A DNA stretch of 64,000 nucleotides from an uncultured Actinomycetota bacterium (lineage in GTDB: Bacteria > Actinomycetota > Actinomycetes > JAHEKZ01). Within the stretch, counting starts at the first letter, position 1; each line of letters starts with the position of its first letter. The stretch spans positions 384,001-448,000 of the forward strand of contig CAVURN010000005.1 in NCBI GenBank assembly GCA_963743915.1, given 5' to 3'. A model generated the notes under the pieces. It worked only from the letters and a program-made list of their open reading frames with translations, ran no database searches and was not told where the DNA came from. Both the position numbers and the translations under genes were made by a program. This document shows positions 1 to 64,000 of this stretch, one piece after another.

Positions 1-78
1 GGCCAGCAGCAGCGTGAGCATCAGGGCGCCGAGCGCCCAGTGCAGGTGTCGTGTCGCCGATCGTTCGGTGGTCTCCAT
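1..78 (-). CDS. MFS (DHA2-type) transporter, N-terminus only (runs off window)
   Basis: ATG at 78 reads METTERSATRHLHWALGALMLTLLLA, a typical first TM helix; lies directly downstream of the MarR gene. Confidence 0.5.
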   Translation of the reverse strand, partial: METTERSATRHLHWALGALMLTLLLA

Positions 79-86
79 CGCGGATG

Positions 87-512
87 TCACAGGGTCTCCA
101 TGCTGTCGGCGAGCTTTCGGGCCAGTCGGGTGAGGGTGGCGAGGTCGTCCGCGGTCCACTCCGAGACCGCCGCGCCCAGCCGGGCGAGCTTCTGCTGACG
201 CGCCTCGCGCACCAGGTTGCGACCGTCGCCGGTCACCTCGAGCCGGGTCGCGCGACCGTCATCGGGGTCTGGGGTCCGGACGAGGTAGCCGTCGGTCTCC
301 AGGCTGCGGAGGTGGCGGCTGACCGTCGACGGGATCCAGGCACGCGCGTTCGGCGAGCTCGCTCGCGCGCAGCGGTCCGATGGCGACGAGGTGCGCGAGC
401 AGGGCGATGACCGCGGTGTCGTGGGGGGACTCGCGACGCCTGCGGCGCGCCGTCATGACGATGTCCCGCAGGGCGTCGGCAGCTCGCCGAGCTCGGATTT
501 AGTTGCTTGCAT
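87..512 (-). CDS. MarR-family transcriptional regulator (frameshifted in this sequence)
   Basis: Joined frames give GPLRASELAERACLDP/STVSRHLRSLETDGYLVRTPDPDDGRATRLEVT, the MarR wHTH with its DxR motif. Confidence 0.8.
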
Positions 513-975
513 CACGCAACTATACATCCGTGCGCGCCACGGCGCTCGGTGCGGCCCGGCCAGCTCGCAACCGGCCAGCATGACAGCGGTCAGGTCATGG
601 GAAGCGGGCTGCCGAGCCGCGACTCCCACGATCGGCGCCCGCTCCCCCGCGGAGAACCATTCGAACTTCCCGACGGAGGTCAGGAAAGGACGATCGCCAA
701 GTGGCGACATCCTCAAGCGCGTCCTCGGGCTGGAAAGATCCCGGACCACCGTCGATCAAGCAGGGTGAGGCATACACCTGCTCGGGGTCGACGCTCGCTC
801 CGTTCCACAACGACAGCATCCGGCTCGGGACTGCAGGAAGCTGTGCATCGGACCGTCGTGTCGTCATGGCAGCCACGGTAGAGCGGCATGTGAGCAAGTC
901 CGGGACAATGGCCTCTGGCTGTTGCCGGGTGACGGTGTTGCGATCGGATCAGGACAAACGTTCCAGGAGGTGGGT

Positions 976-1485
976 ATGAGCGCCCTCTGGCAGGGCCTGT
1001 GGGTGGCATGCGGCGTCCTGACGCTGGTCGCCGGCGTTCTCGCAGGTAGTAGCGCTCGCGCACGGTTGATGGGTCGCATCGCCGTGGGGGTTCTGTTCGT
1101 CATCGGCGGCGTGCTTCTCCACGTCGTCAACCTGGTCACCGACGTCGACTACGCCGACTTCGCCGACCCTGCACACTTCGCCTGGGTCACCGATTCTTGG
1201 CGTGCCCTAGTCGCCCCAAACCAGGTCCTCTACATCGGCCTGCTGATCGTGTTCGAGGCGACCGTTGGTGTGCTGGTCCTCAGTGGCGGACGGAAGACTC
1301 AGATCGGGTACATAGGGGTGATCGGGTTCTATCTCGCGCTCTGGATATTCGGGTGGTTCGAGACCGTCTGGGTACTTCTCATGCTTCCACCGATGATTCT
1401 GCTTCTACGCGGAGAGCGGCGCGTCACAGCGAGCGCTCTCCCCACTGACGAAATCGAGCGCGTCCCTCAATCCCTTCGGGCGTGA
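976..1485 (+). CDS. Multi-pass membrane protein, unknown function
   Basis: AGGAGG RBS before ATG 976; 4-5 hydrophobic segments. Confidence 0.7.
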   Translation: MSALWQGLWVACGVLTLVAGVLAGSSARARLMGRIAVGVLFVIGGVLLHVVNLVTDVDYADFADPAHFAWVTDSWRALVAPNQVLYIGLLIVFEATVGVLVLSGGRKTQIGYIGVIGFYLALWIFGWFETVWVLLMLPPMILLLRGERRVTASALPTDEIERVPQSLRA

Positions 1486-1503
1486 TGATCCTGCCGAGCA
1501 GGT

Positions 1504-2313
1504 TCAGGCCTCGAAGCGGCGGTAGCGTGCCTCCGCGCAGGAGTACACACCGAAGGCCATCAGGCCGATGGCGACAATCGCCAGCAGGATCGAGCCCGCC
1601 GGAGCCTGTGCCACCTCCTGAAGGGCCTCGTCGATCCCCGACGTCCTCTTGGGCGCGAAGGTGATGGCGGCATACACGACCAAGGATCCCGAAGAGGGTG
1701 AACACCGACTCCTCGCGCCAGGTAGCCGACACGTCCCAACGTCCGGACGACCGGTAGGCCTGCTCACTCATCTGATCGGTGCGCAGCTTCTTCTCGAAGT
1801 CAGTGGTCCAGCCCTTTCCACGCGAGGACCAGACCTGTGACGACGATCGCTACGCCCACCACGCCGACGAGCAGCCGTCCCATGTCGTTCTTCATGATCT
1901 CTGCGGTGCTGGGTCCGCCGCTGCTTCCCGCATGCATGGCGATGCTCGCCGCGGTCCATGCGAGCGCCACGTAGATTGCTGTCTTGACAAGGTAGAGGAC
2001 CCTCTTGCCCCACGCCTTGGCAGTGTCGGCGTCATGGACGCTGAGGGCTCCGATGAGCTGCCAGAGGGCATACCCCAAGAGGCCAGCGGCGATCACCCAG
2101 AGCAGCACCTCACCGAAGGGCTGTGAGGCGACCGTGTGAAACGCCCCCTTCTGGCTGGCGGAGCTTGACGCGTCCCCGAAGGCCATCTGGAGCGCGATGA
2201 CTCCGATCAGGAAGTACGTCACGCCACGAGCGATCAGACCAAGTCGGCCCAGTCGTTCGACCCAGGGTGAGACGTCAGCCTTGGCAGGTCGCGACGTGTG
2301 TGGAGACGGTCAT
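1504..2313 (-). CDS. DUF1206-family membrane protein (frameshifted)
   Basis: Repeated units RLGLIARGVTYFLIG...QPFGEVLLWVIAAGLLGYALWQL and GIDEALQEVAQAPAGSILLAIVAIGLMAFGVYSCAEARYRR; RBS upstream of 2313. Confidence 0.75.
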
Positions 2314-2819
2314 GAGTTCCTCCTGTGAAGTCAAGGAGGGCGTACCCATGGCTGCGCGGGTGGAAACCCCCGTCCCGCGGCGTCGCTGTGTGTTCGGCTC
2401 TCTTGCGTCCTCAGGCGTCCACCCCAGCGGCCCGATCGGCCCTTTGGCTGGGATGATGTGACGTCCGGCCCTCGTAGGACGTGCGGAGAACCTCCGGCAC
2501 CGCCGGTGACCTGCGGCTTCATGGGAGGCACCAGTGCGGCGTGGACCGCTGAAGTGGGAGAGAGGGCCGACACCACCGGTGGCAACGGACCCGCCAAATC
2601 CACCATCACCAACGGCGTGAACGAGGTCGGGCCGGAGAAGGTGTGCCCGCTGATCGGCAACTTGTCGCCTACCTGCAAACAGCTAACCCTTTTTGGCATC
2701 AAGGCGCAGGTTGGATTGGATGATTGTTCCTACATTGGGGGTGTGCATGCCGACCCGTGTGAGCGCCGGTTCGACTTACGTGTTTCCGACCCGCCGCCAC
2801 GCTGGCTAGGAACGAGCCA

Positions 2820-4263
2820 ATGACCCACACATGGACTACGCCGCAACTCAAAAAGCTCGACGCGCCAGATACGGTGACTCGGTCTTACTGGTTGCGCGAC
2901 TTACAGGCAACAAAGTCGCCGGGACCTGGTCATCAGCCCCTTCTCTCATCGGTGCAGGCCGACATCTGCATAGTTGGTGGCGGGTTCACAGGGCTGTGGA
3001 CGGCCATCGAGCTCAAGCAACGGCAGCCGAGTATCAATGTTGTCCTGCTGGAGGGCAGCCTGTGTGGCGCCGGAGCCAGTGGCACCAACGCCGGGATACT
3101 AATGAACCTATGGCCAAAGCTCCCGGCCCTCGTGCGGTTTGGCGGGCAGAGCGAAGGCCCCGAGATCGCGCGAGCCTCGGTCGACGCCATCGATCACATC
3201 AAGCGGTTCTGCGTCGATCACGAGATCGACGCCCAGATGGAGTCGAACGGCTGGCTGTGGGCGTCGAACAACAGCAGTCAGGATGGCGCGTGGGAGGACA
3301 CCATGGCTGCCGCTGCCCTCCATCACGGCTCTCCCTTCGTCGAGGTCGACGCTGACACTGCGACCCGGCTGGCGGGTGCCCCGGTACGCGGCGGCCTCGT
3401 AGACCCCACCTGTGTTGGCCTCCACCCCGTCCGCTTGGTCGACGGGCTCCTGGCAGTTGCCGCGCGCCCTAGGTGTCACGGTGTACGAGCACAGCCCGAT
3501 GACGGGGATGGCGTCGAGATCACGGAGTGACGACCGTCTTCAGCCGCTATGGCAGAGTTCGCGCCGAGTCGGTGGTGTTGGCGATCAACGCATGGTGCAC
3601 CAGTTCCCTGCAGTTGAGATCGCACCTGGTGATGACGGCATCCGACAATGTCGTGGTCCGACCGCGGGCAGCCGCCGTCAAGTGCACCACTCACCAACGT
3701 GTCCGACGCTGGCCGCCTGCTCGACTACTGGCGACCCGTTGGCGGATGGGAAACTTCTCTTCGGCAAGGCAGGCCTCGGGCTCGGCTGGGGTTCGCGCGG
3801 GGCGAGCACGCTGTTTAGCACAGCCCCCCACGCCTGGGACGCCTGCTGTGCAGCAGATTGCAGCGGACACGTTCCCGATGCTGCCGATGCCGAGGTGCGT
3901 GTCGTCCTGGCGAGCTCCAGTCGAGTACTCGCTCTCCTCGCTGCCGTTCTTCGGCGAGCTCTCCGGACATCCCAGGTGTCTTCTTCGGCACTGGCTATTC
4001 CGGCGACGGAATCGGCCCGTCGGTGCTCGGTGCGCGCATCCTCGCGAGTCTGGCAACCGGCGCCAAGGATGGTCTCTCTACTTCCTTCCTGACCCGTCCA
4101 CCGTCACGAAGCTGGCTGCCGCCGGAGCCCATTCGATTCCTCGGCGGGCAGCTAGTCAAGTCGGCGATGCTCAGGCAAGGATCGCAAGCAGGACGAGGAG
4201 CGGCGGGTCGGCGTGGCCACCGGTCTTCTGAGCCGCATGGATCCGACCACGTTCGTCGGGTGA
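2820..4263 (+). CDS. FAD-dependent oxidoreductase, DAO/PuuB-like family (several frameshifts)
   Basis: SYW...ADICIVGGGFTGLWTA, GAGASGTNAG, C-terminal GYSGDGIGPSVLGARILASLA; end coordinate approximate. Confidence 0.75.
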
Positions 4264-4284
4264 CCACCAGGGGAGGAGAACTCA

Positions 4285-5442
4285 GTGCGGGAGATCTTGG
4301 ATGAACTGACCGACGTGGTGGGAGACGGAGTGAGACAGTCGGGTTGGCCACCGTCATTAACACGTCGAGGTCTGCCCCGCGCGATCCGGGCGCGTCCATG
4401 GTCGTCGGGCCCAGAAGGGACTGTGCACGGATCGGTTTCCGGAGGGTGCGTGGAAGGGGCCGTCTACGAACTCGCCCAGGAGGTCATGGCGGACGGCGCG
4501 CCCGTTCTCGAGCACTACGGCTTCTCCGATACAGACGCATTCGCGGTGGGTCTTACCTGTGGAGGTGAACTCGACGTCTTTGTCGAGCGCGTGAACCGAG
4601 CCACCTTCCCAGAATTGAGTAGCGTTGCCGACGATATCCGCAGTGGTCGGTACGTGGCGCTGGCGACGCTGGTTGACCATCCAGATCCCGCCTGGCGCGG
4701 TCGGCATCTTGCGTGCTCCACCCAACGAGAGTCCGGGGCTGCGACCACGGGGACTCTGGGAAGCGATCGGGCAGATGCCGCGGTCTCCGACGACGCCCTC
4801 GGCCTGCTCGCGGCCGGCCACCACGGCCTGCTGAGTTACGGACCTGACGGCCAACGGCTCGGCGAAGGCATGCGGGTGTTCGTTCAGTCCTTCGCACCAC
4901 CACCTCGGATGCTCGTGTTCGGCGCTATCGACTTCGCGTCTGCGGTTGCAGCAGCAGGCTCGTTCCTCGGCTACCAGGTCACTGTGTGCGACGCGCGAGC
5001 CGTCTTCGCTACGACAGCTCGGTTCCCGCGACGCAGACGAGGTGGTGGTCGACTGGCCACATCGATACCTCGCTGAGGAGCAGCCGGAGGGTCGGATCGA
5101 CGAACGCACGGTGATCGCCGTACTGACCCACGATCCGAAGTTCGATGTGCCGCTGCTGCAGGTGGCCCTCAGCCTGCCCGCCGCCTACATCGGCGTGATG
5201 GGATCGCGTCGCACGCACGAGGATCGGCTCGATCGACTGCGTAGGGCGGGTGTCGACGAGGACGCAGCTTGAACCGTCTGTCGAGCCCTATCGGCCTCGA
5301 CCTCGGGGCTCGCACTCCGGAGGAAACCGCCGTCAGCATCGCAGCCGACATCATCGCGTCCAAGTGGGGCGGGACTGGACTTCCACTACGTGCGACCACG
5401 GGCGCGATTCACCACACCGCATGTCGGTCGTCGCGAGGATGA
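4285..5442 (+). CDS. XdhC/CoxF-family molybdenum cofactor insertion chaperone (frameshifted)
   Basis: GSVSGGCVEGAV, AVGLTCGG, THDPKFD, YIGVMGSRRTH, SPIGLDLGARTPEETAVSI. Confidence 0.9.
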
Positions 5443-6328
5443 CCGCCGCCCAGATCCACACAGTCGACGACGTCGCCAACCGTCTAGCAGCAACCGGGTA
5501 CCTATGCGACCGTGAACTGGCTACCGTGGTGTTTCTCGCATTGCGTCTTGACCGACCAGTGCTGCTCGAGGGTGAGCCGGGCACAGGCAAGACCGCTCTG
5601 GCGGAAGCACTGGCCGAGTCGCTGGAGCTGCCTCTGCGTCCGGCTGCAATGCTACGAAGGAATCGACTGCCACTCAGGCGCTCTACGACTGGGACTTTCC
5701 TCGGCAGATCCTTCACCTCCGTACGCTGGAGGCCATTGGTGGCGCCGCCGGAACATCGGTGGAGGAAGCCGAACAGAGTCTGTTCGACGAGCGGTTTCTG
5801 ATTCTGCGGCCCGTTCTGGCGGCGCTGAAGGAGGCGCCGAATGTGCTGCTGGTCGATGAAGTCGACCGAGCCGATGATGAGTTCGAGGCCTTCTTGCTCG
5901 AGGTCCTCTCGACCTATCAGGTGACGATCCCCGAGCTTGGCACAGTGCGAGCAACTGTGCCCCCACTGGTTGTGCTGACCTCGAACCGGACCCGCGAGCT
6001 GCATGATGCCTTGAAGCGCCGCTGTCTCTACCATTGGATCGACCATCCGACGCTCGACCGCGAGTTGATGATCGTGCGGTCACGCGCGCCGGAGGCTTCC
6101 GGGTCCCTGGCCAGGAGGGTTGTGGAAGTAGTGCAAGCCATTCGGACCGACCACTCACTCTTGAAGCCCCCTGGGGTAGCCGAGACCTTGGACTGGACGC
6201 GCGCGCTTCACTGCCTGGGCGCGACCGAACTCGACCTGGGCACCGCGATCGCGACTCTTGGAGCGTTGGTCAAGTACCGCGAGGACGGTGAGATCGTCCG
6301 CCGGGCCCTCCACCAGATCGACATCTGA
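5439..6328 (+). CDS. coxD: CoxD-like MoxR AAA+ ATPase (frameshifted copy)
   Basis: LLEGEPGTGKT, RLQCYEG, LLVDEVDRADDEFEAFLLE, TSNRTRELHDALKRRC. Confidence 0.85.
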
Positions 6329-6525
6329 CAGATTCGCCAAACGCGCGGCCATGACCCTCCCGATGTGGCAGCTCAGCAGTCGTTCTGTCCCCATCTGCAG
6401 TGTCAGGCCCGGCACCCTGCTGTATCGCACAATCTCATCGCTCCCGAGGTACGGCATCGTTGCAGTTGCTCCATCACTCGCCGCCCAAGAACTGACGGTC
6501 AGTGCATCTGACGACAGGACGTTCC

Positions 6526-7584
6526 ATGAACCGAATCTTGGTAATCGGCGCCAGCGGGAAGACCGGGCGACACGTCGTCGCTGGACTCGAGTCCCGTGGG
6601 GCTTCGGTTCTGGCGGCCTCAAGGACGCCAGAAGAACTCGATGTCGGGGCTGTGGCCGCGATCCGGTTCGATTGGCACGACGAGTCGTCATGGGGCAACG
6701 CCCTCAAGGGCGTTGACAGTGTCTACCTCGTGAAGCCCAGTTCCGCAGATGTCGTTCACATAGTCGACGACTTCCTCAACGCGATGAAGGCGGCTGGAGC
6801 ACGTCGCGTCGTTCTCCTCTCCGAGTGCGCGGCGCAATATCGTCCGGACGAAGTTCCCGAAAGGTGGGTAGAGCTGAAGGTCGAGCGCAGTGGCCTCGAG
6901 TGGATGATCCTTCGGCCGAGCTGGTTCATGCAAGACCTCGTCGACGAGGACTTCTTTGGCTCGATGGTTCGTGAGGGTCGCATCATCGTGATGACAACCG
7001 GTGATGCGCCAATCGCGTGGATCGACGCTCGCGACATCGCAGATGTCGCCGTCGAGGTGCTCATCAACGGCTCGTCTTCAGGCGCCAACCAGACGCTTGA
7101 ACTCACTGGTCCTGAATCCCTCACACTCCACCAACTCGCAGACCGCATCGCAGCGGTCGCTGGCGTTCCAATTGATGGCATCGAAGAGAGCATCACCGAG
7201 GCCGAGAGTCGTATGCGTGCAGAGGGTCTCGATGAGGACCATGTCGGCTACATGACACGCATAGCCAAAAGCATCATGGAGGGGCATACAGCGACCGTCA
7301 CGGGGGACGTCGAGCGGGTAACCGGGCACTCACCACGCGGGTTAGAGGCGTTCCTGATCCAGCATGAACTACGCCTGCGAGGCGATGGAGCCGCGCCGGA
7401 CGCGGAGCATGAGTTCCAGCGCGCACGTGAGAATGAGGCGCTCTTTCGTCGTCTGATCCTTGCTTGGGCGAACAACGAGCTCGACGAGTTGATGGATTGT
7501 TTCGCGGACGATCTTGTGTATGTGGACATGCCATTTCCTGACCATCCGGTGCGGGGAAAGGCTGCCTTCCGCGAGGGCACGTGA
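6526..7584 (+). CDS. NmrA-like NAD(P)-binding protein with a partial C-terminal SnoaL/NTF2-like domain
   Basis: VIGASGKTG, ILRPSWFMQ, WIDARDIADVA, ELTGPESLT; tail LILAWANNELDELMDCFADDLVYVDMP...VRGKAAFR. Confidence 0.8.
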   Translation: MNRILVIGASGKTGRHVVAGLESRGASVLAASRTPEELDVGAVAAIRFDWHDESSWGNALKGVDSVYLVKPSSADVVHIVDDFLNAMKAAGARRVVLLSECAAQYRPDEVPERWVELKVERSGLEWMILRPSWFMQDLVDEDFFGSMVREGRIIVMTTGDAPIAWIDARDIADVAVEVLINGSSSGANQTLELTGPESLTLHQLADRIAAVAGVPIDGIEESITEAESRMRAEGLDEDHVGYMTRIAKSIMEGHTATVTGDVERVTGHSPRGLEAFLIQHELRLRGDGAAPDAEHEFQRARENEALFRRLILAWANNELDELMDCFADDLVYVDMPFPDHPVRGKAAFREGT

Positions 7585-7686
7585 GGGCCTATGAACGCCG
7601 GGACTCTTTGTCGGTGGCCAGGTCAGTTCGACAAGGCTGTCGGCAGCAAGCCGGCACGTGATGTGAATATGTCGATGCGTGGCGGC

Positions 7687-8199
7687 CTAGGTCTCTGAGT
7701 GTTCGGCTTGAAGCTCTGCAACTCCAGCCTCTGCCCGGGTTGCGGCAGCGTCTAGGGCGCTTTGAACCGCTTCGACGATCTGCTGGTATCCCGTACACCG
7801 GCACAGGTTGCCGGAAATCGTCTCGCGAATCTCGTCGTTGGTCAGCCGGCGTGCCTCGTTGTACACCGGGAGCAAAGTCATGAGCAGTCCCGGAGTGCAG
7901 AAGCCGCACTGAAGTCCGTGGCATGCGGAAAACGCCTCTTGAAGACCGTGCAGAGTCGAGTCGGATGCGAGCGCTTCGACGGTGGTCACGCTCCGTTGAT
8001 CACCCTGAACAGCAAGCATGGTGCATGAGCGGACCGGCACGTCGTCAACCAGGACGGTGCAACTGCCACAGACCCCGTGCTCACAACCGACGTGGGTTCC
8101 CGTCAGACCCAGTTCGTGGCGCAAGAAGTCGGAGAGGAGCAATCGGGGTTCGACATCACGCACGTGGAGGTCGCCATTCACGGCGATTTCGATTCTCAC
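7687..8199 (-). CDS. kdhS: [2Fe-2S] small subunit, 6-hydroxypseudooxynicotine (ketone) dehydrogenase KdhS/KdhB-like
   Basis: GCEHGVCGSCTV, QCGFCTPG, GNLCRCTGYQQIVEA; context with kdhM and kdhL. Confidence 0.8.
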   Translation of the reverse strand: MRIEIAVNGDLHVRDVEPRLLLSDFLRHELGLTGTHVGCEHGVCGSCTVLVDDVPVRSCTMLAVQGDQRSVTTVEALASDSTLHGLQEAFSACHGLQCGFCTPGLLMTLLPVYNEARRLTNDEIRETISGNLCRCTGYQQIVEAVQSALDAAATRAEAGVAELQAEHSET

Positions 8200-9083
8200 G
8201 CCGATCTCCTCGTAAAACTGTCGTCTTCCAAATCAAATGTTTGGCGAAGGGCACGACGCAATTGATCTGTAAGGACAGCCCGTCGATACTCGCTCGTGCC
8301 ATGCACGTTGCTCTCCGGTGTAAGCACGGCGGCCACTCGGGTTGCAGCTCTCTCGACCGCAACCTCGTCGACCTGGCGATTGATCAGCTCCTCGTCCAGC
8401 CCCGTGGCCAGCGTTGGGCCTGCGCCCGCCGCAATGAGACCCGCGGCCACGGAGGTGCACCGACCCTGAGGGTCCACACGCGCACAGACTGCGGCGCCGC
8501 CGATGGCGTAGTCGCCCTTCCGTCGCGCGTACTCTGAGAAACCCCAGCGGCTCTGGTTATCGGCCGCCGGGATCTCGACACGAACGACGAGCTCTCCATG
8601 CTGAAGCGCAGTCTGAAAGTGGGTCCCAAAGAAGTCGCGACTGGTGATCCGACGCTCTCCCGCGCTGGACAGCGTCACAATGGTGCCGCCGGTGGCAAGA
8701 AGCGCTGCTGGGAACTCGGCCGCGCTGTCGCTGTGGGCGACCGCGCCGCCGAAGGTTCCAGAGTTTCGGATCTGCGGGTGGGCCACCCACGCCGCCGCCG
8801 CCGAGAGCAGAGGCGCTGCTTCGCGGACTACCGGACTCCGTTCGACCTCCTCGTGCCGGACAAGCGCGCCAATTGCAAGCGTATCTCCGGCTTGGTGCAC
8901 TTCCCGCAATTCAGGAATGCGCGAGATATCCACGAGCAGGGTAGGGCTCGAAAGCCTCAGGCTCAACAGCGGTATAAGGCTTTGTCCTCCCGCCAGAACC
9001 TTGGCGTCCTCATCGGCATCAAGGAGTTCACAGGCGTGGTCAACAGAGCCTGCGACAACGTACTCGAACGGCGGCGGCTTCAC
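8196..9083 (-). CDS. kdhM: FAD medium subunit, KdhM/KdhA-like
   Basis: KPPPFEYVVAGSV, AGGQSL, AWVAHPQIRN, RRKGDYAIGGAA; resembles Arthrobacter KdhA as recalled. Confidence 0.8.
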   Translation of the reverse strand: MKPPPFEYVVAGSVDHACELLDADEDAKVLAGGQSLIPLLSLRLSSPTLLVDISRIPELREVHQAGDTLAIGALVRHEEVERSPVVREAAPLLSAAAAWVAHPQIRNSGTFGGAVAHSDSAAEFPAALLATGGTIVTLSSAGERRITSRDFFGTHFQTALQHGELVVRVEIPAADNQSRWGFSEYARRKGDYAIGGAAVCARVDPQGRCTSVAAGLIAAGAGPTLATGLDEELINRQVDEVAVERAATRVAAVLTPESNVHGTSEYRRAVLTDQLRRALRQTFDLEDDSFTRRSA

Positions 9084-9331
9084 AGGACCACCAAACACAT
9101 GTGTCTCCGACTGCGGCTCGTGATCTCAACTGTGATATACACCATGTGATCCTTCAGTCGGTTGTCGCTGCGTCGAGTCATTCTGCTGGGATGCATGCGG
9201 GCTAGTACGAAGTCCGGCAAAGTCCACCGCTCCTTCCTCGCCTATCGACAACTGGCCGGAACGCTGGTTGTCGGAGCTGAAAGCGACCGGGTCCGCTGAG
9301 GCCGGCCGCCGACCATTCAGTTGTGAAAGCC

Positions 9332-10411
9332 TCAGGTCGTGCGGCGGCGATACAATGCCGTCGCTAGGGCAACGCCCGAGATAAGCGCGAACCCATTCAC
9401 CCAGTCCGTGACGTAGGGGTCAACACCGGCGAGGCTCAGTCCGTTGTTCAGGACCGCAAGGAAATAGACGGCGATGATTGTGCCCCAGACATTGAAGCGA
9501 CCCGGGCGAACTGCCGCAGCGCTGAGAAAGGCTGCCGCAAATGCGGGCAGCAAGAACGTTGCGCCCACATTGGGTGACGCACCACCTGCGCGACTCAGGT
9601 AGAGAAATCCACCGACCCCGCAGAGCAACCCCCCCGCGACGAACATTGCGGCCTTCAGGCGGTCGGTGCGTAGTCCCACAAGTCGGGCTGCCTCGAGGTT
9701 CGAGCCCACTGCATAGATCTGGCGCCCTACGGAAGTGTGCGAGAGCACGAAGTACGTGATCGCCGCTATGACCAGCAGGGTAATAAAAATCGCCGGGATA
9801 CCTGCTACCAGCCCCGTTCCGAAACTCGTCATTGATGCGGGGATATCGCTAGAAGGGGCAAGCCCGCCGGTCTGCTGGAGGATGACACCGGCAAGGATCG
9901 TCATCGTCCCGAGCGTGGCTATGACACCGTTGACATGCAACCGGGTCACGATGAGAGCGTTCACCCCACCAACTCCAGCGCCAATCAAGACTGCTAATGC
10001 GACAGCCAGCAGTACATTGCCGCCACCCGAAACGAAATCAGCGACCAGGATTGCCGAAAGCGCGGCGTTGTTACCCACAGAAAGATCAAACTCCTGACCC
10101 AGCAGCGGCAGGAGCAGCCCCAGCGAGATCACTCCGATCACTGCCTGGCTGGCGAGAAGGATCCGAAGGTTCGCGGCGGTTGGGAAGGTTGATGATGTCT
10201 CCGGCCAGAAGGCGAAGAACAACGCGATCAGGACGAGGATAAGGAGCATCGCATAGGACTCCAGGAAGCTGACCGTACGTCCCTTCAGCGTCCGGTGGCG
10301 ATCCGGTTCACGTTGCGCATTCGTGTCGGGACCTTGGGCCTCCGGCGTCGGAGTGGAACTGGCACCGCCGGAACGGGCCACACGCTCGACAGATTCTGCG
10401 GGGTTACTCAT
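9332..10411 (-). CDS. Sugar-type (RbsC-like) ABC transporter permease
   Basis: FDLSVG, GRQIYAVGSNLEAARLVG (EAA loop), many TM segments. Confidence 0.9.
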   Translation of the reverse strand: MSNPAESVERVARSGGASSTPTPEAQGPDTNAQREPDRHRTLKGRTVSFLESYAMLLILVLIALFFAFWPETSSTFPTAANLRILLASQAVIGVISLGLLLPLLGQEFDLSVGNNAALSAILVADFVSGGGNVLLAVALAVLIGAGVGGVNALIVTRLHVNGVIATLGTMTILAGVILQQTGGLAPSSDIPASMTSFGTGLVAGIPAIFITLLVIAAITYFVLSHTSVGRQIYAVGSNLEAARLVGLRTDRLKAAMFVAGGLLCGVGGFLYLSRAGGASPNVGATFLLPAFAAAFLSAAAVRPGRFNVWGTIIAVYFLAVLNNGLSLAGVDPYVTDWVNGFALISGVALATALYRRRTT

Positions 10412-12015
10412 AGCGACTTCTCCTGTGAATACACGACGTCATTGAGGGTGTCCTCGGTCAACGGACCATTGACGCTTGCGACGATCTCGCCGCCACTGAC
10501 CACCACAGCGCGGTGGGCGACGGCCGCCAGCTCATCGAACTCAGACGAGACGACCAGCACGGCGGTCCCTGCCGCAGCGGCCGTGCGGATGAACTCATGG
10601 ATCTCGTTGCGAGCTACGACGTCTACCCCCTGAGTCGGCTCATCGAGCAAGAGCACCTCTGGGCGGCGTTGCAGCCACCGGGCCAGGACAACCTTCTGCT
10701 GGTTTCCCCCGGAGAGCGCGGACAACGGAGCTGAAGAACCGGGCGCACGGATTCCGAAACTTGCAATCAGGCCTTGGGCCACCCGCTTTTCTCTCAACGG
10801 ACTAATCCAGCCAACGCGCGAGTAATCGCTCAGACAGCTGATGGAGAGGTTCTCGGCAATACTCAACTCCAGAAACGCGGCCTCCCGCAGCCGGTCCTCA
10901 GGAACGAGTGCGATCCCCCGCTTCATGGCAGTTCGAACGTCCGACGGCGCCAATGGTCCGGCCTCGAGGATCACCTCGATGTCGTCTCTTGGCACTACTC
11001 CGAAGATCTGCTTGAGTAGTCTGGACCGACCGGACCCCAACAGGCCTGCTACACCGACTATTTCGCCGGCGCGCAGTACAAGTGCGTCAGTCACTTCGCC
11101 CCCGGGCGAAACTGGCCGCCGCAGTGTCAACACCGGTTCGGTGCCGCGTGACACAGGCACTCGGGAGCCATCGGTCGTATCATCCGTCGATAGCGTTGCA
11201 CTTGCAGGTTGACGGACGCGTCCTGAGGTGGCTCCAGTGATCCCCTCGACCAGGGAGTCATGTGTAATGCCCGTTCCAAACAGGCGCGACGCAACTCGAC
11301 CATTGCGCAGCACGGTCACCTCGTCAGCCAGTGAAATGACCTCATCCAGCCGGTGGGAGACGTAGATGATGGTCTGCCCCTCAGCCGAATACCGACGCAG
11401 AGCCGCCAGCAGAACGTCGACTTCATGCTTCGGCAGACTTGCCGTGGGTTCGTCGAGTACAAGAACTCCACGTTTGGCTTCATCCTGGTCCTGCAGCGCG
11501 CGAGCGATCGCAACCATCATCTGAGCCGCGGCCGATAGGCGGGACATCGGCATGTCCGGTTCGACGTGCAGCTCAAAACGACCAAGCACCTCGCGCGCCC
11601 GTGCCCTTTGAGCCGACCAAGCGATCGACCCCACCACCGTCCTCTCGAAACCCCGGCCAAGTGCCAAGTTTTCTGCCACTGTCAGGTCTGGGAACGTGGA
11701 GTTCTGCTGATGGACAAAGTGCAGCCCAGATGCCTTCGCGCGCACTGGAGAATGGTGCCGCGCATCCACCCAGTCTCCGCCCAGTGCGAAGCGGCCGTGG
11801 TCAGCCGCGACCACACCCGCGAGCATCTTGATGAGCGTCGACTTTCCTGATCCATTACCACCCATGAGGGCGTGGATCACACCTGCTGAGATCTCCAGAG
11901 ATACATCGTCTACTGCGCGAGTTGCCCCATACGACTTGCTGACGTTCTCGACAGCCAGAGCAATGGGTTGCCCAGTTAAGACACTCTCAGCCCTGGTAGT
12001 TGCGCTCCCGCTCAT
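10408..12015 (-). CDS. Sugar-type ABC transporter ATP-binding protein with two NBDs
   Basis: GGNGSGKST, VLDEPTASL, LSGGNQQK, LLDEPTQGVD. Confidence 0.92.
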   Translation of the reverse strand: MSGSATTRAESVLTGQPIALAVENVSKSYGATRAVDDVSLEISAGVIHALMGGNGSGKSTLIKMLAGVVAADHGRFALGGDWVDARHHSPVRAKASGLHFVHQQNSTFPDLTVAENLALGRGFERTVVGSIAWSAQRARAREVLGRFELHVEPDMPMSRLSAAAQMMVAIARALQDQDEAKRGVLVLDEPTASLPKHEVDVLLAALRRYSAEGQTIIYVSHRLDEVISLADEVTVLRNGRVASRLFGTGITHDSLVEGITGATSGRVRQPASATLSTDDTTDGSRVPVSRGTEPVLTLRRPVSPGGEVTDALVLRAGEIVGVAGLLGSGRSRLLKQIFGVVPRDDIEVILEAGPLAPSDVRTAMKRGIALVPEDRLREAAFLELSIAENLSISCLSDYSRVGWISPLREKRVAQGLIASFGIRAPGSSAPLSALSGGNQQKVVLARWLQRRPEVLLLDEPTQGVDVVARNEIHEFIRTAAAAGTAVLVVSSEFDELAAVAHRAVVVSGGEIVASVNGPLTEDTLNDVVYSQEKSL

Positions 12016-12121
12016 GGCCGCAACACTGACATGTCTGGAAGGGCTGCGTTCTGCACACCAGAACAAGAATGGACCTGCGATTGGTAGCAACTCTGGTGGC
12101 GTCCCTCTAGGCGGTGGCGCG

Positions 12122-14476
12122 TCACGCAACGGTCCCAGGGTTCGCACGACGCCAGAGATACTCTGGCGTCACAGGCACCTTGGTTGTCTGAATGTCGCCG
12201 CTGAAGGCATCGTCAACCGCCCCCGCTACCGCCGCCCCGACTGCGATCAAACCAACCTCGCCTAGCCCCTTCGCCCCGAACGGGTTGTTGGGGGTCGGTG
12301 CGTCCTCGGTCATGAAGAACTCGATGTCTGGAACTTCTTGAGCGCCCGGCAGTAAATAGTCCATAAACGACGTGGAGAGCGGTTGACCGTTCTCGTCGTA
12401 CAGGAACTCCTCGTACAGAGCGCCACCAATGCCCTGAGCGGCGGCACCGATCACCTGACCGCGCGTCATCATTGGGTTGATAGCGCGACCAGCTTCGGTG
12501 CTAGTGAAGAAACGACGAAGGGTAGGCGCGCCTGTCCCGCGATCGACCTCGATCTGAACCAAGGTCACGCCGTACGGATAGTTCATGTGATCGTCGAGGT
12601 AGACCGCCTGAGCCCCAAGGCCAGGCTCGTCTCCGGCGAGTCGGGCAGACCAACCGTCCCAGCGTGCTGCGATCTCCGCCAGGCTGAGGCCTTGACCAGC
12701 GGACCCGGTGACCACGATGTGGCCGTCCTCGAGCGTCAGGTCATCGACATCGGCCTCGAGCATTTCCGCCGCCAGCCGCTTCGCCTTGGCAACGGTGTCC
12801 AAAGCCGCCTGGCGCGCAGCACCACCGGCCATCACCGTCGACCGACTGGACCAGGAGCCGACACCTTCAGGCACTAGCTCAGTATCACCGTGCACGACAT
12901 CTATGAGCTCCACGTCGACCTGAAGCTCCTCAGCCACAATCTGAGCCAATACCGTTTCGATGCCTTGCCCAACAGACGAAGCACCCGTGCGAACTCGAAT
13001 GCGGCCGGAGGCATCAACATCCACGGCCCCGGTCTCATAGAGCCCGAGACCTGCCTTGTCCATCAGGATTCCAATCCCATTGCCAACCAGACGACCCTGG
13101 GCCTGAAGCTCGGAGGCCTCCTGCTGCCATGCGGCGAAGTCGACCGACTCCAATGCCTTGTCCAGGTGGTCCACCACATCGCCGGAGTCGAATGTGTAGG
13201 GCTCAAAGCAGATGTCCAAGCCGGGCGCGTAGGGCAGGTCCGTCTGGTCGAGGAGATTGCGCCGACGGATCTCTACCCGAGAGAGCCCGAGTTTCGCCGC
13301 TGCCTGGTCGAGGAGGCGCTCCCGGGCGAACGTCACTTCAAACCTGCCGGGGGCTCGATAGGCCGACAACGGGGTCTTGTTCGACAGCACCACGTGAAGT
13401 ACGCCGTCGAACGCCGGCACCCGATAGGGGCCCGGCACCATGCCTAGGGTGATATCGCTGCAGAGTGGCTCTGCCTGGCGCAGGTAGGCCCCGTGGTTGT
13501 GCCAGATCTCATCGGTCATCCCGAGCAGTCGACCGTCGGCGTCGAACGCAGCAGACATCTCGTGGACCTGCTCGCGAGCGTGTGCCGTTGCAACCATATG
13601 TTCGAGTCGGTCCTCGGTCCATTTCACGGGCCGCCCAAGTTTCATCGCTGCCCAACCGACCATGATGTACTCGGGAAACACACCGCCCTTGACGCCGAAG
13701 TTGCCGCCAATGTCGACATGCTTCATGCGAAGGTCGGCCAGCGGCAGTTCCAAGACTTCGGCGATCAGTCGCTGGGAGTCGTGAATGTGCACCGGGCCCC
13801 ACATGAAAAGCTGCTTTCGACCTCGGTCGGGCTCTGCCACACAACCTCGGGTCTCCATCGGTACGCCGGAGTGACGGCCCACCACATAGCGGCCCTTGAC
13901 GACGTGGGCGGCGTTCGCGAACGCGGATGCCACATCCCCGTATGCCTTCTCGATGCGGACGGCCTCGTTACTGAGACCTTCGAACAGTTGCTCCGCGTCC
14001 TCGGTCATGGCCGTTTGTGGATCGAGCACAGGGGGCAGTTGGTCGTAGGTGATGTCCACGAGCCCGGCCGCATCTTCGGCCAGGTAGGGCGTGTCGGCGA
14101 TGACTGCTGCTACGGGCTGCCCTACATAGCGCACGCGATCAGAGGCGAAGACTGGATGCAGGTAGTCCTCGATCTGCGGATACACCTCGTGGTACCCGAT
14201 TCTCTCGAGGGGGATGCTGGCCGAGATGTCCTCGGCGGTGATGACCAGCCGAACCCCAGGCGCTCGACGTGCCTCCTCTGTGTCGAGCGCGGTGATCCGA
14301 GCGTGCGCCTCACTGGACCGAACTACGACCAGGAAGAGCTGTCCATACACGTCGACGTCATCAACAAATCTGGCCTCGCCGCGCAGCAAGCGCGCGTCCT
14401 CTCGCCTTCGTACTGACTGCCCCACGTACCTCTTCGCCGAAGGGCCCAGCCCACCAGAAGCTCCAGGTCTACTCAC
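12122..14476 (-). CDS. kdhL: 6-hydroxypseudooxynicotine dehydrogenase molybdopterin large subunit (KdhL/KdhC)
   Basis: XDH-family Mo subunit with KdhL-type segments GYHEVYPQIED, HNHGAYLRQAEPL, EPYTFDSGDVV, LMDKAGLGLYETG, GVGSWSSRST; divergent from pnh. Confidence 0.88.
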   Translation of the reverse strand: MSRPGASGGLGPSAKRYVGQSVRRREDARLLRGEARFVDDVDVYGQLFLVVVRSSEAHARITALDTEEARRAPGVRLVITAEDISASIPLERIGYHEVYPQIEDYLHPVFASDRVRYVGQPVAAVIADTPYLAEDAAGLVDITYDQLPPVLDPQTAMTEDAEQLFEGLSNEAVRIEKAYGDVASAFANAAHVVKGRYVVGRHSGVPMETRGCVAEPDRGRKQLFMWGPVHIHDSQRLIAEVLELPLADLRMKHVDIGGNFGVKGGVFPEYIMVGWAAMKLGRPVKWTEDRLEHMVATAHAREQVHEMSAAFDADGRLLGMTDEIWHNHGAYLRQAEPLCSDITLGMVPGPYRVPAFDGVLHVVLSNKTPLSAYRAPGRFEVTFARERLLDQAAAKLGLSRVEIRRRNLLDQTDLPYAPGLDICFEPYTFDSGDVVDHLDKALESVDFAAWQQEASELQAQGRLVGNGIGILMDKAGLGLYETGAVDVDASGRIRVRTGASSVGQGIETVLAQIVAEELQVDVELIDVVHGDTELVPEGVGSWSSRSTVMAGGAARQAALDTVAKAKRLAAEMLEADVDDLTLEDGHIVVTGSAGQGLSLAEIAARWDGWSARLAGDEPGLGAQAVYLDDHMNYPYGVTLVQIEVDRGTGAPTLRRFFTSTEAGRAINPMMTRGQVIGAAAQGIGGALYEEFLYDENGQPLSTSFMDYLLPGAQEVPDIEFFMTEDAPTPNNPFGAKGLGEVGLIAVGAAVAGAVDDAFSGDIQTTKVPVTPEYLWRRANPGTVA

Positions 14477-14497
14477 AATGATCCCTGCCTCGCCGGT

Positions 14498-14518
14498 ATT
14501 GACAGCGGCAGTGTCAAT
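14498..14518. promoter_or_regulatory. Palindromic operator candidate ATTGACA-N7-TGTCAAT in the kdhL/pnh divergent spacer
   Basis: Perfect 7-bp inverted repeat about 20 bp upstream of the kdhL start; each arm contains TTGACA. Confidence 0.55.
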
Positions 14519-14712
14519 GTGGAGGCACGCGGCACGCTGCACGTACAGCGGCAAAAACAGTGTCCAGTTACGCAGGACATGGAGTGACCCCCCAGCCGAC
14601 GGGCGCTTTGCTCAATGGGTGTCAAAGGTCTCGTCCAGATTCGCGGAAGATGTAGACCGCCATTTGATGTGCGCTGGAGAGGATACAGCGCCAGCTGAGT
14701 GATGGAGACGAG

Positions 14713-15780
14713 ATGACAACCGTGACCCAAACTATCCCGACCCCCGAAGAAGAGATGCTGAACTGGGGTCGGCTACTTATGGATGGACTGCCCTTCGCCG
14801 ACCTTATCGCTGCCCGGGACCGGGCCCCCGAAATCACGTGGTTCGACTACTGGATGGGCAGAGCAGACGACTACGAGGCGATGGGTGATACAGCGCTCGC
14901 CGCCGGTCATTCGATCAGCGCGGGGTACTGGCTCTGGCTCGGCTCGATGGCCGCCCAGTACGCGCAGTTCCTGTGGTTCGATGAGCGTCGGCCACGTGGC
15001 CAGCGGCGCAAGGCGGAGTTGTATCACCGTGCGGCACCCCTCCTGGATCCGCCCGCCATTCGGATCGATCTCCCGATCGACGAGACCCTGATCATCGGCT
15101 ATCTCCGTCTGCCGAAGCATGCCGAGGGGCCAGCCTCCTGCGCAGTCCTCTTGGGGGGGCTGGAGAGCACCAAGGAGGAGAGCTACATGTTCGAGAACAT
15201 GCTCCTCGACCGTGGCGTCGCCACCTTCACGTTTGACGGTCCAGGCCAGGGCGAAATGTTCGACGACGTGGCCGTGTCCGGCGACTACGAGAGGTACGCC
15301 TCGCGAGTCCTCGATCACCTAGTCACCCGAACCGACATTGCGAGCAACCAGATTGGTGTACTCGGCCGAAGCCTTGGCGGACACTACGCCCTTCGCGCAG
15401 CATCCATGGATGACCGATTCCGCGCCTGCGTATCGTGGGGGGGCTTTGTGCAGATGGATGACTGGAGCTTCGAGTACCCGCTGACCAAGCAGAGTTGGCA
15501 ATACGTCACCAAGTCACCCGATCTTGCGACAGCACAGGTTCGGGTCCGCGAGGCGATCGATGTTCGGCCGGTGCTTCCCAATCTGCAGATCCCGACCTAC
15601 GTTCTCCATGGCGCAAAGGACGAAACACCGATATCGGAGATCGACTTGCTGCAGCAGTATGCGCACAGAGCTTCGATCGTGCTGGACGTGGAACCAGAGG
15701 GCGACCACTGCTGCCACAACCTAGGACCAGCACCACGAGTACGCATGGCGGACTGGCTCGCCTCGGAGTTACATCACTGA
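14713..15780 (+). CDS. pnh: 2,6-dihydroxypseudooxynicotine hydrolase (alpha/beta C-C hydrolase)
   Basis: EEMLNWGRL, QYAQFLWFDERR, GGLESTKEES, GRSLGG nucleophile, GDHCCHNLG; matches the recalled Arthrobacter enzyme closely. Confidence 0.92.
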   Translation: MTTVTQTIPTPEEEMLNWGRLLMDGLPFADLIAARDRAPEITWFDYWMGRADDYEAMGDTALAAGHSISAGYWLWLGSMAAQYAQFLWFDERRPRGQRRKAELYHRAAPLLDPPAIRIDLPIDETLIIGYLRLPKHAEGPASCAVLLGGLESTKEESYMFENMLLDRGVATFTFDGPGQGEMFDDVAVSGDYERYASRVLDHLVTRTDIASNQIGVLGRSLGGHYALRAASMDDRFRACVSWGGFVQMDDWSFEYPLTKQSWQYVTKSPDLATAQVRVREAIDVRPVLPNLQIPTYVLHGAKDETPISEIDLLQQYAHRASIVLDVEPEGDHCCHNLGPAPRVRMADWLASELHH

Positions 15781-15834
15781 CGCGTTGGCATCCGACCGGC
15801 TGCGCGCAAGAGACGCAAAGAGCAGAGGAAGGTA

Positions 15835-16188
15835 ATGATGGACGAGATCTTGGCTGTCGAATCCGCGGCTGTTGAGCTTGAGACATGGCAGCCCGAGGGC
15901 GTGACGATCCTTGCAGGCGACCCAGCCGGACGCGGGTTCACGCTGTTCGAGGACTTTGAGCATGGCGCTCGTGGCACGGGTGTGTTCGAGTGCGATCCCG
16001 GGAAGACCACATACACGCTGGAGTACAACGAGATCATCTACGTGCTCGAGGGTGAGGTGACCATCGAGCTGGCAAATGGTTCCAAGGTCGACCTTCGCCC
16101 TGGGATGCAGGCATTCCTGCCCGCCGGCCACCTGTCGACTTGGACCTTCCACTCCAAGTTCCGCGAGGTGTGGGTCCTCGCGGACTGA
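15835..16188 (+). CDS. Cupin (EutQ/DUF861-like) protein
   Basis: GVFECDPG...EIIYVLEGEVTI...PGMQAFLPAG. Confidence 0.85.
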   Translation: MMDEILAVESAAVELETWQPEGVTILAGDPAGRGFTLFEDFEHGARGTGVFECDPGKTTYTLEYNEIIYVLEGEVTIELANGSKVDLRPGMQAFLPAGHLSTWTFHSKFREVWVLAD

Positions 16189-16204
16189 ATCCCGGAGGAT
16201 CAGC

Positions 16205-16245
16205 TCACGTGCCGCCCGGCGACCTTGATCCCGGGCGGCACGTGA
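16205..16245. terminator. GC-rich hairpin, probable bidirectional terminator
   Basis: TCACGTGCCGCCCGG / CCGGGCGGCACGTGA, a perfect 15-bp stem between the convergent cupin and nit genes. Confidence 0.75.
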
Positions 16246-16262
16246 CCCGAGCTGCACCGCAG

Positions 16263-17081
16263 CTACATTCGGCGGTCCCTCAGCACGGGAAAGTCCTCAC
16301 GCACCTGGCGCGCCAGATCGAGATCGAGTCGAGCGGTGAGTATCTCCTCATCGGAGTCAGCCTGGGCGACCACCTCGCCCGTCGGCGCGACTACTTGGCT
16401 GGACCCACCCAGCTCGACACCACAGTGGGTACCGGAACTGTTGCACTGCAGGACCCACGCCTGGTTCTCTACCGCTCGGGCTCGTCCAAGAAGCCGCCAG
16501 TGCTCCATTCGCGGCTTCGGCCACGCTGCCGGTATCAGCACTACCTCTGCGCCGCGCTCACCGAGTTTGCGAAAGAGCTCCGGGAAACGTAGGTCATAGC
16601 ACGTGGCAAGGCCGACTCGGGCAGAGCCCTCTGGACAGGCGAGGTCCGTCACTGTCAACTGGCTGCCCGCCTCCAAAATCTGTGGTTCACCCACTCCGAA
16701 GCCAAACCGGTGGATCTTGCGGTATGTCGAGTGGATCTCTCCCAACGGAGACAGCAGCACTGATGTGTTCCACAGGCCACGACCCTCGGCGCCCCTATGT
16801 GCGCCCTCGTCGGCCAACTCGATGATGGAGCCGGCATGAATCCAGCAATCCAACCTCGGGGCGAGTTCGGCGAGACGACCAATGGTGTGACCGTGGATAG
16901 ACTCGGCCGTCCTCGCCCACGAAGCCGAAGCGAAACCGCCGTGTGCCCACAGCTCGGGCAGAAGTAGCAGGTCGGGTCGGCTGATGTTCTGAATGGCAGC
17001 ACAGACCCGGTCTACTCGGTCTACCAGCGGCTCCTCGTCACCGTAGCCCACCTGGTAGAGCGTGACATCGATCCCACTCAT
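16263..17081 (-). CDS. nit: Carbon-nitrogen hydrolase, probable omega-amidase (2-ketoglutaramate amidase)
   Basis: LPELW, YRKIHRFG, ATCYDLRFPE (E-K-C triad); nicotine-cluster context. Confidence 0.82.
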   Translation of the reverse strand: MSGIDVTLYQVGYGDEEPLVDRVDRVCAAIQNISRPDLLLLPELWAHGGFASASWARTAESIHGHTIGRLAELAPRLDCWIHAGSIIELADEGAHRGAEGRGLWNTSVLLSPLGEIHSTYRKIHRFGFGVGEPQILEAGSQLTVTDLACPEGSARVGLATCYDLRFPELFRKLGERGAEVVLIPAAWPKPRMEHWRLLGRARAVENQAWVLQCNSSGTHCGVELGGSSQVVAPTGEVVAQADSDEEILTARLDLDLARQVREDFPVLRDRRM

Positions 17082-19507
17082 TCGGCCGCGGCCGACGCTT
17101 CCTCTGTTGCCGCCGAAGGTGCCTTGGTGAACAGTTCGCTGGACATCGCTGAGAGAACCTTTTCTGGCGTGATCGGTAGATCCCGGAGCACTACACCGAA
17201 CGGGCTCAGAGCATCATTGACAGCGTTGAGGACCGCGGCCGGTGATGCAATCAGCCCTGATTCGCCCATGCCCTTCACCCCCAGTGCGGAGTGGACCGAG
17301 GGGGTCTCGAGATGGCGAATCTCAAACGGTGGGGCCACGTCCATTGTTGGTAGGCCGTAGTCGAGAAACGTGGTGGTGAGCAACTGACCGGTCTCGTCGT
17401 ATCTCAACTCCTCGAAAACGGCCGCACCAATCCCCTGCACTACCCCGCCGCGGATCTGGCCCTCGACAATGTTGGGATTGATGACCGTGCCGCAATCCTC
17501 CACGGAGTACACCTTCTCGAAGCGGACAAAGCCCGTCTCAGGATCAAGCTCTACCAGGACGGCGTGGGCACCGTTGCTGAACATCGCCCTGGCCGGATCA
17601 TAGGCCTGGGTCGCCTCGAGGGTCGGATCAAAGTCCGCAGGCCACGCGCTCATATCGAAGTAGATGGACGTGGCCACGTCGGCGACAGAGACGCCGGTGT
17701 CGGGGGCGCCGGTCACCAAGGCAAAGCCGTCAGTCAGTTCGATGTCTTCGACGGCAGCCTCCAGGAGATTGGCCGCAACAGCCCGTACCTTCTCACGAAG
17801 CACGCCTGCGGCTCGCGCAACCGCACCACCTGCGATGACGGCCCCACGGCTTCCTATCGTGCCGGAGCCATAACTGTTGGATGTCGAGCGAGCCGTTTCG
17901 ACGGTGACATCCTCCACCTTGATACCCAATGTGTCAGCGGCCATCTGGGCCATGGTGGTTGCCAGTCCCTGCCCTTGAGCTGACAGTCCAATCGTGACGT
18001 TGGCCGTCCCATTGGGGTTCAACCGGACCGTGGCGGTGTCGTGGAACGTGTCACCAATTCCGTGCGCCTGGTTGGTTGCTGTGCTCTCACCGCTACTCTC
18101 GACAAAAACGCTGAGCCCAAGGCCGATGAAGCGGCCCTGAGTCCGCAGTTCTGCCTGCCTGCGAAGGAACGCCGGATAGTTCACCATCTGTTCAATGGCA
18201 TCGATTGACTCGAGCCAACTGCCTTCGTGGTACACGATCCCCTGCGGGTTAGTCCAGGGAAACTCCTGAACCACGTTGCGGCGCCGAAACTCGAAGGGCG
18301 ACATCCCCAGCGCGCGCGCGGCGTCATCGGCCAGACACTCGCGGGCCAATGTTCCGGCCATGTAGCCAACCCCTCGGTAGGCCCCGACCGGCGTCTTGTT
18401 CGTTGCGACGGCTTCATAGGTGTACTCCACCGACGGGACGTCGTAGATACCGGTGGGAGTCATGACCACCGCGCACCAGGGCTCAACGGCCATCGTCCAC
18501 GGCGGCATGTGGTACGCGCCGCCGTCCCCTAGCGCGTTGGTGCGAATGCCAGTAATGCGACCACCGGCATCGAGGGCATAGGAAATATCAATGTTCTGCT
18601 CGTGGGCGTGTATGCCGGCCATCAGGTTTTCGCGCCGGTCCTCGATCCACTTTACCGGGGAGTCGAGTTCGCGGGAGAGGAGGGGGAGCAGCATCTCCTC
18701 CGGGTAGATGTGGGCCTTCTGGCCGAAGCCGCCGCCGGTGTCAGGTGTGATCACCTCGACGTTCTGCTCGGGAAAACCAAGGTACGCCGTGACCATGAAT
18801 CGCAGATAATGTGGCATCTGCGTGTTGGACCACAATCGCAGTACTCGGGATGCCCACTCATAGTGAGCGATCACGCCACGCGTTTCCATAGGCGCCGGTG
18901 ACAGGCGACCGGTATAGAAGCGACCCCGCACCACCTGTGCGGCCTCCTCAAAAGCGCCGGCCACGTCACCGAACGATCCGCCACCCTTCAGGCCATAGTG
19001 ATCTGGCAGATCAGGATTGGCGACGTGTGAAGCGGTCGAGGCCTCATCCGAGCGGGTGACGGCAGGGAGTTCCTCGAAGTCCCAGTCGATCAACTCACAG
19101 GCGTCCTCTGCGGCGTAGCGCGTATCGGCTACGACCACGGCGACTGGCTCGCCGACGAAAAGAACCTGATCTTTGGCAAGCAGGGGCATGGTGGTGGGCC
19201 TGCACCCCTCGACTGCAAACTCGCCCACCAGCCCCGCACACAGCGGCTCAACGTCGTGACCTGACCAAGCGAGGTAGACACCATCTGCCTGTCGCACGGC
19301 GGAGAGATCGATGTGCGTGATGCGGGCGTGTGCCACCGGACTACGTACGAAGGCCGCGTGCAGCTGCCCAGGGACGTCGATGTCGGCGATGAATTCGCCT
19401 CGTCCAGTGAGCAAACGAGGATCTTCAGAGCGGAGCACCCGAGACCCCACCGCACGTGCTGCGACGACCGGGGTCTCCATGTGCTGATGCATGTCAAGCT
19501 CCCTCAT
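17078..19507 (-). CDS. ndhL: Molybdopterin large subunit, nicotine dehydrogenase NdhL-like (QorL/NdhL clade)
   Basis: EDPRLLTGRG, GGGFGQKAH, AYRGVG, KGMGESG; M-S-L gene order inside a nicotine cluster. Confidence 0.72.
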   Translation of the reverse strand: MRELDMHQHMETPVVAARAVGSRVLRSEDPRLLTGRGEFIADIDVPGQLHAAFVRSPVAHARITHIDLSAVRQADGVYLAWSGHDVEPLCAGLVGEFAVEGCRPTTMPLLAKDQVLFVGEPVAVVVADTRYAAEDACELIDWDFEELPAVTRSDEASTASHVANPDLPDHYGLKGGGSFGDVAGAFEEAAQVVRGRFYTGRLSPAPMETRGVIAHYEWASRVLRLWSNTQMPHYLRFMVTAYLGFPEQNVEVITPDTGGGFGQKAHIYPEEMLLPLLSRELDSPVKWIEDRRENLMAGIHAHEQNIDISYALDAGGRITGIRTNALGDGGAYHMPPWTMAVEPWCAVVMTPTGIYDVPSVEYTYEAVATNKTPVGAYRGVGYMAGTLARECLADDAARALGMSPFEFRRRNVVQEFPWTNPQGIVYHEGSWLESIDAIEQMVNYPAFLRRQAELRTQGRFIGLGLSVFVESSGESTATNQAHGIGDTFHDTATVRLNPNGTANVTIGLSAQGQGLATTMAQMAADTLGIKVEDVTVETARSTSNSYGSGTIGSRGAVIAGGAVARAAGVLREKVRAVAANLLEAAVEDIELTDGFALVTGAPDTGVSVADVATSIYFDMSAWPADFDPTLEATQAYDPARAMFSNGAHAVLVELDPETGFVRFEKVYSVEDCGTVINPNIVEGQIRGGVVQGIGAAVFEELRYDETGQLLTTTFLDYGLPTMDVAPPFEIRHLETPSVHSALGVKGMGESGLIASPAAVLNAVNDALSPFGVVLRDLPITPEKVLSAMSSELFTKAPSAATEEASAAAE

Positions 19508-20022
19508 CGGTCCTCAGCCTCCTTGTCACCCGTCCCCTGTGTGCTCTCAACAACGGCCTGCTCGATCGCCTCGATGATGGTCTGATAGCCAGTGCAACGG
19601 CACAGGGAGCCAGACACCGTCTCGACAATGTCATCACGCGTCGGGGACGGGTTCTCCTCAAGCAGTGCGGTCGCAGACATCAAAACCCCAGCAGTGCAGA
19701 AACCGCACTGCAGGCCGTGCTGCTCACGAAAGGCACGCTGAAGCGCGTTGAGCTTGCCTCCTTCGGTCAGGCCCTCCACGGTGCGCACCTCTTGACCCAC
19801 GACTTGGACAGCCAAGGTAAGGCAGGAACGGATGGGCTGATCGTCGAGCAGGACGGTGCAGGCCCCACAGACACCGTGTTCACAGCCCAACTTGGTACCC
19901 GGAAGGTGTGCATCTTCTCGGATGAAGTCAGCCAGGGTCTTGCGCGCCTCGACCAGGGAGCTGTAGGTCCGCCCGTTGATCGATACCGCTACCTGCAGAT
20001 GCTCCTCGGGCCCGGCGGTCAC
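19504..20022 (-). CDS. ndhS: [2Fe-2S] small subunit, NdhS-like
   Basis: GCEHGVCGACTV, QCGFCT, LCRCTGY. Confidence 0.75.
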   Translation of the reverse strand: MTAGPEEHLQVAVSINGRTYSSLVEARKTLADFIREDAHLPGTKLGCEHGVCGACTVLLDDQPIRSCLTLAVQVVGQEVRTVEGLTEGGKLNALQRAFREQHGLQCGFCTAGVLMSATALLEENPSPTRDDIVETVSGSLCRCTGYQTIIEAIEQAVVESTQGTGDKEAEDR

Positions 20023-20876
20023 CTTGCGACTCCGTTCTGTAGGTCCATCACTGCACGGCGGACAAGATTTCCAACCAACCTTCGGCGAAACTCGGTGCTG
20101 CCATGGATGTCAGAGATGGGGGTGACCGCGTTCATGGCCACGTGCTCCGCCTGCTCCGCAAGCTCAGGAGCCAGGGCTGCACCCGCAAGCAGCTCCTCGA
20201 CAGCAGTGAGGCGAGTGACCGAACCCACCGCCGCGCCAACACTGACGCGCGGATCGGCCAGTGCTCGGTCCTGCATGATTCCCGTGATGGCAATGAGCGC
20301 GAGACCGTAGTCGCCCGCCTTTCGGGCGGCCTCCTGAAACGCCCAAGCACTCCTCGTTGTGGGGATCGAGACATGTGTGAGGATCTCGGTGTCCTTCATG
20401 CTGGTCATGAATGGCCCGGTGAAGAAGGAATCCGCCTCGATCGTGCGGGACCCTTGCGGGCCGCACACGTGAATCGCTGCACCCAAAGAGAGCAAGACGG
20501 CTGGCCATTCCCCCGAAGGGTCAGCATGGGCGGTGCTGCCACCGAAGGTCCCCCGTGAACGGATTTGCGGATGGGCGATGTGGCGAGCCGCCGCGTGAAG
20601 AATCGGGACCCGGTTCGCGACCAAGACCGACCGCTCCACCGCGCTGTGGGTAGCCCTGGCACCGATGTGAATTCGGTCGCCCTCCTCCTGGATCCTGGAC
20701 AGATCCGGAACGTGTTGCAGGTCAACCAGAAGTGAGGGTGTGGCGAGTCGCATGGCGAGCAGCGGCATCAGGCTCTGCCCGCCAGAAAGCACCTTCGCGT
20801 CTGGTTCAGAGCCAAGGTAGTGGAGCGCTTCGTCCAGAGTGCTTGGTGCGATGTACTTGAATTTCGGTGGTTTCAC
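20019..20876 (-). CDS. ndhM: FAD medium subunit, NdhM-like
   Basis: KPPKFKY, SGGQSL, IAHPQIRSRGTFGGS, SDIHGSTEFRR. Confidence 0.75.
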   Translation of the reverse strand: MKPPKFKYIAPSTLDEALHYLGSEPDAKVLSGGQSLMPLLAMRLATPSLLVDLQHVPDLSRIQEEGDRIHIGARATHSAVERSVLVANRVPILHAAARHIAHPQIRSRGTFGGSTAHADPSGEWPAVLLSLGAAIHVCGPQGSRTIEADSFFTGPFMTSMKDTEILTHVSIPTTRSAWAFQEAARKAGDYGLALIAITGIMQDRALADPRVSVGAAVGSVTRLTAVEELLAGAALAPELAEQAEHVAMNAVTPISDIHGSTEFRRRLVGNLVRRAVMDLQNGVAR

Positions 20877-20898
20877 ATCAGCTCCTGAGATCTTTGCG

Positions 20899-21630
20899 CT
20901 AGCGGACTCGGCGTCCGGCCGAGCGCGCTCTCGCAGCCGCGTATCCGGCGGCAACAACGCTCACGACAGCAGCCAACACGCTAACGAGGGCACTTCCGGT
21001 CGGCAGTGCCTTACTCCAGGTCAAGCCCCCAGCGAGCGCAAGGATGTCGAGAACCTCGTCGTCATTCCGATCTGATACCCGTCGAGGCTCAGGAGCCAAC
21101 GCAGGGTTGGCGGAGACGGACGTAACACCGTCCGGCGGCTGGGAATCAGATCCCGACACCGACGGTGCAGGTGGGGCAGAAGTGCCTTCAGACGCGACCA
21201 TCTCTTGGAGCCGCTCAGCAAACAGACTCATCAATGCAGCGCTCACCTCAACGAGCGCACCGCGACCGAACTGTGCGACCTTCCCAGTTAGCGCTAGGTC
21301 AGTGTCCACCATCACGCGGGTGCCGGCATTTTCGGCGGTCAGCGTCGCAGTGACGGTTGCCGTGACATTGCCCTGCCCGCGCACATCCTTGCCTCGCGCC
21401 GAAATGACGGCGGTGTGTGACTCCGGGTCCAGTGTGGTGAACGAAGCCACGCCCTTGTACTCGGAGGTAATCGGCCCCACTTTGATCTTGGCGCGCCCAT
21501 GGTACTCGTCACCATCGACGGAGGTGATCGATGCACCCGGCAGGCACGGCGCCACCTTCTCCAGGTTCGTGAGAAGGTCCCAGGCCTCCGTGGGTGAGAG
21601 CAGAACCTCGAACTCGTTGTGCAGCTGCAT
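20899..21630 (-). CDS. coxG: CoxG-like SRPBCC protein with C-terminal membrane anchor
   Basis: LTNLEKVAPCLPGA, KVGPI, GKVAQFGRG, hydrophobic tail. Confidence 0.88.
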   Translation of the reverse strand: MQLHNEFEVLLSPTEAWDLLTNLEKVAPCLPGASITSVDGDEYHGRAKIKVGPITSEYKGVASFTTLDPESHTAVISARGKDVRGQGNVTATVTATLTAENAGTRVMVDTDLALTGKVAQFGRGALVEVSAALMSLFAERLQEMVASEGTSAPPAPSVSGSDSQPPDGVTSVSANPALAPEPRRVSDRNDDEVLDILALAGGLTWSKALPTGSALVSVLAAVVSVVAAGYAAARARSAGRRVR

Positions 21631-21713
21631 CGGTGTCTCTTTCTGCTCATCGCAGTGATCGGTCGAGTGAACGGTGCTCCTGCGCTATCAGCACACAGCA
21701 ACTCCGTAAGGCA

Positions 21714-22898
21714 TCAGTCCGGCGGGGGCAAGCCGAACCGGAACTCAGCCGCTCCAGGCGGAAAGGGTCCGCCATGCTGCAACACTGCGGCCATGGCGCG
21801 AACCTTTGACAAGTATGCCCGCCCAACAGCGAGGCGTTCAGGCTCCCATGCTCGGAGAGCACCCTGCACATCGCCGGATGTGGCCAAGAGGTGGTCGACC
21901 AAGCGCCAGGCGTCGGCGGCAGCCTTCGCGGCTCCCGCCGCCGCGTGGGGTCTGGGCGTGATCGCTGCGTCACCAATGAGCGCGACCCGGTCGAAGGCCA
22001 CGTTCTGAGGTTCGCAGTCGCTGATCGTGGTGACGAAGGGGTTCGGTGCGGCGCTCAGCAGGTCGCGAAATGGCGAGACCAACTCGTTGAGGGCTCGATT
22101 GCGGAAGGTGTCGAGGCTTGTCGAGCTCAGGTCTTTGAAGTGGACCGTGACGGGGCGGCGCCCACCGTCCTTCGCCGTCATGAGGCCGTCGAGTGCCTCC
22201 CCTTCCTCCACATTCCAGTACCACTGAAAATTGATCCGAGCCCTACCTGTCACTTCCCCGTCGGAGGTGACCTGACAGATGGGGTAAGCGATGATGTGCC
22301 CATCCGGCAGTAGCCCATAGGTGAAGGTGCCTTGAAAGAAGCTCCAAATGTCGTCTGAGACGTCGCTCTCGTCGACCATGCCTCGCCACGTGACATATCC
22401 AGCGTACGTGGGCGACACCCCGAGTAGTTGGGCGCGCGCAACCGAACTCCCCCCGTCAGCGCAGACCAGTAGGTCTGCACTGACCTGGGTGCCGTCGGCG
22501 AACGAGGCTGTCGGCAGTTCTCCATCGAGATCAATACCCACGAGTTCCTTGCCAAGGTGGTAGTCCTCGGTTCCGAACACATCCAGGAGTCTCCGGTAGA
22601 TGGCGTTGTATGCGGTGAAGCGCCAGTCAGAGGCCACTTCGCCTTTCTTGAGCCCGGTCGCGGCATCGTAGTAGCACATGGCGGAACTGGCGACGCTGAT
22701 TTCTTCCAAGGTCGTGGACGTGCGCTCAAGAAGGTAGCGGACAAGTTCAGGCTGCACGACGATGCCCGTTCCAAATCCCGACAGCAGTGTTGAGCAACGC
22801 TCGTAAACCGCCACATCGCATTTAGCGTCACGCAGCAGATTGGCAGCCGTTAACCCTGCAATCGACCCACCGATCACGGCGACCTTCGGCATGCCCAT
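21714..22898 (-). CDS. dhpH: 2,6-dihydroxypyridine 3-hydroxylase (FAD monooxygenase)
   Basis: LSGFGTGIVVQPELV, TYAGYVTWRG, NFQWYWNV, IGDAAITPRPHAAAG, LQHGGPF; matches the recalled Arthrobacter DHPH closely. Confidence 0.92.
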   Translation of the reverse strand: MGMPKVAVIGGSIAGLTAANLLRDAKCDVAVYERCSTLLSGFGTGIVVQPELVRYLLERTSTTLEEISVASSAMCYYDAATGLKKGEVASDWRFTAYNAIYRRLLDVFGTEDYHLGKELVGIDLDGELPTASFADGTQVSADLLVCADGGSSVARAQLLGVSPTYAGYVTWRGMVDESDVSDDIWSFFQGTFTYGLLPDGHIIAYPICQVTSDGEVTGRARINFQWYWNVEEGEALDGLMTAKDGGRRPVTVHFKDLSSTSLDTFRNRALNELVSPFRDLLSAAPNPFVTTISDCEPQNVAFDRVALIGDAAITPRPHAAAGAAKAAADAWRLVDHLLATSGDVQGALRAWEPERLAVGRAYLSKVRAMAAVLQHGGPFPPGAAEFRFGLPPPD

Positions 22899-22923
22899 GG
22901 TTGTCTCCAGTCCTGGTCAGAAG

Positions 22924-23850
22924 TCAGCCGGCGTTCAGGGCCAAGGCAATGGGTCGAAGGGGTGCGCCGCTGGCGCCGCGGAGTCGAATCGGCGCCGCGA
23001 TGAGACAGAACTCATCCACACCGTCACGCGACAGTTCCTCAAGGTTGACCAGCTCGATCATGGGGACTCCGGCCTCGGCAAGGAAGTGGCAGTGGCCCGG
23101 TAGCCAATTGTCCCCATGCTGAGACGGAGCGACTTCGACACACTCCTGGTCCGCGCCGATGGCGGAAATCCCCTGGCCGGTCAGCCACTTCGCCGCCTCA
23201 AGGCCAAGCCCGGGTGGGTTCCCGAGAACCTTCGAACCATCCGGCCAGAAGCCCATCCGTCCGGTTCTGACCATGACCACGTCACCGGGCTCCAGGGCGA
23301 GGCCTGCCTTCACCAACGCATTCCTGCAGTCGTCGATCGTGATGGCGTAGGAGTCTGGTAGGCACTCCACGCCAAGGCCCTTGGCAACGTCGAGAAGCAC
23401 GCCTCTGGTGATGATGGGCGGGATGACCTCTGCACCACCCTTCGTCCAACCGCGGCTGCCGAGAGAGTCCTCCGCCGAAAATCCGTTGTAGATGTGTCCG
23501 TCCACACCAAAGTGGTTCAAGGAGTCGATGTGGGTCCCGGTATGGGTGTACATGAACACGACGTCGCCGGAGTAACAGACATGCCGATTAACCTCGCTCC
23601 CCGCACCGTTCAAGTTGTCCACGACGGTGCCGGAGGGGGTGTGGCTCATGAACAACTGGTAGCTCGGATCGCCAGCAGCCTGGAAACTGGGCATGCCGAC
23701 GAAGTAGTCGATGCTCAGGTCGTAGCTGCGCGTCCCGTCTACTCGAGCCAAGATGGCTGCCGACTTCTCGGGAGACAGATGATTGAGCGCTCCCAACTGG
23801 TCGTCAGGGCCCCAAGGGCTAGCGGCTACCTTGATGCCCGCCTTCGCCAT
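22924..23850 (-). CDS. Cyclase-family (kynurenine-formamidase fold) metallohydrolase, Pkc/HpoH-like
   Basis: WGPDDQLGALN, HTGTHIDSLNH, RGVLLDVA, GASGAPLRPIA; adjacent to dhpH. Confidence 0.85.
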   Translation of the reverse strand: MAKAGIKVAASPWGPDDQLGALNHLSPEKSAAILARVDGTRSYDLSIDYFVGMPSFQAAGDPSYQLFMSHTPSGTVVDNLNGAGSEVNRHVCYSGDVVFMYTHTGTHIDSLNHFGVDGHIYNGFSAEDSLGSRGWTKGGAEVIPPIITRGVLLDVAKGLGVECLPDSYAITIDDCRNALVKAGLALEPGDVVMVRTGRMGFWPDGSKVLGNPPGLGLEAAKWLTGQGISAIGADQECVEVAPSQHGDNWLPGHCHFLAEAGVPMIELVNLEELSRDGVDEFCLIAAPIRLRGASGAPLRPIALALNAG

Positions 23851-24149
23851 CAGACGTCCGTGCGCTGGAAGTCGACCACCGCGCGTGCCGAAAAGCGCGG
23901 CAGGAGCCGCTCGACGACATCGAGGTGGAAGGGGTCGTTCGAGTAGGCGTCCAGGTCCTCCCACGAGTCGAAATCCGTGATCAGGACGCCGTCGAACGGT
24001 TCGCCGTTCTCTCCTGGATCGCCCTGGTGGCTCCCCAGCTCCCAATGCTTGATCACCGGCATGGCTGTCGGCAGTGTGTTGAGAATCTCGATGATCTCCT
24101 CGTTGCTGTGCCCCTCGGCGACTTTCCATGAGAAGACATGCCGAATCAT
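23850..24149 (-). CDS. Dabb-family dimeric alpha/beta barrel protein
   Basis: MIRHVFSWK...FDSWEDLDAYSNDPFH...AVVDF. Confidence 0.85.
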   Translation of the reverse strand: MIRHVFSWKVAEGHSNEEIIEILNTLPTAMPVIKHWELGSHQGDPGENGEPFDGVLITDFDSWEDLDAYSNDPFHLDVVERLLPRFSARAVVDFQRTDV

Positions 24150-24242
24150 GCTGCTCTCCTAACGCTCGGTGTCGTGCGACTGCACTGCGTCAGTCTCGGA
24201 GAGAGCGCCCAGGAGCGGCTCTGCATACTCCGATAAGAACGG

Positions 24243-24258
24243 TCTGACACTTGTCAGA
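24243..24258. promoter_or_regulatory. Inverted repeat TCTGACA-CT-TGTCAGA upstream of the Dabb-cyclase-dhpH-coxG-ndh run
   Basis: Perfect 7-bp arms with a TGACA/TGTCA core, about 95 bp upstream of the first gene. Confidence 0.45.
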
Positions 24259-24294
24259 TGGCGGAACGATCACCACGCGTCCGAGGTGTCGGAG

Positions 24295-25515
24295 CTAACG
24301 CCCGTCCTCGCCGGAGTCTGTCCCTTCGTCTGCCGCAGGTTCAGTCCCGTCATCCAGAATTTCGGCAAGCCGAAGAGCCACCGCGAGCTCGTCTCGGCGG
24401 CTGGCGATGGGGAAGCCCAACCGCTGCTCGATAGACCTCAGTCGGTAGGCAACGGTTCTCTCATGGATCTGAATACGGGCGGCGGTGGCTGCGGCGTTCT
24501 GCCCTGTGTCAAAGTATGCCCGCAACGTCTCGCGGAGAAGCTTCGTGCGAGCGTCGTTGACGCCGACGGCACCCAACTCGCCGATCATGAAATCACGTGC
24601 GGCTGGCACGTCCTGCAAGATGAGGCTCTCGAGGGCGACATCACGATAGGTGGTCACTGGCCGGCGACAGAGTTTCCCGACCCGGAAGGCCTGCCAGGCC
24701 TGCCGATGTCCGAGGCGAAAACCCTCCAACCCAAGGGCCGGGCCACCGAGTGCGAGATACGTGCCCGGAGGCGCCTGAATGGATGACCGATGATTCTCGA
24801 AGCTGGCCTCCAGGCGACTGCTGCCCAGCCATGCCAGCGAAGTACCACCAGGACCTTCTACAACGAGCAGCGAAGCATCGAGGAGCTTCGCCATTGCTTG
24901 TAGCGCCGTGCGGGCACTGGCACCCCATGCGACCACAGCAAGGTGCTGGAGTCGAAGGTTGTACCCCAACTGCTCGGTGTCCGTTGGCACACCGCTGAGC
25001 AGGTCTGTGACGATGGCTCGACGCTGGCGGTCACGACTGTGGAAGAAGTATTCCGACTTCTCTCGTTCGTAGGTCACCACGACGTCGTGCGTGATCCGGT
25101 CGTTCCATGCGAAGTGGTACCCCGCCGCCTGCTTGAGAACGGCGATCTGACGTGGGCCGTCAGGTACCACACGCACCGTTGTCTCGAGAATCCAGTTCCA
25201 CAGAACGACCTGACCGATTCGCCGCGTCAACAGCAAGTCGGTGAGTTCGACCCCCGCCTGAGCAGCAACCCTCGCCTCTTCAAGTGCCCCTTCGGGTGCG
25301 CCTTCGGGCAGGTGACGGGCGTGGCGGAGGCCGTGGATGATGCTGGTCAGTGCCCCAGTGATGCTGGGTAGCTCTGCCTCTAACAGCATCGGGTCGTTCC
25401 GACGATAGTAGTTGGGAGCTCCTGCGCGACTGCGTTCTTGAATTTCCACGCTGATGACCGACACATCGCCTGCAAGCGCGTCAGCCACCGCCCGTAGGTC
25501 TTGCTCGATCGACAT
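24295..25515 (-). CDS. PucR/CdaR-family transcriptional regulator
   Basis: C-terminal TLRAYFDTGQNAAATAARIQIHERTVAYRLRSIEQRLG HTH. Confidence 0.9.
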   Translation of the reverse strand: MSIEQDLRAVADALAGDVSVISVEIQERSRAGAPNYYRRNDPMLLEAELPSITGALTSIIHGLRHARHLPEGAPEGALEEARVAAQAGVELTDLLLTRRIGQVVLWNWILETTVRVVPDGPRQIAVLKQAAGYHFAWNDRITHDVVVTYEREKSEYFFHSRDRQRRAIVTDLLSGVPTDTEQLGYNLRLQHLAVVAWGASARTALQAMAKLLDASLLVVEGPGGTSLAWLGSSRLEASFENHRSSIQAPPGTYLALGGPALGLEGFRLGHRQAWQAFRVGKLCRRPVTTYRDVALESLILQDVPAARDFMIGELGAVGVNDARTKLLRETLRAYFDTGQNAAATAARIQIHERTVAYRLRSIEQRLGFPIASRRDELAVALRLAEILDDGTEPAADEGTDSGEDGR

Positions 25516-25607
25516 CACGGCAGTGTAGTCCCCGATAGAGGCCGCCAGCAGCGCAACAGGGAAGGACGTAGCCCTCGTCCGGGCTACGTCCTTCCCACAA
25601 GCGGGGG

Positions 25608-26774
25608 TCAGGAGACGCCCCAAACCTCCTTGTAGATGGACTGGTAGTCAAGGCTGGTTTCCCACTGTGTGCCCTCGGGAGGCAGGCCATTCTCGCCATC
25701 GAAGACGGCCACCCCCACACCCGAGGGCACTGTCTCCTCACCCGCAAGGAGACGGTTGACCATGTCGGCAGCAGCCCAGGTTTCGATGCCGGCGTCGTAG
25801 CCGAACCCGGCATCCTGGCCCTCGTTCTTGTGGATCAGGTCGACGTTAGCCGGGAACCCGCTGCCAGCGACCACCTCAAGTGAGTCATTGCGGCCAGATG
25901 ACATCACCGCGGCTGCTCCACCTGTCGTCATCAGGTCGTCGTAGGAGACCGAAATCCCATTGGCATCTGGGTTGCGCAGGAGTGCAGTCTCGAACTTCTG
26001 CTGCAGTGGAGGACCGAACTCCGCGGTCTTGACCTCAACGGTCTCCACCGGGCACGTCGGACACATCTCCTCCATCTTCGCCTGGAAACCGTCGCTGATG
26101 GCCTTCGTGATGATCAGTTCAGGAACGCTGAACTCGATGATATTGGCCTCCTCGCCGAGCCGTGAGAGAAGCCATACTGCTTGGGACGCGCCCAGGGCCT
26201 CCGCCCACTCCACGAAGTTGCCTTCCTGAAACTCCAGCGTACGCGCGAAGTACGACTCGGAGTTCGGATCCACGTCGCTGCAGTCGGCAGCCTCCTGAGA
26301 GACCACGGGGATCCCAGCCTGCTTGGCCTCCTCCAACGCGTTCTTCACCAGCGGGCAGTCGATCGAGAAGAGCCAGATGACATCGGCGTTGCTGGCGATA
26401 GCCCGCCGGATGCCCTCCTGGTACGCCGCTGGCTCGTACTTGCCGTCGTAGATGGACAGGTCCCAACCAAGCAGCTCAGCAACCTCCGTGGCCGCCTCGG
26501 CCTGCTTGGTGCCGGTTGGCGATTGCACTCCTGAGTTCACGATGGCCACACGCGCATCGGGTTGAGCGGCAGGCCCGCTGTCCGGGGGCAAGGCAAACGT
26601 CCCATCGCCAAACAACGCTTCGAGCTCCGTTGTCGCCTGCTCGGAGACCGCGTCGTCCGAGCCGGTCTGGGTGCCTTCGCCAGACTCGGTGCTGCACGCG
26701 GCAGCGGTGAGCACCGCGGCAAGCACCGCAGCGACGCCAAGCAGGCGTCTAGGACTTCTCATGAAGGGATGCAT
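25608..26774 (-). CDS. Sugar-type ABC substrate-binding lipoprotein
   Basis: Signal peptide with LTAAAC lipobox; Peripla_BP-like LLGWDLSIYDG, AKQAGIPVV. Confidence 0.88.
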   Translation of the reverse strand: MHPFMRSPRRLLGVAAVLAAVLTAAACSTESGEGTQTGSDDAVSEQATTELEALFGDGTFALPPDSGPAAQPDARVAIVNSGVQSPTGTKQAEAATEVAELLGWDLSIYDGKYEPAAYQEGIRRAIASNADVIWLFSIDCPLVKNALEEAKQAGIPVVSQEAADCSDVDPNSESYFARTLEFQEGNFVEWAEALGASQAVWLLSRLGEEANIIEFSVPELIITKAISDGFQAKMEEMCPTCPVETVEVKTAEFGPPLQQKFETALLRNPDANGISVSYDDLMTTGGAAAVMSSGRNDSLEVVAGSGFPANVDLIHKNEGQDAGFGYDAGIETWAAADMVNRLLAGEETVPSGVGVAVFDGENGLPPEGTQWETSLDYQSIYKEVWGVS

Positions 26775-27125
26775 GTTCTTCCTCTTTCGGTGCTGGCTGC
26801 TCGGGACAATTGCCGTGCGGGTCGAAGCGATGAAGGCTGGGTAAGTCGAAAGCCATCAGCATCGGCCCCAACTACCGCAACCCCAACTCCGTTCACCGTG
26901 GGTTGTCCTCTCCGTCAAGTTGGCGTCATCCTGTCGGGCCAGGCCGGACACTTCGTTGCGGTTTCGGACGATCTAGGGCAGGGCCCTATCACCTTCCAAC
27001 AAAAACCAGGCGCGGCACGGCTTTTTGTCACGTAGGCCAGTCGATCCACACCGATCATCACCAGGACCTCACGGGTCACGGTCCCCGTCGGTGAAGAGTC
27101 TCAGACGCACAGGTGCCGCAGGCCA

Positions 27126-29246
27126 TCAAGGCGCTGCAGTCACGGTGATTCCCTCGAGGTCAAGGCGAAGGGGCTCCCGCTTGTAGGGAAGCGCAACTGC
27201 CGGATCCGGTGAATCAAACTCGCGCGCCAACCGGTGGCCGTCGAACATCGCCTCGGCCATCGCGCGCGGAGAGGAGGCGTCGCCGACGCAGTAGACGCCA
27301 CGGATACCCGACTCAGACAAGCTTTTGCGGTCACTGACAAGCGCGTTGTACATCTCGTCCACAGGCACGCGCATCGTCACCAAGACAAGTGCCCCGGTCT
27401 CCACCCGGAATGATTCCCCATGTGCCCCGAGCCCGACGAGGTGTCTACGGTGTGCCGCAGTCAAGGTGACCTCGCGATACATGGCGACCCGGCTACGGTG
27501 GAGTGTCGTCCGAATCGCATTCCCCTCCAGCGTCAAGTCCGCCTCGGGCGCAACCTGCGCATGCGGTGTGACAAGAGCGACTTCGTACCCCTCGTCGGCA
27601 AGGAGCTGCGCAAGGCCGGCGCCCATGTAGTAGCCCTCGGTGTCGTATACCGTGACGTGGGTCCCCTCGGTAGGACGTCGGGCCTCCGCCATCAGTTGCT
27701 CAGGCGTGAATACCCAGTCGCCCCCTTCATCAATCCCTGGCAAGGACGCGTGTGTCCCGGGTGATGCTCCACTACGCAGCCAGCGTGCGCCTGTGGCCAC
27801 GACCACGTGCGAAGCGCCATAGTCAAGAACGTCGGTGGCATCCAACCTGGTCGACGGGATGTAGGCCAGGTTGGGGAGCTTGTCGATCTGGATCTGCCGA
27901 TGGTCGATGAACCGAGCCCACTCCCGCATGCCCGACAACTCAGCGACCGGTCGAAGGTGCCCGCCGAGCTGCTCTGCGGCGTCGACGAGGTGCACTCTCT
28001 CCGCCCCTCGTTTGGCCAGACCGATCGCTGCCTCCATGCCCGCCGGACCTGCTCCCACTATCAAGACACTGACCTCAGGATCAGCTAGGGGTTCGAAGCG
28101 CTCCGGGTGCCACCCGCGCCTGAACTCCTCCCCCGCGGTGGGGTTCTGAGCACAGGCGAGGTTGCCCCGGTCGAGGCTACTGATGCAGTAGTTGATCCCC
28201 GTGCATTCGCGGATGTCCTCGGTGCGACCCTCCTGGACCTTCTTCGGAAAGAAGGGGTCCGCGATGGACTGACGAGCGCTGCCGACGAGGTCTATCAGTC
28301 CGGATCGCACAGCCTGCGCCATGAGATCGGGGTTGGTCAGTCGTGACACTCCCACCACGGGCTTCGTGGCGGCCCGACGGACTCGTCCGATGAGCTCCAG
28401 GTTGTGGCCTTCAGGCCAGATCCGGGAGGGACTGATGTCGGTCTCCATGTCCAAGTGGGCGCCGAAGTTCAGGTCCCAGAGGTCGACCAGCGAGTCCCCC
28501 ATCCCGACAAGGGCCACAGTGTCCTCCACACTGTGTCCCCATGGGCCCTGGGTCTCCACCGCCAACCGTGTCGCGATGGCGCACTCGCCACCAACGGCCT
28601 CGCGCACCCGGCTGAGCGTCTCGAGCCAAAACCTCGCTCGATTCTCTAGCGTCCCGCCATACCTGTCGCTGCGCTGGTTGTGGAAGGGCGAGAGGAACTG
28701 GGCGAACAGGTAGCCATAACCCGCGAGCACTTCCACGATGTCGTAGCCGACTTCGCGAGCGCGCACTGCGGCGCCCACGAAGGCCCGCTGCACACGCTCG
28801 ATGTCGTCCAGGGTCATGATCTTCGGTGTCTCCGGCGGATACCACGGAGGGTGTCGTTCCGATGACAGGCCAGAGGCAGAGAGTGCGGGTTCACGTGAAT
28901 GCCGACGCAGCGACTGAACGCCGCCGTGGTGAAGCTCGATGCAGGCCAGCGCACCATGAGCGTGGACAGAATCCACCATCAACGTGTGACGAGAGGCGTC
29001 CTCCTCGTCCCAGAGATCGCTCGAATACCATGGCCACTCATCGCTGCTGGGGCCGACGCTGGAGAACTCTGTCGACACGGCCGCCCACCCGCCCTCCGCA
29101 CGAGCAGCCCGGTAAGCAGCCCAGGTGGCCGGACGGAAGGTTCCAAAGGCGGTGCCGTGGGGCACGTTGTAGAACCGATTGCGAAGGGTTTTGGGGCCGA
29201 CGACGACCGAATCGAAGAGGATCTTGTGATTGTCGGCTATCGGCAC
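27126..29246 (-). CDS. TMADH/histamine-dehydrogenase-family flavoprotein (OYE barrel, Fe-S, ADP domain), copy B
   Basis: LRNRFYNVPH, AEGGW, RSDRYGGTLENRARF, IRECTGINYC..CAQNPTAGEE, IVGAGPAGME. Confidence 0.9.
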   Translation of the reverse strand: MPIADNHKILFDSVVVGPKTLRNRFYNVPHGTAFGTFRPATWAAYRAARAEGGWAAVSTEFSSVGPSSDEWPWYSSDLWDEEDASRHTLMVDSVHAHGALACIELHHGGVQSLRRHSREPALSASGLSSERHPPWYPPETPKIMTLDDIERVQRAFVGAAVRAREVGYDIVEVLAGYGYLFAQFLSPFHNQRSDRYGGTLENRARFWLETLSRVREAVGGECAIATRLAVETQGPWGHSVEDTVALVGMGDSLVDLWDLNFGAHLDMETDISPSRIWPEGHNLELIGRVRRAATKPVVGVSRLTNPDLMAQAVRSGLIDLVGSARQSIADPFFPKKVQEGRTEDIRECTGINYCISSLDRGNLACAQNPTAGEEFRRGWHPERFEPLADPEVSVLIVGAGPAGMEAAIGLAKRGAERVHLVDAAEQLGGHLRPVAELSGMREWARFIDHRQIQIDKLPNLAYIPSTRLDATDVLDYGASHVVVATGARWLRSGASPGTHASLPGIDEGGDWVFTPEQLMAEARRPTEGTHVTVYDTEGYYMGAGLAQLLADEGYEVALVTPHAQVAPEADLTLEGNAIRTTLHRSRVAMYREVTLTAAHRRHLVGLGAHGESFRVETGALVLVTMRVPVDEMYNALVSDRKSLSESGIRGVYCVGDASSPRAMAEAMFDGHRLAREFDSPDPAVALPYKREPLRLDLEGITVTAAP

Positions 29247-29334
29247 GAAGGGACCATCCTTGGTCAGGTCGGTTTGGCGGCCAGCGCGTGGCAGTCGTGG
29301 AACTCGGCCCTGGGCGTCGGCGCAGGTTCGGCGA

Positions 29335-31509
29335 TCACCTCGTCGGAGCCATCCTGCTTGTCTTCGATACTGGCGTGATTGGCAGTTTGCCAACCAGTTC
29401 GTCGTCGTAGTCCTCCTCGCGCCACCCAAGGATTCGGTGCTCTCGAATGAATGGCAGTGGGGTGGCGGGATCCGCCTCATCAATCTCCCTGGCGAGGCGG
29501 TGTCCCTCGAAAACCGCCTCGGCAATCACGCGCGGCTCAACGCAGTCACCGATGCGGAAGACATCAATTCCGTCCTCCCCGGGCCGCTGGTCATGGCTTG
29601 TCAACGCCTCATACAACCCGCTCCGCGAACGACGCTGCGTGACGAGGACAACGGCATCTGCTTGCCAGTCCGCTGTCTTGCCGGCGTGGTATGTGTGATG
29701 TCCGGTGACCAGACCCGGCCGGAGGGATGTCACAAGGTGGCTTGGGACTACCTCGATGCCCAGTTTCAGCAGACCGTGCATCACACGCTCACCCTCGTCG
29801 GTGAAGAACAGGTACGATCCGACTTGGTCGGCCGGGCAGACCAGCGTGACCTTCTTTCCTTCCAAGGCCAGCTTCTCGGCGATGCTGGATCCCATGAAAT
29901 AGCCGTCGCAGTCGTAGACGACGACGGATTCCCCGAGAATCGGCCGTTCCTCAACCATGAGGGATTCGGGCGTGTACACCATGGCTGCGTGTTCTTCGAC
30001 CCCGTTGATCGGCGCGTGGGTGATCGGGTTCATGCCTGTCGCATCCCATTCGGAGCCGGTCGCGACCACAACGATCTGTGCCCCGTAATCCAAGACCTCC
30101 TCGGCGGTGATGGGGTGGTCGGTCAAGACCGTGACGCCAGGAAGCTTGGCGAGCTGAGCCTCGCGGTACTCCACGACGCGCCGCCACGTACGGAGTCCGG
30201 GCAACTCGGAAACCCAGTTGACATGGCCACCGACCTCGGCGGCCCTGTCGACGAGGTGAACTTGTTCAAACCCGCGCTCGCCCAGGACCCGGGCGCACTC
30301 CATACCAGCGGGGCCGGCCCCCACGATAAGTACTGGCTCCTCAGACCTGGCGGACGGATTGAATCGCTCCGGATGCCAGCCGCGGCGATACTCCTCGCCA
30401 ACCGTCGCATTTTGGGTGCACACGATCCGGCCGCCCCCGTTGTTGAACCGGGAAACGCAGATATTGCAGCCTATGCACTCGCGGATATCCTCAGCGCGGC
30501 CTTCCAGGATCTTTGTCGGAATGAAGGGGTCTGCGATGGCGGGACGCGCCGCAGAGATGATGTCGATGACGCCATCACTCACCGCCTGCGCCATCAGTTG
30601 CGGGTCGGTGAACCGGCCAACAGCGGTGATGGGTTTCTTGGCATAGGGCCGGACCTGCTCGATGTAGTCCCGCTGCCAGAATGGCTGGAAGAATCGGGAC
30701 GAACTGCAGTCGTCCGACATGTGTCCGACCTGCATGTCCCACAGGTCAACGAGGTCATCGAGAAGCTCGACAACAGCAATTCCATCCTCATTGACCTTGA
30801 ACGCCTCTTCTGACTCATCGGTGAATGAGTCAAGACAGAAGCCAGCCACAATCGCACAGTCGTCGCCGACGGCCGCACGCACCTGCTCGACCGTTTCACG
30901 CCAGAATCTGACGCGATTCTCGATGGAACCACCGTACTCATCCGTGCGCTGGTTCCAGTAGCGCCAGAGGAATTGCAGCGGCAACGAGAACCCCGCGCGG
31001 GCGGAGATCTGAACGAGATCAAATCCGACGTTGCGTGCGCGGATGGCGGCGTCGACGTATGCCTTCTGAATCCGACGGATATCCTGCTTATCCATGGCGT
31101 AGCACGAGTGGCCGGACAATGGACTCGTCACCTGGGAAGGCCCGCCGGCTGGGAGACGGGTCCCAAATCCGCTGTGGTCCGGTCCCATGTAGACCAGCTG
31201 AACGCCTGCCAAGGCCCCGAACTCATGGACCCGGTCCACCATGAGTTGCAGATTGGCCTCGTCGCGACGATCAATCAATCGAGCCTGAACCCATGGCGCA
31301 TCATCACTCTCCGCGTCGACAGCGCAGTACTCGGTGTTGACGGCGGCCCAGCCACCTTCTGCACGCAGGCCCCGCAGATAGGCCTGGGCCCCGGGGTGGT
31401 CCACTCCGAGCCCGGAACAGTGAGGCGAAACGTAGAAACGATTGCGGAAAGTCTTCGGCCCAACCCGGATGGGCTCAAAGAGGGGCAGGTGACTCGGGTC
31501 GGTTGTCAT
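29335..31509 (-). CDS. TMADH/histamine-dehydrogenase-family flavoprotein, copy A
   Basis: FRNRFYVSPHC, AEGGWAAVNTEYC, RTDEYGGSIENR, IRECIGCNIC..CTQNATVGEEYRRGWHPE. Confidence 0.92.
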   Translation of the reverse strand: MTTDPSHLPLFEPIRVGPKTFRNRFYVSPHCSGLGVDHPGAQAYLRGLRAEGGWAAVNTEYCAVDAESDDAPWVQARLIDRRDEANLQLMVDRVHEFGALAGVQLVYMGPDHSGFGTRLPAGGPSQVTSPLSGHSCYAMDKQDIRRIQKAYVDAAIRARNVGFDLVQISARAGFSLPLQFLWRYWNQRTDEYGGSIENRVRFWRETVEQVRAAVGDDCAIVAGFCLDSFTDESEEAFKVNEDGIAVVELLDDLVDLWDMQVGHMSDDCSSSRFFQPFWQRDYIEQVRPYAKKPITAVGRFTDPQLMAQAVSDGVIDIISAARPAIADPFIPTKILEGRAEDIRECIGCNICVSRFNNGGGRIVCTQNATVGEEYRRGWHPERFNPSARSEEPVLIVGAGPAGMECARVLGERGFEQVHLVDRAAEVGGHVNWVSELPGLRTWRRVVEYREAQLAKLPGVTVLTDHPITAEEVLDYGAQIVVVATGSEWDATGMNPITHAPINGVEEHAAMVYTPESLMVEERPILGESVVVYDCDGYFMGSSIAEKLALEGKKVTLVCPADQVGSYLFFTDEGERVMHGLLKLGIEVVPSHLVTSLRPGLVTGHHTYHAGKTADWQADAVVLVTQRRSRSGLYEALTSHDQRPGEDGIDVFRIGDCVEPRVIAEAVFEGHRLAREIDEADPATPLPFIREHRILGWREEDYDDELVGKLPITPVSKTSRMAPTR

Positions 31510-31651
31510 GGCCCTCAACCTAGCCATGCCCATCAGGTGCTTCCTTTCATGAGGTGCCGAATCTGACCCTGACAATTTGCGGATCTGCACTAGCAAGAAA
31601 TCGTCCGCGGTGATCCCACCTCAGGTGAGCGGGCTCAGGGATCAGCGAGGG

Positions 31652-32110
31652 TTATCCACGTTCATCGCCCATTGCCCATTCATAGCTCATCTGGACGAGT
31701 TGCCACACGACCTCGAGTTCAGCGCGATCCCGTGGACCGTAGACGAGAAAGGAGTCCTGAACTGGATGCGGTACGCCCCACCCGCCTCGGAGAGCGGCAT
31801 TTACTGCAGACCGAGGCAATGAAAGGTGGAGGCTGCCGTCGTGATGCGGATGCAAGTGCGCAAACTCTCGGCCCTTCTGAAAGCGTGCGGCAGGAGCTCG
31901 GCCGAACCCGTCGGCCAGGTGGAGGGCGCGAGCGTGCGACACGGAGACCAGCGTGGGAGCCATGTAGGTGAAGGGCAGGGAGCGCATCCTGAGCCACAGC
32001 TCTTCCTGCAGCATCACCGGAGCGATCTGCGACCGCTGTGCGTGCGGAGAAGACCCGATGACTTGCGGTGCCGGGCCGGTACGCATGGGGAACTCGCCGG
32101 ACGCGTCCAT
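31652..32110 (-). CDS. DUF5519 / luciferase-like domain protein
   Basis: PHAQRSQ, REFAHLHPHHDGSLHLSLP, GWGVPHP, VYGPRDRAELEVV. Confidence 0.75.
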   Translation of the reverse strand: MDASGEFPMRTGPAPQVIGSSPHAQRSQIAPVMLQEELWLRMRSLPFTYMAPTLVSVSHARALHLADGFGRAPAARFQKGREFAHLHPHHDGSLHLSLPRSAVNAALRGGWGVPHPVQDSFLVYGPRDRAELEVVWQLVQMSYEWAMGDERG

Positions 32111-32117
32111 GAGCCGC

Positions 32118-32726
32118 TCACCCACGACGAAGCCTTTGGGCGATGTCGATGACCCTCTCGGCGAGATGCGTGAGGGCTTCGGTCTGCGTGGCTTCCAGCG
32201 GATGGGGATCGGAAGTGCCGGTGACATGAGACACGCCATAGGGGTTTCCATCAACGAACTTCAGCGGTGCGGTGTATCCGGGTGGAACCAAGACACCTCC
32301 AAAGTGGTACACACTGTTGTACAGCGCAAGCAGTGTTGACTCTTGACCCCCGTGGGCCGTCTGACTCGAGGTGAACCCGGCGTACGCCTTGTCCGCTAAC
32401 TCGCCGCGCACCCAAGGCTGGCCCAAGGTGTCGAGGAACTGCTTCAACGGTCCGGCCACATTGCCGAACCGGGCCGGGGTTCCCAGGAGAACGCCATGCG
32501 CCCAAACGAGGTCATGGTGCGTAGCGACCTCGACATGTGTCGTAGCCTCGGAGTGCTCAACCCAGGCCGGGTTCTTTGCGATCGCCTCGCTCGGCGCCAA
32601 CTCTGCGGCCCGGCGCAATCGAACTTCAGCACCCGACGAACGTGCAGCATCCGCCAGGACCTGTGCCATGGCGTGAAGCGTGCCGGTTGCCGAGTAGTAA
32701 ACGATGGCCATCCTCGTTGACGACAT
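32118..32726 (-). CDS. wrbA: WrbA-type NAD(P)H:quinone oxidoreductase
   Basis: YYSATG, GTPARFGNV, SQTAHGGQESTL, GNPYGVS. Confidence 0.9.
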   Translation of the reverse strand: MSSTRMAIVYYSATGTLHAMAQVLADAARSSGAEVRLRRAAELAPSEAIAKNPAWVEHSEATTHVEVATHHDLVWAHGVLLGTPARFGNVAGPLKQFLDTLGQPWVRGELADKAYAGFTSSQTAHGGQESTLLALYNSVYHFGGVLVPPGYTAPLKFVDGNPYGVSHVTGTSDPHPLEATQTEALTHLAERVIDIAQRLRRG

Positions 32727-32859
32727 CTCCCTAGCCTTCTATCCACGGGGTAAGCAGTGTCGTCAAATCGTCGATGAACACCGGCTCAGGAGCATGCTGC
32801 TGATCGGTAGAAGTTGAGGTCCCGGTCTACTACACCTGCACACTTGCACCGCTGGACTT

Positions 32860-33981
32860 TCAGGCCCGGGCAAGCAGCTCCACCAAGTCCGAGAATGCGG
32901 CCAAAGAGTGTCCGGCGACGAAGTCGTCGACGTGCGGAAGGACGGCCCTCACCCCCCCTTGCACCGGCGCGTAACCCACCTTGCCGCGATGAGGATTGAC
33001 CCAGACCAAGCGGTGGGTCAGCCGATGAAGCCGAGCTATTTGCATTGCCAGCAAGGTGAGGTCACCGGTTTCCCACCCGTCACTGAACACCACGACCACG
33101 GCGCCGCGGGCCATGCCTCGCTGCCCCCAGTGATCCAAGAACGCCTTGATGTCATCACCCAATCGAGTACCACCAGCCCAATCGGGGACTGCCTGCCCAG
33201 CCGCCACCAGTGCCGCCTCCGGGTCATGAATCCGAAGCTCTCGTGTCAGGCGTGTAAGCCGGGTGCCGAGGGTAAAGACCTCGACATCTCCCCCCCTGCT
33301 GGCCGTCATGATCCGGTGAGACAGACGCAGGAGCGCATCGGCATAGCTGCTCATCGAGCCCGACACGTCGACGAGCAGTATTACCCGCCGAGGACGTGTC
33401 CCCCGCCGGCGCCACTCGACCGGCCCGGGTTCACCCATGCGGCGGAGCATCGTCCGCAGCGTGCGATGTGCATCCACCTCTCCCCGCCGCCACGTGATTC
33501 GGCGGTGCGTGAGTCGGCGCGGGGCGACCGGCTGCAACGTAGCCATCTGCGCGGCGAGTTCCGCCCTCTGCGATTCATTCAGCTCACCAACGTCACGATG
33601 CCGAAGAACCTCCGTGGCACTTGCCCTACCGGCAATCGGTTCGGCGTCGGGATCGGCGGCCGCGCAACCGTCTTCGTCCGGCAACAGCGAGGGAACGGGC
33701 TCATCGAACATGACCGGCTGCTCCGAGTCTTGCGGCCCTTCGCCGACTCGGAACCAGACGTCGAAGACCTGGTCGTAGCGAGCAAGGTCGCTGGGGCAGG
33801 TGCAAAGCGTCGCACGCCCTGCCCAGTACGTGGTCAGTCGGTCGGAGACACCGAGCAAAGCGACTGCCTCAAGCCACGCGCGAGACCGATCGACGGTGAC
33901 CGGCACCCCGGCGGCGCGCAATGCGCGAGCAAAGCCAAGCAGAAACTCGTCAGGCTGATGTTCGAAGTCCAGTGAGGTCAT
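32860..33981 (-). CDS. coxE: CoxE-like VWA-domain protein
   Basis: DVSGSMS (MIDAS), GGTRLG, FSDGWE, WVNPH. Confidence 0.9.
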   Translation of the reverse strand: MTSLDFEHQPDEFLLGFARALRAAGVPVTVDRSRAWLEAVALLGVSDRLTTYWAGRATLCTCPSDLARYDQVFDVWFRVGEGPQDSEQPVMFDEPVPSLLPDEDGCAAADPDAEPIAGRASATEVLRHRDVGELNESQRAELAAQMATLQPVAPRRLTHRRITWRRGEVDAHRTLRTMLRRMGEPGPVEWRRRGTRPRRVILLVDVSGSMSSYADALLRLSHRIMTASRGGDVEVFTLGTRLTRLTRELRIHDPEAALVAAGQAVPDWAGGTRLGDDIKAFLDHWGQRGMARGAVVVVFSDGWETGDLTLLAMQIARLHRLTHRLVWVNPHRGKVGYAPVQGGVRAVLPHVDDFVAGHSLAAFSDLVELLARA

Positions 33982-34865
33982 CAGACGGTCATCAGTTCGA
34001 CCGCGGCTGCCTGCACGCGAGATGTGTTCTCGCGATTCTTCACGATGGCGCCGACGGTCGCCGCAGCGGCTTCAACATCAAGATGTGCGACACCGAGCCG
34101 CTCGAGGGCCCGCGCCCAGTCGAGGGTCTCGACCAGACCTGGGGACTTCGGAAGCCCACTCCTGTGTCGCAGCTGGTGGACAACGTCGACCAACTGTCGG
34201 GCCAGGGTCTCGGAGACATTGGGCACACGATGGCGGACAATCGCAACCTCGCTTGCCAGACTCGGATGGTCCATCCAGTGATAGAGGCAACGTCGCCTGA
34301 GGGCGTGGTGCATCTCACGCGTGCTATTGGATGTGAGCACGACCACGGGAGGCAACGTCGCGGCGATCGTGCCTAGTTCTGGGATTCTCACCTGGTAGGT
34401 CGAGAGCACCTCCAAGAGCAAAGCTTCAAACTCTTCGTCCGCACGATCCACTTCGTCGATCAGCAGGATCGCCGGCGCTGCTCGGAGCGCATGGAGAATA
34501 GGCCTTGAGAGCAGATACTTTTCGTCGTACAGACACAGTCTGGCGTCCTCCACATTGGACCCATCAGACACCGCTTCGAGACTGCGCAGATGCAATATCT
34601 GGCGCGGAAAGTCCCAGGCGTAGAGCGCCTGGCTGGCTCCAACGCCCTGATAGCACTGGAGACGGAAAAGTGGCCAGCCCGTCGCGGTAGCGAGCGCCTC
34701 GGCGAAGGCGGTTTTGCCAGTGCCCGACTCCCCTTCGAGGAGAAGTGGACGCTGCATCTGGAGGCAAAGGAACGCTGCCGTCGCCAACCCCTCGTCGCAG
34801 AGGTATCCAGCATCACTGAGCAGTCGTGCGACGTCGGCCGGCCCTCCCAGCTCCAATGGATCCAT
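33981..34865 (-). CDS. coxD: CoxD-like MoxR AAA+ ATPase (intact copy)
   Basis: GESGTGKT, LIDEVDRADEEFEALLLE, ALRRRCLYHW. Confidence 0.88.
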   Translation of the reverse strand: MDPLELGGPADVARLLSDAGYLCDEGLATAAFLCLQMQRPLLLEGESGTGKTAFAEALATATGWPLFRLQCYQGVGASQALYAWDFPRQILHLRSLEAVSDGSNVEDARLCLYDEKYLLSRPILHALRAAPAILLIDEVDRADEEFEALLLEVLSTYQVRIPELGTIAATLPPVVVLTSNSTREMHHALRRRCLYHWMDHPSLASEVAIVRHRVPNVSETLARQLVDVVHQLRHRSGLPKSPGLVETLDWARALERLGVAHLDVEAAAATVGAIVKNRENTSRVQAAAVELMTV

Positions 34866-34875
34866 GCATTCCACG

Positions 34876-35436
34876 CTACAAGGTGGGGTGATCATCCGGC
34901 ATCGGCATGTCGACGTCGGTACCGGTGGCCAAGTCGAAACACTCCACCATTTCCACGGCATGAATTGCCAGATACCTGCGGGCGCCGCGGTCGCCCTCCG
35001 CCCTCTTGGCTACCTCCTTCCAGTGATCTCGGCCGATAAGTACTGGATGGCCGGGCACCCCCAAGTAGGACGCTCGTCGGAGGGTGCCAGTCGTCACCGT
35101 CCCAGTGAGCACCCGTCGAACGACGTCCGCTCCAACGTCAGGCAAGTCGACCAAAGACACCAGCGCCGCGTCGGCCGATTCCGGCAGCGCGGCCAACCCG
35201 GCCCGCAGCGAAGCACCGATCCCCTCGGCCCAGTCCAAGGCCACGATCTCCTCGACGTCAGCATCAAGGAGCAAACGCGCCTCGTCGGCCGCTGCCCCGA
35301 GTACAACGCTGACCGCGCCGCAGCCGCCGTCCCGCAGAGCGTCGATCGACCGAACCAGCCACTGGTCTACCAGCGCCTTTGGTCGACCCATTCGCCTTCC
35401 TGCCCCTGCCGCCAGGAGGAGGCCGTGGACGCACAT
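34876..35436 (-). CDS. mocA: Molybdenum cofactor cytidylyltransferase (MocA-like)
   Basis: LLAAGAGRRMGRPKAL, LVDLP, GHPVLIG, GDRGAR, DVD; lies next to MCD-dependent hydroxylase genes. Confidence 0.82.
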   Translation of the reverse strand: MCVHGLLLAAGAGRRMGRPKALVDQWLVRSIDALRDGGCGAVSVVLGAAADEARLLLDADVEEIVALDWAEGIGASLRAGLAALPESADAALVSLVDLPDVGADVVRRVLTGTVTTGTLRRASYLGVPGHPVLIGRDHWKEVAKRAEGDRGARRYLAIHAVEMVECFDLATGTDVDMPMPDDHPTL

Positions 35437-35504
35437 ACCGGCGAGTCTAGGTCGGCCTCAACCGAGCAACAACGGAGCCGCCAAGGGCCCACCCTCCGTT
35501 TGCG

Positions 35505-37973
35505 TCACTCACTGGTACGAGGTCTGCTTGACTTGGGGTCGTAGAGGGGCCGAAGGGATGCCAGGGCAGAAACTCTCCTTCCGCCGACCTCGATGGCATA
35601 GTCGCCATCGACAAACCACGACGAGTCAACGACTTCCGGAGCGCGGACCCAACCCAGGGCCACGGAGCCGCCTAAAGTGTGGCCGTACTGTGCGGACGTG
35701 ACCCTGCCCACGAGTCGATCATCTCGGAATATTGGCTCATCGTGGAACAGCATCGACTCAGGATCCTCGAGCAGGAACTGGACCAGGCGACGATGGATTG
35801 CAGCGTCGCGGGCACGACATAGCGCATCGCGACCGATGAAGCCTCCCGGCTTGTCCCATCGCACTGCGAATGACAACCCTGCCTCAAGGGGATTGTCACC
35901 GGAGGAAATGTCATGTCCCCAACTACGGTAGGCCTTCTCGAGCCGCAGTGAGTTCATCGCGTGATACCCGACCGGAGTTGGGGCTAGGTCAGAGTCCGCC
36001 TCAGTCAGTACGCTCCACACGTGACGGGCGATGTCCGCCGGGATCAGTAACTCCCATCCCAACTCTCCGACATAGGTAATCCGAGTAGCGCGAACATAAC
36101 CGAGCCCGAAATCAATTTCACGCGAGGCGCCGAACGGGAAAGCATCGTTGGAGAAGTCCGCGTCGGACAGCGACGCGAGGAGTCGTCGGGAGTCCGGACC
36201 CATGACAGCTAGCATCGCCAGTCCCGCGCCAACGTCTGCCACGGTGCACCGATCGTCCGCGGTGATGTTCCTCTTGAGATGCGCTAGGTCGCGACGGACT
36301 GTCGCAGGACCCGAGAGAACCAAGAACTCATCCTCAGCTACCCGGGTGACCGTTACATCCGCCTCTATGCCGCCATCTGCGTTGAGCCACTGCGTGTACG
36401 TGATCTGCCCTGGTTCGGTGTCCACGTCGTTGACTGAGAGTCGCTGAAGCACTTTGGTAGCGTCTCGACCCTGGACCAACAGCTTGCCGAATGATGAGGT
36501 GTCAATGAGTCCAACATGGTCCCGAATGGCCTTATGTTCCGCGGCAGACTCTTCAAACCAGTTAGGCCTTCCGAAGGAGTATTCATAGCGCCCCTCAATT
36601 CCATCTCGGGCGTACCAGTTGGCCCGCTCCCAACCGCCCAACTCACCAAACACGGCTCCTGCCGAGGCCGTCTGGTCGTACAGGACGCTTGTTCGCAGGG
36701 GTCGTGCGCTTTGTCTCTGCTGAAACGGCCAGTGAACTTCGTACGCAAGGTCGAGGGTCTCAACGACGCGTGCTTCGAGAAATCGACGATTCGTCTCATG
36801 GCGTTGGACTCGGGCCGGATCGGCCTCGGGAAGGTCGACCGGGCATCTCCCATCCACAAGCCAATCAGCCAGTACCGAGCCGACACCCGGCCCAGAGAGG
36901 AAGCCCACAGAATTGAAGCCGGCTGCCACGAAGTAGTTTCGAAGTGATGGCGCTTCACCTAGGTGAAACATGCCATCTGGCGTGAAGCTCTCCGGACCGC
37001 AGAAGTGCAGGCGGATACCGGCGTCCTCCAACACGGGCATGCGTCGAACCATTCTTTCGTAGAAATGGCCAAGATGCTCCCAGTCCTCCGGCAGTTGGAT
37101 GAATCCCCCACCTTCAGGGATGCCCCTCGATGCCCACGCGTAACTCCCGGGCTCGAAGAAGCCGATCATCAGTGCCCCGGCTTCATCCTTGACATAGGAG
37201 TACTCGTCACCACTCTTGACGGTAGGTAGATTCCGGGGCAATCCATCGATGGCCTCGGTGACGACGTAGTAGTGTGACAGCGCTTGCAGCGGGACGGCGA
37301 CACCGGACTGGCTGCCGAACTCCCTACCCCACATTCCTGTGGCATTTACCACGAACTCTGCTTCGATGTCTCCGGCAGTGGTTCGAACTCCTTTTGCAGC
37401 CCCGTCAACGGACAACACGTCAGTGACTCGGACCCCCTCGAAGGTTTTCGCTCCCCGCTGGCCAGCTCCTCGAGCCAGTGACATGACCGTGTCTGTAGCA
37501 CTGCCGCGTCCGTCACGCGGGTAATGGAGGCTGCCGAGAATCCCCTCTGGTTCAAGAAGGGGATGCATGGCCAGGGTCTCGTCCACGCTGAGCAGCTCAA
37601 CCTCGATGCCGTTGCTGCGAACTGCGCTTGCCTGGTGACGAAGCTCGTCGAGGCGCTCCGGTGACGTGGCAAGGTTGATCGTGCCTGTCTCGACGAAGCC
37701 AGTCGAGAATCCGGTGTCCTGCTCGAGCGACCGAAACACCTCAAGGCTGCGCTGCACGATCTCGCGTGTTCCCCAGGTTTCGCGCGCCTGTGTCACCAAA
37801 CCTGCGGCGTGCCAGGTCGTCCCCGACGTCAGACTATTCTGCTCGAGGAGCAGAACATCGCTCCACCCCCGACGGGCAAGGTGGTAGGCAGTGCTCGCAC
37901 CAACGATCCCGCCGCCGACGATCACTACCTGAGCCCTCTTCGGAACAGCTTGATCTGGCGAGTCTTCAGACAT
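35505..37973 (-). CDS. mabO: GcvT-family flavoprotein, probable 4-methylaminobutyrate oxidase (demethylating), MabO-like
   Basis: GGGIVG, SGTTWHAAG (His for covalent FAD), ESFTPD, GWERANW, LRLEKAY; substrate assigned from nicotine-cluster context. Confidence 0.65.
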   Translation of the reverse strand: MSEDSPDQAVPKRAQVVIVGGGIVGASTAYHLARRGWSDVLLLEQNSLTSGTTWHAAGLVTQARETWGTREIVQRSLEVFRSLEQDTGFSTGFVETGTINLATSPERLDELRHQASAVRSNGIEVELLSVDETLAMHPLLEPEGILGSLHYPRDGRGSATDTVMSLARGAGQRGAKTFEGVRVTDVLSVDGAAKGVRTTAGDIEAEFVVNATGMWGREFGSQSGVAVPLQALSHYYVVTEAIDGLPRNLPTVKSGDEYSYVKDEAGALMIGFFEPGSYAWASRGIPEGGGFIQLPEDWEHLGHFYERMVRRMPVLEDAGIRLHFCGPESFTPDGMFHLGEAPSLRNYFVAAGFNSVGFLSGPGVGSVLADWLVDGRCPVDLPEADPARVQRHETNRRFLEARVVETLDLAYEVHWPFQQRQSARPLRTSVLYDQTASAGAVFGELGGWERANWYARDGIEGRYEYSFGRPNWFEESAAEHKAIRDHVGLIDTSSFGKLLVQGRDATKVLQRLSVNDVDTEPGQITYTQWLNADGGIEADVTVTRVAEDEFLVLSGPATVRRDLAHLKRNITADDRCTVADVGAGLAMLAVMGPDSRRLLASLSDADFSNDAFPFGASREIDFGLGYVRATRITYVGELGWELLIPADIARHVWSVLTEADSDLAPTPVGYHAMNSLRLEKAYRSWGHDISSGDNPLEAGLSFAVRWDKPGGFIGRDALCRARDAAIHRRLVQFLLEDPESMLFHDEPIFRDDRLVGRVTSAQYGHTLGGSVALGWVRAPEVVDSSWFVDGDYAIEVGGRRVSALASLRPLYDPKSSRPRTSE

Positions 37974-38329
37974 GAATGAATCGTCTCCGTTGCGCGCACA
38001 GGGACTCTATGGGTCTTCCGGCGAATTCGTCGCAGAACTTGTTCGATCCCTCAGTGCCGGTGCCCTTCCACTCCCTGCGGGTGGATTTCAGTGTCGGGGT
38101 GTCCAACGCCAGACCACTGTGCGCCTGTCGCCCTCTGCCTAGCCACCAGCCCCGGCGATCCCGGTTCCACCCGACCTCCGACTGCAGCCAAAGCATTGCA
38201 CGTCGAAGCCCACGGCCAACGACCGGCGCGGCATCTCCAGGTATCGAGTGGACAGAGATAGACCGAGTTGGAGTGCGACACACCGAGCCCGAGGACGTCA
38301 CTACCTCTTGGGCCTCACGGAGCCGCGGC

Positions 38330-38660
38330 GGAGTCGACGGAACGGTCTACTCCTCGCCGCTGCGCACCGGCCTCACGGAACGGATCGACAAGAAGACCGC
38401 CGAGATCCGACCCGTACGCCAAGATCCCGCCCGCCACCTCTACGGGGAGGCCGGCCAAGTGGGGATGGCCTGGGGAACCAAGTTCGCCATCGCCTCGCTG
38501 CGCTCGCCGATGAGCGGTCACCGAGTCGTCCTCGGCGTCGAGCACGTCCCACCCCGCGGTGGCGGTGGCGAAGCCGTGAGATTCGTCGACCTGATGGTCG
38601 ACCTTGCCGGTCGGTCTCCGGGGAGCTCGGCACCCACGCCCGACATCAGCGTGCTCAGCG
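38330..38660 (+). pseudogene. Possible DDE transposase remnant
   Basis: DGTVYSSP...WGTKFAIASLRS...VVLGVEHV resembles an IS4/IS5-like N2/N3 region; no intact start or end. Confidence 0.3.
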
Positions 38661-38793
38661 CCGCGAAATCGCTGCCGGACAGGCCCCAGGAGTCGAACCG
38701 GCGCCAAAGTGGGCCTCTAGACTTGCTCCGCCTCGGTCCGGACAGATCGCGGCAGGGTCCAGCAGGTTTCCCACAAGGAATCCCGCACGTCCC

Positions 38794-38866
38794 GCCCTCG
38801 TAGCTCAGGGGATAGAGCAGCGGTTTCCTAAACCGTGTGTCGCAGGTTCGATTCCTGCCGGGGGCA
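38794..38866 (+). tRNA. tRNA-Arg(CCT)
   Basis: GCCCTCG acceptor stem pairs with CGGGGGC; D arm GCTC/GAGC; anticodon loop TTCCTAA; T arm GCAGG-TTCGATT-CCTGC; CCA not encoded. Confidence 0.96.
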
Positions 38867-38875
38867 CCGTGGTTT

Positions 38876-40244
38876 TGTATTACTCCGGCTGATACGTGAC
38901 ATTTCGGCTTCGGCTGATCGCGTGACAGTGTTTCGGTTGATGGGTTACAGCTGCTTCGGTTGATTGGTGACACTCCCTGGATGAGGGAGATCAGTGTGGC
39001 TGAGCAGAGGTATCAGGCGGTTCTGGCGGTGCTTGCCGATGGCGAGACGGTGACCGATGTGGCGGCCCGGTTCGGGGTCTCGCGGAAGACCGCTTCATGG
39101 CTGGTTGCGCGAGGTACGAGGCCGGCGGGATGGAGGAGCTGGGGGATCGGTCGCATCGGCCGCGGTCGTGTCCGCATCAGATGTCGGCGGATGTGGAGGT
39201 GATGGTCGCGCGGTTGCGGCGGGCGCATCCGTCGTGGGGTCCGCGGCGGTTGGTGTTCGAGTTGGCCAAGGCGGGGGGTGGACCCGGTGCCGAGTGAGTC
39301 GGGGGTGTATCGGGCGCTGTCGCGGCTGAGACCTGGTTGATCCGGACGCGCGGCGGCCGCGGGAGCGGAAGTGGAAGCGGTGGGAGCGGGGCTCAGCCGA
39401 TGGAGTTGTGGCAGATGGATGTGGTGGGTGGGTTCGTGCTCGCTGATGGGCGGCGGGTCAAGGCGTTGACCGGGGTCGATGACCATTCCCGGTTCTGCGT
39501 GTCGGCGTTCTTGATGGTGCGGGAGTCCTCCAGCGCGTCTGTGAGCGGTCTGACGTTGGCGCTGCGGACCTATGGGGTTCCCGGGCAGGTACTGACCGAC
39601 AACGGGAAGGTCTTCACCGGGCGGTTCAACAGACCGCCGGTGGAGGTGCTGTTCGACCGGGTGCTGCGGGAGAACGGGATCGAGCATCTGCTGACCCAGC
39701 CCCGGTCCCCGACCACGACGGGGAAGGTGGAGCGGTTCCACCGGGCGATCCGGACCGAGTTCCGCACCGACCGGGTGTTCGCTGACCTTGGCGCCGCGCA
39801 GGCAGAGCTGGACGCCTGGGTGGAGCAGTACAACCATCAGCGACCGCACCAGGCCCTGCAGATGGCCACCCCCGCGTCACAGTTCCTCAACGCCCCCGCT
39901 TCGGTGGCTCCCCTGCGCCCGGTGCTGACCCGGGGCAGGCCGGACGCTGCCCGCGGCGACGGTGACTGGGTGGCCCGCCGGGCGTCCGCAGTGGGCGTTG
40001 TCACGGTGAACTGGCAACAGGTATGCCTGGGGATCGCAGCCGCCGGACGGAACATCGATGTCTGGGTCACCGACCAGGTCCTGCAGTTCTACGACGGCGA
40101 CACCCTGCTGCGAACAGAGAAACGGAGCACTCCTGGACCAGTCCGAAAGAAGCGGGCGTCGATCCCCGGCGGCCGCGAGACACTACGAGCGAGTGGAACC
40201 AATCAACCGACCTAGAACTGTCACCCATCACCCGAAGGTCAACA
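38876..40244 (+). mobile_element. IS481-family insertion sequence, copy 1
   Basis: TGT...ACA ends; repeated subterminal CGG(C/T)TGAT..GTGACA boxes; flanked by GGGCACCGTGGTTT direct repeats. Confidence 0.88.
38981..40215 (+). CDS. IS481-family DDE transposase (frameshifted)
   Basis: MREISVAEQRYQAV, ELWQMD, DDHSRF, LTDNGKVF, GKVERFH, YNHQRPHQAL. Confidence 0.9.
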
Positions 40245-40259
40245 GGGCACCGTGGTTTT

Positions 40260-41653
40260 TGTGTGGTCTCGGTTGAGTGGTGACGTTTCCTGCTCGCCTG
40301 AGGCTTGACGGTGTCTCGGCTGATGGTTGACACCGTCTCGGTTGATTCTTGACACCTGTTGGTTGCTGTCGTCGTCTCGTCGTAGGTCGAGGCGGAGGGA
40401 GCCCGATGGTGCTTCGGGAGCTGAGCGTGGCTGAGCAGCGGTATCAAGCGATTCTGGCGGTGATCGAGGATGGTCTGTCGGTCACGGAGGTGGCCGGCAA
40501 GGTGGGGGTGAGCCGGCAGACGCTGCATGCGTGGTTGGCGCGGTATGCGGCTGAGGGGCTGGAGGGTCTGGGTGATCGTTCGCATCGGCCGCGGTCGTGC
40601 CCGCATCAGATGGATCCGACGGTAGAAGTACGGATCACCGAGCTTCGAGCGTTGCATCCGGGGTGGGGGGCGGACCGGTTGGCGTATCGGCTGGGTCGGG
40701 AGGGGTTCGACCCGGTGCCGAGCCGGGCGGCGATCTCGCGGGCGTTGGTGCGGCTGGGGCTGGTCAACCATGACCGCCGCAAGGGGAAGCGGGAGTACCG
40801 CAGGTGGCAGCGGTCGCGGCCGATGGAGCTGTGGCAGATGGACGTGATGGGGGCGGTGATGCTCGCCGACGGCACCGAGCTGAAGGCGGTGACCGCGATC
40901 GATGACTGTTCCCGGTTCGCGTTGGCCGCGCGGTCTGGTGCGGCGGGCCTCCTCCCGTCCGGTTTGTGGGGTGTTCAGTCAGATCCTGACGCAGTTCGGG
41001 GCACCGGAGGAGGTGCTGACCGACAACGGGAAGGTGTTCACCGGCCGGTACTCGCTGCGCCCGATCGAGGTGCTGTTCGACCGGATCTGCCGGGAGAACG
41101 GCATCACCCATCGGCTGACCGCACCCCGGTCACCGACCACGACCGGCAAGATCGAACGGTTCCATGGCACCTTCCGACGCGAGCTGCTCAACGGGCGGGT
41201 GTTCGACTCGATCGCCGACGCCCAGCAGCAGGTCGATGCCTGGCTGGTGGAGTACAACACCGACCGTCCCCACGCCTCCTTGCAGCGGCGGACCCCGGCG
41301 GAGGTGTTCAACGGTCGCGACCCCGATGCCGGCCCACCGGTCAAGGTTGACCAGGTCCTGGTCCGCCGCGACGGTGACGGCTGGATCAGCCGTCGGGTCG
41401 CCTCCAACGGGATCATCTCCGTCGCCTGGCAGCAGATCAGCTGCGGCAAGTACCGCGCCGGCGAGATCGTCGACGTCCATCTCCGTGACGGCCTGGTCGA
41501 GATCTGGTCCGGCAACGACCTGATCCGCACCGTCGTCCGCGACAACGAAAGGAGCGTCCGCAAGAAGCGGGCCAGCAAACCCGCCCAAACATAGACTCAA
41601 GGCGTCAAGGATCACCCGAGCAGAAACCGTCAAGCATCAGGTGAGACCCGACA
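40260..41653 (+). mobile_element. IS481-family insertion sequence, copy 2 (diverged from copy 1)
   Basis: TGT...ACA ends; GTCTCGG(C/T)TGA..TGAC subterminal repeats, inverted at the right end. Confidence 0.88.
40406..41594 (+). CDS. IS481-family DDE transposase (one frameshift)
   Basis: LRELSVAEQRYQAI, ELWQMD, IDDCSRF, LTDNGKVF, GKIERFH, YNTDRPHASL. Confidence 0.9.
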
Positions 41654-41669
41654 GGGGCACCGTGTTCTG

Positions 41670-41710
41670 TGTGTGGTCTCGGTTGATGGTGAGCGTTCCG
41701 GTCTCGGCCG
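41670..41710 (+). mobile_element. Left-end remnant of a third IS481-like element
   Basis: TGTGTGGTCTCGGTTGA is identical to the copy-2 left end and is preceded by a degenerate tRNA-end copy; no transposase follows. Confidence 0.6.
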
Positions 41711-41819
41711 ACCCCAGACTGCGCCCGGTCACCGGAAAGCGCCAGGCGCGATCAAGGTGTAGCAGATCGGGTTATTGGGCATGGGGACGGTGAAACCTCA
41801 TGGAAGGACTGAGGTCATC

Positions 41820-42209
41820 ATGTCCATCTATCAACGCAAGCCGCACTTCGCAAAGGCATACTCGTTCGCCATTGTCACTGGTCTGCTCTTTCTGGTGAGC
41901 TGGCTTGCCCAGTTCCTGACCCAGATGCAGGTCGCTCGGGACGAAGCCAGTCAGCATGGCCAACCGTTCCTCTGGTCCGACTACCTGCCTCAGTTCTTCG
42001 CGTCGACTTTCGAGAACTGGCAGTCGGAGTTCCTGCAACTGATCTGGCAGGCCGCCGGACTGGCCTTCTTCTACTTCTGGGGCTCGTCACAGTCGCGGGA
42101 GAGCGACGAACGCCTCGAGGCGAAGATCGACACGCTCCTCCGGGAGCGAGGCGTCGATCCTCGTCAGGTCAACCAGGATCCCGTGGAAGAGGTCCTGGTC
42201 GCGCGACCT
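41820..42209 (+). CDS. DUF6766-like membrane protein (true stop unclear)
   Basis: FENWQSEFLQ motif and GSSQSRE; the ORF runs on antisense into the next gene, so the end is approximate. Confidence 0.65.
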
Positions 42210-42986
42210 CTAGCCGGACGTGATCGACTCGCACTTGAAGACGATGATGTCGCCGCGGTCGCGGATGGCCCTGTCCCTGCCGCCTCCGCAGTAGATCCGG
42301 TCAGCACCCTCACCACCCACGGCGGTGTCGGTGCCGTATCCGCCGGTGATGTGGTCGCTTCCCGGACCGCCCTTGACTCGATCGCGCTGGTCGCCCGTTC
42401 GGATCCAGTCGTCACCGGCTCCGCCGCGCACCCGATCGTGCCGGAAGCACCGTTGAAGAAGTCCGGACCTGAGCCCAGCAGAGCGGTGTCGTCGCCACCA
42501 TCACCCAGCACGGTCAGCGAGAACTCAGCGGACAACGTCGACCCGTCGACGAAGTCGTCGCCGAGTCTGGGCCAGACCTCCACGAGCAGGCGGTTGTCCT
42601 CGCTGATGCCGTACGGAATCGGGCACTTCGCAGCAATGCCAGCGGACGCCCTTGATCTCCGTGCACTGCGCCGGCAGCGCGTCGATGCGGTCGGTTCCCC
42701 TGTCCGCGAAGCGGAGCTGGTCGCCGACCTGGGTGATCACCAGGTGGCTGTTCTGCTGACCGGCGCGGTAGCGGTACCCGCAGTCGGTCTTGAGGATCCT
42801 GGCCGCGTTCTTCATCGCCAGGTGGGGGTTGCGCCCGAGGAGCTCAGTGGTGAAGGAACACGTGTCCGGACCTGCAGCCGGTTGCTGGGTCGCGGCTACA
42901 GAACTACCGCCTGTCATGAGCGAAGTGATTGCGACGGCCGTGAGGGCGGCCAGGGTGCCTGCGAGTCGTGCGTCTCGCCTGAACAT
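42210..42986 (-). CDS. Secreted hemolysin-type Ca-binding repeat protein, paralog 1 (frameshifted)
   Basis: Signal peptide; GGAGDDWI, GGPGSDHI, GGEGADRI nonapeptides; near-identical to paralog 2. Confidence 0.78.
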
Positions 42987-43246
42987 CAATCTCCCGAGGT
43001 CGACGACAATGCTGGCCAACGTACCGAGAACGCCTGAGCCATCAAAACGGGACGCGGTACTCGTCGTGTTGCCCCTATTTGTGGGGATACGCGAGGTGTC
43101 ACCCGCCTGGGTGCACGCACAAATGTGCCTTCTGCCCCTTGATCTACTGCCGGGAGTGACAAACCTCACGGTGAGCGATTTCGAGAAGGCTGTTGTTCGG
43201 CGCGTCCTGGGTCCGCGTCCGTTCTGAGCGAAGCGCCTCGTACGCA

Positions 43247-44023
43247 CTAGCTGGACGTGACCGACTCGCACTTGAAGACGATGATGTCGCCGGCGTCGCG
43301 GGTGGCCCTGTCCCGACCGCCGCCGCAGTAGAGACGGTCGGCGCCTTCACCGCCGACGATGGTGTCGGTGCCGTAGCCACCAGTGATGTGATCGTTTCCA
43401 GGGCCGGCCTTGACGCGATCGTGCTGGTCCCCCGTACGGATCCAGTCGTCTCCGGCACCGCCCTGTACTCGGTCGTTGCCGAAGGCTCCGTTGAAGAAGT
43501 CCGGGCCAGCCCCGAGGAGGGCCGTGTCGTTCCCACCATCGCCCAGCACCGTCAGGGAGAACTCCTCGGACAGCGTCGACCCGTCGACGAAGTCGTCGCC
43601 CAGTCTGGGCCAGACCTCGACGAGCAGCCGGTTGTCCACGCTGATGCCGTACGAGATCGGGCACTCGGCGGCGATGCCGCGGACGCCCTTGATCTCGGTG
43701 CACTTCGCCGGAAGCTTGTCGATGCGGTCCGTCCCCCTGTCCGCGAAGCGGAGCTTGTCGCCCACCTGGCGGATGACCAGGTGGCTGTCCTGCTGACCGG
43801 CGCGGTAGCGGTATCCGCAGTCGGTCTTGATGATCCTGGCCGCGTTCTTCATCGACAGATAGGGGTTGCGGTCAATGAGCTCCGTGGTGAAGGAGCAGGT
43901 GTCCGGACCAGCATCCGGCTGTGGTGCGGCGACGGCGCTGCCGCCGGCCATGATGGCCGTGGTCGTGGCAATGGTGATGAGGGCGGCCAGCGCCCCAGCA
44001 AGTCGTGCGTCTCGCCCGAACAT
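43247..44023 (-). CDS. Secreted hemolysin-type Ca-binding repeat protein, paralog 2
   Basis: Signal peptide; GGAGDDWI, AGPGNDHI, GGYGTDTI, GGEGADRL repeats. Confidence 0.85.
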   Translation of the reverse strand: MFGRDARLAGALAALITIATTTAIMAGGSAVAAPQPDAGPDTCSFTTELIDRNPYLSMKNAARIIKTDCGYRYRAGQQDSHLVIRQVGDKLRFADRGTDRIDKLPAKCTEIKGVRGIAAECPISYGISVDNRLLVEVWPRLGDDFVDGSTLSEEFSLTVLGDGGNDTALLGAGPDFFNGAFGNDRVQGGAGDDWIRTGDQHDRVKAGPGNDHITGGYGTDTIVGGEGADRLYCGGGRDRATRDAGDIIVFKCESVTSS

Positions 44024-44233
44024 CAACACTTCCCATCTCCGACAACGCCGGCCAGCGACTCAGGACACCCACGCACGGGCAAACGACGCACTGACTCCGG
44101 TACGGGCGTCAAGAACCACCTGCGTGTACTGACGGTGTCGGCGCCTCGACCCGCCCTCGGTGTAGGCCGAATGGGTGAAAGGCTCGATAAGGTCGCTCTC
44201 GATCGACGAGCAGCTGCAGACGAAAGGCAGGCC

Positions 44234-45556
44234 ATGACCGCCCTTCCCCCTGCCGGCACGGATCCCAGCGCACTGATCCGGAGCAAGGAGTACCGCAGGC
44301 TGCTCATCCTCGCGGCCATCGTGGGTCTGCTCGTGTCGTTCGCGTCCTGGGCGTTTCTCGAGGTCGTCCACTGGACCCAGGTCGGCTTCTACGAGTCTCT
44401 GCCCGAAGCCTTGGGTTTCGACTCGGCCCCGATGTGGTGGCCGCTTCCGATTCTGGCGCTGGCCGGGGTGCTCACCGCGGTCGCCGTCCTGCGGCTGCCC
44501 GGCAAGGGCGGGCACGTGCCGTACGAGGGACTCAAGAGCGGAGTCACTCTCCCGATCGATGTCCCGGGAGTGCTCCTGGCTGCCGTCGCGAGCCTCGGAC
44601 TCGGGCTGGTGCTTGGTCCGGAGGCGCCCCTCATTGCCCTGAGCTCAGGTGTGGCCATCTTCGCCGTCAAGCAGCTCCACAAGGACTCCTCGGACCAGGT
44701 CATCCAGGTGATTGCCGCGGCTGCGGCGTTCGCCGCCCTGTCGAGCATCTTCGGATCACCGGTGGTCGGCGCGGTCATCCTGATCGAGGCGGCTGGGCTC
44801 GGCGGCGCCATGCTTCCGTTGATCCTGCTTCCCGGACTCATGGCGGCCGGCATCGGCTCTCTGGTGTTCGTCGGGATGGACAGCTGGGCCGGGCTCAACA
44901 ACAGCGACTACACGCTGACGGCGTTCACTCTGCCCACCTACAGCAGCCCGACGGTGAGCGACTTCGCGTGGACGGTCGCGCTCTCCCTGGTGACGGCAGT
45001 CGTCACCTTCGGGATCATCCAGCTCGCCCGCCTGTCCGCCGTCCGCGTCGGGAGACATCCCTGGGCACTGATTCCTGCGGCTGCCGTCCTCGTGGGACTC
45101 GTCGCCATCGCCTTCGCGGAGATCACCGACGAGACCTCCAGCCTGGTGCTCTTCTCCGGGGAGGACTCGTTCGGTCAGCTGCTCGATCCCACGACCAGCC
45201 TCTCGCTGGGCACCTTGACCCTCTTGGTGCTCTTCAAGGGCGTCGCGTGGGCCTTGTCCTTGGGCAGCTTCAGGGGCGGCCCGACCTTCCCGGCGCTCTT
45301 CGTGGGAGCGGCGGCCGGCCTCATGGCGGCACACCTACCTGGCTTCTCCGAGACCCCGGCGGTGGTGGCGCTCATGGCAGCCTGCGCCGTCGCGGTGCTT
45401 CGCCTGCCACTGTCGTGTGTGGTGATCGTGCTGCTGCTCACTGGATCAGCAGGACCCGCAGCGGCGCCGATCATCATCGTGGCGGTCGTCGTGGCCTACC
45501 TGACGATCGAGTGGCTGCACGCCTGGCGCGGAGAGCCTGCTCGAGCAGCGGCTTGA
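44234..45556 (+). CDS. ClC-family chloride channel/transporter
   Basis: LGPEAPL and FRGGPTFP motifs; more than 10 TM segments. Confidence 0.85.
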   Translation: MTALPPAGTDPSALIRSKEYRRLLILAAIVGLLVSFASWAFLEVVHWTQVGFYESLPEALGFDSAPMWWPLPILALAGVLTAVAVLRLPGKGGHVPYEGLKSGVTLPIDVPGVLLAAVASLGLGLVLGPEAPLIALSSGVAIFAVKQLHKDSSDQVIQVIAAAAAFAALSSIFGSPVVGAVILIEAAGLGGAMLPLILLPGLMAAGIGSLVFVGMDSWAGLNNSDYTLTAFTLPTYSSPTVSDFAWTVALSLVTAVVTFGIIQLARLSAVRVGRHPWALIPAAAVLVGLVAIAFAEITDETSSLVLFSGEDSFGQLLDPTTSLSLGTLTLLVLFKGVAWALSLGSFRGGPTFPALFVGAAAGLMAAHLPGFSETPAVVALMAACAVAVLRLPLSCVVIVLLLTGSAGPAAAPIIIVAVVVAYLTIEWLHAWRGEPARAAA

Positions 45557-45584
45557 CGCCGGCCCATCCACGACTCCGCACACA

Positions 45585-45624
45585 CGTCGGGGCCGCCGCA
45601 CCGAGAAGTGCGACGGCCCCGACG
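45585..45624. terminator. Hairpin between convergent genes
   Basis: CGTCGGGGCCGCCGCAC / GTGCGACGGCCCCGACG inverted repeat. Confidence 0.65.
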
Positions 45625-45630
45625 AATGCG

Positions 45631-46500
45631 CTACTTCTTCAGGTTCCAGTTGACGATCTTCGAGTAGATCTTGGGCGCGATGCCCTTGAGAACCTTGCCC
45701 ATGGTCTTCTGCGAGTCGTAGACACTGGCGTGCTTGATGGCCGCCTTCTTGCCGGCACCAATGTTGTCGTGGAGCTCGGCGAAGAGCAGCAGGTATCGCG
45801 TCGCGTCCGCCGGCACCTTGACGGTGTACTCCAGACCGTGGCGCAGTCATTGCCCGCCAGTCCCAGGAAATCGGTCACCGTGGTGGCCGCCGGCGCCTTC
45901 TTGCCCTTGAGCACCAGGGTGACGACCGGGTCGCTGAACGGGGCGGCGGGCGCGTCGCCACTGACCAGCCAGCGGTCGGCGTTCTCGTGGGTCGGTTCCG
46001 TGCTGTCGCGAGGATGGTCGTCCCGCTGTCCGATCCCAGATCCGTGTCGACCTGACCGTGGTGTTGACCGCCGTGGCACCCGGGATTGCGCATCTTCACC
46101 AGGTACTGAAGCGTCGGTGACGTCTGGATCGCTCGGGCGGTCCCGAACTGACGTGCAGACCCTCCACGCGGCGGGCGCGCCGGTCTTGACCACGTTGCCG
46201 TCCCGCGTGGCGAGTCCGTCGGGATCCTTGAAGTCGGTGGAACCCACCCTTACCACGAAACCATCGTCGAATCCGTCATCGGAGCCGACGAAGCCGCCGT
46301 CGTACAGAGGTGTGTACCCGTCGGTCGAGTCGCAGGTGTTTTCGCTGTTGTAGAAGTCCCAGAAGGCCACCCCCTGGGAGGAAAGCGCGGGGTCATCGTA
46401 ACTGAGGTCGATCTCGTAGGTGTGCCGCGAAGAGCGGTCCGCCCATCAGACTCAGCCCGGTCAGGCTGGCTATTCCTACCGTGACGATTTTCCGCATCAT
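45631..46500 (-). CDS. Secreted protein of unknown function (frameshifted)
   Basis: Signal peptide MMRKIVTVGIASLTGLSL; acidic Gly-rich body; ends IVNWNLKK. Confidence 0.55.
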
Positions 46501-46601
46501 GTCCGCACCTCAATCATCCGAATTGCGTACCTTGCGTACCCGCCCGACCCTAGTCACGTCACCCCTCCGGCGTACAGAGGTCACGCACCGTCACTTCACC
46601 G

Positions 46602-46997
46602 TCACGGGGCCCGTCGCCTCACGGCGATCACGCGTGCCAACGCCACCACGACCAGCGCGGTGCGCGCCAGACCCAGCACGAACCCCAAAGGCAGGGCGAA
46701 TCCGGTCCAGAAGACGAGCTCGAACGGGAGCAGGATCAGCGCTGCCCAGGCGCCCACCGTCAGCTGCTGCCACAGCAGCACGCCGACCACCACCTCCGCG
46801 ACGCACACGAGGAGAAACCCCACGAGGAGGGGCACGCTCGTCTCGATGCCGCTCCGCGCGAAGGGGCCGTCCCCGTACGTGGGGAAGCCGAGGAACGTCC
46901 ACACCTCACCGTGTCGGGCGAAGAAGCCGATCGCGTAGACGCACGGGAGGCCGAACCCCAGCCCAGCAAACCAGCTGAGGACGGCCGCGAGCCTCAC
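46602..46997 (-). CDS. Small membrane protein
   Basis: Four hydrophobic segments; translationally coupled to the upstream gene. Confidence 0.7.
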   Translation of the reverse strand: MRLAAVLSWFAGLGFGLPCVYAIGFFARHGEVWTFLGFPTYGDGPFARSGIETSVPLLVGFLLVCVAEVVVGVLLWQQLTVGAWAALILLPFELVFWTGFALPLGFVLGLARTALVVVALARVIAVRRRAP

Positions 46998-47278
46998 AGC
47001 TGGACGGACTCGACCGTCTCGACGACTCTGCCCTCGGGATTGTGCATGACCGCCCCGCCAGGCCCGGCCCAGAGCTCGCGCAGCCGCCCGTGCAGCAGCT
47101 CGGCCTCCTCGGCGGACGCGAAATGCAGGTCGATCATCACGTAGTTCGGATCGCTCGCTGGTCGATGGATCTCGTACCGCTGGACGCCACTGCCCTTGCG
47201 GTCGAGTGGGTCGGCGTCGAAGACTCTCTTCCAGTCGTCGTAGGACGGGACCGCGTGTTGGATCCTGAGGATGGCCAT
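46994..47278 (-). CDS. Small dimeric alpha/beta-barrel (ABM/cyclase-like) protein
   Basis: ILRIQHAVPSYDDWKRVFDAD...DPNYVMIDLHF; AGGAG RBS. Confidence 0.75.
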   Translation of the reverse strand: MAILRIQHAVPSYDDWKRVFDADPLDRKGSGVQRYEIHRPASDPNYVMIDLHFASAEEAELLHGRLRELWAGPGGAVMHNPEGRVVETVESVQL

Positions 47279-47311
47279 GATGCTTCTCCTTTTGCGGTGC
47301 GGGTTGCTCAC

Positions 47312-48782
47312 TCACTCCGGCTTGTTGGCGGCATCGCCTCCGATCGAGAACGGCGTGCTGTAACCGGAGTACATCAGGTGCGCCAGCAGCCCCTCGGCAG
47401 CGTGCGGGAGGTTGTGGCAGTGATCGACCCACACACCCGGGTTGTCCGCGACGAAGGCGATGTCGTACGACTCGCCGTCGCGGACGTTGAGGGAGTCGAC
47501 CCACCACGGGCTGCCCGTCGCCTTCTCACCGTTGCGAGCCAGCACCACGGCGTGGTGACCATGCAGATGCATCGGATGCACCTCGCCGCTGTTGTTCTCG
47601 ATGGTCATCCGGACGACGTCCCCCTCCGTCACCACGAACATCGGGACATCGGGGTACAGGTGTCCGTTGATCGTCCACCACAGTCCCGGGCGTCCGTCGA
47701 GGAACCCGGGCCGCCTGTCCACTACGTACTCGAAGGTGCGGTCCGCGACGTCCGGGTCGAAGTCGAGCGGCGCGGAAGTGCCGTACGTCAAGGGGTCCAC
47801 GAACTCGCGGGGAGCCTCATCGGCCACCAACGTCTCGGCACCGGGCCCGACGAGCAGTGCGGCATTTCCCCCGAGCTCGACGCGGGCGCCGGTTTTCGGG
47901 GTGACCACCTCGAGGTCGGCACGTCCGCCGGCCGTCACGGTGAGCGCTTGGCCGTCGACCGGCTGCGGCTCGTTGACGTCGTACCCGTCGATCGCGAGCA
48001 CGCGGTAGCGCGCCCCCGTGACCCAGACCGACATCGGTCCGTTGTCGGTGTTGACGACCCGCACCCGGACGACGTCACCCGGCGCGGACTCGACCGCCAC
48101 GTCACCCTCTTCGCCGTTCACCGTCCGGAGGCCGTCGTAGATGTGCACCACGGCCGGAATGTCGAGGTCCTGCTGCTCCTGCTCACTGGGGTGGATCACG
48201 ACGGCGCCGAAGAGGCCACCGATGACCTGCTCGTGCGAGACCTGGTGGGAGTGGTACCAGTAGGTGCCTGCCTGGTCGGCCACGAAGCGGTAGGTGAAGC
48301 TCTCCCCCTCGGGAACGGCGTCCTGGGTGACACCGGCCACCCCGTCCATCGGGTTCGGGACGTCGATGCCGTGCCAGTGCAGCGTGATCCCGTCCGCCAC
48401 CGACTCGTTCTGGAGTCGGACCTCGACCAGGTCGCCCTGCTGCGCCTCGATCATCGGCCCCGGGGACTGTCCGTTGAGCGTGTAGCCGTCGACACTGCGC
48501 CCTGATGCCAGGGTGAACGTCTCCTGGCGCGCGGTCAGCTCGACAGTGACGTTCGCCGGCCGGTCGTCGGCCACGCCCAGGTCGACGATGCTGACGCCGC
48601 CGGAATGGTTGCCCATCTCGTGGTCAGTGGGCCCGCCACCGTAGTCGGCGTATCCCATCTCCATGACCGAGTACTCGCTCGGGCAGAAGGCTCGTCCACC
48701 ACAGCCACCCCAGTGGCAGCACGATCGCGGCTGTCGCCGCGCACGCGAGCAACAACCGACGACGACCGCTCACCGCTCCATC
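47312..48782 (-). CDS. Multicopper oxidase (N-terminal anchor region frameshifted)
   Basis: HWHG, WYHSH, HPMHLHGH, HCHNLPH copper motifs; start approximate. Confidence 0.9.
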
Positions 48783-48807
48783 CGCTCGGTGCCGGTCAGC
48801 GGATCGG

Positions 48808-49272
48808 TCAGACCGGCTCCCGCACCGCCGAAGCCGTGGGGGCCGCTTCGGTGGCGGAGGTGACCCGCTTGCCGGCCATGAAGGCCAGGGAGAACAGGAT
48901 CAGCGCGTTCAGACCGTGCAACATCCCGAAGAGCGCATTCTCGTGGCCCAGCAGCCCGAGGCTGACCTGGACGACCACCGCGAGCAGCACGAACGCGGCC
49001 CACTTGGCACCCCCTGGCACCTTGGCGAAGAACGAGACGATCAGGAAGATCAGCGCGATCAAGGGGATGATCATCATTCCGTTCATCCCGTGCACCATGA
49101 AGCCGACCACGCCGGGGAAGTCGAGGTCGCTCTCCATGGCGGCCTTGTCGAGGACGCCACCGTCCTTGTCGACCCAGATCCCGAGGCCGGCCATGGCGTA
49201 GACGGCCATCATGGCCTGGACGGCGACTTCAGCAGCGATGAGATAGGCGAGGACGCGATAGGTAGTTCTCAT
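48808..49272 (-). CDS. Membrane protein with two His-containing TM helices
   Basis: Four TM segments; HGMNG and HGLNA. Confidence 0.7.
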   Translation of the reverse strand: MRTTYRVLAYLIAAEVAVQAMMAVYAMAGLGIWVDKDGGVLDKAAMESDLDFPGVVGFMVHGMNGMMIIPLIALIFLIVSFFAKVPGGAKWAAFVLLAVVVQVSLGLLGHENALFGMLHGLNALILFSLAFMAGKRVTSATEAAPTASAVREPV

Positions 49273-49498
49273 GCAGACCCCTCGGTCGAGATTGTGGGGA
49301 AATCCGACGTGCCGCGCGGCACGGCGAGGGAAGGTGGTGGAACAGAAGGCACGCTAGAGCGTGCCATGATCATCACGCAAGGCTTCCTGCCGTCCACATC
49401 GTGCGACGGTTCCACGATCTGATGCTCCACCGGGACGCACGGGCGCCGAGTGCACCACTCTGATGGCCACCGTCGCCCACGGACCGCAGGAGTGCCAC

Positions 49499-51022
49499 AT
49501 GCTCGGTAGCCGTCTCACGCACCTGATGCTGATCGTGTCGACCACCACCGCCCTGCTGCTGAGCGCCTGTACGTCCGAGCCTGACGACGAAGCACCACCA
49601 CAGGTAGGTGAGCCGATGGAGCTGAGCGTCCTCGTCTACAACATCGAGTACAGCGGGGACAAGTCGACCGACGCCGTCATCGAGGACCTCGATGCAGACA
49701 TCGTGGGCGTGCTGGAGTCGTACAACCGGCTGCCCGAGATCGCCGAGAAGACGGGCTACCCCTACTACAACGTCGGGCTTCAGCTGCTCTCGAAGTTCCC
49801 GATCCACGAACCTTCCGGCGCGGAAGGGCTGTACGCGCTGATCGAGGTCCAGCCGGGCTACGCCGTGGCGTTCTTCAACACCCACCTCGACTACGTCAAG
49901 TACGGGCCGAAGCTGCTGCTGGACGGGATGCCGATGGAGCAGGTTCTGGCATCCGAGGACGAGGTCCGCACCGACTCCATCAGGATCCAGACCCCCGACA
50001 TGCAGAATCTCGTGGATGCCGGGTCCCCGGTCTTTCTCACCGGTGACTTCAACCAGCCCTCGAGCCTGGACTACACCGAGGAGACCATCGGGATGCGCCA
50101 AGGCATCACCGAGGCGGTCCCGTGGACCGTCAGCGAGGCCCTCTTCGAGGTCGGCATGCGTGACACCTTCCGAGAGATCCACCCCGACCCCGTGAAGAAC
50201 CCGGGCATCACCAAGGACAACCCGGACTTCCGTGCGGGCGGCTTCGGCGACCGCATCGACTACGTCTACGCGGGTGGACCGGTCACCACGCTCGACAGCA
50301 AGCTCGTCGGCGAGAAGGGCGGCCCCGACGTCGAGCTCGGGTACCAGCCCTGGACCTCCGACCACCGCGCCGTCCTGTCGACCTTCGAGCTGGCACCGGT
50401 CGCGCTGCCGACGACCGTCTCGCTCGACCGGCGGCTGCTGACCGAAGGCGAGGATCTCGGCGTCCTCTACAACGCACCCGCCACTGGTGAGGACGGCGGC
50501 GAGAACACGATCGCGATCGTTCCTGAAGGCGGCACGGCCGACGACGCACTCGAGTCGACGTCCGTCGGCGCGAAGGGAACGACCACGTTCAGCACGGCGG
50601 ACCTCGAACCGTCCGGGTACGAGATCGTCATGCTGGACGCGGAGGGCAGCGAGCTCGGACGCAATGCGTTCTGGGTGCGGTCACTGGAGGAGGACGTCAG
50701 CCTCTCGACCGACAAGCGGTCCTACGCGGTCGGTGAGCCGATCACGATGTCCTGGGACGACGGCCCAGCCAATCGATGGGACTGGATCGGCGTCTATCGC
50801 GCGGACGCCTCGAACCCGCGACAGGACGACTACCTGCTCTGGGGATACACCGGCGGACACGAGGCGGGCGCACTTCCACCGACGGTGTTCGGCGAGATGA
50901 CCCTCGGGCCCGACTCACAGGGCAAGCCGTGGCCGCTGCCGCCGGGCGACTACCACCTTCACTACCTGCTCGCCGACCAGTACAACTCCGCCGGCTTCAT
51001 CGAGATCACGGTCGAGGAGTAG
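49499..51022 (+). CDS. Endonuclease/exonuclease/phosphatase-family lipoprotein with C-terminal beta domains
   Basis: LLSAC lipobox, YNI, NTHLD, GDFN, RIDYVY, SDHRAV. Confidence 0.88.
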   Translation: MLGSRLTHLMLIVSTTTALLLSACTSEPDDEAPPQVGEPMELSVLVYNIEYSGDKSTDAVIEDLDADIVGVLESYNRLPEIAEKTGYPYYNVGLQLLSKFPIHEPSGAEGLYALIEVQPGYAVAFFNTHLDYVKYGPKLLLDGMPMEQVLASEDEVRTDSIRIQTPDMQNLVDAGSPVFLTGDFNQPSSLDYTEETIGMRQGITEAVPWTVSEALFEVGMRDTFREIHPDPVKNPGITKDNPDFRAGGFGDRIDYVYAGGPVTTLDSKLVGEKGGPDVELGYQPWTSDHRAVLSTFELAPVALPTTVSLDRRLLTEGEDLGVLYNAPATGEDGGENTIAIVPEGGTADDALESTSVGAKGTTTFSTADLEPSGYEIVMLDAEGSELGRNAFWVRSLEEDVSLSTDKRSYAVGEPITMSWDDGPANRWDWIGVYRADASNPRQDDYLLWGYTGGHEAGALPPTVFGEMTLGPDSQGKPWPLPPGDYHLHYLLADQYNSAGFIEITVEE

Positions 51023-51024
51023 CA

Positions 51025-51060
51025 GTGGGCGGCGCGGGTTGAATGCACCCGCGCCGCCAC
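51025..51060. terminator. Hairpin between convergent genes
   Basis: GGCGGCGCGGGT / ACCCGCGCCGCC stem. Confidence 0.65.
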
Positions 51061-51065
51061 CGCAC

Positions 51066-52475
51066 TCAGCTGTTGACGACCTCGCGCCACGCCTGTTGAG
51101 ACGCCGAGTCGAGGAGGCGGAACTCTCCTCCGGGGACGAGCGAGTCGAAGTACGTGACGAACTCCGCGCCCTGGTCGGACAGGTGACGGCCGACACGTCG
51201 AAGCCAGTCAGCGCGGTCGGCACCGCCAGCGTCCCCTGGACGGAGCTTCGACCCGAGCTCAGCGATGCCGAACCCGACCCCGAAGTTCCGGGACGCCGCG
51301 ATGGCGCGGGAGAACATCGTCACCGGATCCAGGTAGTAGTCGGACTTGTTGTAGCAGTCCCATCCGATGGTCTCGACGACGTCGCGTCCCGGGAAGAAGT
51401 CGTTGAGCGACCGACCCGAGTTGGGGTTGGCGGTCCAGCACATGAGGATGACGGTGTTGTGCAGCGAGGGGTTGGCCGCCTGGTTGGCCAGTCCGGCGAT
51501 CCGCCGGTACGCCTCGCGCCACTGCTGCGCGGACATCTCACCGCGCTTCACGTCGTCCTCGGGCTCGTGCCAGTACGTCCACCAGATGTCACGGCCCTGC
51601 GGTGTGGACCGGAACCAGTTCAGCAGCTGGGCGTCGTACCGACCGGACAGCACCTGAGCCGGCGGGGCCTTGAACGAGACGACCACCGGTCGGTTGACGG
51701 CACCAGCGCGACCCGGCCAGCTGTCAGGAAGTCCTGGGTAGAACACGCGGACCACATCGAGGTTCCCGTACCGCTGGTCCGCCGCGGCTACCGCCGAGGA
51801 CCAGCTCTGCCCACCTTGGTAGACGCTCGCGCCGAACTTGGTGTCCGAGTCGGTACGCCCACTGGTGCCCTCGCCCGAACCGTCGGGTCGGACGGCAGGG
51901 CTGTCGATCGGGTTCAGGAACAGGTGGTCGACGAAGACGGGAGCGCCGGCCGGCAGCTTGGCGAACTCGACCGCCATCTGCAGCCGGCTGCTGCTCGACT
52001 CTGCGCGGTAGCGGAAGGCCACGCGCTGCCACTCGGTCCCGCTGAGGGTGAAGTCCGCCGATTGCGTGCCGATCTCCCGACCGTCACGCAGCTCGCGGAG
52101 TCGCAGTGCGCCGTGCACGGCGGGGTTCGACGAGCGGACGAAGACGACGGCTCGGTAGAGCTGGCCCTGCTGAGCATCCGGAAGACCCTGCCGCGGGTCG
52201 AGGAGCGTCACGTCCGCGGCGTCTGCCGACTCGATGCGCAACGCGAAGCGGCTGCCGACCGCGCCCGGGCTCGAGCGACTGACCTCCAGCTGACTCGCCG
52301 ATCTGATCTCCCACCCTTCGGCTCCCATGCGGAAGCCGGAGTGATCGAGCAGGTTGTCGCTGCCGCGTCCTGCTGACGACAGACCGTCGTTCACGACGAC
52401 CGCAAGACCTGCGACGACGGCGAACGCTGCGGTCACAGCGGCGACACGACGAAACGAAGCATTCAGCTGAGGCAT
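51066..52475 (-). CDS. Secreted CBM4/9-like plus GH26-like glycoside hydrolase
   Basis: Signal/anchor; CBM-like WQRVAFRY..VFVDHL; catalytic YWHEPED, GWDCYN, GIAELG. Confidence 0.7.
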   Translation of the reverse strand: MPQLNASFRRVAAVTAAFAVVAGLAVVVNDGLSSAGRGSDNLLDHSGFRMGAEGWEIRSASQLEVSRSSPGAVGSRFALRIESADAADVTLLDPRQGLPDAQQGQLYRAVVFVRSSNPAVHGALRLRELRDGREIGTQSADFTLSGTEWQRVAFRYRAESSSSRLQMAVEFAKLPAGAPVFVDHLFLNPIDSPAVRPDGSGEGTSGRTDSDTKFGASVYQGGQSWSSAVAAADQRYGNLDVVRVFYPGLPDSWPGRAGAVNRPVVVSFKAPPAQVLSGRYDAQLLNWFRSTPQGRDIWWTYWHEPEDDVKRGEMSAQQWREAYRRIAGLANQAANPSLHNTVILMCWTANPNSGRSLNDFFPGRDVVETIGWDCYNKSDYYLDPVTMFSRAIAASRNFGVGFGIAELGSKLRPGDAGGADRADWLRRVGRHLSDQGAEFVTYFDSLVPGGEFRLLDSASQQAWREVVNS

Positions 52476-52780
52476 GGAGACTCCACATCGTTGCGCGAGG
52501 AATGACAGACACAGCAAGGGAAATCTCGACTGTCTGCCCTGACGATGGCGTCTGGGCCGAGGGCTATGTGTCGTCAGGTCGCGGTGTGCGCCGACCTAGC
52601 CTCGCTCCGTGTTTCAGAACGCTTCGACCCTTGCCCACCTCACAGCGCAGGTCAATTTCCAGGCGTGTCGTGGGCGTGTCGCCCGCAAGATTTCTACAGA
52701 GAGTGGTGAGGCGTAGTCAGACAGTGGTGACGCGCGGCAGAAGTCGCGAGTGAGAGGTTCGTCCTACATGGGGCGATTCG

Positions 52781-55700
52781 TCAGCGTTGCTCTGCAGGCG
52801 ACTCGGCGTAGAACGCCCGACGCACCGGCTTGACCGGTCGCATGAGGAACTCCGGACGCCGCAGCCCCGACGCACTGGGACCGGGACGGGTCTTCGCGAG
52901 CCACTCGTGGAAGACCTCCGACGACTTCGCCGTGTCGACGACGACGTCTCCGTACTGGTCGTCGTCGTGTGCCTTCTCGACGCGCACCTTCTGGTGCCAG
53001 CAGTGCATGCCCGACCAGGGATCCGGGTGGACGCCGAACGCCAGGTTCTGGTGCACGCCCGGGTCGTCCCAGTAGATGCGCGAGGAGTCCGGGTCGTCGC
53101 TCGCGAAGGGCTTGACGCTGTCCTTGTAGCGAAGCCGCCAATCGCCCGTCCGGCATCTTGCCGACGTCGACCAGACCCATCACCCAGCGGCTTCCCGCGT
53201 TCTCGGTGTTGCGCCACCGTCCCATGTGGTGCGACAGCGCGATGACGCCGGGACGGATGGCCTCGGTCGCCCACACCCGCGCCACGAAGTGGCCGATCTC
53301 GGTGTTCACCCTGGCCAGGTCACCGGTCGCGAAGCCGAGCCGTCCGGCGTCCTCGGTGTTCATCCAGAGCGGGTGGGTGTTGGAGATCTCGTTGAGGTAC
53401 TTCGCGTTGCCCGAGCGGGTGTGGATCATCGTGGGCAGCCGGAAGGTCGGCATCAGGACCAGCTCGCCGCGGGAGCGGTCGAGCTCGCGGTGCCCGACGT
53501 GCGACTCGATGTAGCCCGGCGTCGCGTACTCCGGCCAGCCGAAGTCGACCATGGTCGGCGAGTAGAGCTCCAGTCGCGGGACGGCGTGAGCCAGCCGGCG
53601 ACCTGCGAGCCGTCCGCCAGCTGGACGCCCGACGGCACCGGCCTCGCCCACCAGGGGTGGGGTCGAGTCGAGCGTCGTGGGCTTGCGCAGCACGCCCTGC
53701 GGGTCGGCGCGTCGCACCGTCGAGCTCGGCGTCGGTGAGCGGGCGCTCGTCGAGCCGGTACATGTCCGTGCCCGAGCTCGAAGACGCCGTAGCTTGCGCA
53801 TGTACTCCAGCGGCGTCAGGCCCTGCTGCTGGGCCGCCTTCTCCGGCAGCCCGGGCACCTGGTTGTCGAAGACCCAGCCGTAGTAGTCGTCGACCGTCAC
53901 CTTCTCGCCCGGGTCGGTCCGGGGACTCGAAGTACTGGCGGATGCCGAGCGATCCGTCCGGGTCGATCCGCCACGAGAGCTCGAACCAGAACTCGTTCTC
54001 CTCCCAGACCTCGCCAGGGTTCGACTCACGCGAGTCGCTGACCGGCGTGCCCAGCCGCTCCATGGCGACCCGCCGCACGGGCTGGCGGAAGCCGATCCAC
54101 TTGCCGCCGTACTGTCTCGTACGACTGCGTGTCGTGCCGCTCGGGGCCGTGCCCCATGGGCAGGACGTAGTCGGCGAACATCGGCGGTCTCCGACCAGGT
54201 CGGCGTCAGGGCGACGTGCAGGCCGACCAGGCTCTCGTCGGTGAGGGCCTCGATCCAGGTGAAGCCGTCGGGGTTGGTCCAGATCGGGTTGTAGACCCGG
54301 GAGAAGTAGACCTCGAGCTTGCCGCGCCCCTCCTTCAGCAGGTGCGGCAGCAGGATCGACATCTCGTTGGTCGACAGCGGGTACTCCGGCGGCCAGAGCT
54401 TCTCGTTCCACTGGTCGTGGCCGCTCGGCATGTTCGGGCCGTGCGGGATGAACTTGTTCCATCCGTTGGGGCTGGTGCCCGCCCACGGTGCCGACGCTGC
54501 CGGTGAGCACGGTGAGGAAGAAGAGCGCACGCGCGACCATCCAGCCGCCAAGGTTGCCGGCCGTCGCGGCACGCCAGACGTGCGCCGCCAGGCGGCCCTC
54601 GGCGCCGGCCACCAGCTCGGCCAGCTCCTCGACCTGCTCGACCGGGATCTGCGCCTCCTGCGCGGCGTACTCGAAGGTGTACGGCGCGTACTCCTCGGTC
54701 AGCGCCCGCTGGAACGCCGCGAAGTCGCCGGGGTCGACGTCGGGGTGCAGCTCTCGCAGGTAGGTGTCCCAGTTGATCCACCGACGGACGTAGTCCCACG
54801 CCGACCTGGTCGGTGCGCAGCAGGTAGGACGCGATCGCCAGCAGGATCGCCGCCTCGCTGCCCGGCCAGGGGCTCATCCAGAGGTCGGCGTGCGAGGCGG
54901 TGTTCGACAGTCGCGGGTCCAGGACGACGAGCTTGGCGCCGCCCTTGACCTTGCCCTCCATGATCCGCTGGGCGTGCGGGTTGAAGTAGTGCCCCGTCTC
55001 GAGGTGGCTGGAGATGAGCAGGATCACCTCGCGCGTTCGCGTAGTCGGGCGACGGCCGGTCGTAGCCCCCCCACAGCGTGTAGCCGAGCCGCGCGCCCGC
55101 GGAGCAGATGTTGGTGTGGCTGTTGTGCCCGTCGACGCCCCAGGCCAGCAGCACCCGCTCGACGAAGCCGTCCTCACCGGGACGACCCACGTGGTAGATG
55201 ACCTCGTCGCGCCGGTCCTCCTCGATGGCCCTGCGGATCCGGGCGGCGATGTCGTCGAGCGCCTCGTCCCAGGTGACCGGCTCGAAGCTGCCGCTCCCGC
55301 GCTCCCCGACCCGCCGCAGCGGGTGAGGATCCGCTCGGGGTCGTTGACCTGGTTGACGGTCGCCGGGCCCTTCGCGCAGTTGCGACCGCGTGACCCGGGG
55401 TGCGCCGGGTTGCCCTCGAGCTTCTTGATCGACAGGTCGTCGTGGTCCACGTAGGCCAGCAGCCCGCAGGCCGACTCGCAGTTGAAGCAGGTGGTCGGGA
55501 CGAGCATGTAGTGCTTCTCGACCTTGCGAGGATGCGCCTTCGCGTCGTGCAGCGACGACGTCGTCCCACGACTCGACCGGCGGGAAGTTCGAGACGGTCT
55601 CACGGATCCGGAGGCCGAACGCCTCGGGAGCGGTGTCCTCGACGCGTGAGGCGGCTGGACCTGTCGGCGCTGGACCTGTCGGGGGGTGCGGGGTCATCAC
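52781..55700 (-). CDS. DMSO-reductase-family molybdopterin oxidoreductase catalytic subunit (multiple frameshifts)
   Basis: TTCFNCESACG...RNCAKG Fe-S motif, HTNICS, YNPIWTNPDG, IHTRSGN, TEAIRPG; no twin-Arg signal visible. Confidence 0.85.
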
Positions 55701-55706
55701 GGCTCC

Positions 55707-57232
55707 TCAGGACAGCGGGACGTCTTGCGCGGCTTTGACGAACACGGACTCGTACGCGAGGAGGGGCGACCTGCGCGAGCAGACCGACGGCGACGCCGAG
55801 CCAGGCCGACGCACCGAGTGCGACCGCGAGGCCACCCGCCAGGGCCACCAGCGACAGCAGGATGCCCACGAACCAGAACGTCTTCGCGTACCGACCGTGC
55901 GTGATGATGTGCGCCGCGACCTCGGCGTTGCGGGTGGAGTGCTTGCCGCCGAACTCGACGAGCAGCATCAGCAGGTGCGGCGGCGGTCCCGACGACGAAG
56001 GTCGCGGCAGTGGCCACCACGGTGGTCTCGGAGGCGTCGACGAACGGGGCGACGACGAGCATCGCGCCGGCGCCGACCATGAGCGCCTGGGCCTGCAGGT
56101 GCCAGAACAGCACCGGTGACTGCCAGAGGTCGCGACCCTCGGCCTGGCCGAAGAGGAACGCGGTGTACCCGGCCGTCATCACCGCTGCGGGGACGCCGAA
56201 CCAGGCCATGGCCTCGACGAGGCCGTCGGCACCGAACACGTACCCGAGGAACCAGACGCTGATCACGGCGCCGAAGGCCGAGCAGCACGATCGAACCGAG
56301 GGCGAGCCACGACGTCCAGTTGGGTTTGGTGAACAGGTAGTAGAAGCGGTCGGGTCGCTTGAGGTCCCAGATCGAGCAGGACGCCGGTGACCGACGGCGA
56401 ACAGCGCCCCCAGCACCGGCGCCACGACGCCGTTCAGCGCGTTCGGCCCTTCGACGAGCAGCAGCGAGGATCGCGGCCGTGAGCACCGCACCGGACGCGA
56501 TCGCCTTCGTCCAGAGGTAGGTCCACACCCGCCAGCCCCACGGACGCGGGTGCGCGGTGTTGAGCGTGGTGCGGGCGTTGGTCTTGGGGTCGACCGGCGA
56601 AGTCGTCCTGGTTCTCGAGGCGCTGCGGGTCGGGCTGGGCCCAGATGTAGGTGTCGTCGACGGGGGCGGCCAGCGGGTTCAGGACCGCCTCGCTCGCGCC
56701 CACGTAGAAGACGTTGGGCCCGGTCTTCTGCTCCGGGCGTCCGGGTCTGCACCGGTGTGATGCTGAGGAACTTGCGGATGCCGCTGTCGGGGTCGTCGAG
56801 GTCTCCCATCCAGATCGACTCGGTGGGGCACACCACCACGCAGGCCGGCTCGAGGCCCTGGTCGATGCGGTGGGCGCAGAAGTTGCACTTGGCGGCGGTG
56901 TGGGTGTCCTCGTCGATGTAGAGCGCGTCGTAGGGACACGCCTGCATGCAGCTCTTGCAGCCGATGCACCGCTCGCTGTCGAAGTCGACGATGCCGTCCT
57001 CGCGCTTGAACAGCGCCTGCGTCGGGCAGATCGCCACGCACGGGGCGTCGGTGCAGTGGTTGCACCGCATGACGCCGAACTCGCGGGTGGTCGCCGGGTA
57101 CTCGCCCTTGTCGACGTACTTCACCCAGGTGCGGAACTGCCCGAGCGGGATCTCGTGCTCGGTCTTGCAGGCCACCGTGCACGCGTGGCACCCGATGCAG
57201 GTCCGCTGGTCGATCGCGAAGCCGTACTGCAC
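55707..57232 (-). CDS. 4x[4Fe-4S] ferredoxin fused to an NrfD/PsrC-type membrane subunit (frameshifted)
   Basis: CIGCHAC, CNHCTDAPCVAICP, CIGCKSCMQACPY, KCNFC; then WGWRVWTYLWTK, DLKRPDRF, YTAFLFGQAEGRDLW. Confidence 0.85.
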
Positions 57233-57238
57233 CTCAGG

Positions 57239-57469
57239 TCACTTCTTCCGGATGGTGAAGGTGAAGACCGGTCCCTCGGTCTCGCTCTCCATGAGCTCGT
57301 AGCCCATGTCCCTGGCCCACGACGGGATGTCGCTCTTCGAGCCCGGGTCGGTGGCCTCGACCCGGATCACGCGGCCCGCCTCGACCGCGTCGATGCCCTT
57401 GCGTGCCAGCAGCACCGGCATCGGACACGACAGGCCCTTGGCGTCCACCACCGTGACGTCTTCCACCAT
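57239..57469 (-). CDS. tusA: TusA-family sulfur carrier
   Basis: VDAKGLSCPMP, ATDPGSKSDIPSW. Confidence 0.9.
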   Translation of the reverse strand: MVEDVTVVDAKGLSCPMPVLLARKGIDAVEAGRVIRVEATDPGSKSDIPSWARDMGYELMESETEGPVFTFTIRKK

Positions 57470-57524
57470 CTCGCTCCTCCTGACGGTCCTCGACCGGTTG
57501 TCGTCGGCGCCCAGGGCGCCCTCG

Positions 57525-58016
57525 CTAGATGAACAGCTGGATGTCCGACCGTGACATCTCGCTCAGCGCGGTCGCGGCACCCGCGGGCTCGCCGAGCCCT
57601 GGCCGCAGCTGGTCGGGCTTGATCCCCAGAAGGTCCATCGTCATCTGGCAGGGCCAGATCTTCACGCCCATGTCGAGACACAGCTGGAAGAGCTCCTCAG
57701 GGGGCATCACCTTGTGCTGACCGGCGAGCCTGCGCATCATCCACTTGCCCGCGCCACCCATGTTCAGCTTCGAGAGCTTGGCGCGCTGGAACCCGGGAGG
57801 GTTCATCCCCGCCAGCATCTTGGTCATGGCGTTGTCCCCGGTGATGCGGACATCGTCACGCACCAGAGGGAAGAGGCCCCAGAACGTGTGGAAGACCGTC
57901 ACGTCCATGTTGTAGGCCGCCGCGGTGGAGCTGAGGATCATGGTCGGCCAGAGCTTGTCGAGGTCGCCGCTGAAGGCGATGATCGTCATCTTGTCAGGGG
58001 TCTCGGTATCGGCCAC
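57525..58016 (-). CDS. DsrE2-family sulfurtransferase (DsrE/DsrF/DrsH-like)
   Basis: FSGDLDK, FHTFWGL, LSKLNMGGAG, CQMTMDLLGI. Confidence 0.88.
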   Translation of the reverse strand: MADTETPDKMTIIAFSGDLDKLWPTMILSSTAAAYNMDVTVFHTFWGLFPLVRDDVRITGDNAMTKMLAGMNPPGFQRAKLSKLNMGGAGKWMMRRLAGQHKVMPPEELFQLCLDMGVKIWPCQMTMDLLGIKPDQLRPGLGEPAGAATALSEMSRSDIQLFI

Positions 58017-58223
58017 GCCGCCTCCTCGAAAGAGGGCGCCACCGGGACGCCAGCTCCATTCACCTTAGTTGCGCACATGCGCATGAATCAAGAACTTCGG
58101 GTCGATTCGTCTCACGGTCCGCCCTTCGACTCTTCCCCGGGGACAATCGATGTATTAGCGTCTGCGCATGTAACTGGACCCCGCCGGGCACGGCGGGGGC
58201 TGATGGCCGCCTAGGAGGTTGCC

Positions 58224-59354
58224 GTGGCTCGGACCGTGACACCCACTGAGCTCTTCGCAGAGATCGAGCACGGCCACGTGCCGTACATCCTCGACGTCCG
58301 CAACCCCGACGAGTACGCCAGCTGGCAGGTCGAGGGAGCCCGCCCTGTCGAGACGCGCAACCTTCCGGTCTGGCGCGCACTCGACGACGTCGACGAGCTG
58401 TCCAGGACGCTGCCCGACAACAGCGTGCTGGTCTGTGCGCACGGCAACGGCAGTGAGCTGATCGTGGACATGCTGGCCGAAAGGGGCAAGCCGACCCGCA
58501 ACCTCGAGGGTGGGACTGCGGCGTGGGCCCAGCTGCTCGTGCCTCGTCCCCTGCCGGGTCTGCCGGAAGGGCTCGTCGGCTGGCAGATCCAGCGTCCGGC
58601 CAAGGCATGCCTGTCCTACGTCATCGGCGTCCCGGGACACGGCTGCGTGGTGGTGGACCCCGCGCGCTTCCCGGACTCCTACGTCGAGCTGGCCACCGAG
58701 CACGGCATGACGATCAAGCACGTCGTGGACACCCACGTCCACGCCGACCACGTGACAGGAGGGCCGGCACTCGCGGACGCGGTCGGCGCCACCTACTCGG
58801 TGCCGATGGAGGACACCGGAGGTGCCACTCCGTTCGAGAACCATCCGCTCGAGGACGGTCAGATGCTCGACCTCGGCCCCGTGTCGCTGCAGGTGCTCGG
58901 GATCAAGCTGCCGGGGCACACCCCTGGGACGACGTGCCTGCTCATTCCTGACCACGCGCTTCTCTCCGGTGACACCGTCTTCGTGCGAGGCGTCGGTCGT
59001 CCCGATCTCACGGGCAAGGCCGAGGAACTGGCGCGAGAGCTGTTCCACACCGTGCACGAGAAGCTGCGTCCACTCGACCCGGCGACGCAGGTGTTCCCTG
59101 CCCACTGGTCCAGTGCCGAGGAGATGGGCGCCGACGGTCTCGTCCGGACGACCATGGGAGAGGTCTTCGCCTCGACGCTGATGAACGAGGAGGATCTCGT
59201 GCGCTTCGTCACCGAGATCGTGGGGTCACTCCCCTCAGCCCCCTCGTTCTACGACACGATCCGCGAGGTCAACGCGGGGAAGGTCGTCACGGCCGAGGAG
59301 ATCGAGGTCCTGGAGATCGGCAAGAACCAGTGCGCCGCCTCCACCACTCTGTGA
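58224..59354 (+). CDS. Rhodanese plus metallo-beta-lactamase (persulfide-dioxygenase-like) fusion
   Basis: LDVRNPDEY..CAHGNGS rhodanese; CLSY, THVHADHV, PGHTPG, SGDTVF, PAH; ends GKNQCA. Confidence 0.88.
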   Translation: MARTVTPTELFAEIEHGHVPYILDVRNPDEYASWQVEGARPVETRNLPVWRALDDVDELSRTLPDNSVLVCAHGNGSELIVDMLAERGKPTRNLEGGTAAWAQLLVPRPLPGLPEGLVGWQIQRPAKACLSYVIGVPGHGCVVVDPARFPDSYVELATEHGMTIKHVVDTHVHADHVTGGPALADAVGATYSVPMEDTGGATPFENHPLEDGQMLDLGPVSLQVLGIKLPGHTPGTTCLLIPDHALLSGDTVFVRGVGRPDLTGKAEELARELFHTVHEKLRPLDPATQVFPAHWSSAEEMGADGLVRTTMGEVFASTLMNEEDLVRFVTEIVGSLPSAPSFYDTIREVNAGKVVTAEEIEVLEIGKNQCAASTTL

Positions 59355-59367
59355 GGACGTGCGACGG

Positions 59368-60930
59368 TCACGGCTCGTCGTCACCGAGGTGCGCGGCCAT
59401 CTCGGCCCGGCACTCGTCCGCGAGGTCATCGGCGAGCACGCGTGCGACGATGCGTCGTAGCTGGGGCGGCACGGAGCAGACCTCGGCGGTGATCCCTGCC
59501 TCCCGCACCTCGTCGAGCAGCGTGCTCAACGCCATCGCCCCGGTGACGTCGAGCCGACCGAGGCCCTCGAGCTCGACCCGCAGCCGTTCGGTGCCAGGGT
59601 GCTCGGCCAACAGGTTGTTGACGGCGTCCTCCAGGCCCGGAGCCGACGCGAAGTAGAGCACGCCCGACGGACGCACGTGCAGGACACCGTCCTCGTACTC
59701 CGCGGGCACCTGCAGGTGGAGCTCACGCCAGAGGTGGACGAGGGTCGCCATCCCGACACCGAGCAGCACGGCCAGGTCGAGGCGCGGGGCCAGCGCCAAC
59801 GAGGCGACGTACGTGACGGCAGCGGTCGCGAACTGGACGCGCCCCAGGCGCCAGAAGCCGAGCACCGGGCGGATGTCGACCAGCCGCAGCACCGATGCGA
59901 TCACGATTCCGGCGAGCACCGAGCGCGGCAGGTTCTCCAGCACCGCGGCGAAGGGGAGGAATGCCAGCACCAGCAGGCCGGCCACCAGCCCGCTCCACCG
60001 GGTGCGGGCACCGGCGAGCCGGTTCAGCGTGCTGCGCGAGAACGAACCGCCCACGGGGTATCCACCGGCCATCCCGGCGGCAAGGTTCGCGACGCCCTGC
60101 GAGACCAGCTCGCGGTCCGAGCTCCAGTGCTGCCGGTCCTCGGCGGCCAGCCGCCGCGAGATGGCGGCCGGTTCGGCGAAACCGACCAGGGCGATCACCA
60201 GGGCGGGCACGACCAGCTGCAGCGAGTCACCCCAGGGCAGGTCGAGCGGGTTCGGCACACCCGAGACGGAGACCGCACCCACCGTGGGGCCTCCCAGGTC
60301 CGTAGTTGCGGCGAGCACCACCGCTCCCCCGACCAGCAGCGGCACGATCGGGAACGTCGCCGGCAGACGTCGCACCAGCAGCATCGCCGCGACTGTGACG
60401 ACCGCCAGCACGACAGCCGACGGCGTCCACGCTCCCGGGTCGGCGAGGGCGTCGAACGCCGCCTGTCCGGGACGGTTGCTGTCGGGCGGCACACCGACGG
60501 CTGCGGGCACCTGGGAGAACACGATGAGCAGGGCGGCGGCCGCGGTGAACGCGGCGAGGACCGGTTGCGACATCAGGTACGCCAGGACGCCGCCACCCGA
60601 GATCCCGAGGACGAGCCGGATGACACCGACGAACAACGCCAGCAGTGCCGCGAGGGCCACGTAGCCCGGCGAGCCCGCCGCCGCGAGTCCGGTGAGGCCA
60701 CCCAGGACGAGCAGGGAGGTGATGGCGACCGGGCCGGTGGCCAAGTAGGGCGACGAGGCGAAGAAGGCCGCTCCCACCGGAGCGGCAACGGCTGCGAGGA
60801 GTCCGGTGGTCGGAGGCAGACCGGCGAGGGAGGCATAGGCGACCGCCTGCGGGATGAGCACGACGCCGACACTGAGCCCGGCGACCAGGTCACCGACGAC
60901 GGGCCGCGTAGGGACCTCGCGTCGTGCCAC
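59368..60930 (-). CDS. SulP-family anion transporter with STAS domain
   Basis: GDLVAGLSVGVVLIPQAVAYA, GGSFSRS, LYFASA. Confidence 0.9.
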   Translation of the reverse strand: MARREVPTRPVVGDLVAGLSVGVVLIPQAVAYASLAGLPPTTGLLAAVAAPVGAAFFASSPYLATGPVAITSLLVLGGLTGLAAAGSPGYVALAALLALFVGVIRLVLGISGGGVLAYLMSQPVLAAFTAAAALLIVFSQVPAAVGVPPDSNRPGQAAFDALADPGAWTPSAVVLAVVTVAAMLLVRRLPATFPIVPLLVGGAVVLAATTDLGGPTVGAVSVSGVPNPLDLPWGDSLQLVVPALVIALVGFAEPAAISRRLAAEDRQHWSSDRELVSQGVANLAAGMAGGYPVGGSFSRSTLNRLAGARTRWSGLVAGLLVLAFLPFAAVLENLPRSVLAGIVIASVLRLVDIRPVLGFWRLGRVQFATAAVTYVASLALAPRLDLAVLLGVGMATLVHLWRELHLQVPAEYEDGVLHVRPSGVLYFASAPGLEDAVNNLLAEHPGTERLRVELEGLGRLDVTGAMALSTLLDEVREAGITAEVCSVPPQLRRIVARVLADDLADECRAEMAAHLGDDEP

Positions 60931-61048
60931 TATCCACCTCCCCTGCTCAGCCTCTACGGTACGCACATATGCGCAGACACTGAAGTATGCCCAAGGAGCA
61001 GGCGACGCCCCAGGGTTACACTGACCGCACCGCACAACAGGAGGTGCC

Positions 61049-61408
61049 GTGGACCGCGAGACTTCGCTGGAGATCCACGAGCTGCACGCGCGGATCTGCA
61101 AGGCCATCGCCGACCCCAAGCGACTGCTCATCATCAACGAGCTGCGCAACGGCCCTCTCACGGTCGGTGAGCTCTCCGACGCGCTGGAGATCAGCCAGTC
61201 GAACTGCAGCCAGCACCTTGCGATTCTTCGCGAGCGCGGAGTCGTCACGGCGGAGCGCAACGGCACCAGCGTCAGCTACGAGCTGCGAGGCGACAAGGTC
61301 GTCCAGGCGGTGGACCTGCTGCGCGAGTTCATGGCGGAGGAGCTCGGCACCCGTAGCCGGCTGGGTCGTGCAGCGACGCGGGTGCCGAAGGCGCGCAGCC
61401 GACGCTGA
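61049..61408 (+). CDS. ArsR/SmtB-family regulator
   Basis: CKAIADPKRLLII, VGEL, SQSNCSQHLAILR; AGGAGG RBS. Confidence 0.9.
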   Translation: MDRETSLEIHELHARICKAIADPKRLLIINELRNGPLTVGELSDALEISQSNCSQHLAILRERGVVTAERNGTSVSYELRGDKVVQAVDLLREFMAEELGTRSRLGRAATRVPKARSRR

Positions 61409-61410
61409 CC

Positions 61411-62454
61411 TCAGGTTGTCCCGTCGAACGTGAACCGCTCGAAGGGAGTCGTGCACGCGTGACCGCGTGCCAGCCACATGGACCGAGTCTCCGACTCGCA
61501 CACCATCGCGAAGAGGATCGTCGCGCCCTCGTCACCTTCGTCCGGGTCCGGATGGACACAGATGTGCTGCCCCTCCGCGTCGTGGTCCGCCAGGAGCGCG
61601 GTCATGCCCTCCACGGTGACGCTCGTCGTCTCCGACAGCTTCTGCGCCCGCGCCAACCTCGACTGACTTCCTGCTGACGGGGCGCAGGCCTTCGCTGCGA
61701 CCGTCGGGGCGAGGGAGTGGTTCGTGTGCACCGTGAGGTCGAGCCGGGCCGCTGTGGTCGCCGTGGTCTCGATCACGCAGGCATCCCCACCGGGAAAGGC
61801 ACACAGATAGGAGTACCCTCCGGCGCGGTGCTCCGGGGTCGCCCGCTCGAGCGCATCGGCTGGATCGCGTGCGTCGAGCAAGTGGCGCGCGACCAGCGCA
61901 CGGGGCACTCCGACCTTCTCGTCCAAGGCCGAGAGCGACATCGTGCCGAAGGCTGCCCCGTGCTCGTTGAGCCCGACCAACGGCAACGTTCCCGCCACCA
62001 TCGGCGCCAGCACGGCCGGAGCGTCGTCGGACACGTCCAGGACGAGGCCCACGGCGCCTTCGTCCCCGGCGTACCACTGCTCGTTGTGGCCCAGCAGTGT
62101 CCTGCCGTCAGACCGCAGCACGACGTCGGTGCATCGCTCAAGGGGTGTCGCGGTCACATTGCCGAGCTCGACGACCCCGTAGACCTCCTCGAAAGCGTTG
62201 GCGAAGAAGACGTCGAGAAAGGGCTGGTCCGCTCCCTCCGCCATCCCGTGCAGCTGGTCGACCAGGTGCGGGAAGGCGGAGGTCGCTGCTTCGACGTAGG
62301 GGGCGAGCAGGACCTCGAGCGACGCGCGATCGATACCGTGATTCGCCAGGTAGCGGCGGTTGAAGTCCACCGACCGGGCGATGCCGTTGCCGAACGCCTC
62401 GCCCATCTGGGCGCCTCGCTGGTGCGGCGTCCCCGCCACGCGGATCACACTCAC
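61411..62454 (-). CDS. C45-family Ntn-hydrolase (acyl-CoA:6-APA acyltransferase-like)
   Basis: GTPHQRG, ERCTD autoproteolytic Cys, GHNEQW, GLNEHG, HTNH. Confidence 0.82.
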   Translation of the reverse strand: MSVIRVAGTPHQRGAQMGEAFGNGIARSVDFNRRYLANHGIDRASLEVLLAPYVEAATSAFPHLVDQLHGMAEGADQPFLDVFFANAFEEVYGVVELGNVTATPLERCTDVVLRSDGRTLLGHNEQWYAGDEGAVGLVLDVSDDAPAVLAPMVAGTLPLVGLNEHGAAFGTMSLSALDEKVGVPRALVARHLLDARDPADALERATPEHRAGGYSYLCAFPGGDACVIETTATTAARLDLTVHTNHSLAPTVAAKACAPSAGSQSRLARAQKLSETTSVTVEGMTALLADHDAEGQHICVHPDPDEGDEGATILFAMVCESETRSMWLARGHACTTPFERFTFDGTT

Positions 62455-63584
62455 TCGGGCATCGGCCCCCGCACCCGCAGGTACCGCTCGGCGAACCGGT
62501 GCAGGAACGCGTCCTGAGGTGGGTACACGCCCTGGACGAAGCCCGGTGACCCGACTCCCCGCTGAGCGCGTTCGCACACCGCCCAGTCCTGGACGCTGAC
62601 CAGGTCGAGGAAGTCGACCATGTCGGAGCAGTCGAAGTCCGGTGCGTCCACGCTCTCCGGTCGGAACAGGTACTCGGACACGATGGTGGTGAGAGCGGGT
62701 CCACGCGGATAGAGCGTGTACACCATGGCACCCGTCGACACCAGGTTCATCATGACGTTGGGGAAGACGGAGTAGCCCCAGTACGTCCGACGGTCGAGGT
62801 CGGTGAGATCGGGCAGGATCGGGAGCGACGACGTGCCGGACAGCGTGAAGGTCGAGTAGCCGTCGTCCAAGGTGGCGCCGAGGTCTGGTCGATCCGGGTC
62901 GAAGACCATGCCCTTGCGGTACATGGGCACCAGGTTCGACAGCTCGGGGTGCACGCCGGGACAGTGCAGGCACTCGTTGAAGTTGTCATGGATGATCTTC
63001 CAGTTGGCCCGCACCTCGTACTCGATGCGGCGGCCGAGCCGGAGCTCACCGACGTGGTACCGCTCGTACTCCAGGGGACCGTCGGGCTCGTCGGCAAGCT
63101 GGTCGAGCAGCGGCTGCGGGTCGGGTCCGAGATGGACGAAGACGAACCCTTCCCACTCGTCACAGGCGACTGACCGGAGTGGGTACCGGCTGCGGTCGAA
63201 GTCCTCGGTGTCGCGCACGTTCGGCGTCCCGATCAGTCGACCCTCGAGGTCGTACACCCAGTTGTGGTACGGGCAGCTGAAGGCGCCCTTGGTGCTGCCG
63301 ACCCCTTCGTCGCAGAGCACCGTTCCTCGGTGCCGGCAGACGTTGTAGAAAGCACGGACGACACCGTCCTTGCCACGGACGACCAGGACTCCGGTCCCAG
63401 CCACGTCCCGGGCGAGGTAGTCGCCGGGCCGTTCGATCTCTTCGGCGCGTCCGACACAGAACCAGCTGCGTTGGAACACCGTCTCGCGTTCGCGCTGCCA
63501 CACGGACGAGTCGTGGTAGTCACGCCCCGGCAGGCCAGGAAACGTCTGGTCGATCGCGACACCGGCGATGGTCTCGTCGAGCAT
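62451..63584 (-). CDS. Rieske oxygenase alpha subunit (GbcA/choline monooxygenase-like group)
   Basis: NVCRHRG, CPYHNWVY, NWKIIHDNFNECLHCPGVHPE, QDWAVCE. Confidence 0.9.
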   Translation of the reverse strand: MLDETIAGVAIDQTFPGLPGRDYHDSSVWQRERETVFQRSWFCVGRAEEIERPGDYLARDVAGTGVLVVRGKDGVVRAFYNVCRHRGTVLCDEGVGSTKGAFSCPYHNWVYDLEGRLIGTPNVRDTEDFDRSRYPLRSVACDEWEGFVFVHLGPDPQPLLDQLADEPDGPLEYERYHVGELRLGRRIEYEVRANWKIIHDNFNECLHCPGVHPELSNLVPMYRKGMVFDPDRPDLGATLDDGYSTFTLSGTSSLPILPDLTDLDRRTYWGYSVFPNVMMNLVSTGAMVYTLYPRGPALTTIVSEYLFRPESVDAPDFDCSDMVDFLDLVSVQDWAVCERAQRGVGSPGFVQGVYPPQDAFLHRFAERYLRVRGPMPE

Positions 63585-63669
63585 GCACAACCTCCTCGAG
63601 CGGTGTGGCCGCACCCTCGCCCCGATTGCACCGCCCCGTTGCCTGGGAGGTCAAGGCATACTGACGCGG

Positions 63670-64000
63670 GTGCGCCTCCGTGTGGTCATCCTGGTCTACC
63701 TGGCGCTCTTTGTGGGTGAGCTCTCCTGGTCCGGCGTCACGCCGCTGATCCCGTCATACATCGAGCAGTACGACCTCAGCGACTTCGAGGGTGGGCTCGT
63801 GCTCTCGGTCGCCAGTCTCGGCATCCTCCTGGCCTCGGTCCCGGCGGGGTACGTCACCCGACGGATCGACGCGCGCACGCTGACACTCGGCGCCATGGCA
63901 GTGATCGGGCTCTCGGGACTGGCGATGGCTCTGCTGCCGAGCTACCCGGCGATCATTGCGGCACGCCTCGTGTTCGGGCTGGCGTTCGGCACGCTCTGGG
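63670..64000 (+). CDS. MFS transporter (partial, runs off window)
   Basis: Open frame VRLRVVILVYLALFVGEL...PAGYVTRRIDAR..., resembling MFS motif A. Confidence 0.7.
   Translation, partial: MRLRVVILVYLALFVGELSWSGVTPLIPSYIEQYDLSDFEGGLVLSVASLGILLASVPAGYVTRRIDARTLTLGAMAVIGLSGLAMALLPSYPAIIAARLVFGLAFGTLW

Follow-up and report, generated by a model that had tools for sequence, protein, structure and literature searches.

In the nic cluster of pAO1 from Paenarthrobacter nicotinovorans (NZ_CP089294.1), ndhL is followed by hlno, the gene encoding 6-hydroxy-L-nicotine oxidase (HLNO). Chromosomal nic clusters occur in Nocardioides species (N. alpinus, N. furvisabuli, N. allogilvus, N. tweenelious and others) and in Flexivirga endophytica, and hlno is present in all 11 full-cluster genomes from these genera. 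This cluster type was reportedly first described by Ganas and colleagues in 2008, in Nocardioides sp. JS614. In the hybrid (VPP) pathway of Agrobacterium tumefaciens S33, 6-hydroxypseudooxynicotine is the substrate of the dehydrogenase Pno, which PMC7688666 describes as a TMADH-family FMN/4Fe-4S/ADP enzyme that uses ETF.

The locus considered here lies in a 64,000-nucleotide stretch of DNA (the window) from an uncultured Actinomycetota bacterium, in a 2.92-Mb, 90%-complete assembly of five contigs; the island's own contig is contiguous over 582 kb. An intact island for the pyridine pathway of nicotine breakdown spans positions 7687-37973, with genes for Ndh, Kdh, DHPONH, DHPH and the cyclase, together with nit, coxDEG, mocA, a mabO-like gene and two genes of the TMADH family. 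The interpretation that we somewhat favor is that of an acquired island of the Nocardioides type from which hlno has been lost, and in which the TMADH-family genes would be ancestral members rather than replacements.

Gene content and origin of the island

When 30 pAO1 proteins were used as tblastn queries, 20 had matches in the window, including both PucR-type regulators. Pfam domains were matched in 23 of the 24 ORFs tested in 7687-37973, the exception being antisense to the cupin gene. The genes are as follows, with tblastn identities to pAO1 in parentheses.

7687-8199, minus: kdhS, 2Fe-2S subunit (Pfam, tblastn; 61.6%)
8196-9098, minus: kdhM, FAD subunit (Pfam, tblastn; 43.0%)
9332-12147, minus: ABC permease (9332-10411) and double ABC ATPase (10408-12147); orthologs in 8-9 related loci
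12122-14554, minus: kdhL (61.6%)
14713-15780, plus: 2,6-dihydroxypseudooxynicotine hydrolase, dhponh/pnh (53.3%)
15835-16188, plus: cupin (49.1%, to the ORF downstream of dhponh)
16263-17081, minus: nit, CN-hydrolase (44.8%); start overlaps the ndhL stop
17078-20957, minus: ndhL (17078-19507; 61.7%), ndhS (19504-20022; 58.7%), ndhM (20019-20957; 46.0%)
20899-21630, minus: coxG, SRPBCC (47.0%)
21714-22898, minus: dhpH, 2,6-dihydroxypyridine 3-monooxygenase (53.1%)
22924-24152, minus: cyclase (22924 to about 23850; 75.8%) and Dabb (23865-24152; 62.5%)
24295-25623, minus: PucR-type regulator
25608-26774, minus: periplasmic solute-binding protein (Peripla_BP_4; sbp)
27126-29243, minus: tmdB, TMADH-family paralog without the FMN-linking Cys30 and one of four Fe-S cysteines
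29335-31506, minus: tmdA, TMADH-family paralog; Cys30 and four Fe-S cysteines kept, trimethylamine pocket not kept
31652-32254, minus: small protein with a PF17648 'Luciferase' domain
32118-32726, minus: WrbA-type NAD(P)H:quinone oxidoreductase
32860-35436, minus: coxE (32860-33981; 45.9%), coxD (33981-34961; 55.3%), mocA/MobA-like (34876-35436; 38.9%)
35505-37973, minus: mabO-like DAO+GcvT fusion (40.2%)

The nic-gene homologs listed in the first-pass annotation are thus recovered by both Pfam and tblastn. The window ndhL is 61.7% identical to NdhL but 36% to KdhL, kdhL is 61.6% identical to KdhL but 35% to NdhL, and the next-best plasmid matches of either reach at most 48%. Ndh and Kdh here belong with their counterparts from nicotine degradation, and this is a genuine nic cluster. 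All 25 genes across the island are intact and 23 share a strand, which fits a working pathway better than a broken one and counts against the favored loss. Long-term decay is not seen: identities to pAO1 match those of the Nocardioides orthologs for kdhL (61.6 versus 61-62%), dhponh (53.3 versus 52-55%), dhpH (53.1 versus 53-56%) and cyclase (75.8 versus 73-77%).

Four further genes precede the island core:

2820-4260, plus: DAO-family FAD amine oxidoreductase (PuuB/aminophosphonate-oxidoreductase-like); reading frame broken in the window
4285-5412, plus: xdhC-like Moco-insertion protein (46.7% to pAO1 XdhC); about 5020-5290 in another frame
5469-6319, plus: second coxD/MoxR ATPase copy (59% to pAO1 CoxD), over three frames in the window
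6502-7584, plus: NmrA/EasG-like NAD(P)-binding protein; 59-63% orthologs directly adjoin tmdA in relatives

Single bases present in the window within the DAO-family gene are missing from contigs of three other runs, and many such single-base insertions distinguish the assembly from them. The xdhC-like gene is the sole genome-wide tblastn match to pAO1 XdhC (one query). Orthologs of the DAO-family gene adjoin tmdA in two genomes (G002, G187) and lie within an fmnred-dao-coxD-coxE-hlno array in two others (G001, G003).

With pAO1 the island shares ndhLMS, kdhLMS, dhponh, dhpH, cyclase, Dabb, nit, coxDEG, xdhC, cupin, mabO and PucR-type regulators, at 40-76% identity. It lacks hlno, hdno, purU, sad, nepAB and mao, and has in addition the two TMADH-family genes, the DAO-family, NmrA/EasG-like, WrbA-type and PF17648 genes and ABC uptake. 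The Nocardioides and Flexivirga clusters are closer, with proteins at 76-89%, the accessory tmdA, tmdB, dao, nmrA, wrbA and PF17648 genes in common, and the same core order (sbp-pucR-dabb-cyclase-dhpH-coxG-ndhMSL-nit ... cupin/dhponh-kdhL-abc in related loci L022-L029). NdhL is 76-82% identical to that of 12 such loci versus 62% for pAO1, which, judged by sequence, assigns the island to the Nocardioides type. It differs from those clusters in lacking hlno, in the tandem placement of tmdA and tmdB on the ndh strand, and in a host genus otherwise without the cluster.

The island was acquired horizontally and is foreign to its host. Searches of 60 relatives (among them 13 same-genus and 6 same-family genomes) gave no ortholog-level match to it (best 42%), and none of the 19 same-genus or same-family genomes carries it. 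Its GC content is 0.623 versus 0.689-0.700, and two features lie at its border:

38794-38868, plus: tRNA-Arg(CCT), right border of the low-GC island
38985-41711, plus: two diverged tandem IS481-like copies, about 1.43 kb apart

The missing 6-hydroxynicotine oxidase

The first-pass annotation had found no 6-HLNO or 6-HDNO gene in the cluster, and whole-genome searches bear this out: neither ortholog is present in the island or anywhere in the assembly. The only tblastn alignment of the pAO1 HLNO query was to an N-terminal FAD motif of 106 residues, on contig C3. Four Nocardioides-type HLNO queries revealed no remnant in the window at E<=1, and their sole full-length match was a MAO-like gene on contig C1 (26-28%). 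Of 19 matches to the PF01593 family, the seven whose ORFs were identified are carotenoid desaturases (CrtI, CrtD, CrtO-like), protoporphyrinogen oxidase and the C1 MAO-like gene. One broken gene from this search, on contig C2, had no PDB relative. The five ORFs identified among seven PF01565 matches are GlcD, two EncM/BagG-like proteins, MurB and a DprE1-like protein, and the pAO1 HDNO query aligned (44%) over the FAD domain only. The reported absence of purU, sad, nepAB and mao from the island was likewise upheld: genome-wide, the best purU match is 30.6% over 134 residues and sad matches do not exceed 39%, while one SMR homolog of nepAB is on C2 and a 44% homolog of mao, as well as a 60% folD copy, on C1.

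The nit gene does overlap the ndhL stop, as first described, through a common ATGA at 17078-17081. That hlno normally follows ndhL is true of pAO1 but not of the closest clusters, where nit follows ndhL in 11 of 11 loci that have a cluster and hlno is found elsewhere, in three different positions. As this order is found even where hlno is present, the overlap is rejected as a deletion scar. All nine relatives whose genomes were searched in full have hlno (56-60% to pAO1 HLNO), two further loci have it in their flanks, and it occurs in pAO1 and all subgroups of the NdhL tree. Its absence here is either a derived loss or a failure of assembly.

The TMADH-family genes

In the island, tandem tmdA-tmdB is flanked by the PF17648 gene and sbp, the position taken by hlno in L022-L029; the PF17648 gene itself is beside hlno, or between tmdB and hlno, in L024, L026, L028, L029 and G004. 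It may be that a TMADH-family enzyme, most likely tmdA, oxidizes 6-hydroxynicotine at its pyrrolidine C-N bond in an oxygen-independent reaction, making HLNO dispensable in a working variant, with the rest of the island intact. Pno offers a precedent for a TMADH-family enzyme encoded inside a nicotine cluster and, according to PMC7688666, acting on a nicotine intermediate of the hybrid pathway. G187, a single-contig genome of 3.30 Mb, also lacks hlno and has tmdA directly beside coxG-ndhMSL; both it and the present genome (G000) retain tmdA, and no ndhL-bearing genome lacks both hlno and tmdA. However, G187 may be a remnant, since kdh, dhponh and dhpH are absent and ndhS is split over two frames.

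Both proteins show full-length homology to TMADH of Methylophilus methylotrophus (PDB 1DJN/2TMD) and score higher against it (644 and 569 bits for tmdA and tmdB) than against PDB 6L6J, which we take to be the P. geniculata N1 Pno structure (469 and 411 bits). Neither keeps the TMADH pocket: tmdA has Y169S, H172A, R222G, W355F and a deleted W264 but keeps Cys30, Tyr60 and Asp267, and tmdB has C30G, Y60F, Y169L, H172Y, W264M, W355L and C348I. Five of 25 lineage-specific changes in the island tmdA fall within two loops aligned to pocket residues (hypergeometric P = 0.007, with loops picked after the differences were seen). Against the stand-in role, the tmdA pocket motifs are identical in orthologs far from any ndh gene.

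The first-pass annotation proposed checking whether hlno and the TMADH-family pair are mutually exclusive, and they are not. All nine hlno-positive relatives searched whole carry tmdA (76-81%; in seven), tmdB (68-76%; in eight) or both. pAO1 has no Oxidored_FMN gene at all, and the best match to these genes among 72,556 plasmids is 47.9%. Orthologs of tmdA (76-77%) also occur away from ndh, near aminotransferase, aldehyde dehydrogenase and permease genes. Metagenome contig L057 has a 77% ortholog with NmrA/SnoaL, HbpS-like, LysR, class-III aminotransferase and aldehyde dehydrogenase genes and no ndh within 10 kb; on L056 the ortholog lies among APC permeases. The order is nmrA-tmdA-...-sad in G396-G398 (sad 49-50%) and sad...tmdA in G002 and G187, while tmdB is by xdhC-folD-mabO-purU in G001 and G003, where 74% orthologs of the mabO-like gene lie between purU and folD. 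The company that tmdA keeps outside nic clusters (NmrA-like, aminotransferase and succinate-semialdehyde-type dehydrogenase genes) points to an aliphatic amine branch, not ring opening, and a ring-opening role for tmdA is unlikely.

The gap and its place in the pathway

Less likely still is that hlno is present in the organism but missing from the assembly through a gap or collapse. Completeness of 90% over five contigs and the many single-base differences from other runs leave room for a missing gene, and hlno and ndh are on different contigs in G001 and G003. However, the genes that adjoin hlno in relatives (coxE, PF17648 gene, sbp, cupin, xdhC) all lie on the one 582-kb contig, which has no hlno, the dao-xdhC-coxD-nmrA-kdhSM order is confirmed by a 13-kb contig from another run, and the 2.92-Mb assembly falls inside the size range of the 13 same-genus genomes (2.0-3.0 Mb). 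Completeness is also no higher than 97% and 90% in two relatives assembled into 3 contigs, one of the same genus and one of the same family.

It is less probable than an assembly gap that the island works on substrates already oxidized to an imine or ketone (pseudooxynicotine or 6-hydroxypseudooxynicotine from neighbors, myosmine-type imines), for which no amine oxidase would be needed, or that metabolism stops at 6-hydroxynicotine. The steps on either side of the gap are all encoded and intact, the island includes an ABC uptake system and solute-binding protein, and the stretch is present in many environmental metagenomes, but the uptake genes also occur in hlno-positive clusters. That the host MAO-family oxidase (C1:339048-340553) performs the step is very improbable: although it is the sole full-length amine-oxidase-type MAO-family gene in the genome (44% to pAO1 MAO, best PDB match 7rt0, full-length 26-28% to HLNO), it is unlinked to the island and is a core gene of the genus, found in 12 of 13 same-genus genomes, none of which has a nic cluster.

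Under the favored reading, an acquired Nocardioides-type island that has lost hlno, Ndh would hydroxylate the pyridine ring, and 6-hydroxypseudooxynicotine would pass through Kdh, DHPONH and DHPH to trihydroxypyridine, so that, unlike in the Pno system, Kdh and DHPONH send it down the pyridine route. The mabO-like product would take the released gamma-N-methylaminobutyrate. Loss of hlno, presumably real rather than an assembly gap, would be the derived state. The tmdA and tmdB genes would be conserved ancestral members of this cluster type, absent from pAO1 and not brought in as a replacement, most likely encoding dehydrogenases of an aliphatic or side-chain amine branch (gamma-N-methylaminobutyrate or a related amine to GABA or succinate semialdehyde); the substrate of the DAO-family gene is likewise putative. 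ETF, with etfAB present on C1, is the likely acceptor, at least for tmdA; tmdB lacks one Fe-S cysteine. With hlno lost and neither gene a replacement, the conversion of 6-hydroxynicotine to 6-hydroxypseudooxynicotine would have no assigned enzyme in this genome. The island is a variant of an already known nicotine system, and, because the proposed substitutes adjoin hlno in related bacteria, the gap is more suggestive of a loss than of a new pathway.

Content and origin of the cluster

The study assembly (G000; 2.92 Mb in five contigs, 69-70% GC, completeness 90%), of which the window is C5:384001-448000, carries a nicotine pyridine-pathway (nic) island of 25 genes, 23 of which lie on the minus strand. 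Of the 24 ORFs initially compared with Pfam there, 23 gave a match; the remaining ORF is antisense to the cupin gene. The principal features of the window are as follows:

2820-6319: DAO-family gene, sole tblastn match to XdhC, and second coxD copy, each broken over two or three frames
6502-7584: NmrA-like gene
7687-37973: nic island lacking hlno, the gene for 6-hydroxy-L-nicotine oxidase
27126-29243, minus strand: tmdB, TMADH-family paralog
29335-31506, minus strand: tmdA, TMADH-family paralog
38794-41711: right border, with tRNA-Arg(CCT) and then a tandem pair of diverged IS481-like copies

Thirty proteins of the reference plasmid pAO1, translated from NZ_CP089294.1, served as queries, and 20 of them have matches in the window. 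The subunits of the first hydroxylase are 61.7% (NdhL), 58.7% (NdhS) and 46.0% (NdhM) identical to their pAO1 counterparts, and those of the second 61.6% (KdhL), 61.6% (KdhS) and 43.0% (KdhM). The other matches are dhponh (53.3%), dhpH (53.1%), the cyclase (75.8%), Dabb (62.5%), nit (44.8%), coxG (47.0%), coxD (55.3%), coxE (45.9%), cupin (49.1%), mabO (40.2%), xdhC (46.7%), a MobA-like ORF (38.9%) and two PucR-type regulators. NdhLMS are reciprocal best matches of the pAO1 nicotine dehydrogenase, a three-subunit molybdenum hydroxylase, and KdhLMS, DHPONH and DHPH each give one single near-full-length alignment. Both large subunits are reciprocal with pAO1, the next-best plasmid matches reaching at most 48%; in a quick tree whose base is unresolved, NdhL falls inside the NdhL clade and KdhL groups with pAO1 KdhL, each at 100% SH-aLRT. 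The stop codon of ndhL overlaps the start codon of nit in an ATGA. The gene list of the first-pass annotation is thus correct. The orthology of the mabO-like gene, 40% identical to MABO, rests on purU-mabO-folD synteny in two relatives (G001 and G003). In the pathway, gamma-N-methylaminobutyrate is handled by MABO with purU/folD or by MAO with Sad; the island itself has neither purU nor sad, and the mao-like and folD copies of the genome lie outside it.

The window's MobA-like ORF, an NTP transferase homologue, corresponds to a 204-aa pAO1 ORF (102382-102996) that RefSeq labels nicotine blue oxidoreductase, while a separate 204-aa NADPH-dependent FMN reductase lies at 83753-84367. NboR is an FMN enzyme, so RefSeq may have misplaced the name.

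The closest relatives of the island are found in Nocardioides. A scan of one genome per species detected NdhL proteins 76-82% identical to that of the window at 12 loci, 11 in Nocardioides and one in Flexivirga endophytica, and the gene order is that of loci L022-L029 (sbp-pucR-dabb-cyclase-dhpH-coxG-ndhMSL-nit ... cupin/dhponh-kdhL-abcATPase-permease). No ortholog-level match (best 42%) occurs in 13 same-genus, six other same-family and 41 same-class genomes, the last set including four flagged unpublished, which enter no other result. When the census was widened with 331 Nocardioidaceae genomes it came to 13 genomes, since only two of those sampled carry an ndhL ortholog. At 0.623, the GC content of the island is below that of the contigs (0.689-0.700) and that of related clusters (0.63-0.66). 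The two IS481-like copies at its right border are 74-85% identical over repeated segments and lie ~1.43 kb apart; IS481 elements are also described at one end of Arthrobacter nic clusters in PMC10494377. Given its absence from these 60 genomes, its low GC and the tRNA-Arg and IS481-like copies at its border, the island was horizontally acquired. One of the Nocardioides loci (L020, a second locus in N. zhouii) is a solitary NdhL paralog, 78% identical to that of the window and with no other nic gene within 10 kb on either side; the same genome also carries a full cluster (L023).

Orthologs of the DAO gene at the left edge are conserved cluster members, either adjoining tmdA or lying in the order wrbA-dao-coxD-coxE-hlno, and because of the latter arrangement the edge resembles a version of the hlno-ending segment of G001 and G003 that stops after coxD. 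The xdhC-like gene here is the genome's only tblastn match to pAO1 XdhC. Across window 2700-8700, a uniform 0.60-0.62 of sampled words is present in 14 sequencing runs of 12 studies (freshwater, sediment, soil, sludge), and contigs of three runs (X1, X7 and X9) share identical differences from the window in that stretch: 12 listed and 25 unlisted single-base indels, and one 81-to-74-base replacement. All 12 of the listed indels are bases in excess in the window, and in the DAO gene the listed differences total 15 bases. On a 13-kb contig of X9 the genes likewise run dao-xdhC-coxD-nmrA-kdhSM. The surplus bases are missing from three unrelated runs, so the broken frames of dao, xdhC and the extra coxD copy may be assembly errors or strain-specific, and their value as proof of island decay is weakened. 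Either the assembly has local indel errors in this stretch, or a single, very similar strain has an unusually wide distribution. Outside the island, at window 52764-55603 on the minus strand, a molybdopterin oxidoreductase is apparently split into two overlapping ORFs (Fe4S4 domain in 54335-55603, Molydop_binding domain in 52764-54572), possibly another frame error or a pseudogene.

The missing oxidase and its relation to tmdA and tmdB

As far as is known, the pyridine pathway gets from 6-hydroxy-L-nicotine to the ring-opened ketone through HLNO alone. The first-pass annotation had seen neither hlno nor hdno (6-hydroxy-D-nicotine oxidase) in the cluster, and searches with profiles and with both proteins extend this to the whole 2.92-Mb assembly, in which, at 90% completeness, no ortholog of the MAO-family 6-HLNO or the VAO-family 6-HDNO was found. 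The pAO1 HLNO query retrieves just a 106-residue FAD motif on a contig other than the window's, and no trace of the gene turns up in the window when the HLNO proteins of four closer relatives are searched at E<=1. An Amino_oxidase Pfam search of the assembly gave 19 matches, and the ORFs identified behind seven of them are carotenoid desaturases, a protoporphyrinogen oxidase, a CrtO-like gene and a MAO-like gene on contig C1. The match 1.5 kb upstream of the window (C5:380677-382503), by a GcvT-like gene, is CrtO/phytoene-desaturase-like and no amine oxidase. A broken MAO-family gene at C2:552.9-554.1k was rejected as hlno because it has no PDB relative; the first frames chosen for it gave no NCBIfam match. 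The FAD_binding_4 search gave seven matches, and the five ORFs identified among them (GlcD, two EncM/BagG-like proteins, MurB and a DprE1-like protein) include no hdno ortholog. The genome's best HDNO match, at C3:88011-89337, is an EncM/BagG-like VAO-family gene spread over two frames; it scores higher against EncM/BagG (211 bits) than against 6-HDNO (162 bits) and is similar to the latter in the FAD domain only.

Part of the original case for the absence came from gene order. It had been stated that hlno normally follows ndhL, which is true of pAO1, where it does so directly, but not of the related clusters, where nit follows ndhL in all 11 loci with a cluster. The overlap of nit with ndhL is therefore normal for the Nocardioides-type cluster and no mark of a missing hlno. 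In these clusters hlno lies instead between the PF17648 gene and sbp (L022-L024, L026, L028 and L029), after coxD-coxE (G001 and G003) or between the cupin gene and xdhC (G002).

It had also been suggested that the TMADH-like pair may replace HLNO, with mutual exclusion of the two across nic clusters as a test. Within 10 kb on either side of ndhL they appear to exclude each other, with seven loci having hlno without tmd genes and three having tmdA without hlno, but whole-genome searches overturn the pattern. They find hlno in the genomes of all three tmdA loci, and tmdB or tmdA just past the flanks of the hlno loci. All nine relatives searched whole (G001-G005 and G396-G399) have hlno, 56-60% identical to that of pAO1, and it is also present in the flanks of two further loci (L023 and, in part, L027). 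Orthologs of tmdA (76-81%) occur in seven of these nine genomes and of tmdB (68-76%) in eight, so that every one has at least one of the pair; in G004 and G005, tmdB is two or three genes away from hlno. Whereas the island has two TMADH-family genes, pAO1 has no Oxidored_FMN gene, and among 72,556 plasmids there is no relative of tmdA above 47.9%. From this co-occurrence, the proximity of tmdB to hlno and the lack of close plasmid relatives, it follows that the TMADH genes are ancestral members of the Nocardioides-type cluster, and no substitute brought in with the loss of hlno.

Sequence and neighborhood of tmdA and tmdB

Both paralogs match Pfam Oxidored_FMN and Pyr_redox_2, combining OYE-like FMN and ADP-binding domains in full-length homology to trimethylamine dehydrogenase (TMADH), whose family (EC 1.5.8.x) carries FMN, 4Fe-4S and ADP. 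Residues 2-690 of TmdA align to TMADH 2-710 (E 2e-192), and TmdB matches it at E 1e-169. For both, scores fall in the order TMADH, the two histamine dehydrogenases and then PDB entry 6L6J. Judging from PMC7688666 and the length of the entry, 6L6J is probably Pno (6-hydroxypseudooxynicotine dehydrogenase), which would then not be the nearest solved TMADH-family structure for either paralog.

The TMADH pocket presumably comprises an aromatic bowl of Tyr60, Trp264 and Trp355 and a triad of His172, Tyr169 and Asp267. In TMADH numbering, TmdA retains Cys30, Tyr60, Asp267 and the four Fe-S cysteines but carries Y169S, H172A, R222G and W355F and a deletion of W264, leaving just Tyr60 and Asp267 of the bowl and triad. 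TmdB (C30G, Y60F, Y169L, H172Y, W264M, W355L) keeps just Asp267. From these residues, neither is predicted to be a trimethylamine enzyme. The four-cysteine 4Fe-4S set is kept in all seven tmdA orthologs and is incomplete in tmdB, where Cys30 is replaced by Gly and the second Fe-S cysteine by Ile in all five orthologs (G000, G001, G003, G004 and G005); TmdB may bind FMN non-covalently, and its 4Fe-4S cluster may be lost or altered. These cofactor motifs are constant in all seven tmdA and all five tmdB orthologs, as are the pocket-loop residues, save for changes specific to G000, W264M included.

The six other tmdA orthologs agree with one another at 469 alignment columns. The G000 protein differs at 25 of these, and five of its differences fall among the 25 such columns of two loops aligned with TMADH His172 and Trp264/Asp267 (AAREGF to SARAGF; HLED-DV to HMSD-DC). 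This excess has a hypergeometric P of 0.007, for loops picked post hoc, after the differences were seen; tmdB has no comparable loop excess (P 0.32).

The gene neighborhoods point to the aliphatic amine branch of the pathway. In G396-G398 the order is nmrA, tmdA, ~3 kb, a sad-like dehydrogenase gene (49-50% identical to pAO1 Sad), a DAO paralog and tmdB, and tmdA of G002 and G187 has a sad-like gene on its upstream side and a DAO-family gene directly downstream. In G001 and G003, tmdB adjoins xdhC-folD-mabO-purU. Locus L056 has a tmdA ortholog with two APC permeases. On metagenome contig L057, a 77% tmdA ortholog has no ndh within 10 kb, and its neighbors are imine-reductase-like, NmrA/SnoaL, HbpS-like, LysR, class-III aminotransferase and aldehyde dehydrogenase genes. 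Contig C1 carries an etfBA pair. The N-methylproline demethylase HpbA, we assume, is likewise TMADH-like. From neighborhood, TmdA and TmdB would oxidize gamma-N-methylaminobutyrate, or an amine related to it, and yield GABA or succinate semialdehyde. Separately, the NmrA-like gene found together with tmdA (window 6502-7584; L057, region 7083-9849) resembles the iminium reductase family of ergot EasG (169 bits, below the cut-off), and L057 adds an imine-reductase-like gene; if imine reductases are paired with an amine dehydrogenase, the substrates could be cyclic amines.

Alternative readings and significance

On balance we lean, by a modest degree, towards a transferred Nocardioides-type island from which hlno was secondarily lost, in which the TMADH genes would serve the amine branch and the ring-opening step would have no assigned enzyme.

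That a TMADH enzyme covers the 6-hydroxynicotine step, as first proposed, is unlikely, although it retains some plausibility for this particular genome. It fails the comparative test, because tmdA and tmdB co-occur with hlno in relatives. However, the island is intact, and its proteins match pAO1 as closely as Nocardioides orthologs do, which argues against long-standing decay. The tmdA-tmdB tandem lies on the ndh strand between the PF17648 gene and sbp, the slot of hlno in six related loci, and the altered pocket-loop columns of the G000 protein fit the same idea. A second hlno-less genome, G187 (complete, one 3.30-Mb contig, Nocardioidaceae; best HLNO match 39% over residues 2-105), has a minimal module at G187:C1:2945761-2959450 with sad-like, DAO-family and tmdA genes, coxG-ndhM-ndhS-ndhL-cupin, and pucR and an APC permease. 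Against this, no kdh, dhponh or dhpH accompanies the module in G187, whose ndhS lies in two frames, and the module may therefore be a remnant. A more specific version, also doubtful, is that TmdA would be an oxygen-independent, ETF-linked 6-hydroxynicotine dehydrogenase with a remodelled pocket, acting in parallel to HLNO in most Nocardioides-type clusters (for example on the other enantiomer or on nor-alkaloids) and as sole ring opener here. If TmdA alone opened the pyrrolidine ring, this would be a pyridine pathway without any flavin amine oxidase.

Less probable than these is an hlno present in the organism and left unassembled, the assembly being 90% complete, and a substrate that needs no oxidase, or a truncated pathway, seems more improbable again. 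It is very improbable that a host MAO-like oxidase performs the step: the C1 gene (44% to pAO1 MAO, best PDB match 7rt0) is genus core, since 12 of 13 same-genus genomes have an ortholog.

The literature searched has nothing on TMADH-type genes of actinobacterial nic clusters or on the accessory genes that these clusters share, nor does it use the term "6-hydroxynicotine dehydrogenase". PMC10494377 names strains of Nocardioides and Rhodococcus that carry nic genes, PMC3891541 and PMC13651117 mention Nocardioides in passing only, PMC7688666 describes Pno as a TMADH-family, ETF-linked enzyme, and PMC3950512 terms HpbA "flavin-dependent".

An intact cluster without HLNO is either a dead-end copy on its way from one host to another or a sign of a hidden second enzyme for the step. 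Nocardioides-type nic clusters share an uncharacterized set of two TMADH paralogs, a DAO-family oxidoreductase, an NmrA/EasG-like protein and a WrbA-type reductase; TMADH-type genes are wholly absent from pAO1, and the other three lack a counterpart among the pAO1 proteins compared. Work on these genes could directly assign steps of the amine branch of nicotine catabolism, which is poorly known, and they are candidate oxygen-independent amine dehydrogenases for biocatalysis.

Follow-up and report, generated by a model that had tools for sequence, protein, structure and literature searches.

The window, i.e. the whole 64,000-nucleotide stretch that was analysed, carries two adjacent genes for flavoproteins of the TMADH family, here called copy A and copy B, among genes of nicotine catabolism (nic genes). 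The genes are listed below in the order of the forward strand, with identities given as percentages.

2808-4260, plus: broken DAO-family oxidoreductase at the left edge of the island, with several frame changes; orthologue of the gene adjoining B in Leekyejoonella
4285-5420, plus: broken XdhC maturation factor at the left edge of the island, with two in-frame stops
7687-8199, minus: KdhS (62% to pAO1)
8196-9098, minus: KdhM (43% to pAO1)
9332-10411, minus: permease of a sugar-type ABC system
10408-12147, minus: sugar-type ABC ATPase
12122-14554, minus: ketone dehydrogenase KdhL (62% to pAO1)
14713-15780, plus: 2,6-dihydroxypseudooxynicotine hydrolase, DHPONH (53% to the pAO1-type plasmid hydrolase; next best plasmid match 33%)
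15835-16188, plus: cupin
16263-17081, minus: carbon-nitrogen hydrolase of the omega-amidase type (45% to the pAO1 CN hydrolase)
17078-19507, minus: nicotine dehydrogenase NdhL (62% to pAO1)
19504-20022, minus: nicotine dehydrogenase NdhS (59% to pAO1)
20019-20957, minus: nicotine dehydrogenase NdhM (46% to pAO1)
20899-21630, minus: CoxG-like gene (57% to pAO1)
21714-22898, minus: orthologue of DHPH, 2,6-dihydroxypyridine 3-monooxygenase (53% over 390 aa to pAO1 dhpH; NF005566, 413 bits, cut-off 333)
22924-24152, minus: cyclase-family gene and, ahead of it (23865-24152), a Dabb-family gene (75% and 62% to pAO1)
24295-25623, minus: PucR-type transcription regulator (36% to pAO1 HTH regulators, 76% in related loci)
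25608-26774, minus: periplasmic solute-binding protein (Peripla_BP_4), downstream of B (64% in the nic clusters L033, L034 and L053)
27126-29246, minus: copy B, TMADH-family flavoprotein of 706 aa (P0004; ORF and start choice; PF00724, 235 bits)
29335-31533, minus: copy A, TMADH-family flavoprotein of 732 aa (P0003; ORF and start choice; PF00724, 232 bits)
31652-32110, minus: short protein with a PF17648 "luciferase domain" (68 bits), immediately upstream of A; translation from the ATG at 32110 gives about 152 aa
32118-32726, minus: WrbA-like NAD(P)H:quinone oxidoreductase or flavodoxin-fold protein, upstream of A (FMN_red; NF002999, 138 bits, below the cut-off of 141)
32860-33981, minus: CoxE-like VWA gene (46% to pAO1)
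33981-34961, minus: MoxR ATPase (56% to pAO1)
34876-35436, minus: MobA/NboR-like gene (38% to pAO1)
35505-37973, minus: MABO-like DAO-GcvT fusion (40% to pAO1)
39337-41594, plus: transposase/integrase genes (rve) at the right border of the island (domain matches; GC profile)

Eighteen genes of the window have counterparts among the nic genes of pAO1, with identities of 36-75%. The surroundings of A and B are a horizontally acquired nicotine island of the pAO1/Nocardioides pyridine-pathway type, flanked by transposases; a sample of 400 further genomes of the same class yielded no instance of it. Orthologues of the PF17648 protein lie directly upstream of B in related metagenome clusters (59-74% in L033, L034 and L053). 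The WrbA-like gene was not found in related loci.

In enzymes of the TMADH family, an FMN barrel is combined with an Fe-S cluster and an ADP-binding domain that is vestigial. The assignment of both copies to this family, already made in the sequence-only reading, is borne out by PF00724 and by the best solved relative, which in both cases is TMADH of Methylophilus methylotrophus W3A1 (1djn, 2tmd, 1o94; 644 bits for A and 568-569.5 bits for B). A and B share its three-domain layout, with C-terminal dinucleotide-binding domains besides PF00724, and both keep Asp267 and the glycine motif of the ADP site. By contrast, both have Arg at the position of Tyr442, as does histamine dehydrogenase, and TMADH is encoded in a methylotrophy cluster rather than a nicotine cluster. 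Both ORFs are indeed intact and open.

The most likely start codon of copy A is the ATG at 31533, preceded by the ribosome-binding site gaaaggaag; position 31509, where the sequence-only reading ended the gene, adjoins a later in-frame ATG. Copy A carries the motifs SPHC, QISARAGFSLPLQF and CIGCNIC...C. In HMMER alignments to 1djn/1djq, Cys30, the cysteine of covalent FMN attachment, and all four ligands of the CxxCxxC...C motif are kept, and, as had been noticed earlier, the Tyr/His pair is lost: Tyr169 is replaced by Ser, and His172 by Ala with a one-residue insertion (SARAGF). Several changes had been missed: the position of Arg222 is occupied by Gly, Trp264 has gone through a three-residue deletion, and the A lineage has gained Arg171 (Ala in TMADH) and lost Arg222. 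Among 240 sequences the two positions are all-or-none, with Arg171 only in 21, Arg or Lys222 only in 219, and no mixed cases. Tyr169, His172, Arg222 and Trp264 all matter in TMADH. Two of the three positions of the aromatic bowl are retained (Tyr60, and Phe in place of Trp355). The altered motif is conserved as Q[IV][AS]AR[AE][GS]FSLPLQF in 11 representatives of the A clade (74-82% identity), and the 12 unique departures of copy A fall within the range of the rest of its clade (1-16).

For copy B, there is no in-frame ATG downstream of the stop of A (29335), and the start that fits is the GTG at 29246, with AAGGA ahead of it, in agreement with the N-termini of orthologues. Its motifs are VPHG, EVLAGYGYLFAQF and CTGINYC...C. 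The same alignments give Gly for Cys30, Leu for Tyr169, Tyr for His172 (LAGYGY) and Ile for the second cluster ligand, Cys348; B further differs from TMADH in Y60F, W264M and W355L. The motifs, reported correctly before, are preserved in 20 of 20 other B-clade cluster representatives (69-81% identity), and the three remaining cysteines are invariant in 34 aligned sequences. This fits a retained cluster ligated by three cysteines, possibly of the [3Fe-4S] type, in line with the earlier suggestion of an altered cluster. The second cysteine is absent from 82 of the 119 listed relatives of B, 51 of which have the canonical PHC and Tyr/His, so that the three-Cys motif is common and not peculiar to B; likewise, non-covalent FMN is not unique to it. 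Met at the position of Trp264 is seen only in the B of the window, the 20 other clade members having Trp. Of 311 columns that are otherwise invariant in the clade, this B departs uniquely in 12, more than any other member (0-11), as may be expected of the earliest-branching one. Since orthologues of both A and B keep the motifs, none of these is a read error.

The two copies are 45% identical, lie in the same orientation and are separated by 88 nt. In the phylogenetic tree they fall into separate deep subfamilies, which rules out a tandem duplication. Hence the earlier description of the copies as tandem holds for their adjacency but not for their origin.

One pathway step lacks a gene in this island; in pAO1 it is catalysed by 6HLNO and 6HDNO. 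Unlike A and B, these two are FAD- and O2-dependent oxidases rather than Fe-S dehydrogenases, and their folds, those of the flavin amine oxidase and VAO families, are unrelated. A tblastn search of the 2.9-Mb genome yielded no match to pAO1 6HLNO at E<=1e-8 and no 6HDNO orthologue, pAO1 6HDNO matching an FAD domain only (residues 34-231; 478-aa ORF), and the window holds no remnant of either gene. As the assembly is 90% complete, a 6HLNO gene could sit in unassembled DNA; alternatively, a flavin amine oxidase of the core genome (C1:339402-340535, 44% to pAO1 MAO) could serve the step. The absence of both oxidases from the assembly makes the role of 6-hydroxynicotine dehydrogenase, proposed by the sequence-only reading for both copies, a fair hypothesis, mainly for A.

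Related clusters limit this proposal. B orthologues (68-70%) occupy the same NdhM-CoxG-DHPH-cyclase-PucR-SBP synteny in L033, L034 (= L035) and L053, and the arrangement thus recurs across separate metagenome contigs. In L033 and L053, a 6HLNO orthologue (56% to that of pAO1) adjoins B, filling the slot beside the pair of B and the luciferase-domain gene; in L034 it is found together with A as well. Therefore, neither B nor A is a simple stand-in for 6HLNO. The A orthologue of L034 (76%) lies 5 kb from B on the opposite strand, while L033 and L053 have B without A within the stretch available. The closest DHPONH orthologues are those of Leekyejoonella, which has B, of Nocardioides, on a contig equal in length to that of the B orthologue P0025, and of Flexivirga endophytica, likewise on a contig equal in length to that of the A orthologue P0132. 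The association with nic genes thus extends to other contigs and species.

One TMADH-family relative in nicotine catabolism is Pno, the 6-hydroxypseudooxynicotine dehydrogenase of Agrobacterium tumefaciens S33, which, according to a review (PMC7688666), binds FMN non-covalently and reduces EtfAB. The structure 6l6j, whose PDB title gives only a domain, is, we infer, the Pseudomonas geniculata enzyme of the same review. It has PHA at the position of Cys30, comparable to PHG in B, but it retains both Tyr169/His172 and the four cysteines. It scores 468 bits with A and 411 bits with B, below both TMADH and histamine dehydrogenase (3k30, 6de6; 498-504 bits for A, 467-479 bits for B), so neither copy is an orthologue of Pno, and the earlier link to a Pno-like branch is weakened. 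Moreover, the Pno pathway is a hybrid (VPP), whereas the window has the Kdh/DHPONH set of the pyridine pathway. Histamine dehydrogenase has the same fold but retains Cys30, Tyr169/His172 and four cysteines, has a different pocket and is not linked to nic genes.

We tentatively favour the reading in which A and B are independent amine dehydrogenases recruited into the nic island, A being the likelier 6-hydroxynicotine enzyme and B the likelier enzyme of another amine. A keeps the covalent-FMN cysteine, four cluster cysteines and two of the three bowl positions, and has an opened pocket; B is a standing member of Nocardioides-type clusters that encode 6HLNO. Several observations count against it: the loss of Tyr169, His172, Arg222 and Trp264 from A, the unique Met and the highest departure count in B, and the coexistence of both with 6HLNO elsewhere, which ties neither to its absence here. 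The broken DAO and XdhC genes, whether decayed or misassembled, raise the possibility that the pathway is incomplete in this island and has not been rewired. A somewhat doubtful alternative is that both enzymes act in the lower side-chain pathway, oxidizing secondary methylamines as Pno does, with gamma-N-methylaminobutyrate (yielding methylamine and succinate semialdehyde) or a (di)hydroxypseudooxynicotine as substrates, the 6-hydroxynicotine step being missing or left to an unrelated oxidase. It would account for the pairing of B and A with 6HLNO, for the DAO-family amine oxidoreductase that follows B in L033, L036 and L053 and for an aldehyde dehydrogenase 8 kb downstream of B in L053. The genome is also rich in methylamine-type enzymes (at least four further MABO/DMGDH-like and four further TMADH-family loci), and the Pno substrate is of the CH3-NH-(CH2)3-CO- type according to the review (PMC7688666). 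However, a MABO-like gene is already present in the island, A and B are nearer to TMADH than to 6l6j, and the conserved NDH-KDH-DHPONH-DHPH set would be left without an enzyme joining NDH to KDH.

It is unlikely that the two genes are passengers unrelated to nicotine, i.e. ordinary or decaying trimethylamine, dimethylamine or histamine-type dehydrogenases on a mobile island. In favour of this reading, transposases border the island, pseudogenes occur in it, the Trp264 change is unique to this B, and the B gene of Leekyejoonella belongs to a short cassette flanked by IS110 and IS21 elements, where the 16 kb covered contain no nic gene. Yet the nic synteny on separate contigs, the shared species distribution with DHPONH, pocket residues unlike those of TMADH and histamine dehydrogenase, and the intact ORFs, with a departure count for A inside the range of its clade (12 against 1-16), argue otherwise; the count for B, the highest in its clade (12 against 0-11), may be expected from its early branching. 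Division of labour by enantiomer, one copy acting on (S)- and the other on (R)-6-hydroxynicotine in place of 6HLNO and 6HDNO, seems quite improbable. Neither oxidase was found in the genome, the island has exactly two unassigned amine dehydrogenases, and B could stand in for 6HDNO in clusters that retain 6HLNO; but nothing specific points to stereo-specialization, the phyletic patterns of A and B differ, so that they form no fixed pair, and (R)-nicotine is rare in nature. Finally, an obligate heterodimer with B as a catalytically degenerate partner is very improbable; a heterodimer had also been raised by the sequence-only reading. The genes are close and co-oriented, the solved entries of TMADH and histamine dehydrogenase have two chains each, and Cys30 and one of the cluster ligands are missing from B. 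Nevertheless, Leekyejoonella has a B orthologue (81%) but none of A, the best A match (45%) being the B locus itself (G401:C24:105524-107608), A and B are apart in L034, L033 and L053 have B without A in the stretch available, and the changed residues of B are strictly conserved, as expected of an active enzyme.

Under the favoured reading of independent recruitment, A and B, coming from different subfamilies, would each have been taken into the horizontally acquired island, where each would use its FMN to oxidize a C-N bond in an amine derived from nicotine; for A, amine oxidation is an assumption. Single electrons would then pass through the Fe-S cluster to a flavoprotein acceptor, not to O2. 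Candidate acceptors are EtfAB, whose genes are on contig C1, none being found within the island, and the WrbA-like protein, whose gene lies shortly upstream of A. A would convert 6-hydroxynicotine to 6-hydroxy-N-methylmyosmine in a pocket opened by the smaller residues at 169 and 172 and by the loss of Trp264, and B might act on gamma-N-methylaminobutyrate, a pseudooxynicotine or the D-enantiomer. As the island lacks the usual 6-hydroxynicotine oxidase, A and B are candidates for the amine-oxidizing steps of its nicotine pathway.

The two flavoprotein genes, copies A and B, are set in what is, judging by similarity, a pAO1-type nicotine pyridine-pathway island with NdhLSM, KdhLMS, DHPONH and DHPH all present. 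Its genes were identified by Pfam and NCBIfam scans of the window ORFs and by tblastn against two stretches of pAO1, the Arthrobacter nicotine plasmid. The match to DHPONH is specific: the ten best plasmid matches are Arthrobacter/Paenarthrobacter nic plasmids at 53%, the next one being at 33%. Its closest orthologues (72-78%) come from Leekyejoonella, a Nocardioides, and Flexivirga endophytica; the Nocardioides contig (4,985,871 bp) has the length of one bearing a B orthologue, and the Flexivirga contig (1,093,871 bp) that of one bearing an A orthologue.

Island genes and their identity to pAO1
NdhL / NdhS / NdhM: 62 / 59 / 46%
KdhL / KdhS / KdhM: 62 / 62 / 43%
DHPONH: 53%
Cupin: 49%
CN hydrolase: 45%
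CoxG-like: 57%
DHPH: 53%
Cyclase: 75%
Dabb: 62%
CoxE: 46%
MoxR: 56%
NboR/MobA-like: 38%
MABO-like (gamma-N-methylaminobutyrate oxidase type): 40%

The island extends over about 2.8-41.6 kb, has a G+C content of 61-64% versus 66-70% to its right, and carries rve-type transposase genes at its right end. Since 400 other genomes of the class (13 of the same genus) contained no B orthologue, and DHPONH was found in only one of 401 sampled same-class genomes, the organism's own, the island was evidently acquired horizontally, in a small (2.9 Mb) genome. Twelve of the 401 genomes, the own one included, match B at E ≤ 1e-200, all but B itself at no more than 50% identity. Among plasmid records, B has no relative above 43% in 2,507 matching records.

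The features referred to in the text are:

2808-4260 (+), DAO-family FAD oxidoreductase with several frame changes and stops, at the left of the island
4285-5420 (+), XdhC-type factor for molybdenum-cofactor insertion, likewise at the left of the island, sharing 47% identity with that of pAO1, with two in-frame stops and a middle part that looks out of frame
27126-29246 (-), copy B
29335-31533 (-), copy A
31652-32110 (-), PF17648 'luciferase domain' gene, ahead of A and B
39337-41594, rve-type transposase genes
52764-59354, gene cluster with a molybdopterin oxidoreductase, seemingly split (Molybdop_Fe4S4 54335-55603, Molydop_binding 52764-54572)

The break in the XdhC gene may stem from misassembly; if genuine, it would leave NDH and KDH dependent on a different XdhC for their maturation. 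An intact counterpart of the broken DAO gene is found in Leekyejoonella antrihumi (L020:8432-9937), with 51% identity over the broken reading and 63% over the first 214 aa. The molybdopterin oxidoreductase, whose parts fall in overlapping ORFs, adjoins a 4Fe-4S dicluster/NrfD-like ORF, a DsrE-family gene and a rhodanese-metallo-beta-lactamase fusion; the cluster is similar to those for sulfur-compound reductases, and a frameshift is possible.

The reading frames of A and B are both open. The start of A is most likely the ATG at 31533, preceded by a gaaaggaag ribosome-binding site, which yields a protein of 732 aa (P0003). For B, there is no in-frame ATG beyond the stop of A at 29335, and a GTG at 29246 following AAGGA fits, yielding 706 aa (P0004) with an N-terminus that agrees with the orthologue consensus. 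The genes have the same orientation on the minus strand and are separated by 88 nt; a promoter and terminator scan of 26500-33000 returned nothing above chance.

The TMADH (trimethylamine dehydrogenase) family comprises FMN/Fe-S/ADP amine dehydrogenases, EC 1.5.8.-. Both copies have its architecture of about 700 aa, with an OYE-type FMN barrel (PF00724; 232 bits in A, 235 bits in B) followed by two C-terminal domains of the dinucleotide-binding type (Pyr_redox_2, NAD_binding_8, PF22620), and both align near full length to 1djn (TMADH) and 3k30. No NCBIfam model exceeded its cut-off for either copy, the best being mycofact_OYE_2 with 350-373 bits versus 793.

Scores of A and B against solved relatives
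Trimethylamine dehydrogenase: A 644 bits, B 568 bits
Histamine dehydrogenase: A 504 bits, B 478 bits
Chain 6l6j: A 468 bits, B 411 bits

The motifs quoted in the sequence-only reading are all present in A and B and are conserved in the orthologues, which rejects a read error or a pseudogene for either copy. That reading had called the genes tandem. The word holds for their position only: the two share 310 of 695 aligned residues (45% identity) and fall in separate deep subfamilies of the tree, so that a tandem duplication is rejected.

In the HMMER alignment (residues in TMADH numbering), A retains Cys30, the site of the 6-S-cysteinyl FMN (motif PHC), and all four cluster cysteines (C345, C348, C351, and C364); it carries Ser169 and Ala172 plus one inserted residue. 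B has Gly30 (PHG), Leu169, Tyr172, and three cluster cysteines, with Ile in place of the second ligand, Cys348. The Tyr169-His172-Asp267 triad with Arg222 reads Ser, Ala, Asp and Gly222 in A, with an Arg at 171, and Leu, Tyr and Asp in B, where Arg222 is kept. A and B are family members by homology but, as far as these residues indicate, not TMADH-like in active-site chemistry. Cys30 is not universal in the family, as 6l6j has Ala at this position (PHA) where B has PHG; the solved Pno-type enzyme is described as binding its FMN non-covalently (PMC7688666), a precedent for B.

In the lineage of A, Arg222 is gone (AIVAGF versus AIATRF in TMADH) and an Arg has been acquired at 171 (S-A-R-A). Among 240 aligned sequences (both copies and all 238 listed matches), 21 have Arg171 without Arg/Lys222, 219 have Arg/Lys222 without Arg171, and none has both or neither. 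This points to a relocation of the flavin-N1 arginine from 222 to 171. The Arg171 sequences (P0003, P0126-P0142, P0202, P0215, and P0224), as far as included in the tree, group together around the A clade; the swap was probably one event passed to kin, not 21 independent ones.

The substrate site is changed as well. Tyr60, Trp355 and Trp264 form the aromatic bowl that binds the methylated ammonium group in TMADH. A keeps two of these three positions, Tyr60 and, with Phe, 355, and has lost Trp264 by a three-residue deletion. The smaller residues at 169 and 172, together with the loss of Trp264, may leave room for a pyridyl-pyrrolidine. In B, Trp264 is replaced by Met in the window copy alone, and all 20 other members of its clade have Trp.

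Loss of the second cysteine of CxxCxxC is a classical signature of [3Fe-4S] ferredoxin-type sites. The three-cysteine motif of B is present as the sequence-only reading described it, but it is not peculiar to B: 82 of 119 listed relatives of B share the loss (Ile 46, Ser 24, Asn 7, Val 3, Met 1, Thr 1), while the 119 listed relatives of A include 112 with four cysteines, five without the second, and two in which the pattern was unmatched, each list being biased to its query so that these counts do not give frequencies for the family as a whole. The canonical PHC and Tyr169/His172 occur in 51 of the 82 B relatives lacking the second Cys. The three remaining cysteines are invariant in a 34-sequence alignment, which argues for retention of a cluster. 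A [3Fe-4S] site is a plausible reading of the motif, and it would apply to the whole subgroup, not to B alone. We know of no characterised member of this three-Cys group.

Among the B relatives P0006-P0124, there is a large C-x-G-[ISNVMT]-N-x-C group, many members of which are otherwise canonical at Cys30, Tyr169, and His172. A core paralogue in the organism's own genome (C1:291385-293436) has CTGSNVC and PHA and likewise lacks the second Cys.

A search with B yielded 20 further cluster representatives at 69-81%, followed by matches at 59% and then at about 50-55%. The sources of the 20 are Leekyejoonella antrihumi, several Nocardioides, and metagenome contigs, and all of them keep VLAGYGYL and C-x-G-I-N-x-C...C as well as PHG or something close to it. 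A search with A yielded 11 representatives at 74-82% and two more at 62-63%, the remainder being at 57% or below; the 11 belong to Nocardioides sp. WV_118_6 and YIM B13467, Rhodococcus sp. ACS1, Flexivirga endophytica, and metagenomes. These 11 keep Q[IV][AS]AR[AE][GS]FSLPLQF and four cysteines. The maximum-likelihood tree comprised 74 rows: the two copies, their clades, every sixth or seventh remaining listed match, and a single paralogue from the own genome. In it, a long stem with full support carries the B clade within a three-Cys group, and window B is the earliest-branching member of that clade. Window B departs uniquely in 12 of 311 otherwise-invariant columns, the clade maximum (others 0-11), and window A in 12 of 415, inside its clade range of 1-16. 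Because B branches earliest in its clade, its high count is not proof of decay.

Scanning metagenomes with the B-clade alignment turned up 27 loci, of which six have B at 66-70%; window proteins were mapped onto these six and then, with selected queries, onto 26 loci (L034 and L035 being the same and counted once) and the Leekyejoonella locus L020. L033 and L053, which are much alike, and L034 share the order NdhM - CoxG - DHPH - cyclase - PucR - SBP on one strand. After SBP there follows a 437-aa flavin amine oxidase, 56% identical to the 6-hydroxy-L-nicotine oxidase (6HLNO) of pAO1, and then, on the opposite strand, the PF17648 gene (L033:9059-9511, L053:9056-9508, L034:8798-9205) directly upstream of B. 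In the window, WrbA-like, PF17648, A, B and SBP genes follow one another on one strand, and the slot occupied elsewhere by 6HLNO is empty. The WrbA-like gene was not found in the related loci mapped. PF17648 is a family of uncharacterised, mostly actinobacterial proteins in the Atlas, and the searched stretches of pAO1 contain no equivalent of this small protein.

A DAO-family gene follows B in L033, L053, and L036; the B orthologue of L053 is divided over two frames. Past B, L034 has a Rieske oxygenase with its reductase, an HbpS-like gene and an A orthologue (76%) on the opposite strand, and then a second PucR regulator. A genome-contig search for the context of B gave a single locus, that of Leekyejoonella antrihumi, where a B orthologue (81%) directly follows the intact DAO counterpart and the pair is flanked by IS110 and IS21. 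The genome of Leekyejoonella has no A orthologue (best match 45%), nor does any of 101 sampled genomes of its family. We read B as a regular constituent of the Nocardioides-type nic cluster that forms a pair with the PF17648 gene, and A as an occasional addition.

In L034 (12907-16823, minus strand), the A orthologue heads a run with the HbpS-like gene, the Rieske oxygenase alpha subunit and the ferredoxin-NAD reductase, a set that resembles N-demethylase systems.

The 6-hydroxynicotine step lacks its usual enzymes in this organism. In the whole assembly, which is 90% complete in 5 contigs, 6HLNO of pAO1 had no match at E ≤ 1e-8, and a looser search gave Rossmann-motif matches only; the 6-hydroxy-D-nicotine oxidase (6HDNO) matched over its FAD-binding domain only (residues 34-231), and no trace of a 6HLNO gene is left in the window. 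The sole other flavin amine oxidase noticed, C1:339402-340535, is 44% identical to pAO1 MAO. It has native composition and sits amid propionyl-CoA carboxylase, amidase and mutase genes; given these core metabolic surroundings and the lack of nic linkage, we rejected it as a nic enzyme.

On contigs C1, C2, C3, and C5, the same genome has at least four further MABO/dimethylglycine-dehydrogenase-like loci (38-43% to pAO1 MABO) and at least four further TMADH-family loci; the TMADH-family locus C5:356664-358682 carries a stop close to the 5' end. Methylated amines look like a speciality of this organism.

Should the pathway operate here at all, the 6-hydroxynicotine step must fall to A or B. On comparative grounds, neither is callable as a replacement for 6HLNO, because B, and in L034 also A, co-occurs with it. 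For 6-hydroxynicotine, A would be favoured, because it keeps two bowl positions, has smaller residues at 169 and 172 and has lost Trp264, and B would be favoured for another pathway amine. The sequence-only reading had also considered a Pno-like branch, Pno being 6-hydroxypseudooxynicotine dehydrogenase. In the literature within reach, a TMADH-family enzyme in nicotine catabolism was found only as Pno. Orthology to Pno is rejected for both copies: 6l6j ranks third, under trimethylamine and histamine dehydrogenases, and where a Pno orthologue would be expected in a VPP-type cluster (hno, ald, hsh, etfAB), the island has Kdh/DHPONH/DHPH and no etf. A heterodimer of A and B, suggested by the same reading, is unlikely, as Leekyejoonella has B without A and the two are on opposite strands in L034. 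Its interpretation is supported in part, and the underlying observation is confirmed and extended. Both the enzyme family and the pathway are known, and A and B are uncharacterised variants.

By family precedent (PMC7688666), electrons from A and B would pass to ETF, for which EtfAB genes are found at C1:110395-111598, unlinked to the island. The WrbA-like protein encoded just upstream would be an alternative acceptor. We hold it rather improbable that all of the following apply jointly: that the B clade and the wider three-Cys group around it would be the first in the TMADH family to combine non-covalent FMN with a [3Fe-4S] or otherwise three-Cys-ligated cluster; that B and PF17648 would form an undescribed module of the actinobacterial nicotine pathway; that enzymes of the A clade would dehydrogenate 6-hydroxynicotine and have their N1 arginine shifted from strand 6 (Arg222) into the 169-172 loop (Arg171); and that ring opening would be respiratory (ETF or quinone) and not H2O2-producing.

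On the basis of pAO1, the set of enzymes for the nicotine pyridine pathway is considered complete. B, a TMADH-type gene that is conserved and uncharacterised, belongs to the Nocardioides-type version of the cluster, and a second such gene, A, to some versions, including this island without a 6-hydroxynicotine oxidase. If A or B is a 6-hydroxynicotine or methylaminobutyrate dehydrogenase, this would be an O2-independent, energy-conserving form of the pathway, and nicotine-derived pyridines would have a new biocatalyst. For flavoenzymology, the family offers two natural experiments, a large subgroup without the second cluster Cys and a lineage with a shifted flavin-N1 arginine; both cofactor-site peculiarities merit biochemistry, and the candidate functions are testable.

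Follow-up and report, generated by a model that had tools for sequence, protein, structure and literature searches.

A clade of IS481-family insertion sequences very probably targets a single defined site at the 3′ end of certain tRNA genes, where elements can pile up in stacks. The site, register and orientation of insertion, the origin of the target duplications and the restriction to certain tRNA classes were observed directly, as set out below for one array, for its host genome and for relatives.

Layout of the array

The array was located in the window, i.e. the whole stretch of 64,000 nucleotides that was analysed, behind a tRNA-Arg(CCT) gene at 38794–38868 (+ strand, as are all features below). 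The gene is intact and was identified by ARAGORN and by Rfam (RF00005 at 38794–38866, 65.5 bits); according to ARAGORN it is the only tRNA gene in the window and the sole tRNA-Arg(CCT) gene found in the genome. The tRNA-proximal target duplication, the exact 14-mer GGGCACCGTGGTTT, lies at 38862–38875. Its earlier description as the tRNA end applies to the final 7 nt of the gene that it contains (4 acceptor-stem nt, the discriminator A and CC), the other 7 nt being trailer.

The 14-mer is directly followed by copy 1 (38876–40244; 1369 bp), an IS481-family element with TGT...ACA tips. Its left end (38876–38980) carries about four subterminal repeats of the type TCGGYTGAT..GTGACA (repeat families D3, D5 and D9), and its right end (40188–40244) carries two in inverted orientation (inverted pairs I3, I4 and I6). 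The exact 14-mer recurs at 40245–40258, this second occurrence being the duplication made by the insertion of copy 1, and a single additional T at 40259 separates it from copy 2 (40260–41653; 1394 bp), an element of the same family and orientation. Behind copy 2 lies a degenerate third tRNA-end repeat, GGGGCACCGTGTTCTG (41654–41669), which contains the 14-mer with 2 mismatches at 41655–41668 and is the distal duplication of copy 2. It is followed by the stump of a third, truncated element, of which the left end alone is present (41670 to about 41712), identified from the sequence and from direct repeat D6 (41655–41711 vs. 40245–40301, 74% identity over 57 nt, spacer counted in). Copy 1, copy 2 and the stump share a single orientation; across about 850 nt, copies 1 and 2 show 71% identity. 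The head-to-tail stacking of co-oriented IS481 elements on an intact tRNA-Arg gene, the divergence of copies 1 and 2, and the distal spacer as the most degenerate one (2 mismatches vs. two exact 14-mers) had been described in an earlier note made from the letters of this DNA, and all of this was confirmed.

Searching the window with GGGCACCGTGGTTT gave 12 matches (2 exact, 1 with 2 mismatches and 9 with 3 mismatches) vs. 6.6 ± 2.5 expected; 12 matches were reached in 4 of 100 shuffles, and those with 3 mismatches are at chance level. A scan of 38500–41900 returned no promoter-like sites and two terminator-like sites (1.6 expected), both within the gene of copy 1. The tRNA was the sole Rfam match at E ≤ 1, and no known guide-type RNA was found in that search.

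Transposase gene and family

The transposase gene of copy 1 (38981–40215) is broken, with at least two frames and in-frame TGA codons. Its ORF pieces lie at 38960–39202, 39057–39329 and 39337–40215; Pfam placed HTH domains in the first of these and rve/rve_3 in the third. Its six-frame protein matches are interrupted by stops, and at least 8 single-base indels were counted against metagenome contigs. The gene of copy 2 (40406–41594, from ORFs and six-frame matches) is broken by one frameshift near 40933, so that HTH_32/LZ_Tnp_IS481 fall into ORF 40349–41350 and rve_3 into ORF 40902–41594, and the six-frame matches form two clean pieces (residues 5–180 and 181–401). A single open frame was found in a copy on contig C3 of the host genome and in 24 relatives.

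This intact copy, not the broken copies of the window, was used for the family test, in which NCBIfam model NF033577 (IS481) scored 301.4 bits against a cut-off of 224, with residues 14–305 covering the entire profile (1–284). The ISNCY/IS1202 model NF033594 scored 83.8 bits (cut-off 250) and the IS21 model NF033546 73.4 bits (cut-off 160). Pfam assigned rve, rve_3, HTH_32 and LZ_Tnp_IS481 to these elements. Residues D145, D205 and E249 do not vary among 25 sequences, 24 of them the open-frame relatives, and are taken, by our reading of the motifs, as the putative DDE catalytic triad. The fold model consists of an RNase H core and a C-terminal beta-barrel and matched transposase and integrase structures. 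The termini are of the IS481 type as well, with TGT invariant across 62 left-end junctions (alignment A1) and ACA right tips at the junctions inspected. The elements are IS481-family DDE insertion sequences with one transposase gene for about 400 aa. Their size of about 1.37–1.39 kb is slightly over the range given for the family by ISfinder. For the C-terminal 109 aa, the only Pfam match was Mu-transpos_C_2 (E 0.11, under the cut-off). Since ISEc19 of E. coli aligns with residues 15–405, the C-terminal domain also occurs outside the tRNA-targeting clade and can therefore not alone account for the targeting.

Further loci in the host genome and target duplications

The host assembly is a 5-contig draft of 2.9 Mb, 90% complete, in which 50 tRNA genes were found with ARAGORN. 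DNA and protein searches detected copies or remnants of the element at five loci, all co-oriented behind a tRNA gene, namely tRNA-Arg(CCT), Thr(CGT), Arg(ACG), Lys(TTT) and Lys(CTT); they comprise four full-length copies plus remnants. A further left-end stump lies 1.1 kb beyond tRNA-Lys(TTT) and is preceded by a Lys(CTT)-like end. Copy 1 shares 87% identity with the element at tRNA-Thr(CGT) on contig C3; on the same contig, a solo left end behind tRNA-Lys(TTT) matches the first 99 nt of copy 2 at 98% identity.

The duplications match the local tRNA, reading GCGGCTCCACGTCTC/..CCC at tRNA-Thr and GGCGCGCCAGCAGTT (15/15) at tRNA-Arg(ACG). All eight elements checked have duplications of 14–15 bp that match their own tRNA. 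As the repeat varies with the tRNA (Thr, Arg, Lys, Met), the possibility that the 14-mer is part of the IS end was not borne out.

Recent activity was observed in a relative: genome G031 contains exactly four full copies, 100% identical over 1340 bp, at tRNA-Lys(CTT), Thr(TGT), Lys(TTT) and Arg(TCT); every copy is flanked by a perfect 15-bp duplication of the tRNA end at which it lies.

Insertion sites of relatives

The flanks of 79 loci with transposases of 56–75% amino acid identity (the best 80 matches to one query) were tabulated; their hosts are Actinomycetota, Chloroflexota, Dormibacterota and one Solibacter MAG. After 9 loci with too short upstream DNA and 4 with a truncated left end had been left out, 66 of the 79 were kept as informative. 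All tallies, those of spacer lengths included, were made by eye, and the counts do not represent independent events, because the relatives are partly kin by descent and were the best matches to one query. At 59 of the 66 loci a complete same-strand tRNA gene adjoined the left tip or headed the stack, and 4 had a tRNA 3′ fragment or tRNA-like end in that position. Neither was present at L043, L044 and L098 (3/66), the first two being from Dormibacteria with the tip TGAATCC. With 63 of 66 informative loci at a tRNA or its fragment, random siting away from tRNA genes was not found, and site-specific targeting of tRNA ends by a single-gene DDE lineage, the central claim of the earlier note, was upheld.

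Orientation was identical at all 62 junctions, and the left tip TGT stood 6–8 nt after tRNA position 75 at 57 of them (7 nt in 36, 8 nt in 17 and 6 nt in 4); off-register spacers measured 9 nt in L071, L073 and L087, about 10 nt in L072 and 3 nt in L080. Targets were exclusively tRNAs for Arg, Lys, Thr, Met and Asn (59 relatives plus the five host loci). Stacks of such elements also occurred in independent genomes (L023, L092). A search of 72,556 plasmids found no clade members at ≥60% identity; the nearest plasmid homologs (53–59% identity) are proteins of about 600 aa, with no tRNA within 1.5 kb in the two checked.

Proposed mode of insertion

In the mechanism proposed here, the left tip (TGT) would be joined about 6 nt beyond tRNA position 76, and the right tip (ACA) to the opposite strand 14–15 bp upstream, within the acceptor stem. 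As a consequence of this staggered joining, gap repair would duplicate the tRNA end and trailer, namely the final 5 nt of the acceptor stem, the discriminator, the CCA position and 6 nt of trailer. Throughout, the tRNA gene is kept whole, and the transposase gene is always directed away from it. The site is expected to survive each insertion because the recognised part of the target would lie upstream, inside the tRNA gene; a later element would therefore land between the tRNA and the earlier element. The transposase itself presumably reads the tRNA gene as DNA, and read-through from the tRNA promoter may feed the transposase gene.

A polarised array with the newest copy beside the tRNA, as had been suggested for the window, is likewise supported, although less firmly. 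At tRNA-Lys(TTT) of G031, the copy identical to the three others has the tRNA on one side and an older, diverged left end on the other, and in the window the repeats flanking copy 1 are identical (14/14) and those of copy 2 diverged; contrary to a later insertion of copy 1, however, this copy appears more decayed than copy 2. In the window, the stump would accordingly be the oldest element, followed by copy 2 and lastly by copy 1, all of them now decayed.

Choice of target tRNAs

The motif T36-A37-A38 was found in 62 of 64 target tRNAs (59 relatives and 5 host loci), the two exceptions being Arg(ACG); the targets with this motif thus read ANN codons (Arg CCT/TCT, Lys, Thr, Met, Asn). Their acceptor stems vary widely, from G-rich in Arg to C-rich in Met. 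tRNA-Arg(CCG), whose T-arm and acceptor are almost identical to those of Arg(CCT), was never a target, so the determinant is not simply the 3′ end; its variable loop has 4 nt vs. 5 nt in Arg(CCT). The anticodon loop is about 40 bp away from where the element is inserted.

That the site is marked by the tRNA molecule, by a nascent transcript (R-loop or RNA bridge) or by a host protein, rather than recognised as plain double-stranded DNA, appears unlikely, yet it draws on several of these observations: the targets form a functional class (ANN-decoding, 62/64) and not a sequence class, their acceptor stems differ widely, Arg(CCG) goes unused despite its shared T-arm and acceptor, and the distinguishing anticodon loop is distant from the insertion point. 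The structural relatives IstA, TnsB and MuA, moreover, pick their targets via partner proteins. On the other hand, the element contains neither a second gene nor a known RNA family (Rfam), the Arg(ACG) targets fall outside the ANN class, and the shorter variable loop of Arg(CCG) would alter the spacing on DNA too. We know of no bacterial protein that marks tRNA genes. A narrower proposal is that the landing site is chosen by tRNA identity, not by a local DNA word, and that the transposase recognises the tRNA itself, mature or nascent, as a guide or bridge to the tRNA's own gene. It is improbable; if true, a single gene would suffice for DDE transposition directed by a host RNA. The resemblance of the subterminal repeats (TCGGYTGAT) to the T-loop GGTTCGAT was considered as a cause of targeting and rejected, since orientation and spacing do not correspond.

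Alternative explanations of the array

Random insertion, with copies behind tRNA genes merely surviving in a safe harbour left by selection, is very improbable. It would fit the intact tRNA and the known variability of tRNA 3′ flanks, which also differ among the same-genus genomes (one with an integrase-type remnant), but selection cannot yield a single-nucleotide register (57/62 at 6–8 nt), an orientation uniform in 62/62 junctions and a limitation to five amino acid families. The 50 tRNA ends represent about 1 in 10,000 oriented positions of the 2.9-Mb genome, and the four 100% identical copies of G031 all lie at tRNAs, in the same register.

It is extremely unlikely that the repeats represent core attachment sites used by an integrase or another site-specific recombination system, or that the element brings along its own copy of the tRNA end. 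The repeats abut the TGT/ACA tips exactly, and their length of 14–15 bp, running 6 nt beyond the tRNA, is that expected of a staggered cut; the identical elements of G031 carry four different repeats, which follow the local tRNA, and no recombinase ORF is present in 38869–41712, the DDE transposase being the only gene. In favour of this reading, integrases classically leave foreign DNA between direct repeats of a tRNA 3′ end, and a true 45-nt tRNA-half repeat of this sort exists in the relative G003.

An assembly artefact (collapsed or chimeric repeats) can hardly be maintained: the genome is indeed a draft (5 contigs, 90% complete), the many single-base indels of copy 1 relative to its relatives could partly be consensus errors, and the array is spanned by none of the metagenome contigs compared, but it lies inside a 582-kb contig, like stacks occur in the independent genomes L023 and L092, the metagenome contigs diverge exactly at 38876, 40244, 40260 and 41653, and the misassembled junction considered in the earlier note is unlikely because copies 1 and 2, at 71% identity, are not confusable by an assembler.

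For this junction comparison, four sets of Logan contigs from soil and sediment metagenomes were used (share of words ≤0.44). Their contigs are 90–99% alike and thus stem from relatives, and none of them spans the array or confirms the junctions of this assembly. In one X3 contig, the tRNA end (38868) is joined directly to the tip of copy 2 (40260), separated from it by 7 other letters; as the short side of this contig has 29 letters, below the 30-letter caution, it is given no weight. No orthologous downstream flank (41716–42700) was found in the 30 relatives searched, and hence no exact pre-insertion site. A search with the upstream flank identified the same-genus genomes G001 and G003, in which no IS lies behind tRNA-Arg(CCT), but their downstream DNA differs, and they do not provide an exact empty site.

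Relation to known systems

The premise of the earlier note that IS481 duplications measure about 6 bp holds for most of the family but not for its range, which, according to PMC10045372 (citing ISfinder), is 2–15 bp, with 15 bp for ISMac4 and ISA0963-1. These two and the eukaryotic IS481EU resemble the present elements in their one DDE gene, TGT...ACA tips and duplication of about 15 bp; PMC10045372 makes no mention of 'tRNA'. No report of tRNA targeting by IS481 elements was found in the literature; ISfinder/TnPedia pages and supplements, which lay outside this search, may hold such a remark. For IS481 proper, PMC2516522 gives the target NCTAGN, seen for ISLxc2. The IS1202 'dif site hunters' (ISAjo2, ISAba32, ISAba71) insert 5 bp from the XerC/D site in fixed orientation, and tandem insertions at this site are described in PMC10132070 and 10.1101/2022.12.17.520857. 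They are similar as single-gene DDE elements, distantly related to IS481/IS3, that insert at a fixed distance and orientation at a conserved host site; they differ in their target, the XerC/D site instead of a tRNA gene, and in duplications of 5 bp instead of 14–15 bp.

Those Tn7-like and CRISPR-associated transposons that home downstream of tRNA or other conserved genes likewise insert with a specific orientation past the end of an essential conserved gene that stays unbroken, and they have asymmetric ends with several transposase-binding repeats, for which the subterminal repeats described here are putative counterparts. The transposase core and beta-barrel also resemble ShCAST TnsB (Foldseek E 6e-14). 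Tn7-like systems, however, depend on more than one protein (TnsA/B/C together with TnsD/TniQ or a guide RNA), and their duplications measure 5 bp. This multi-gene module is absent here, where one gene is contained in 1.37–1.39 kb and the duplication is 14–15 bp. The best full-length structural match was IS21 IstA (about 399 aligned columns to 8q4d and 8b4h; E ~1e-15), with the same domain order of HTH, RNase H core and C-terminal beta-barrel. This likeness is at fold level only, and the 1.37-kb element has no IstB helper gene or second ORF.

Tyrosine-integrase islands share the tRNA 3′ end as a landmark and the flanking of foreign DNA by tRNA-end repeats, but they result from conservative recombination in a 40–50-nt core, as in G003, whereas here the duplicated 15 bp reach past the tRNA, as expected of a staggered cut by a DDE enzyme. 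Among eukaryotes, the integrase-fold enzymes of yeast Ty3/Ty1, Dictyostelium TRE and DGLT-A insert at a fixed position beside tRNA genes, a safe harbour in which elements pile up. In contrast to the present elements, these are retroelements that mostly insert upstream and recognise RNA polymerase III factors, which bacteria lack.

Significance

With tRNA-end insertion, bacterial insertion sequences would gain a mode of target selection in which a one-gene DDE element reaches the ends of a defined set of tRNA genes with near single-base precision and in fixed orientation; in the present sample such elements occur in at least four phyla. They may account for tRNA-flanking 'islands' that have tRNA-end repeats and no integrase, and where they do, annotators should not invoke a lost integrase. 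Because of the stacks, different tRNA genes are followed by homologous DNA, a situation that favours rearrangements between the loci; a mismatched duplication of this kind was seen in one relative. The elements could serve as a compact natural model of an integrase-fold enzyme that measures 15 bp between two strand transfers. Should the determinants prove mappable, the transposase would be a candidate for safe-harbour insertion in high-GC bacteria by means of a single protein. The restriction to ANN-decoding tRNAs is directly testable.

Stacked elements behind tRNA-Arg(CCT)

The sole tRNA gene called by ARAGORN across the window, tRNA-Arg(CCT) (38794–38868, plus strand; Rfam concordant), continues through its end and trailer as ...GGGGGCACC GTGGTTT in the assembled sequence. 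It is followed, as read from the sequence, by IS copy 1 (38876–40244, starting with TGT and ending with ACA), a second copy of the tRNA-end 14-mer (40245–40258) with one T after it, IS copy 2 (40260–41653), a degenerate spacer (41654–41669) and a third left end of about 43 nt (41670–41712). The recurrence of the tRNA-end 14-mer between stacked IS481-type elements, seen in an earlier note, was borne out: two exact occurrences and one with 2 mismatches were present in the window, where all other near-matches had 3 mismatches, which is chance level. Copies 1 and 2, already described there as diverged, were 71% identical, which marks them as independent insertions rather than one tandemly duplicated element. 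Each full element carried one transposase gene, both of them broken, that of copy 1 over at least 2 frames with in-frame stops and that of copy 2 by a single frameshift near 40933. Subterminal repeats of the type TCGGYTGAT..GTGACA were present on both sides, about four in direct orientation at the left ends and two inverted at the right ends. Directly past the array, a minus-strand gene (42210–42700) is followed 1 kb on by a paralogue of 85% identity (43247–43737).

Further copies in the source genome

DNA and protein searches of the source genome (2.9 Mb, 5 contigs, 70% G+C, 50 tRNA genes) returned element-related sequence behind tRNA genes only. Besides the window array at Arg(CCT), with its 14 bp duplication, contig C3 carried a full but decayed copy at Thr(CGT) (15 bp duplication, 1 mismatch), an intact copy at Arg(ACG) (perfect 15 bp duplication) and, at Lys(TTT), two stacked solo left ends with a further stump 1.1 kb on; a solo left end was located at Lys(CTT) on contig C5. 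Element orientation equalled tRNA orientation at every locus. The duplicated sequence varied with the local tRNA and thus derives from the target, not from the element, so that the repeat is a target duplication, as first proposed, rather than part of the IS end.

At the Lys(TTT) locus (L012, C3:532657–533846), the first solo left end was 98% identical to window copy 2. Next come another left end, in which the start of the gene is truncated, an unrelated gene some 240 codons long, and a third left-end stump that lies behind an end resembling that of Lys(CTT). The locus could be an array that was rearranged, or else a cassette without transposase.

Relatives in other genomes

One genome per species was scanned with the intact protein, giving 79 loci at 56–75% identity from Mycobacterium, Nocardioides, Jiangellaceae, Kineosporia, Ornithinimicrobium, Planktophila, Chloroflexota, Dormibacterota and one Solibacter MAG; these are best matches to one query, partly related by descent, and tallies were counted by eye. 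Nine loci with less than about 110 nt of upstream DNA and four with a truncated left end (L042, L048, L063, L088) were set aside, leaving 66 informative loci. A whole same-strand tRNA stood immediately 5' of the left end at 57 of these, as well as at L083, where an IS256-like element divides the IS, and L023 was the second member of a stack beginning at tRNA-Thr. Three loci (L026, L096, L097) lay behind tRNA-Arg(CCT) 3' fragments and one (L036) behind a tRNA-like T-arm and end; nothing tRNA-like was found at the left flank of the other three (L043, L044, L098). With a complete tRNA at 59/66 and a fragment or tRNA-like end at 4/66, the site-specific targeting of tRNA 3' ends suggested from the window alone was supported in these relatives. 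In one genome (G031) the number of full copies was exactly four, and they shared 100% identity over 1340 bp. Each was bordered by a perfect 15-bp duplication taken from the tRNA end at its own locus, these loci being Lys(CTT), Thr(TGT), Lys(TTT) and Arg(TCT); this is recent, strictly targeted transposition. As an outgroup, the nearest plasmid homologs were proteins of about 600 aa matching residues 8–311 only, with no tRNA nearby in the two checked; no clade member (≥60% identity) was found among 72,556 plasmids.

In L096 and L097 (Nocardioidaceae; about 2290–2420), the upstream tRNA-Arg(CCT) pieces are 3' halves of about 45 nt, not whole genes, and an integrase-type island probably entered the tRNA later than the IS. 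Other ISs had interrupted or shortened clade members: L083 (940–2500) contains the IS256-like element, and L063 and L088 adjoin IS3-like genes upstream of the match. The stacked pair behind tRNA-Thr(TGT) at L023 (900–2520) is separated by the spacer GGCCCACCGACTGAGCG, a tRNA-Lys-type end that does not match the Thr end at the opposite flank, and recombination between IS copies at different tRNA loci is the likely cause.

Insertion register and choice of tRNA

The left tip TGT was invariant across 62 aligned junctions, and the spacer after tRNA position 75 (by eye) measured 7 nt in 36, 8 in 17, 6 in four and 9 in three, with single junctions at 10 nt and at 3 nt. All duplications checked, including a perfect 15-bp one at tRNA-Met in a complete Mycobacterium genome (L022), ran from 4–5 acceptor-stem nt through the discriminator and the three CCA positions into 6 nt of trailer, a content that implies two strand transfers 14–15 bp apart. 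One transfer falls within the tRNA gene and the other 6 nt beyond it; after repair, the left side keeps an intact tRNA and the right side a tRNA scrap of 9 nt. In the window, at L092 and at Lys(TTT) of the source genome, a second element used the site again after insertion of the first had exchanged all sequence past +7 or +8. Judging from these stacks, the target determinants must lie upstream of the insertion point, in the tRNA gene.

The 59 relatives with a complete tRNA were distributed over Arg(CCT) (10), Arg(TCT) (8), Arg(ACG) (1), Lys(TTT) (11), Lys(CTT) (5), Thr(TGT) (6), Thr(CGT) (4), Thr(GGT) (1), Met (12) and Asn (1), with no insertions at Ala, Gly, Val, Pro, Leu, Ser, Asp, Glu, Gln, His, Phe, Cys, Trp, Tyr or Ile tRNA genes. 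The junction alignment contained no common acceptor-stem sequence; the one feature common to targets was T36-A37-A38 (62/64). In the source genome, the T-arm and acceptor of Arg(CCG) are nearly those of Arg(CCT), but its anticodon loop is different and its variable loop has 4 nt versus 5 nt. The feature read at the target may be an extended DNA signature, the RNA or a host factor.

Order of insertion

That the copy beside the tRNA is the newest, as earlier proposed, is favoured by a young copy placed between tRNA and older left end at Lys(TTT) of G031, by the flanking repeats, identical at 14/14 positions for copy 1 and differing for copy 2, and by the outermost window element being a stump. 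The state of the copies speaks against it: copy 1 has more frame breaks than copy 2 and, within about 620 nt (38923–39545), differs by at least 8 one-base insertions or deletions from metagenome contigs of four runs that are 95–99% similar to it, either real decay or assembly consensus errors. One possible reason is that copy 1 was already defective when it moved, another that the consensus is imperfect in this region.

Transposase and related systems

The intact C3 copy encodes a protein of 402–407 aa (conserved start MRE..., residue 6 of the longest frame), which matched the NCBIfam IS481 model with 301 bits (cut-off 224; residues 14–305) and scored under the cut-offs of the IS3, ISNCY and IS21 models. 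Pfam domains were HTH_28/32, LZ_Tnp_IS481, rve and rve_3. In an AlphaFold model (25 sequences; pLDDT 76), HTH domains and an RNase H core were predicted along with a disordered linker (304–325) and a six-stranded C-terminal barrel (332–383); the closest structures were those of IS21 IstA, CAST and Tn7 TnsB, MuA and retroviral integrases.

Homing beside tRNA genes is known from Tn7-like elements and eukaryotic retroelements. A search of the full-text literature, with ISfinder, TnPedia and paper supplements outside its scope, returned no report of tRNA-gene targeting by an IS481-family element. Duplications of 15 bp, like those found here, are given for IS481 members and IS481EU (PMC10045372). 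Related single-gene ISs of the IS1202 family are described as targeting a host site at a fixed distance and in a fixed orientation, this site being dif and not a tRNA gene (PMC10132070; preprint 10.1101/2022.12.17.520857).

Other features near tRNA-Arg

The 90 nt at 38714–38803, which lie 5' of tRNA-Arg(CCT) and extend over roughly its first 10 nt, are an intergenic repeat found in many copies without a tRNA in same-genus genomes. Seven copies were present within 33 kb in one of these (G004), e.g. at 3305–3497, 4897–5089 and 6032–6224 of L163 (contig C5), with units of about 190 nt and a terminal hairpin CCGCACGTCC-N10-GGACGTGCGG whose loop is similar to the tRNA-Arg 5' end. A 78%-identical copy precedes tRNA-Arg(TCT) in the source genome (C5:61028–61239). 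In another same-genus genome (G003; 1501–2093 of L122, contig C3), tRNA-Arg(CCT) has no IS behind it; its 3' half recurs 470 bp downstream as a 45-nt repeat, a classic footprint left by integrase-type elements, here at the tRNA that the ISs also use.
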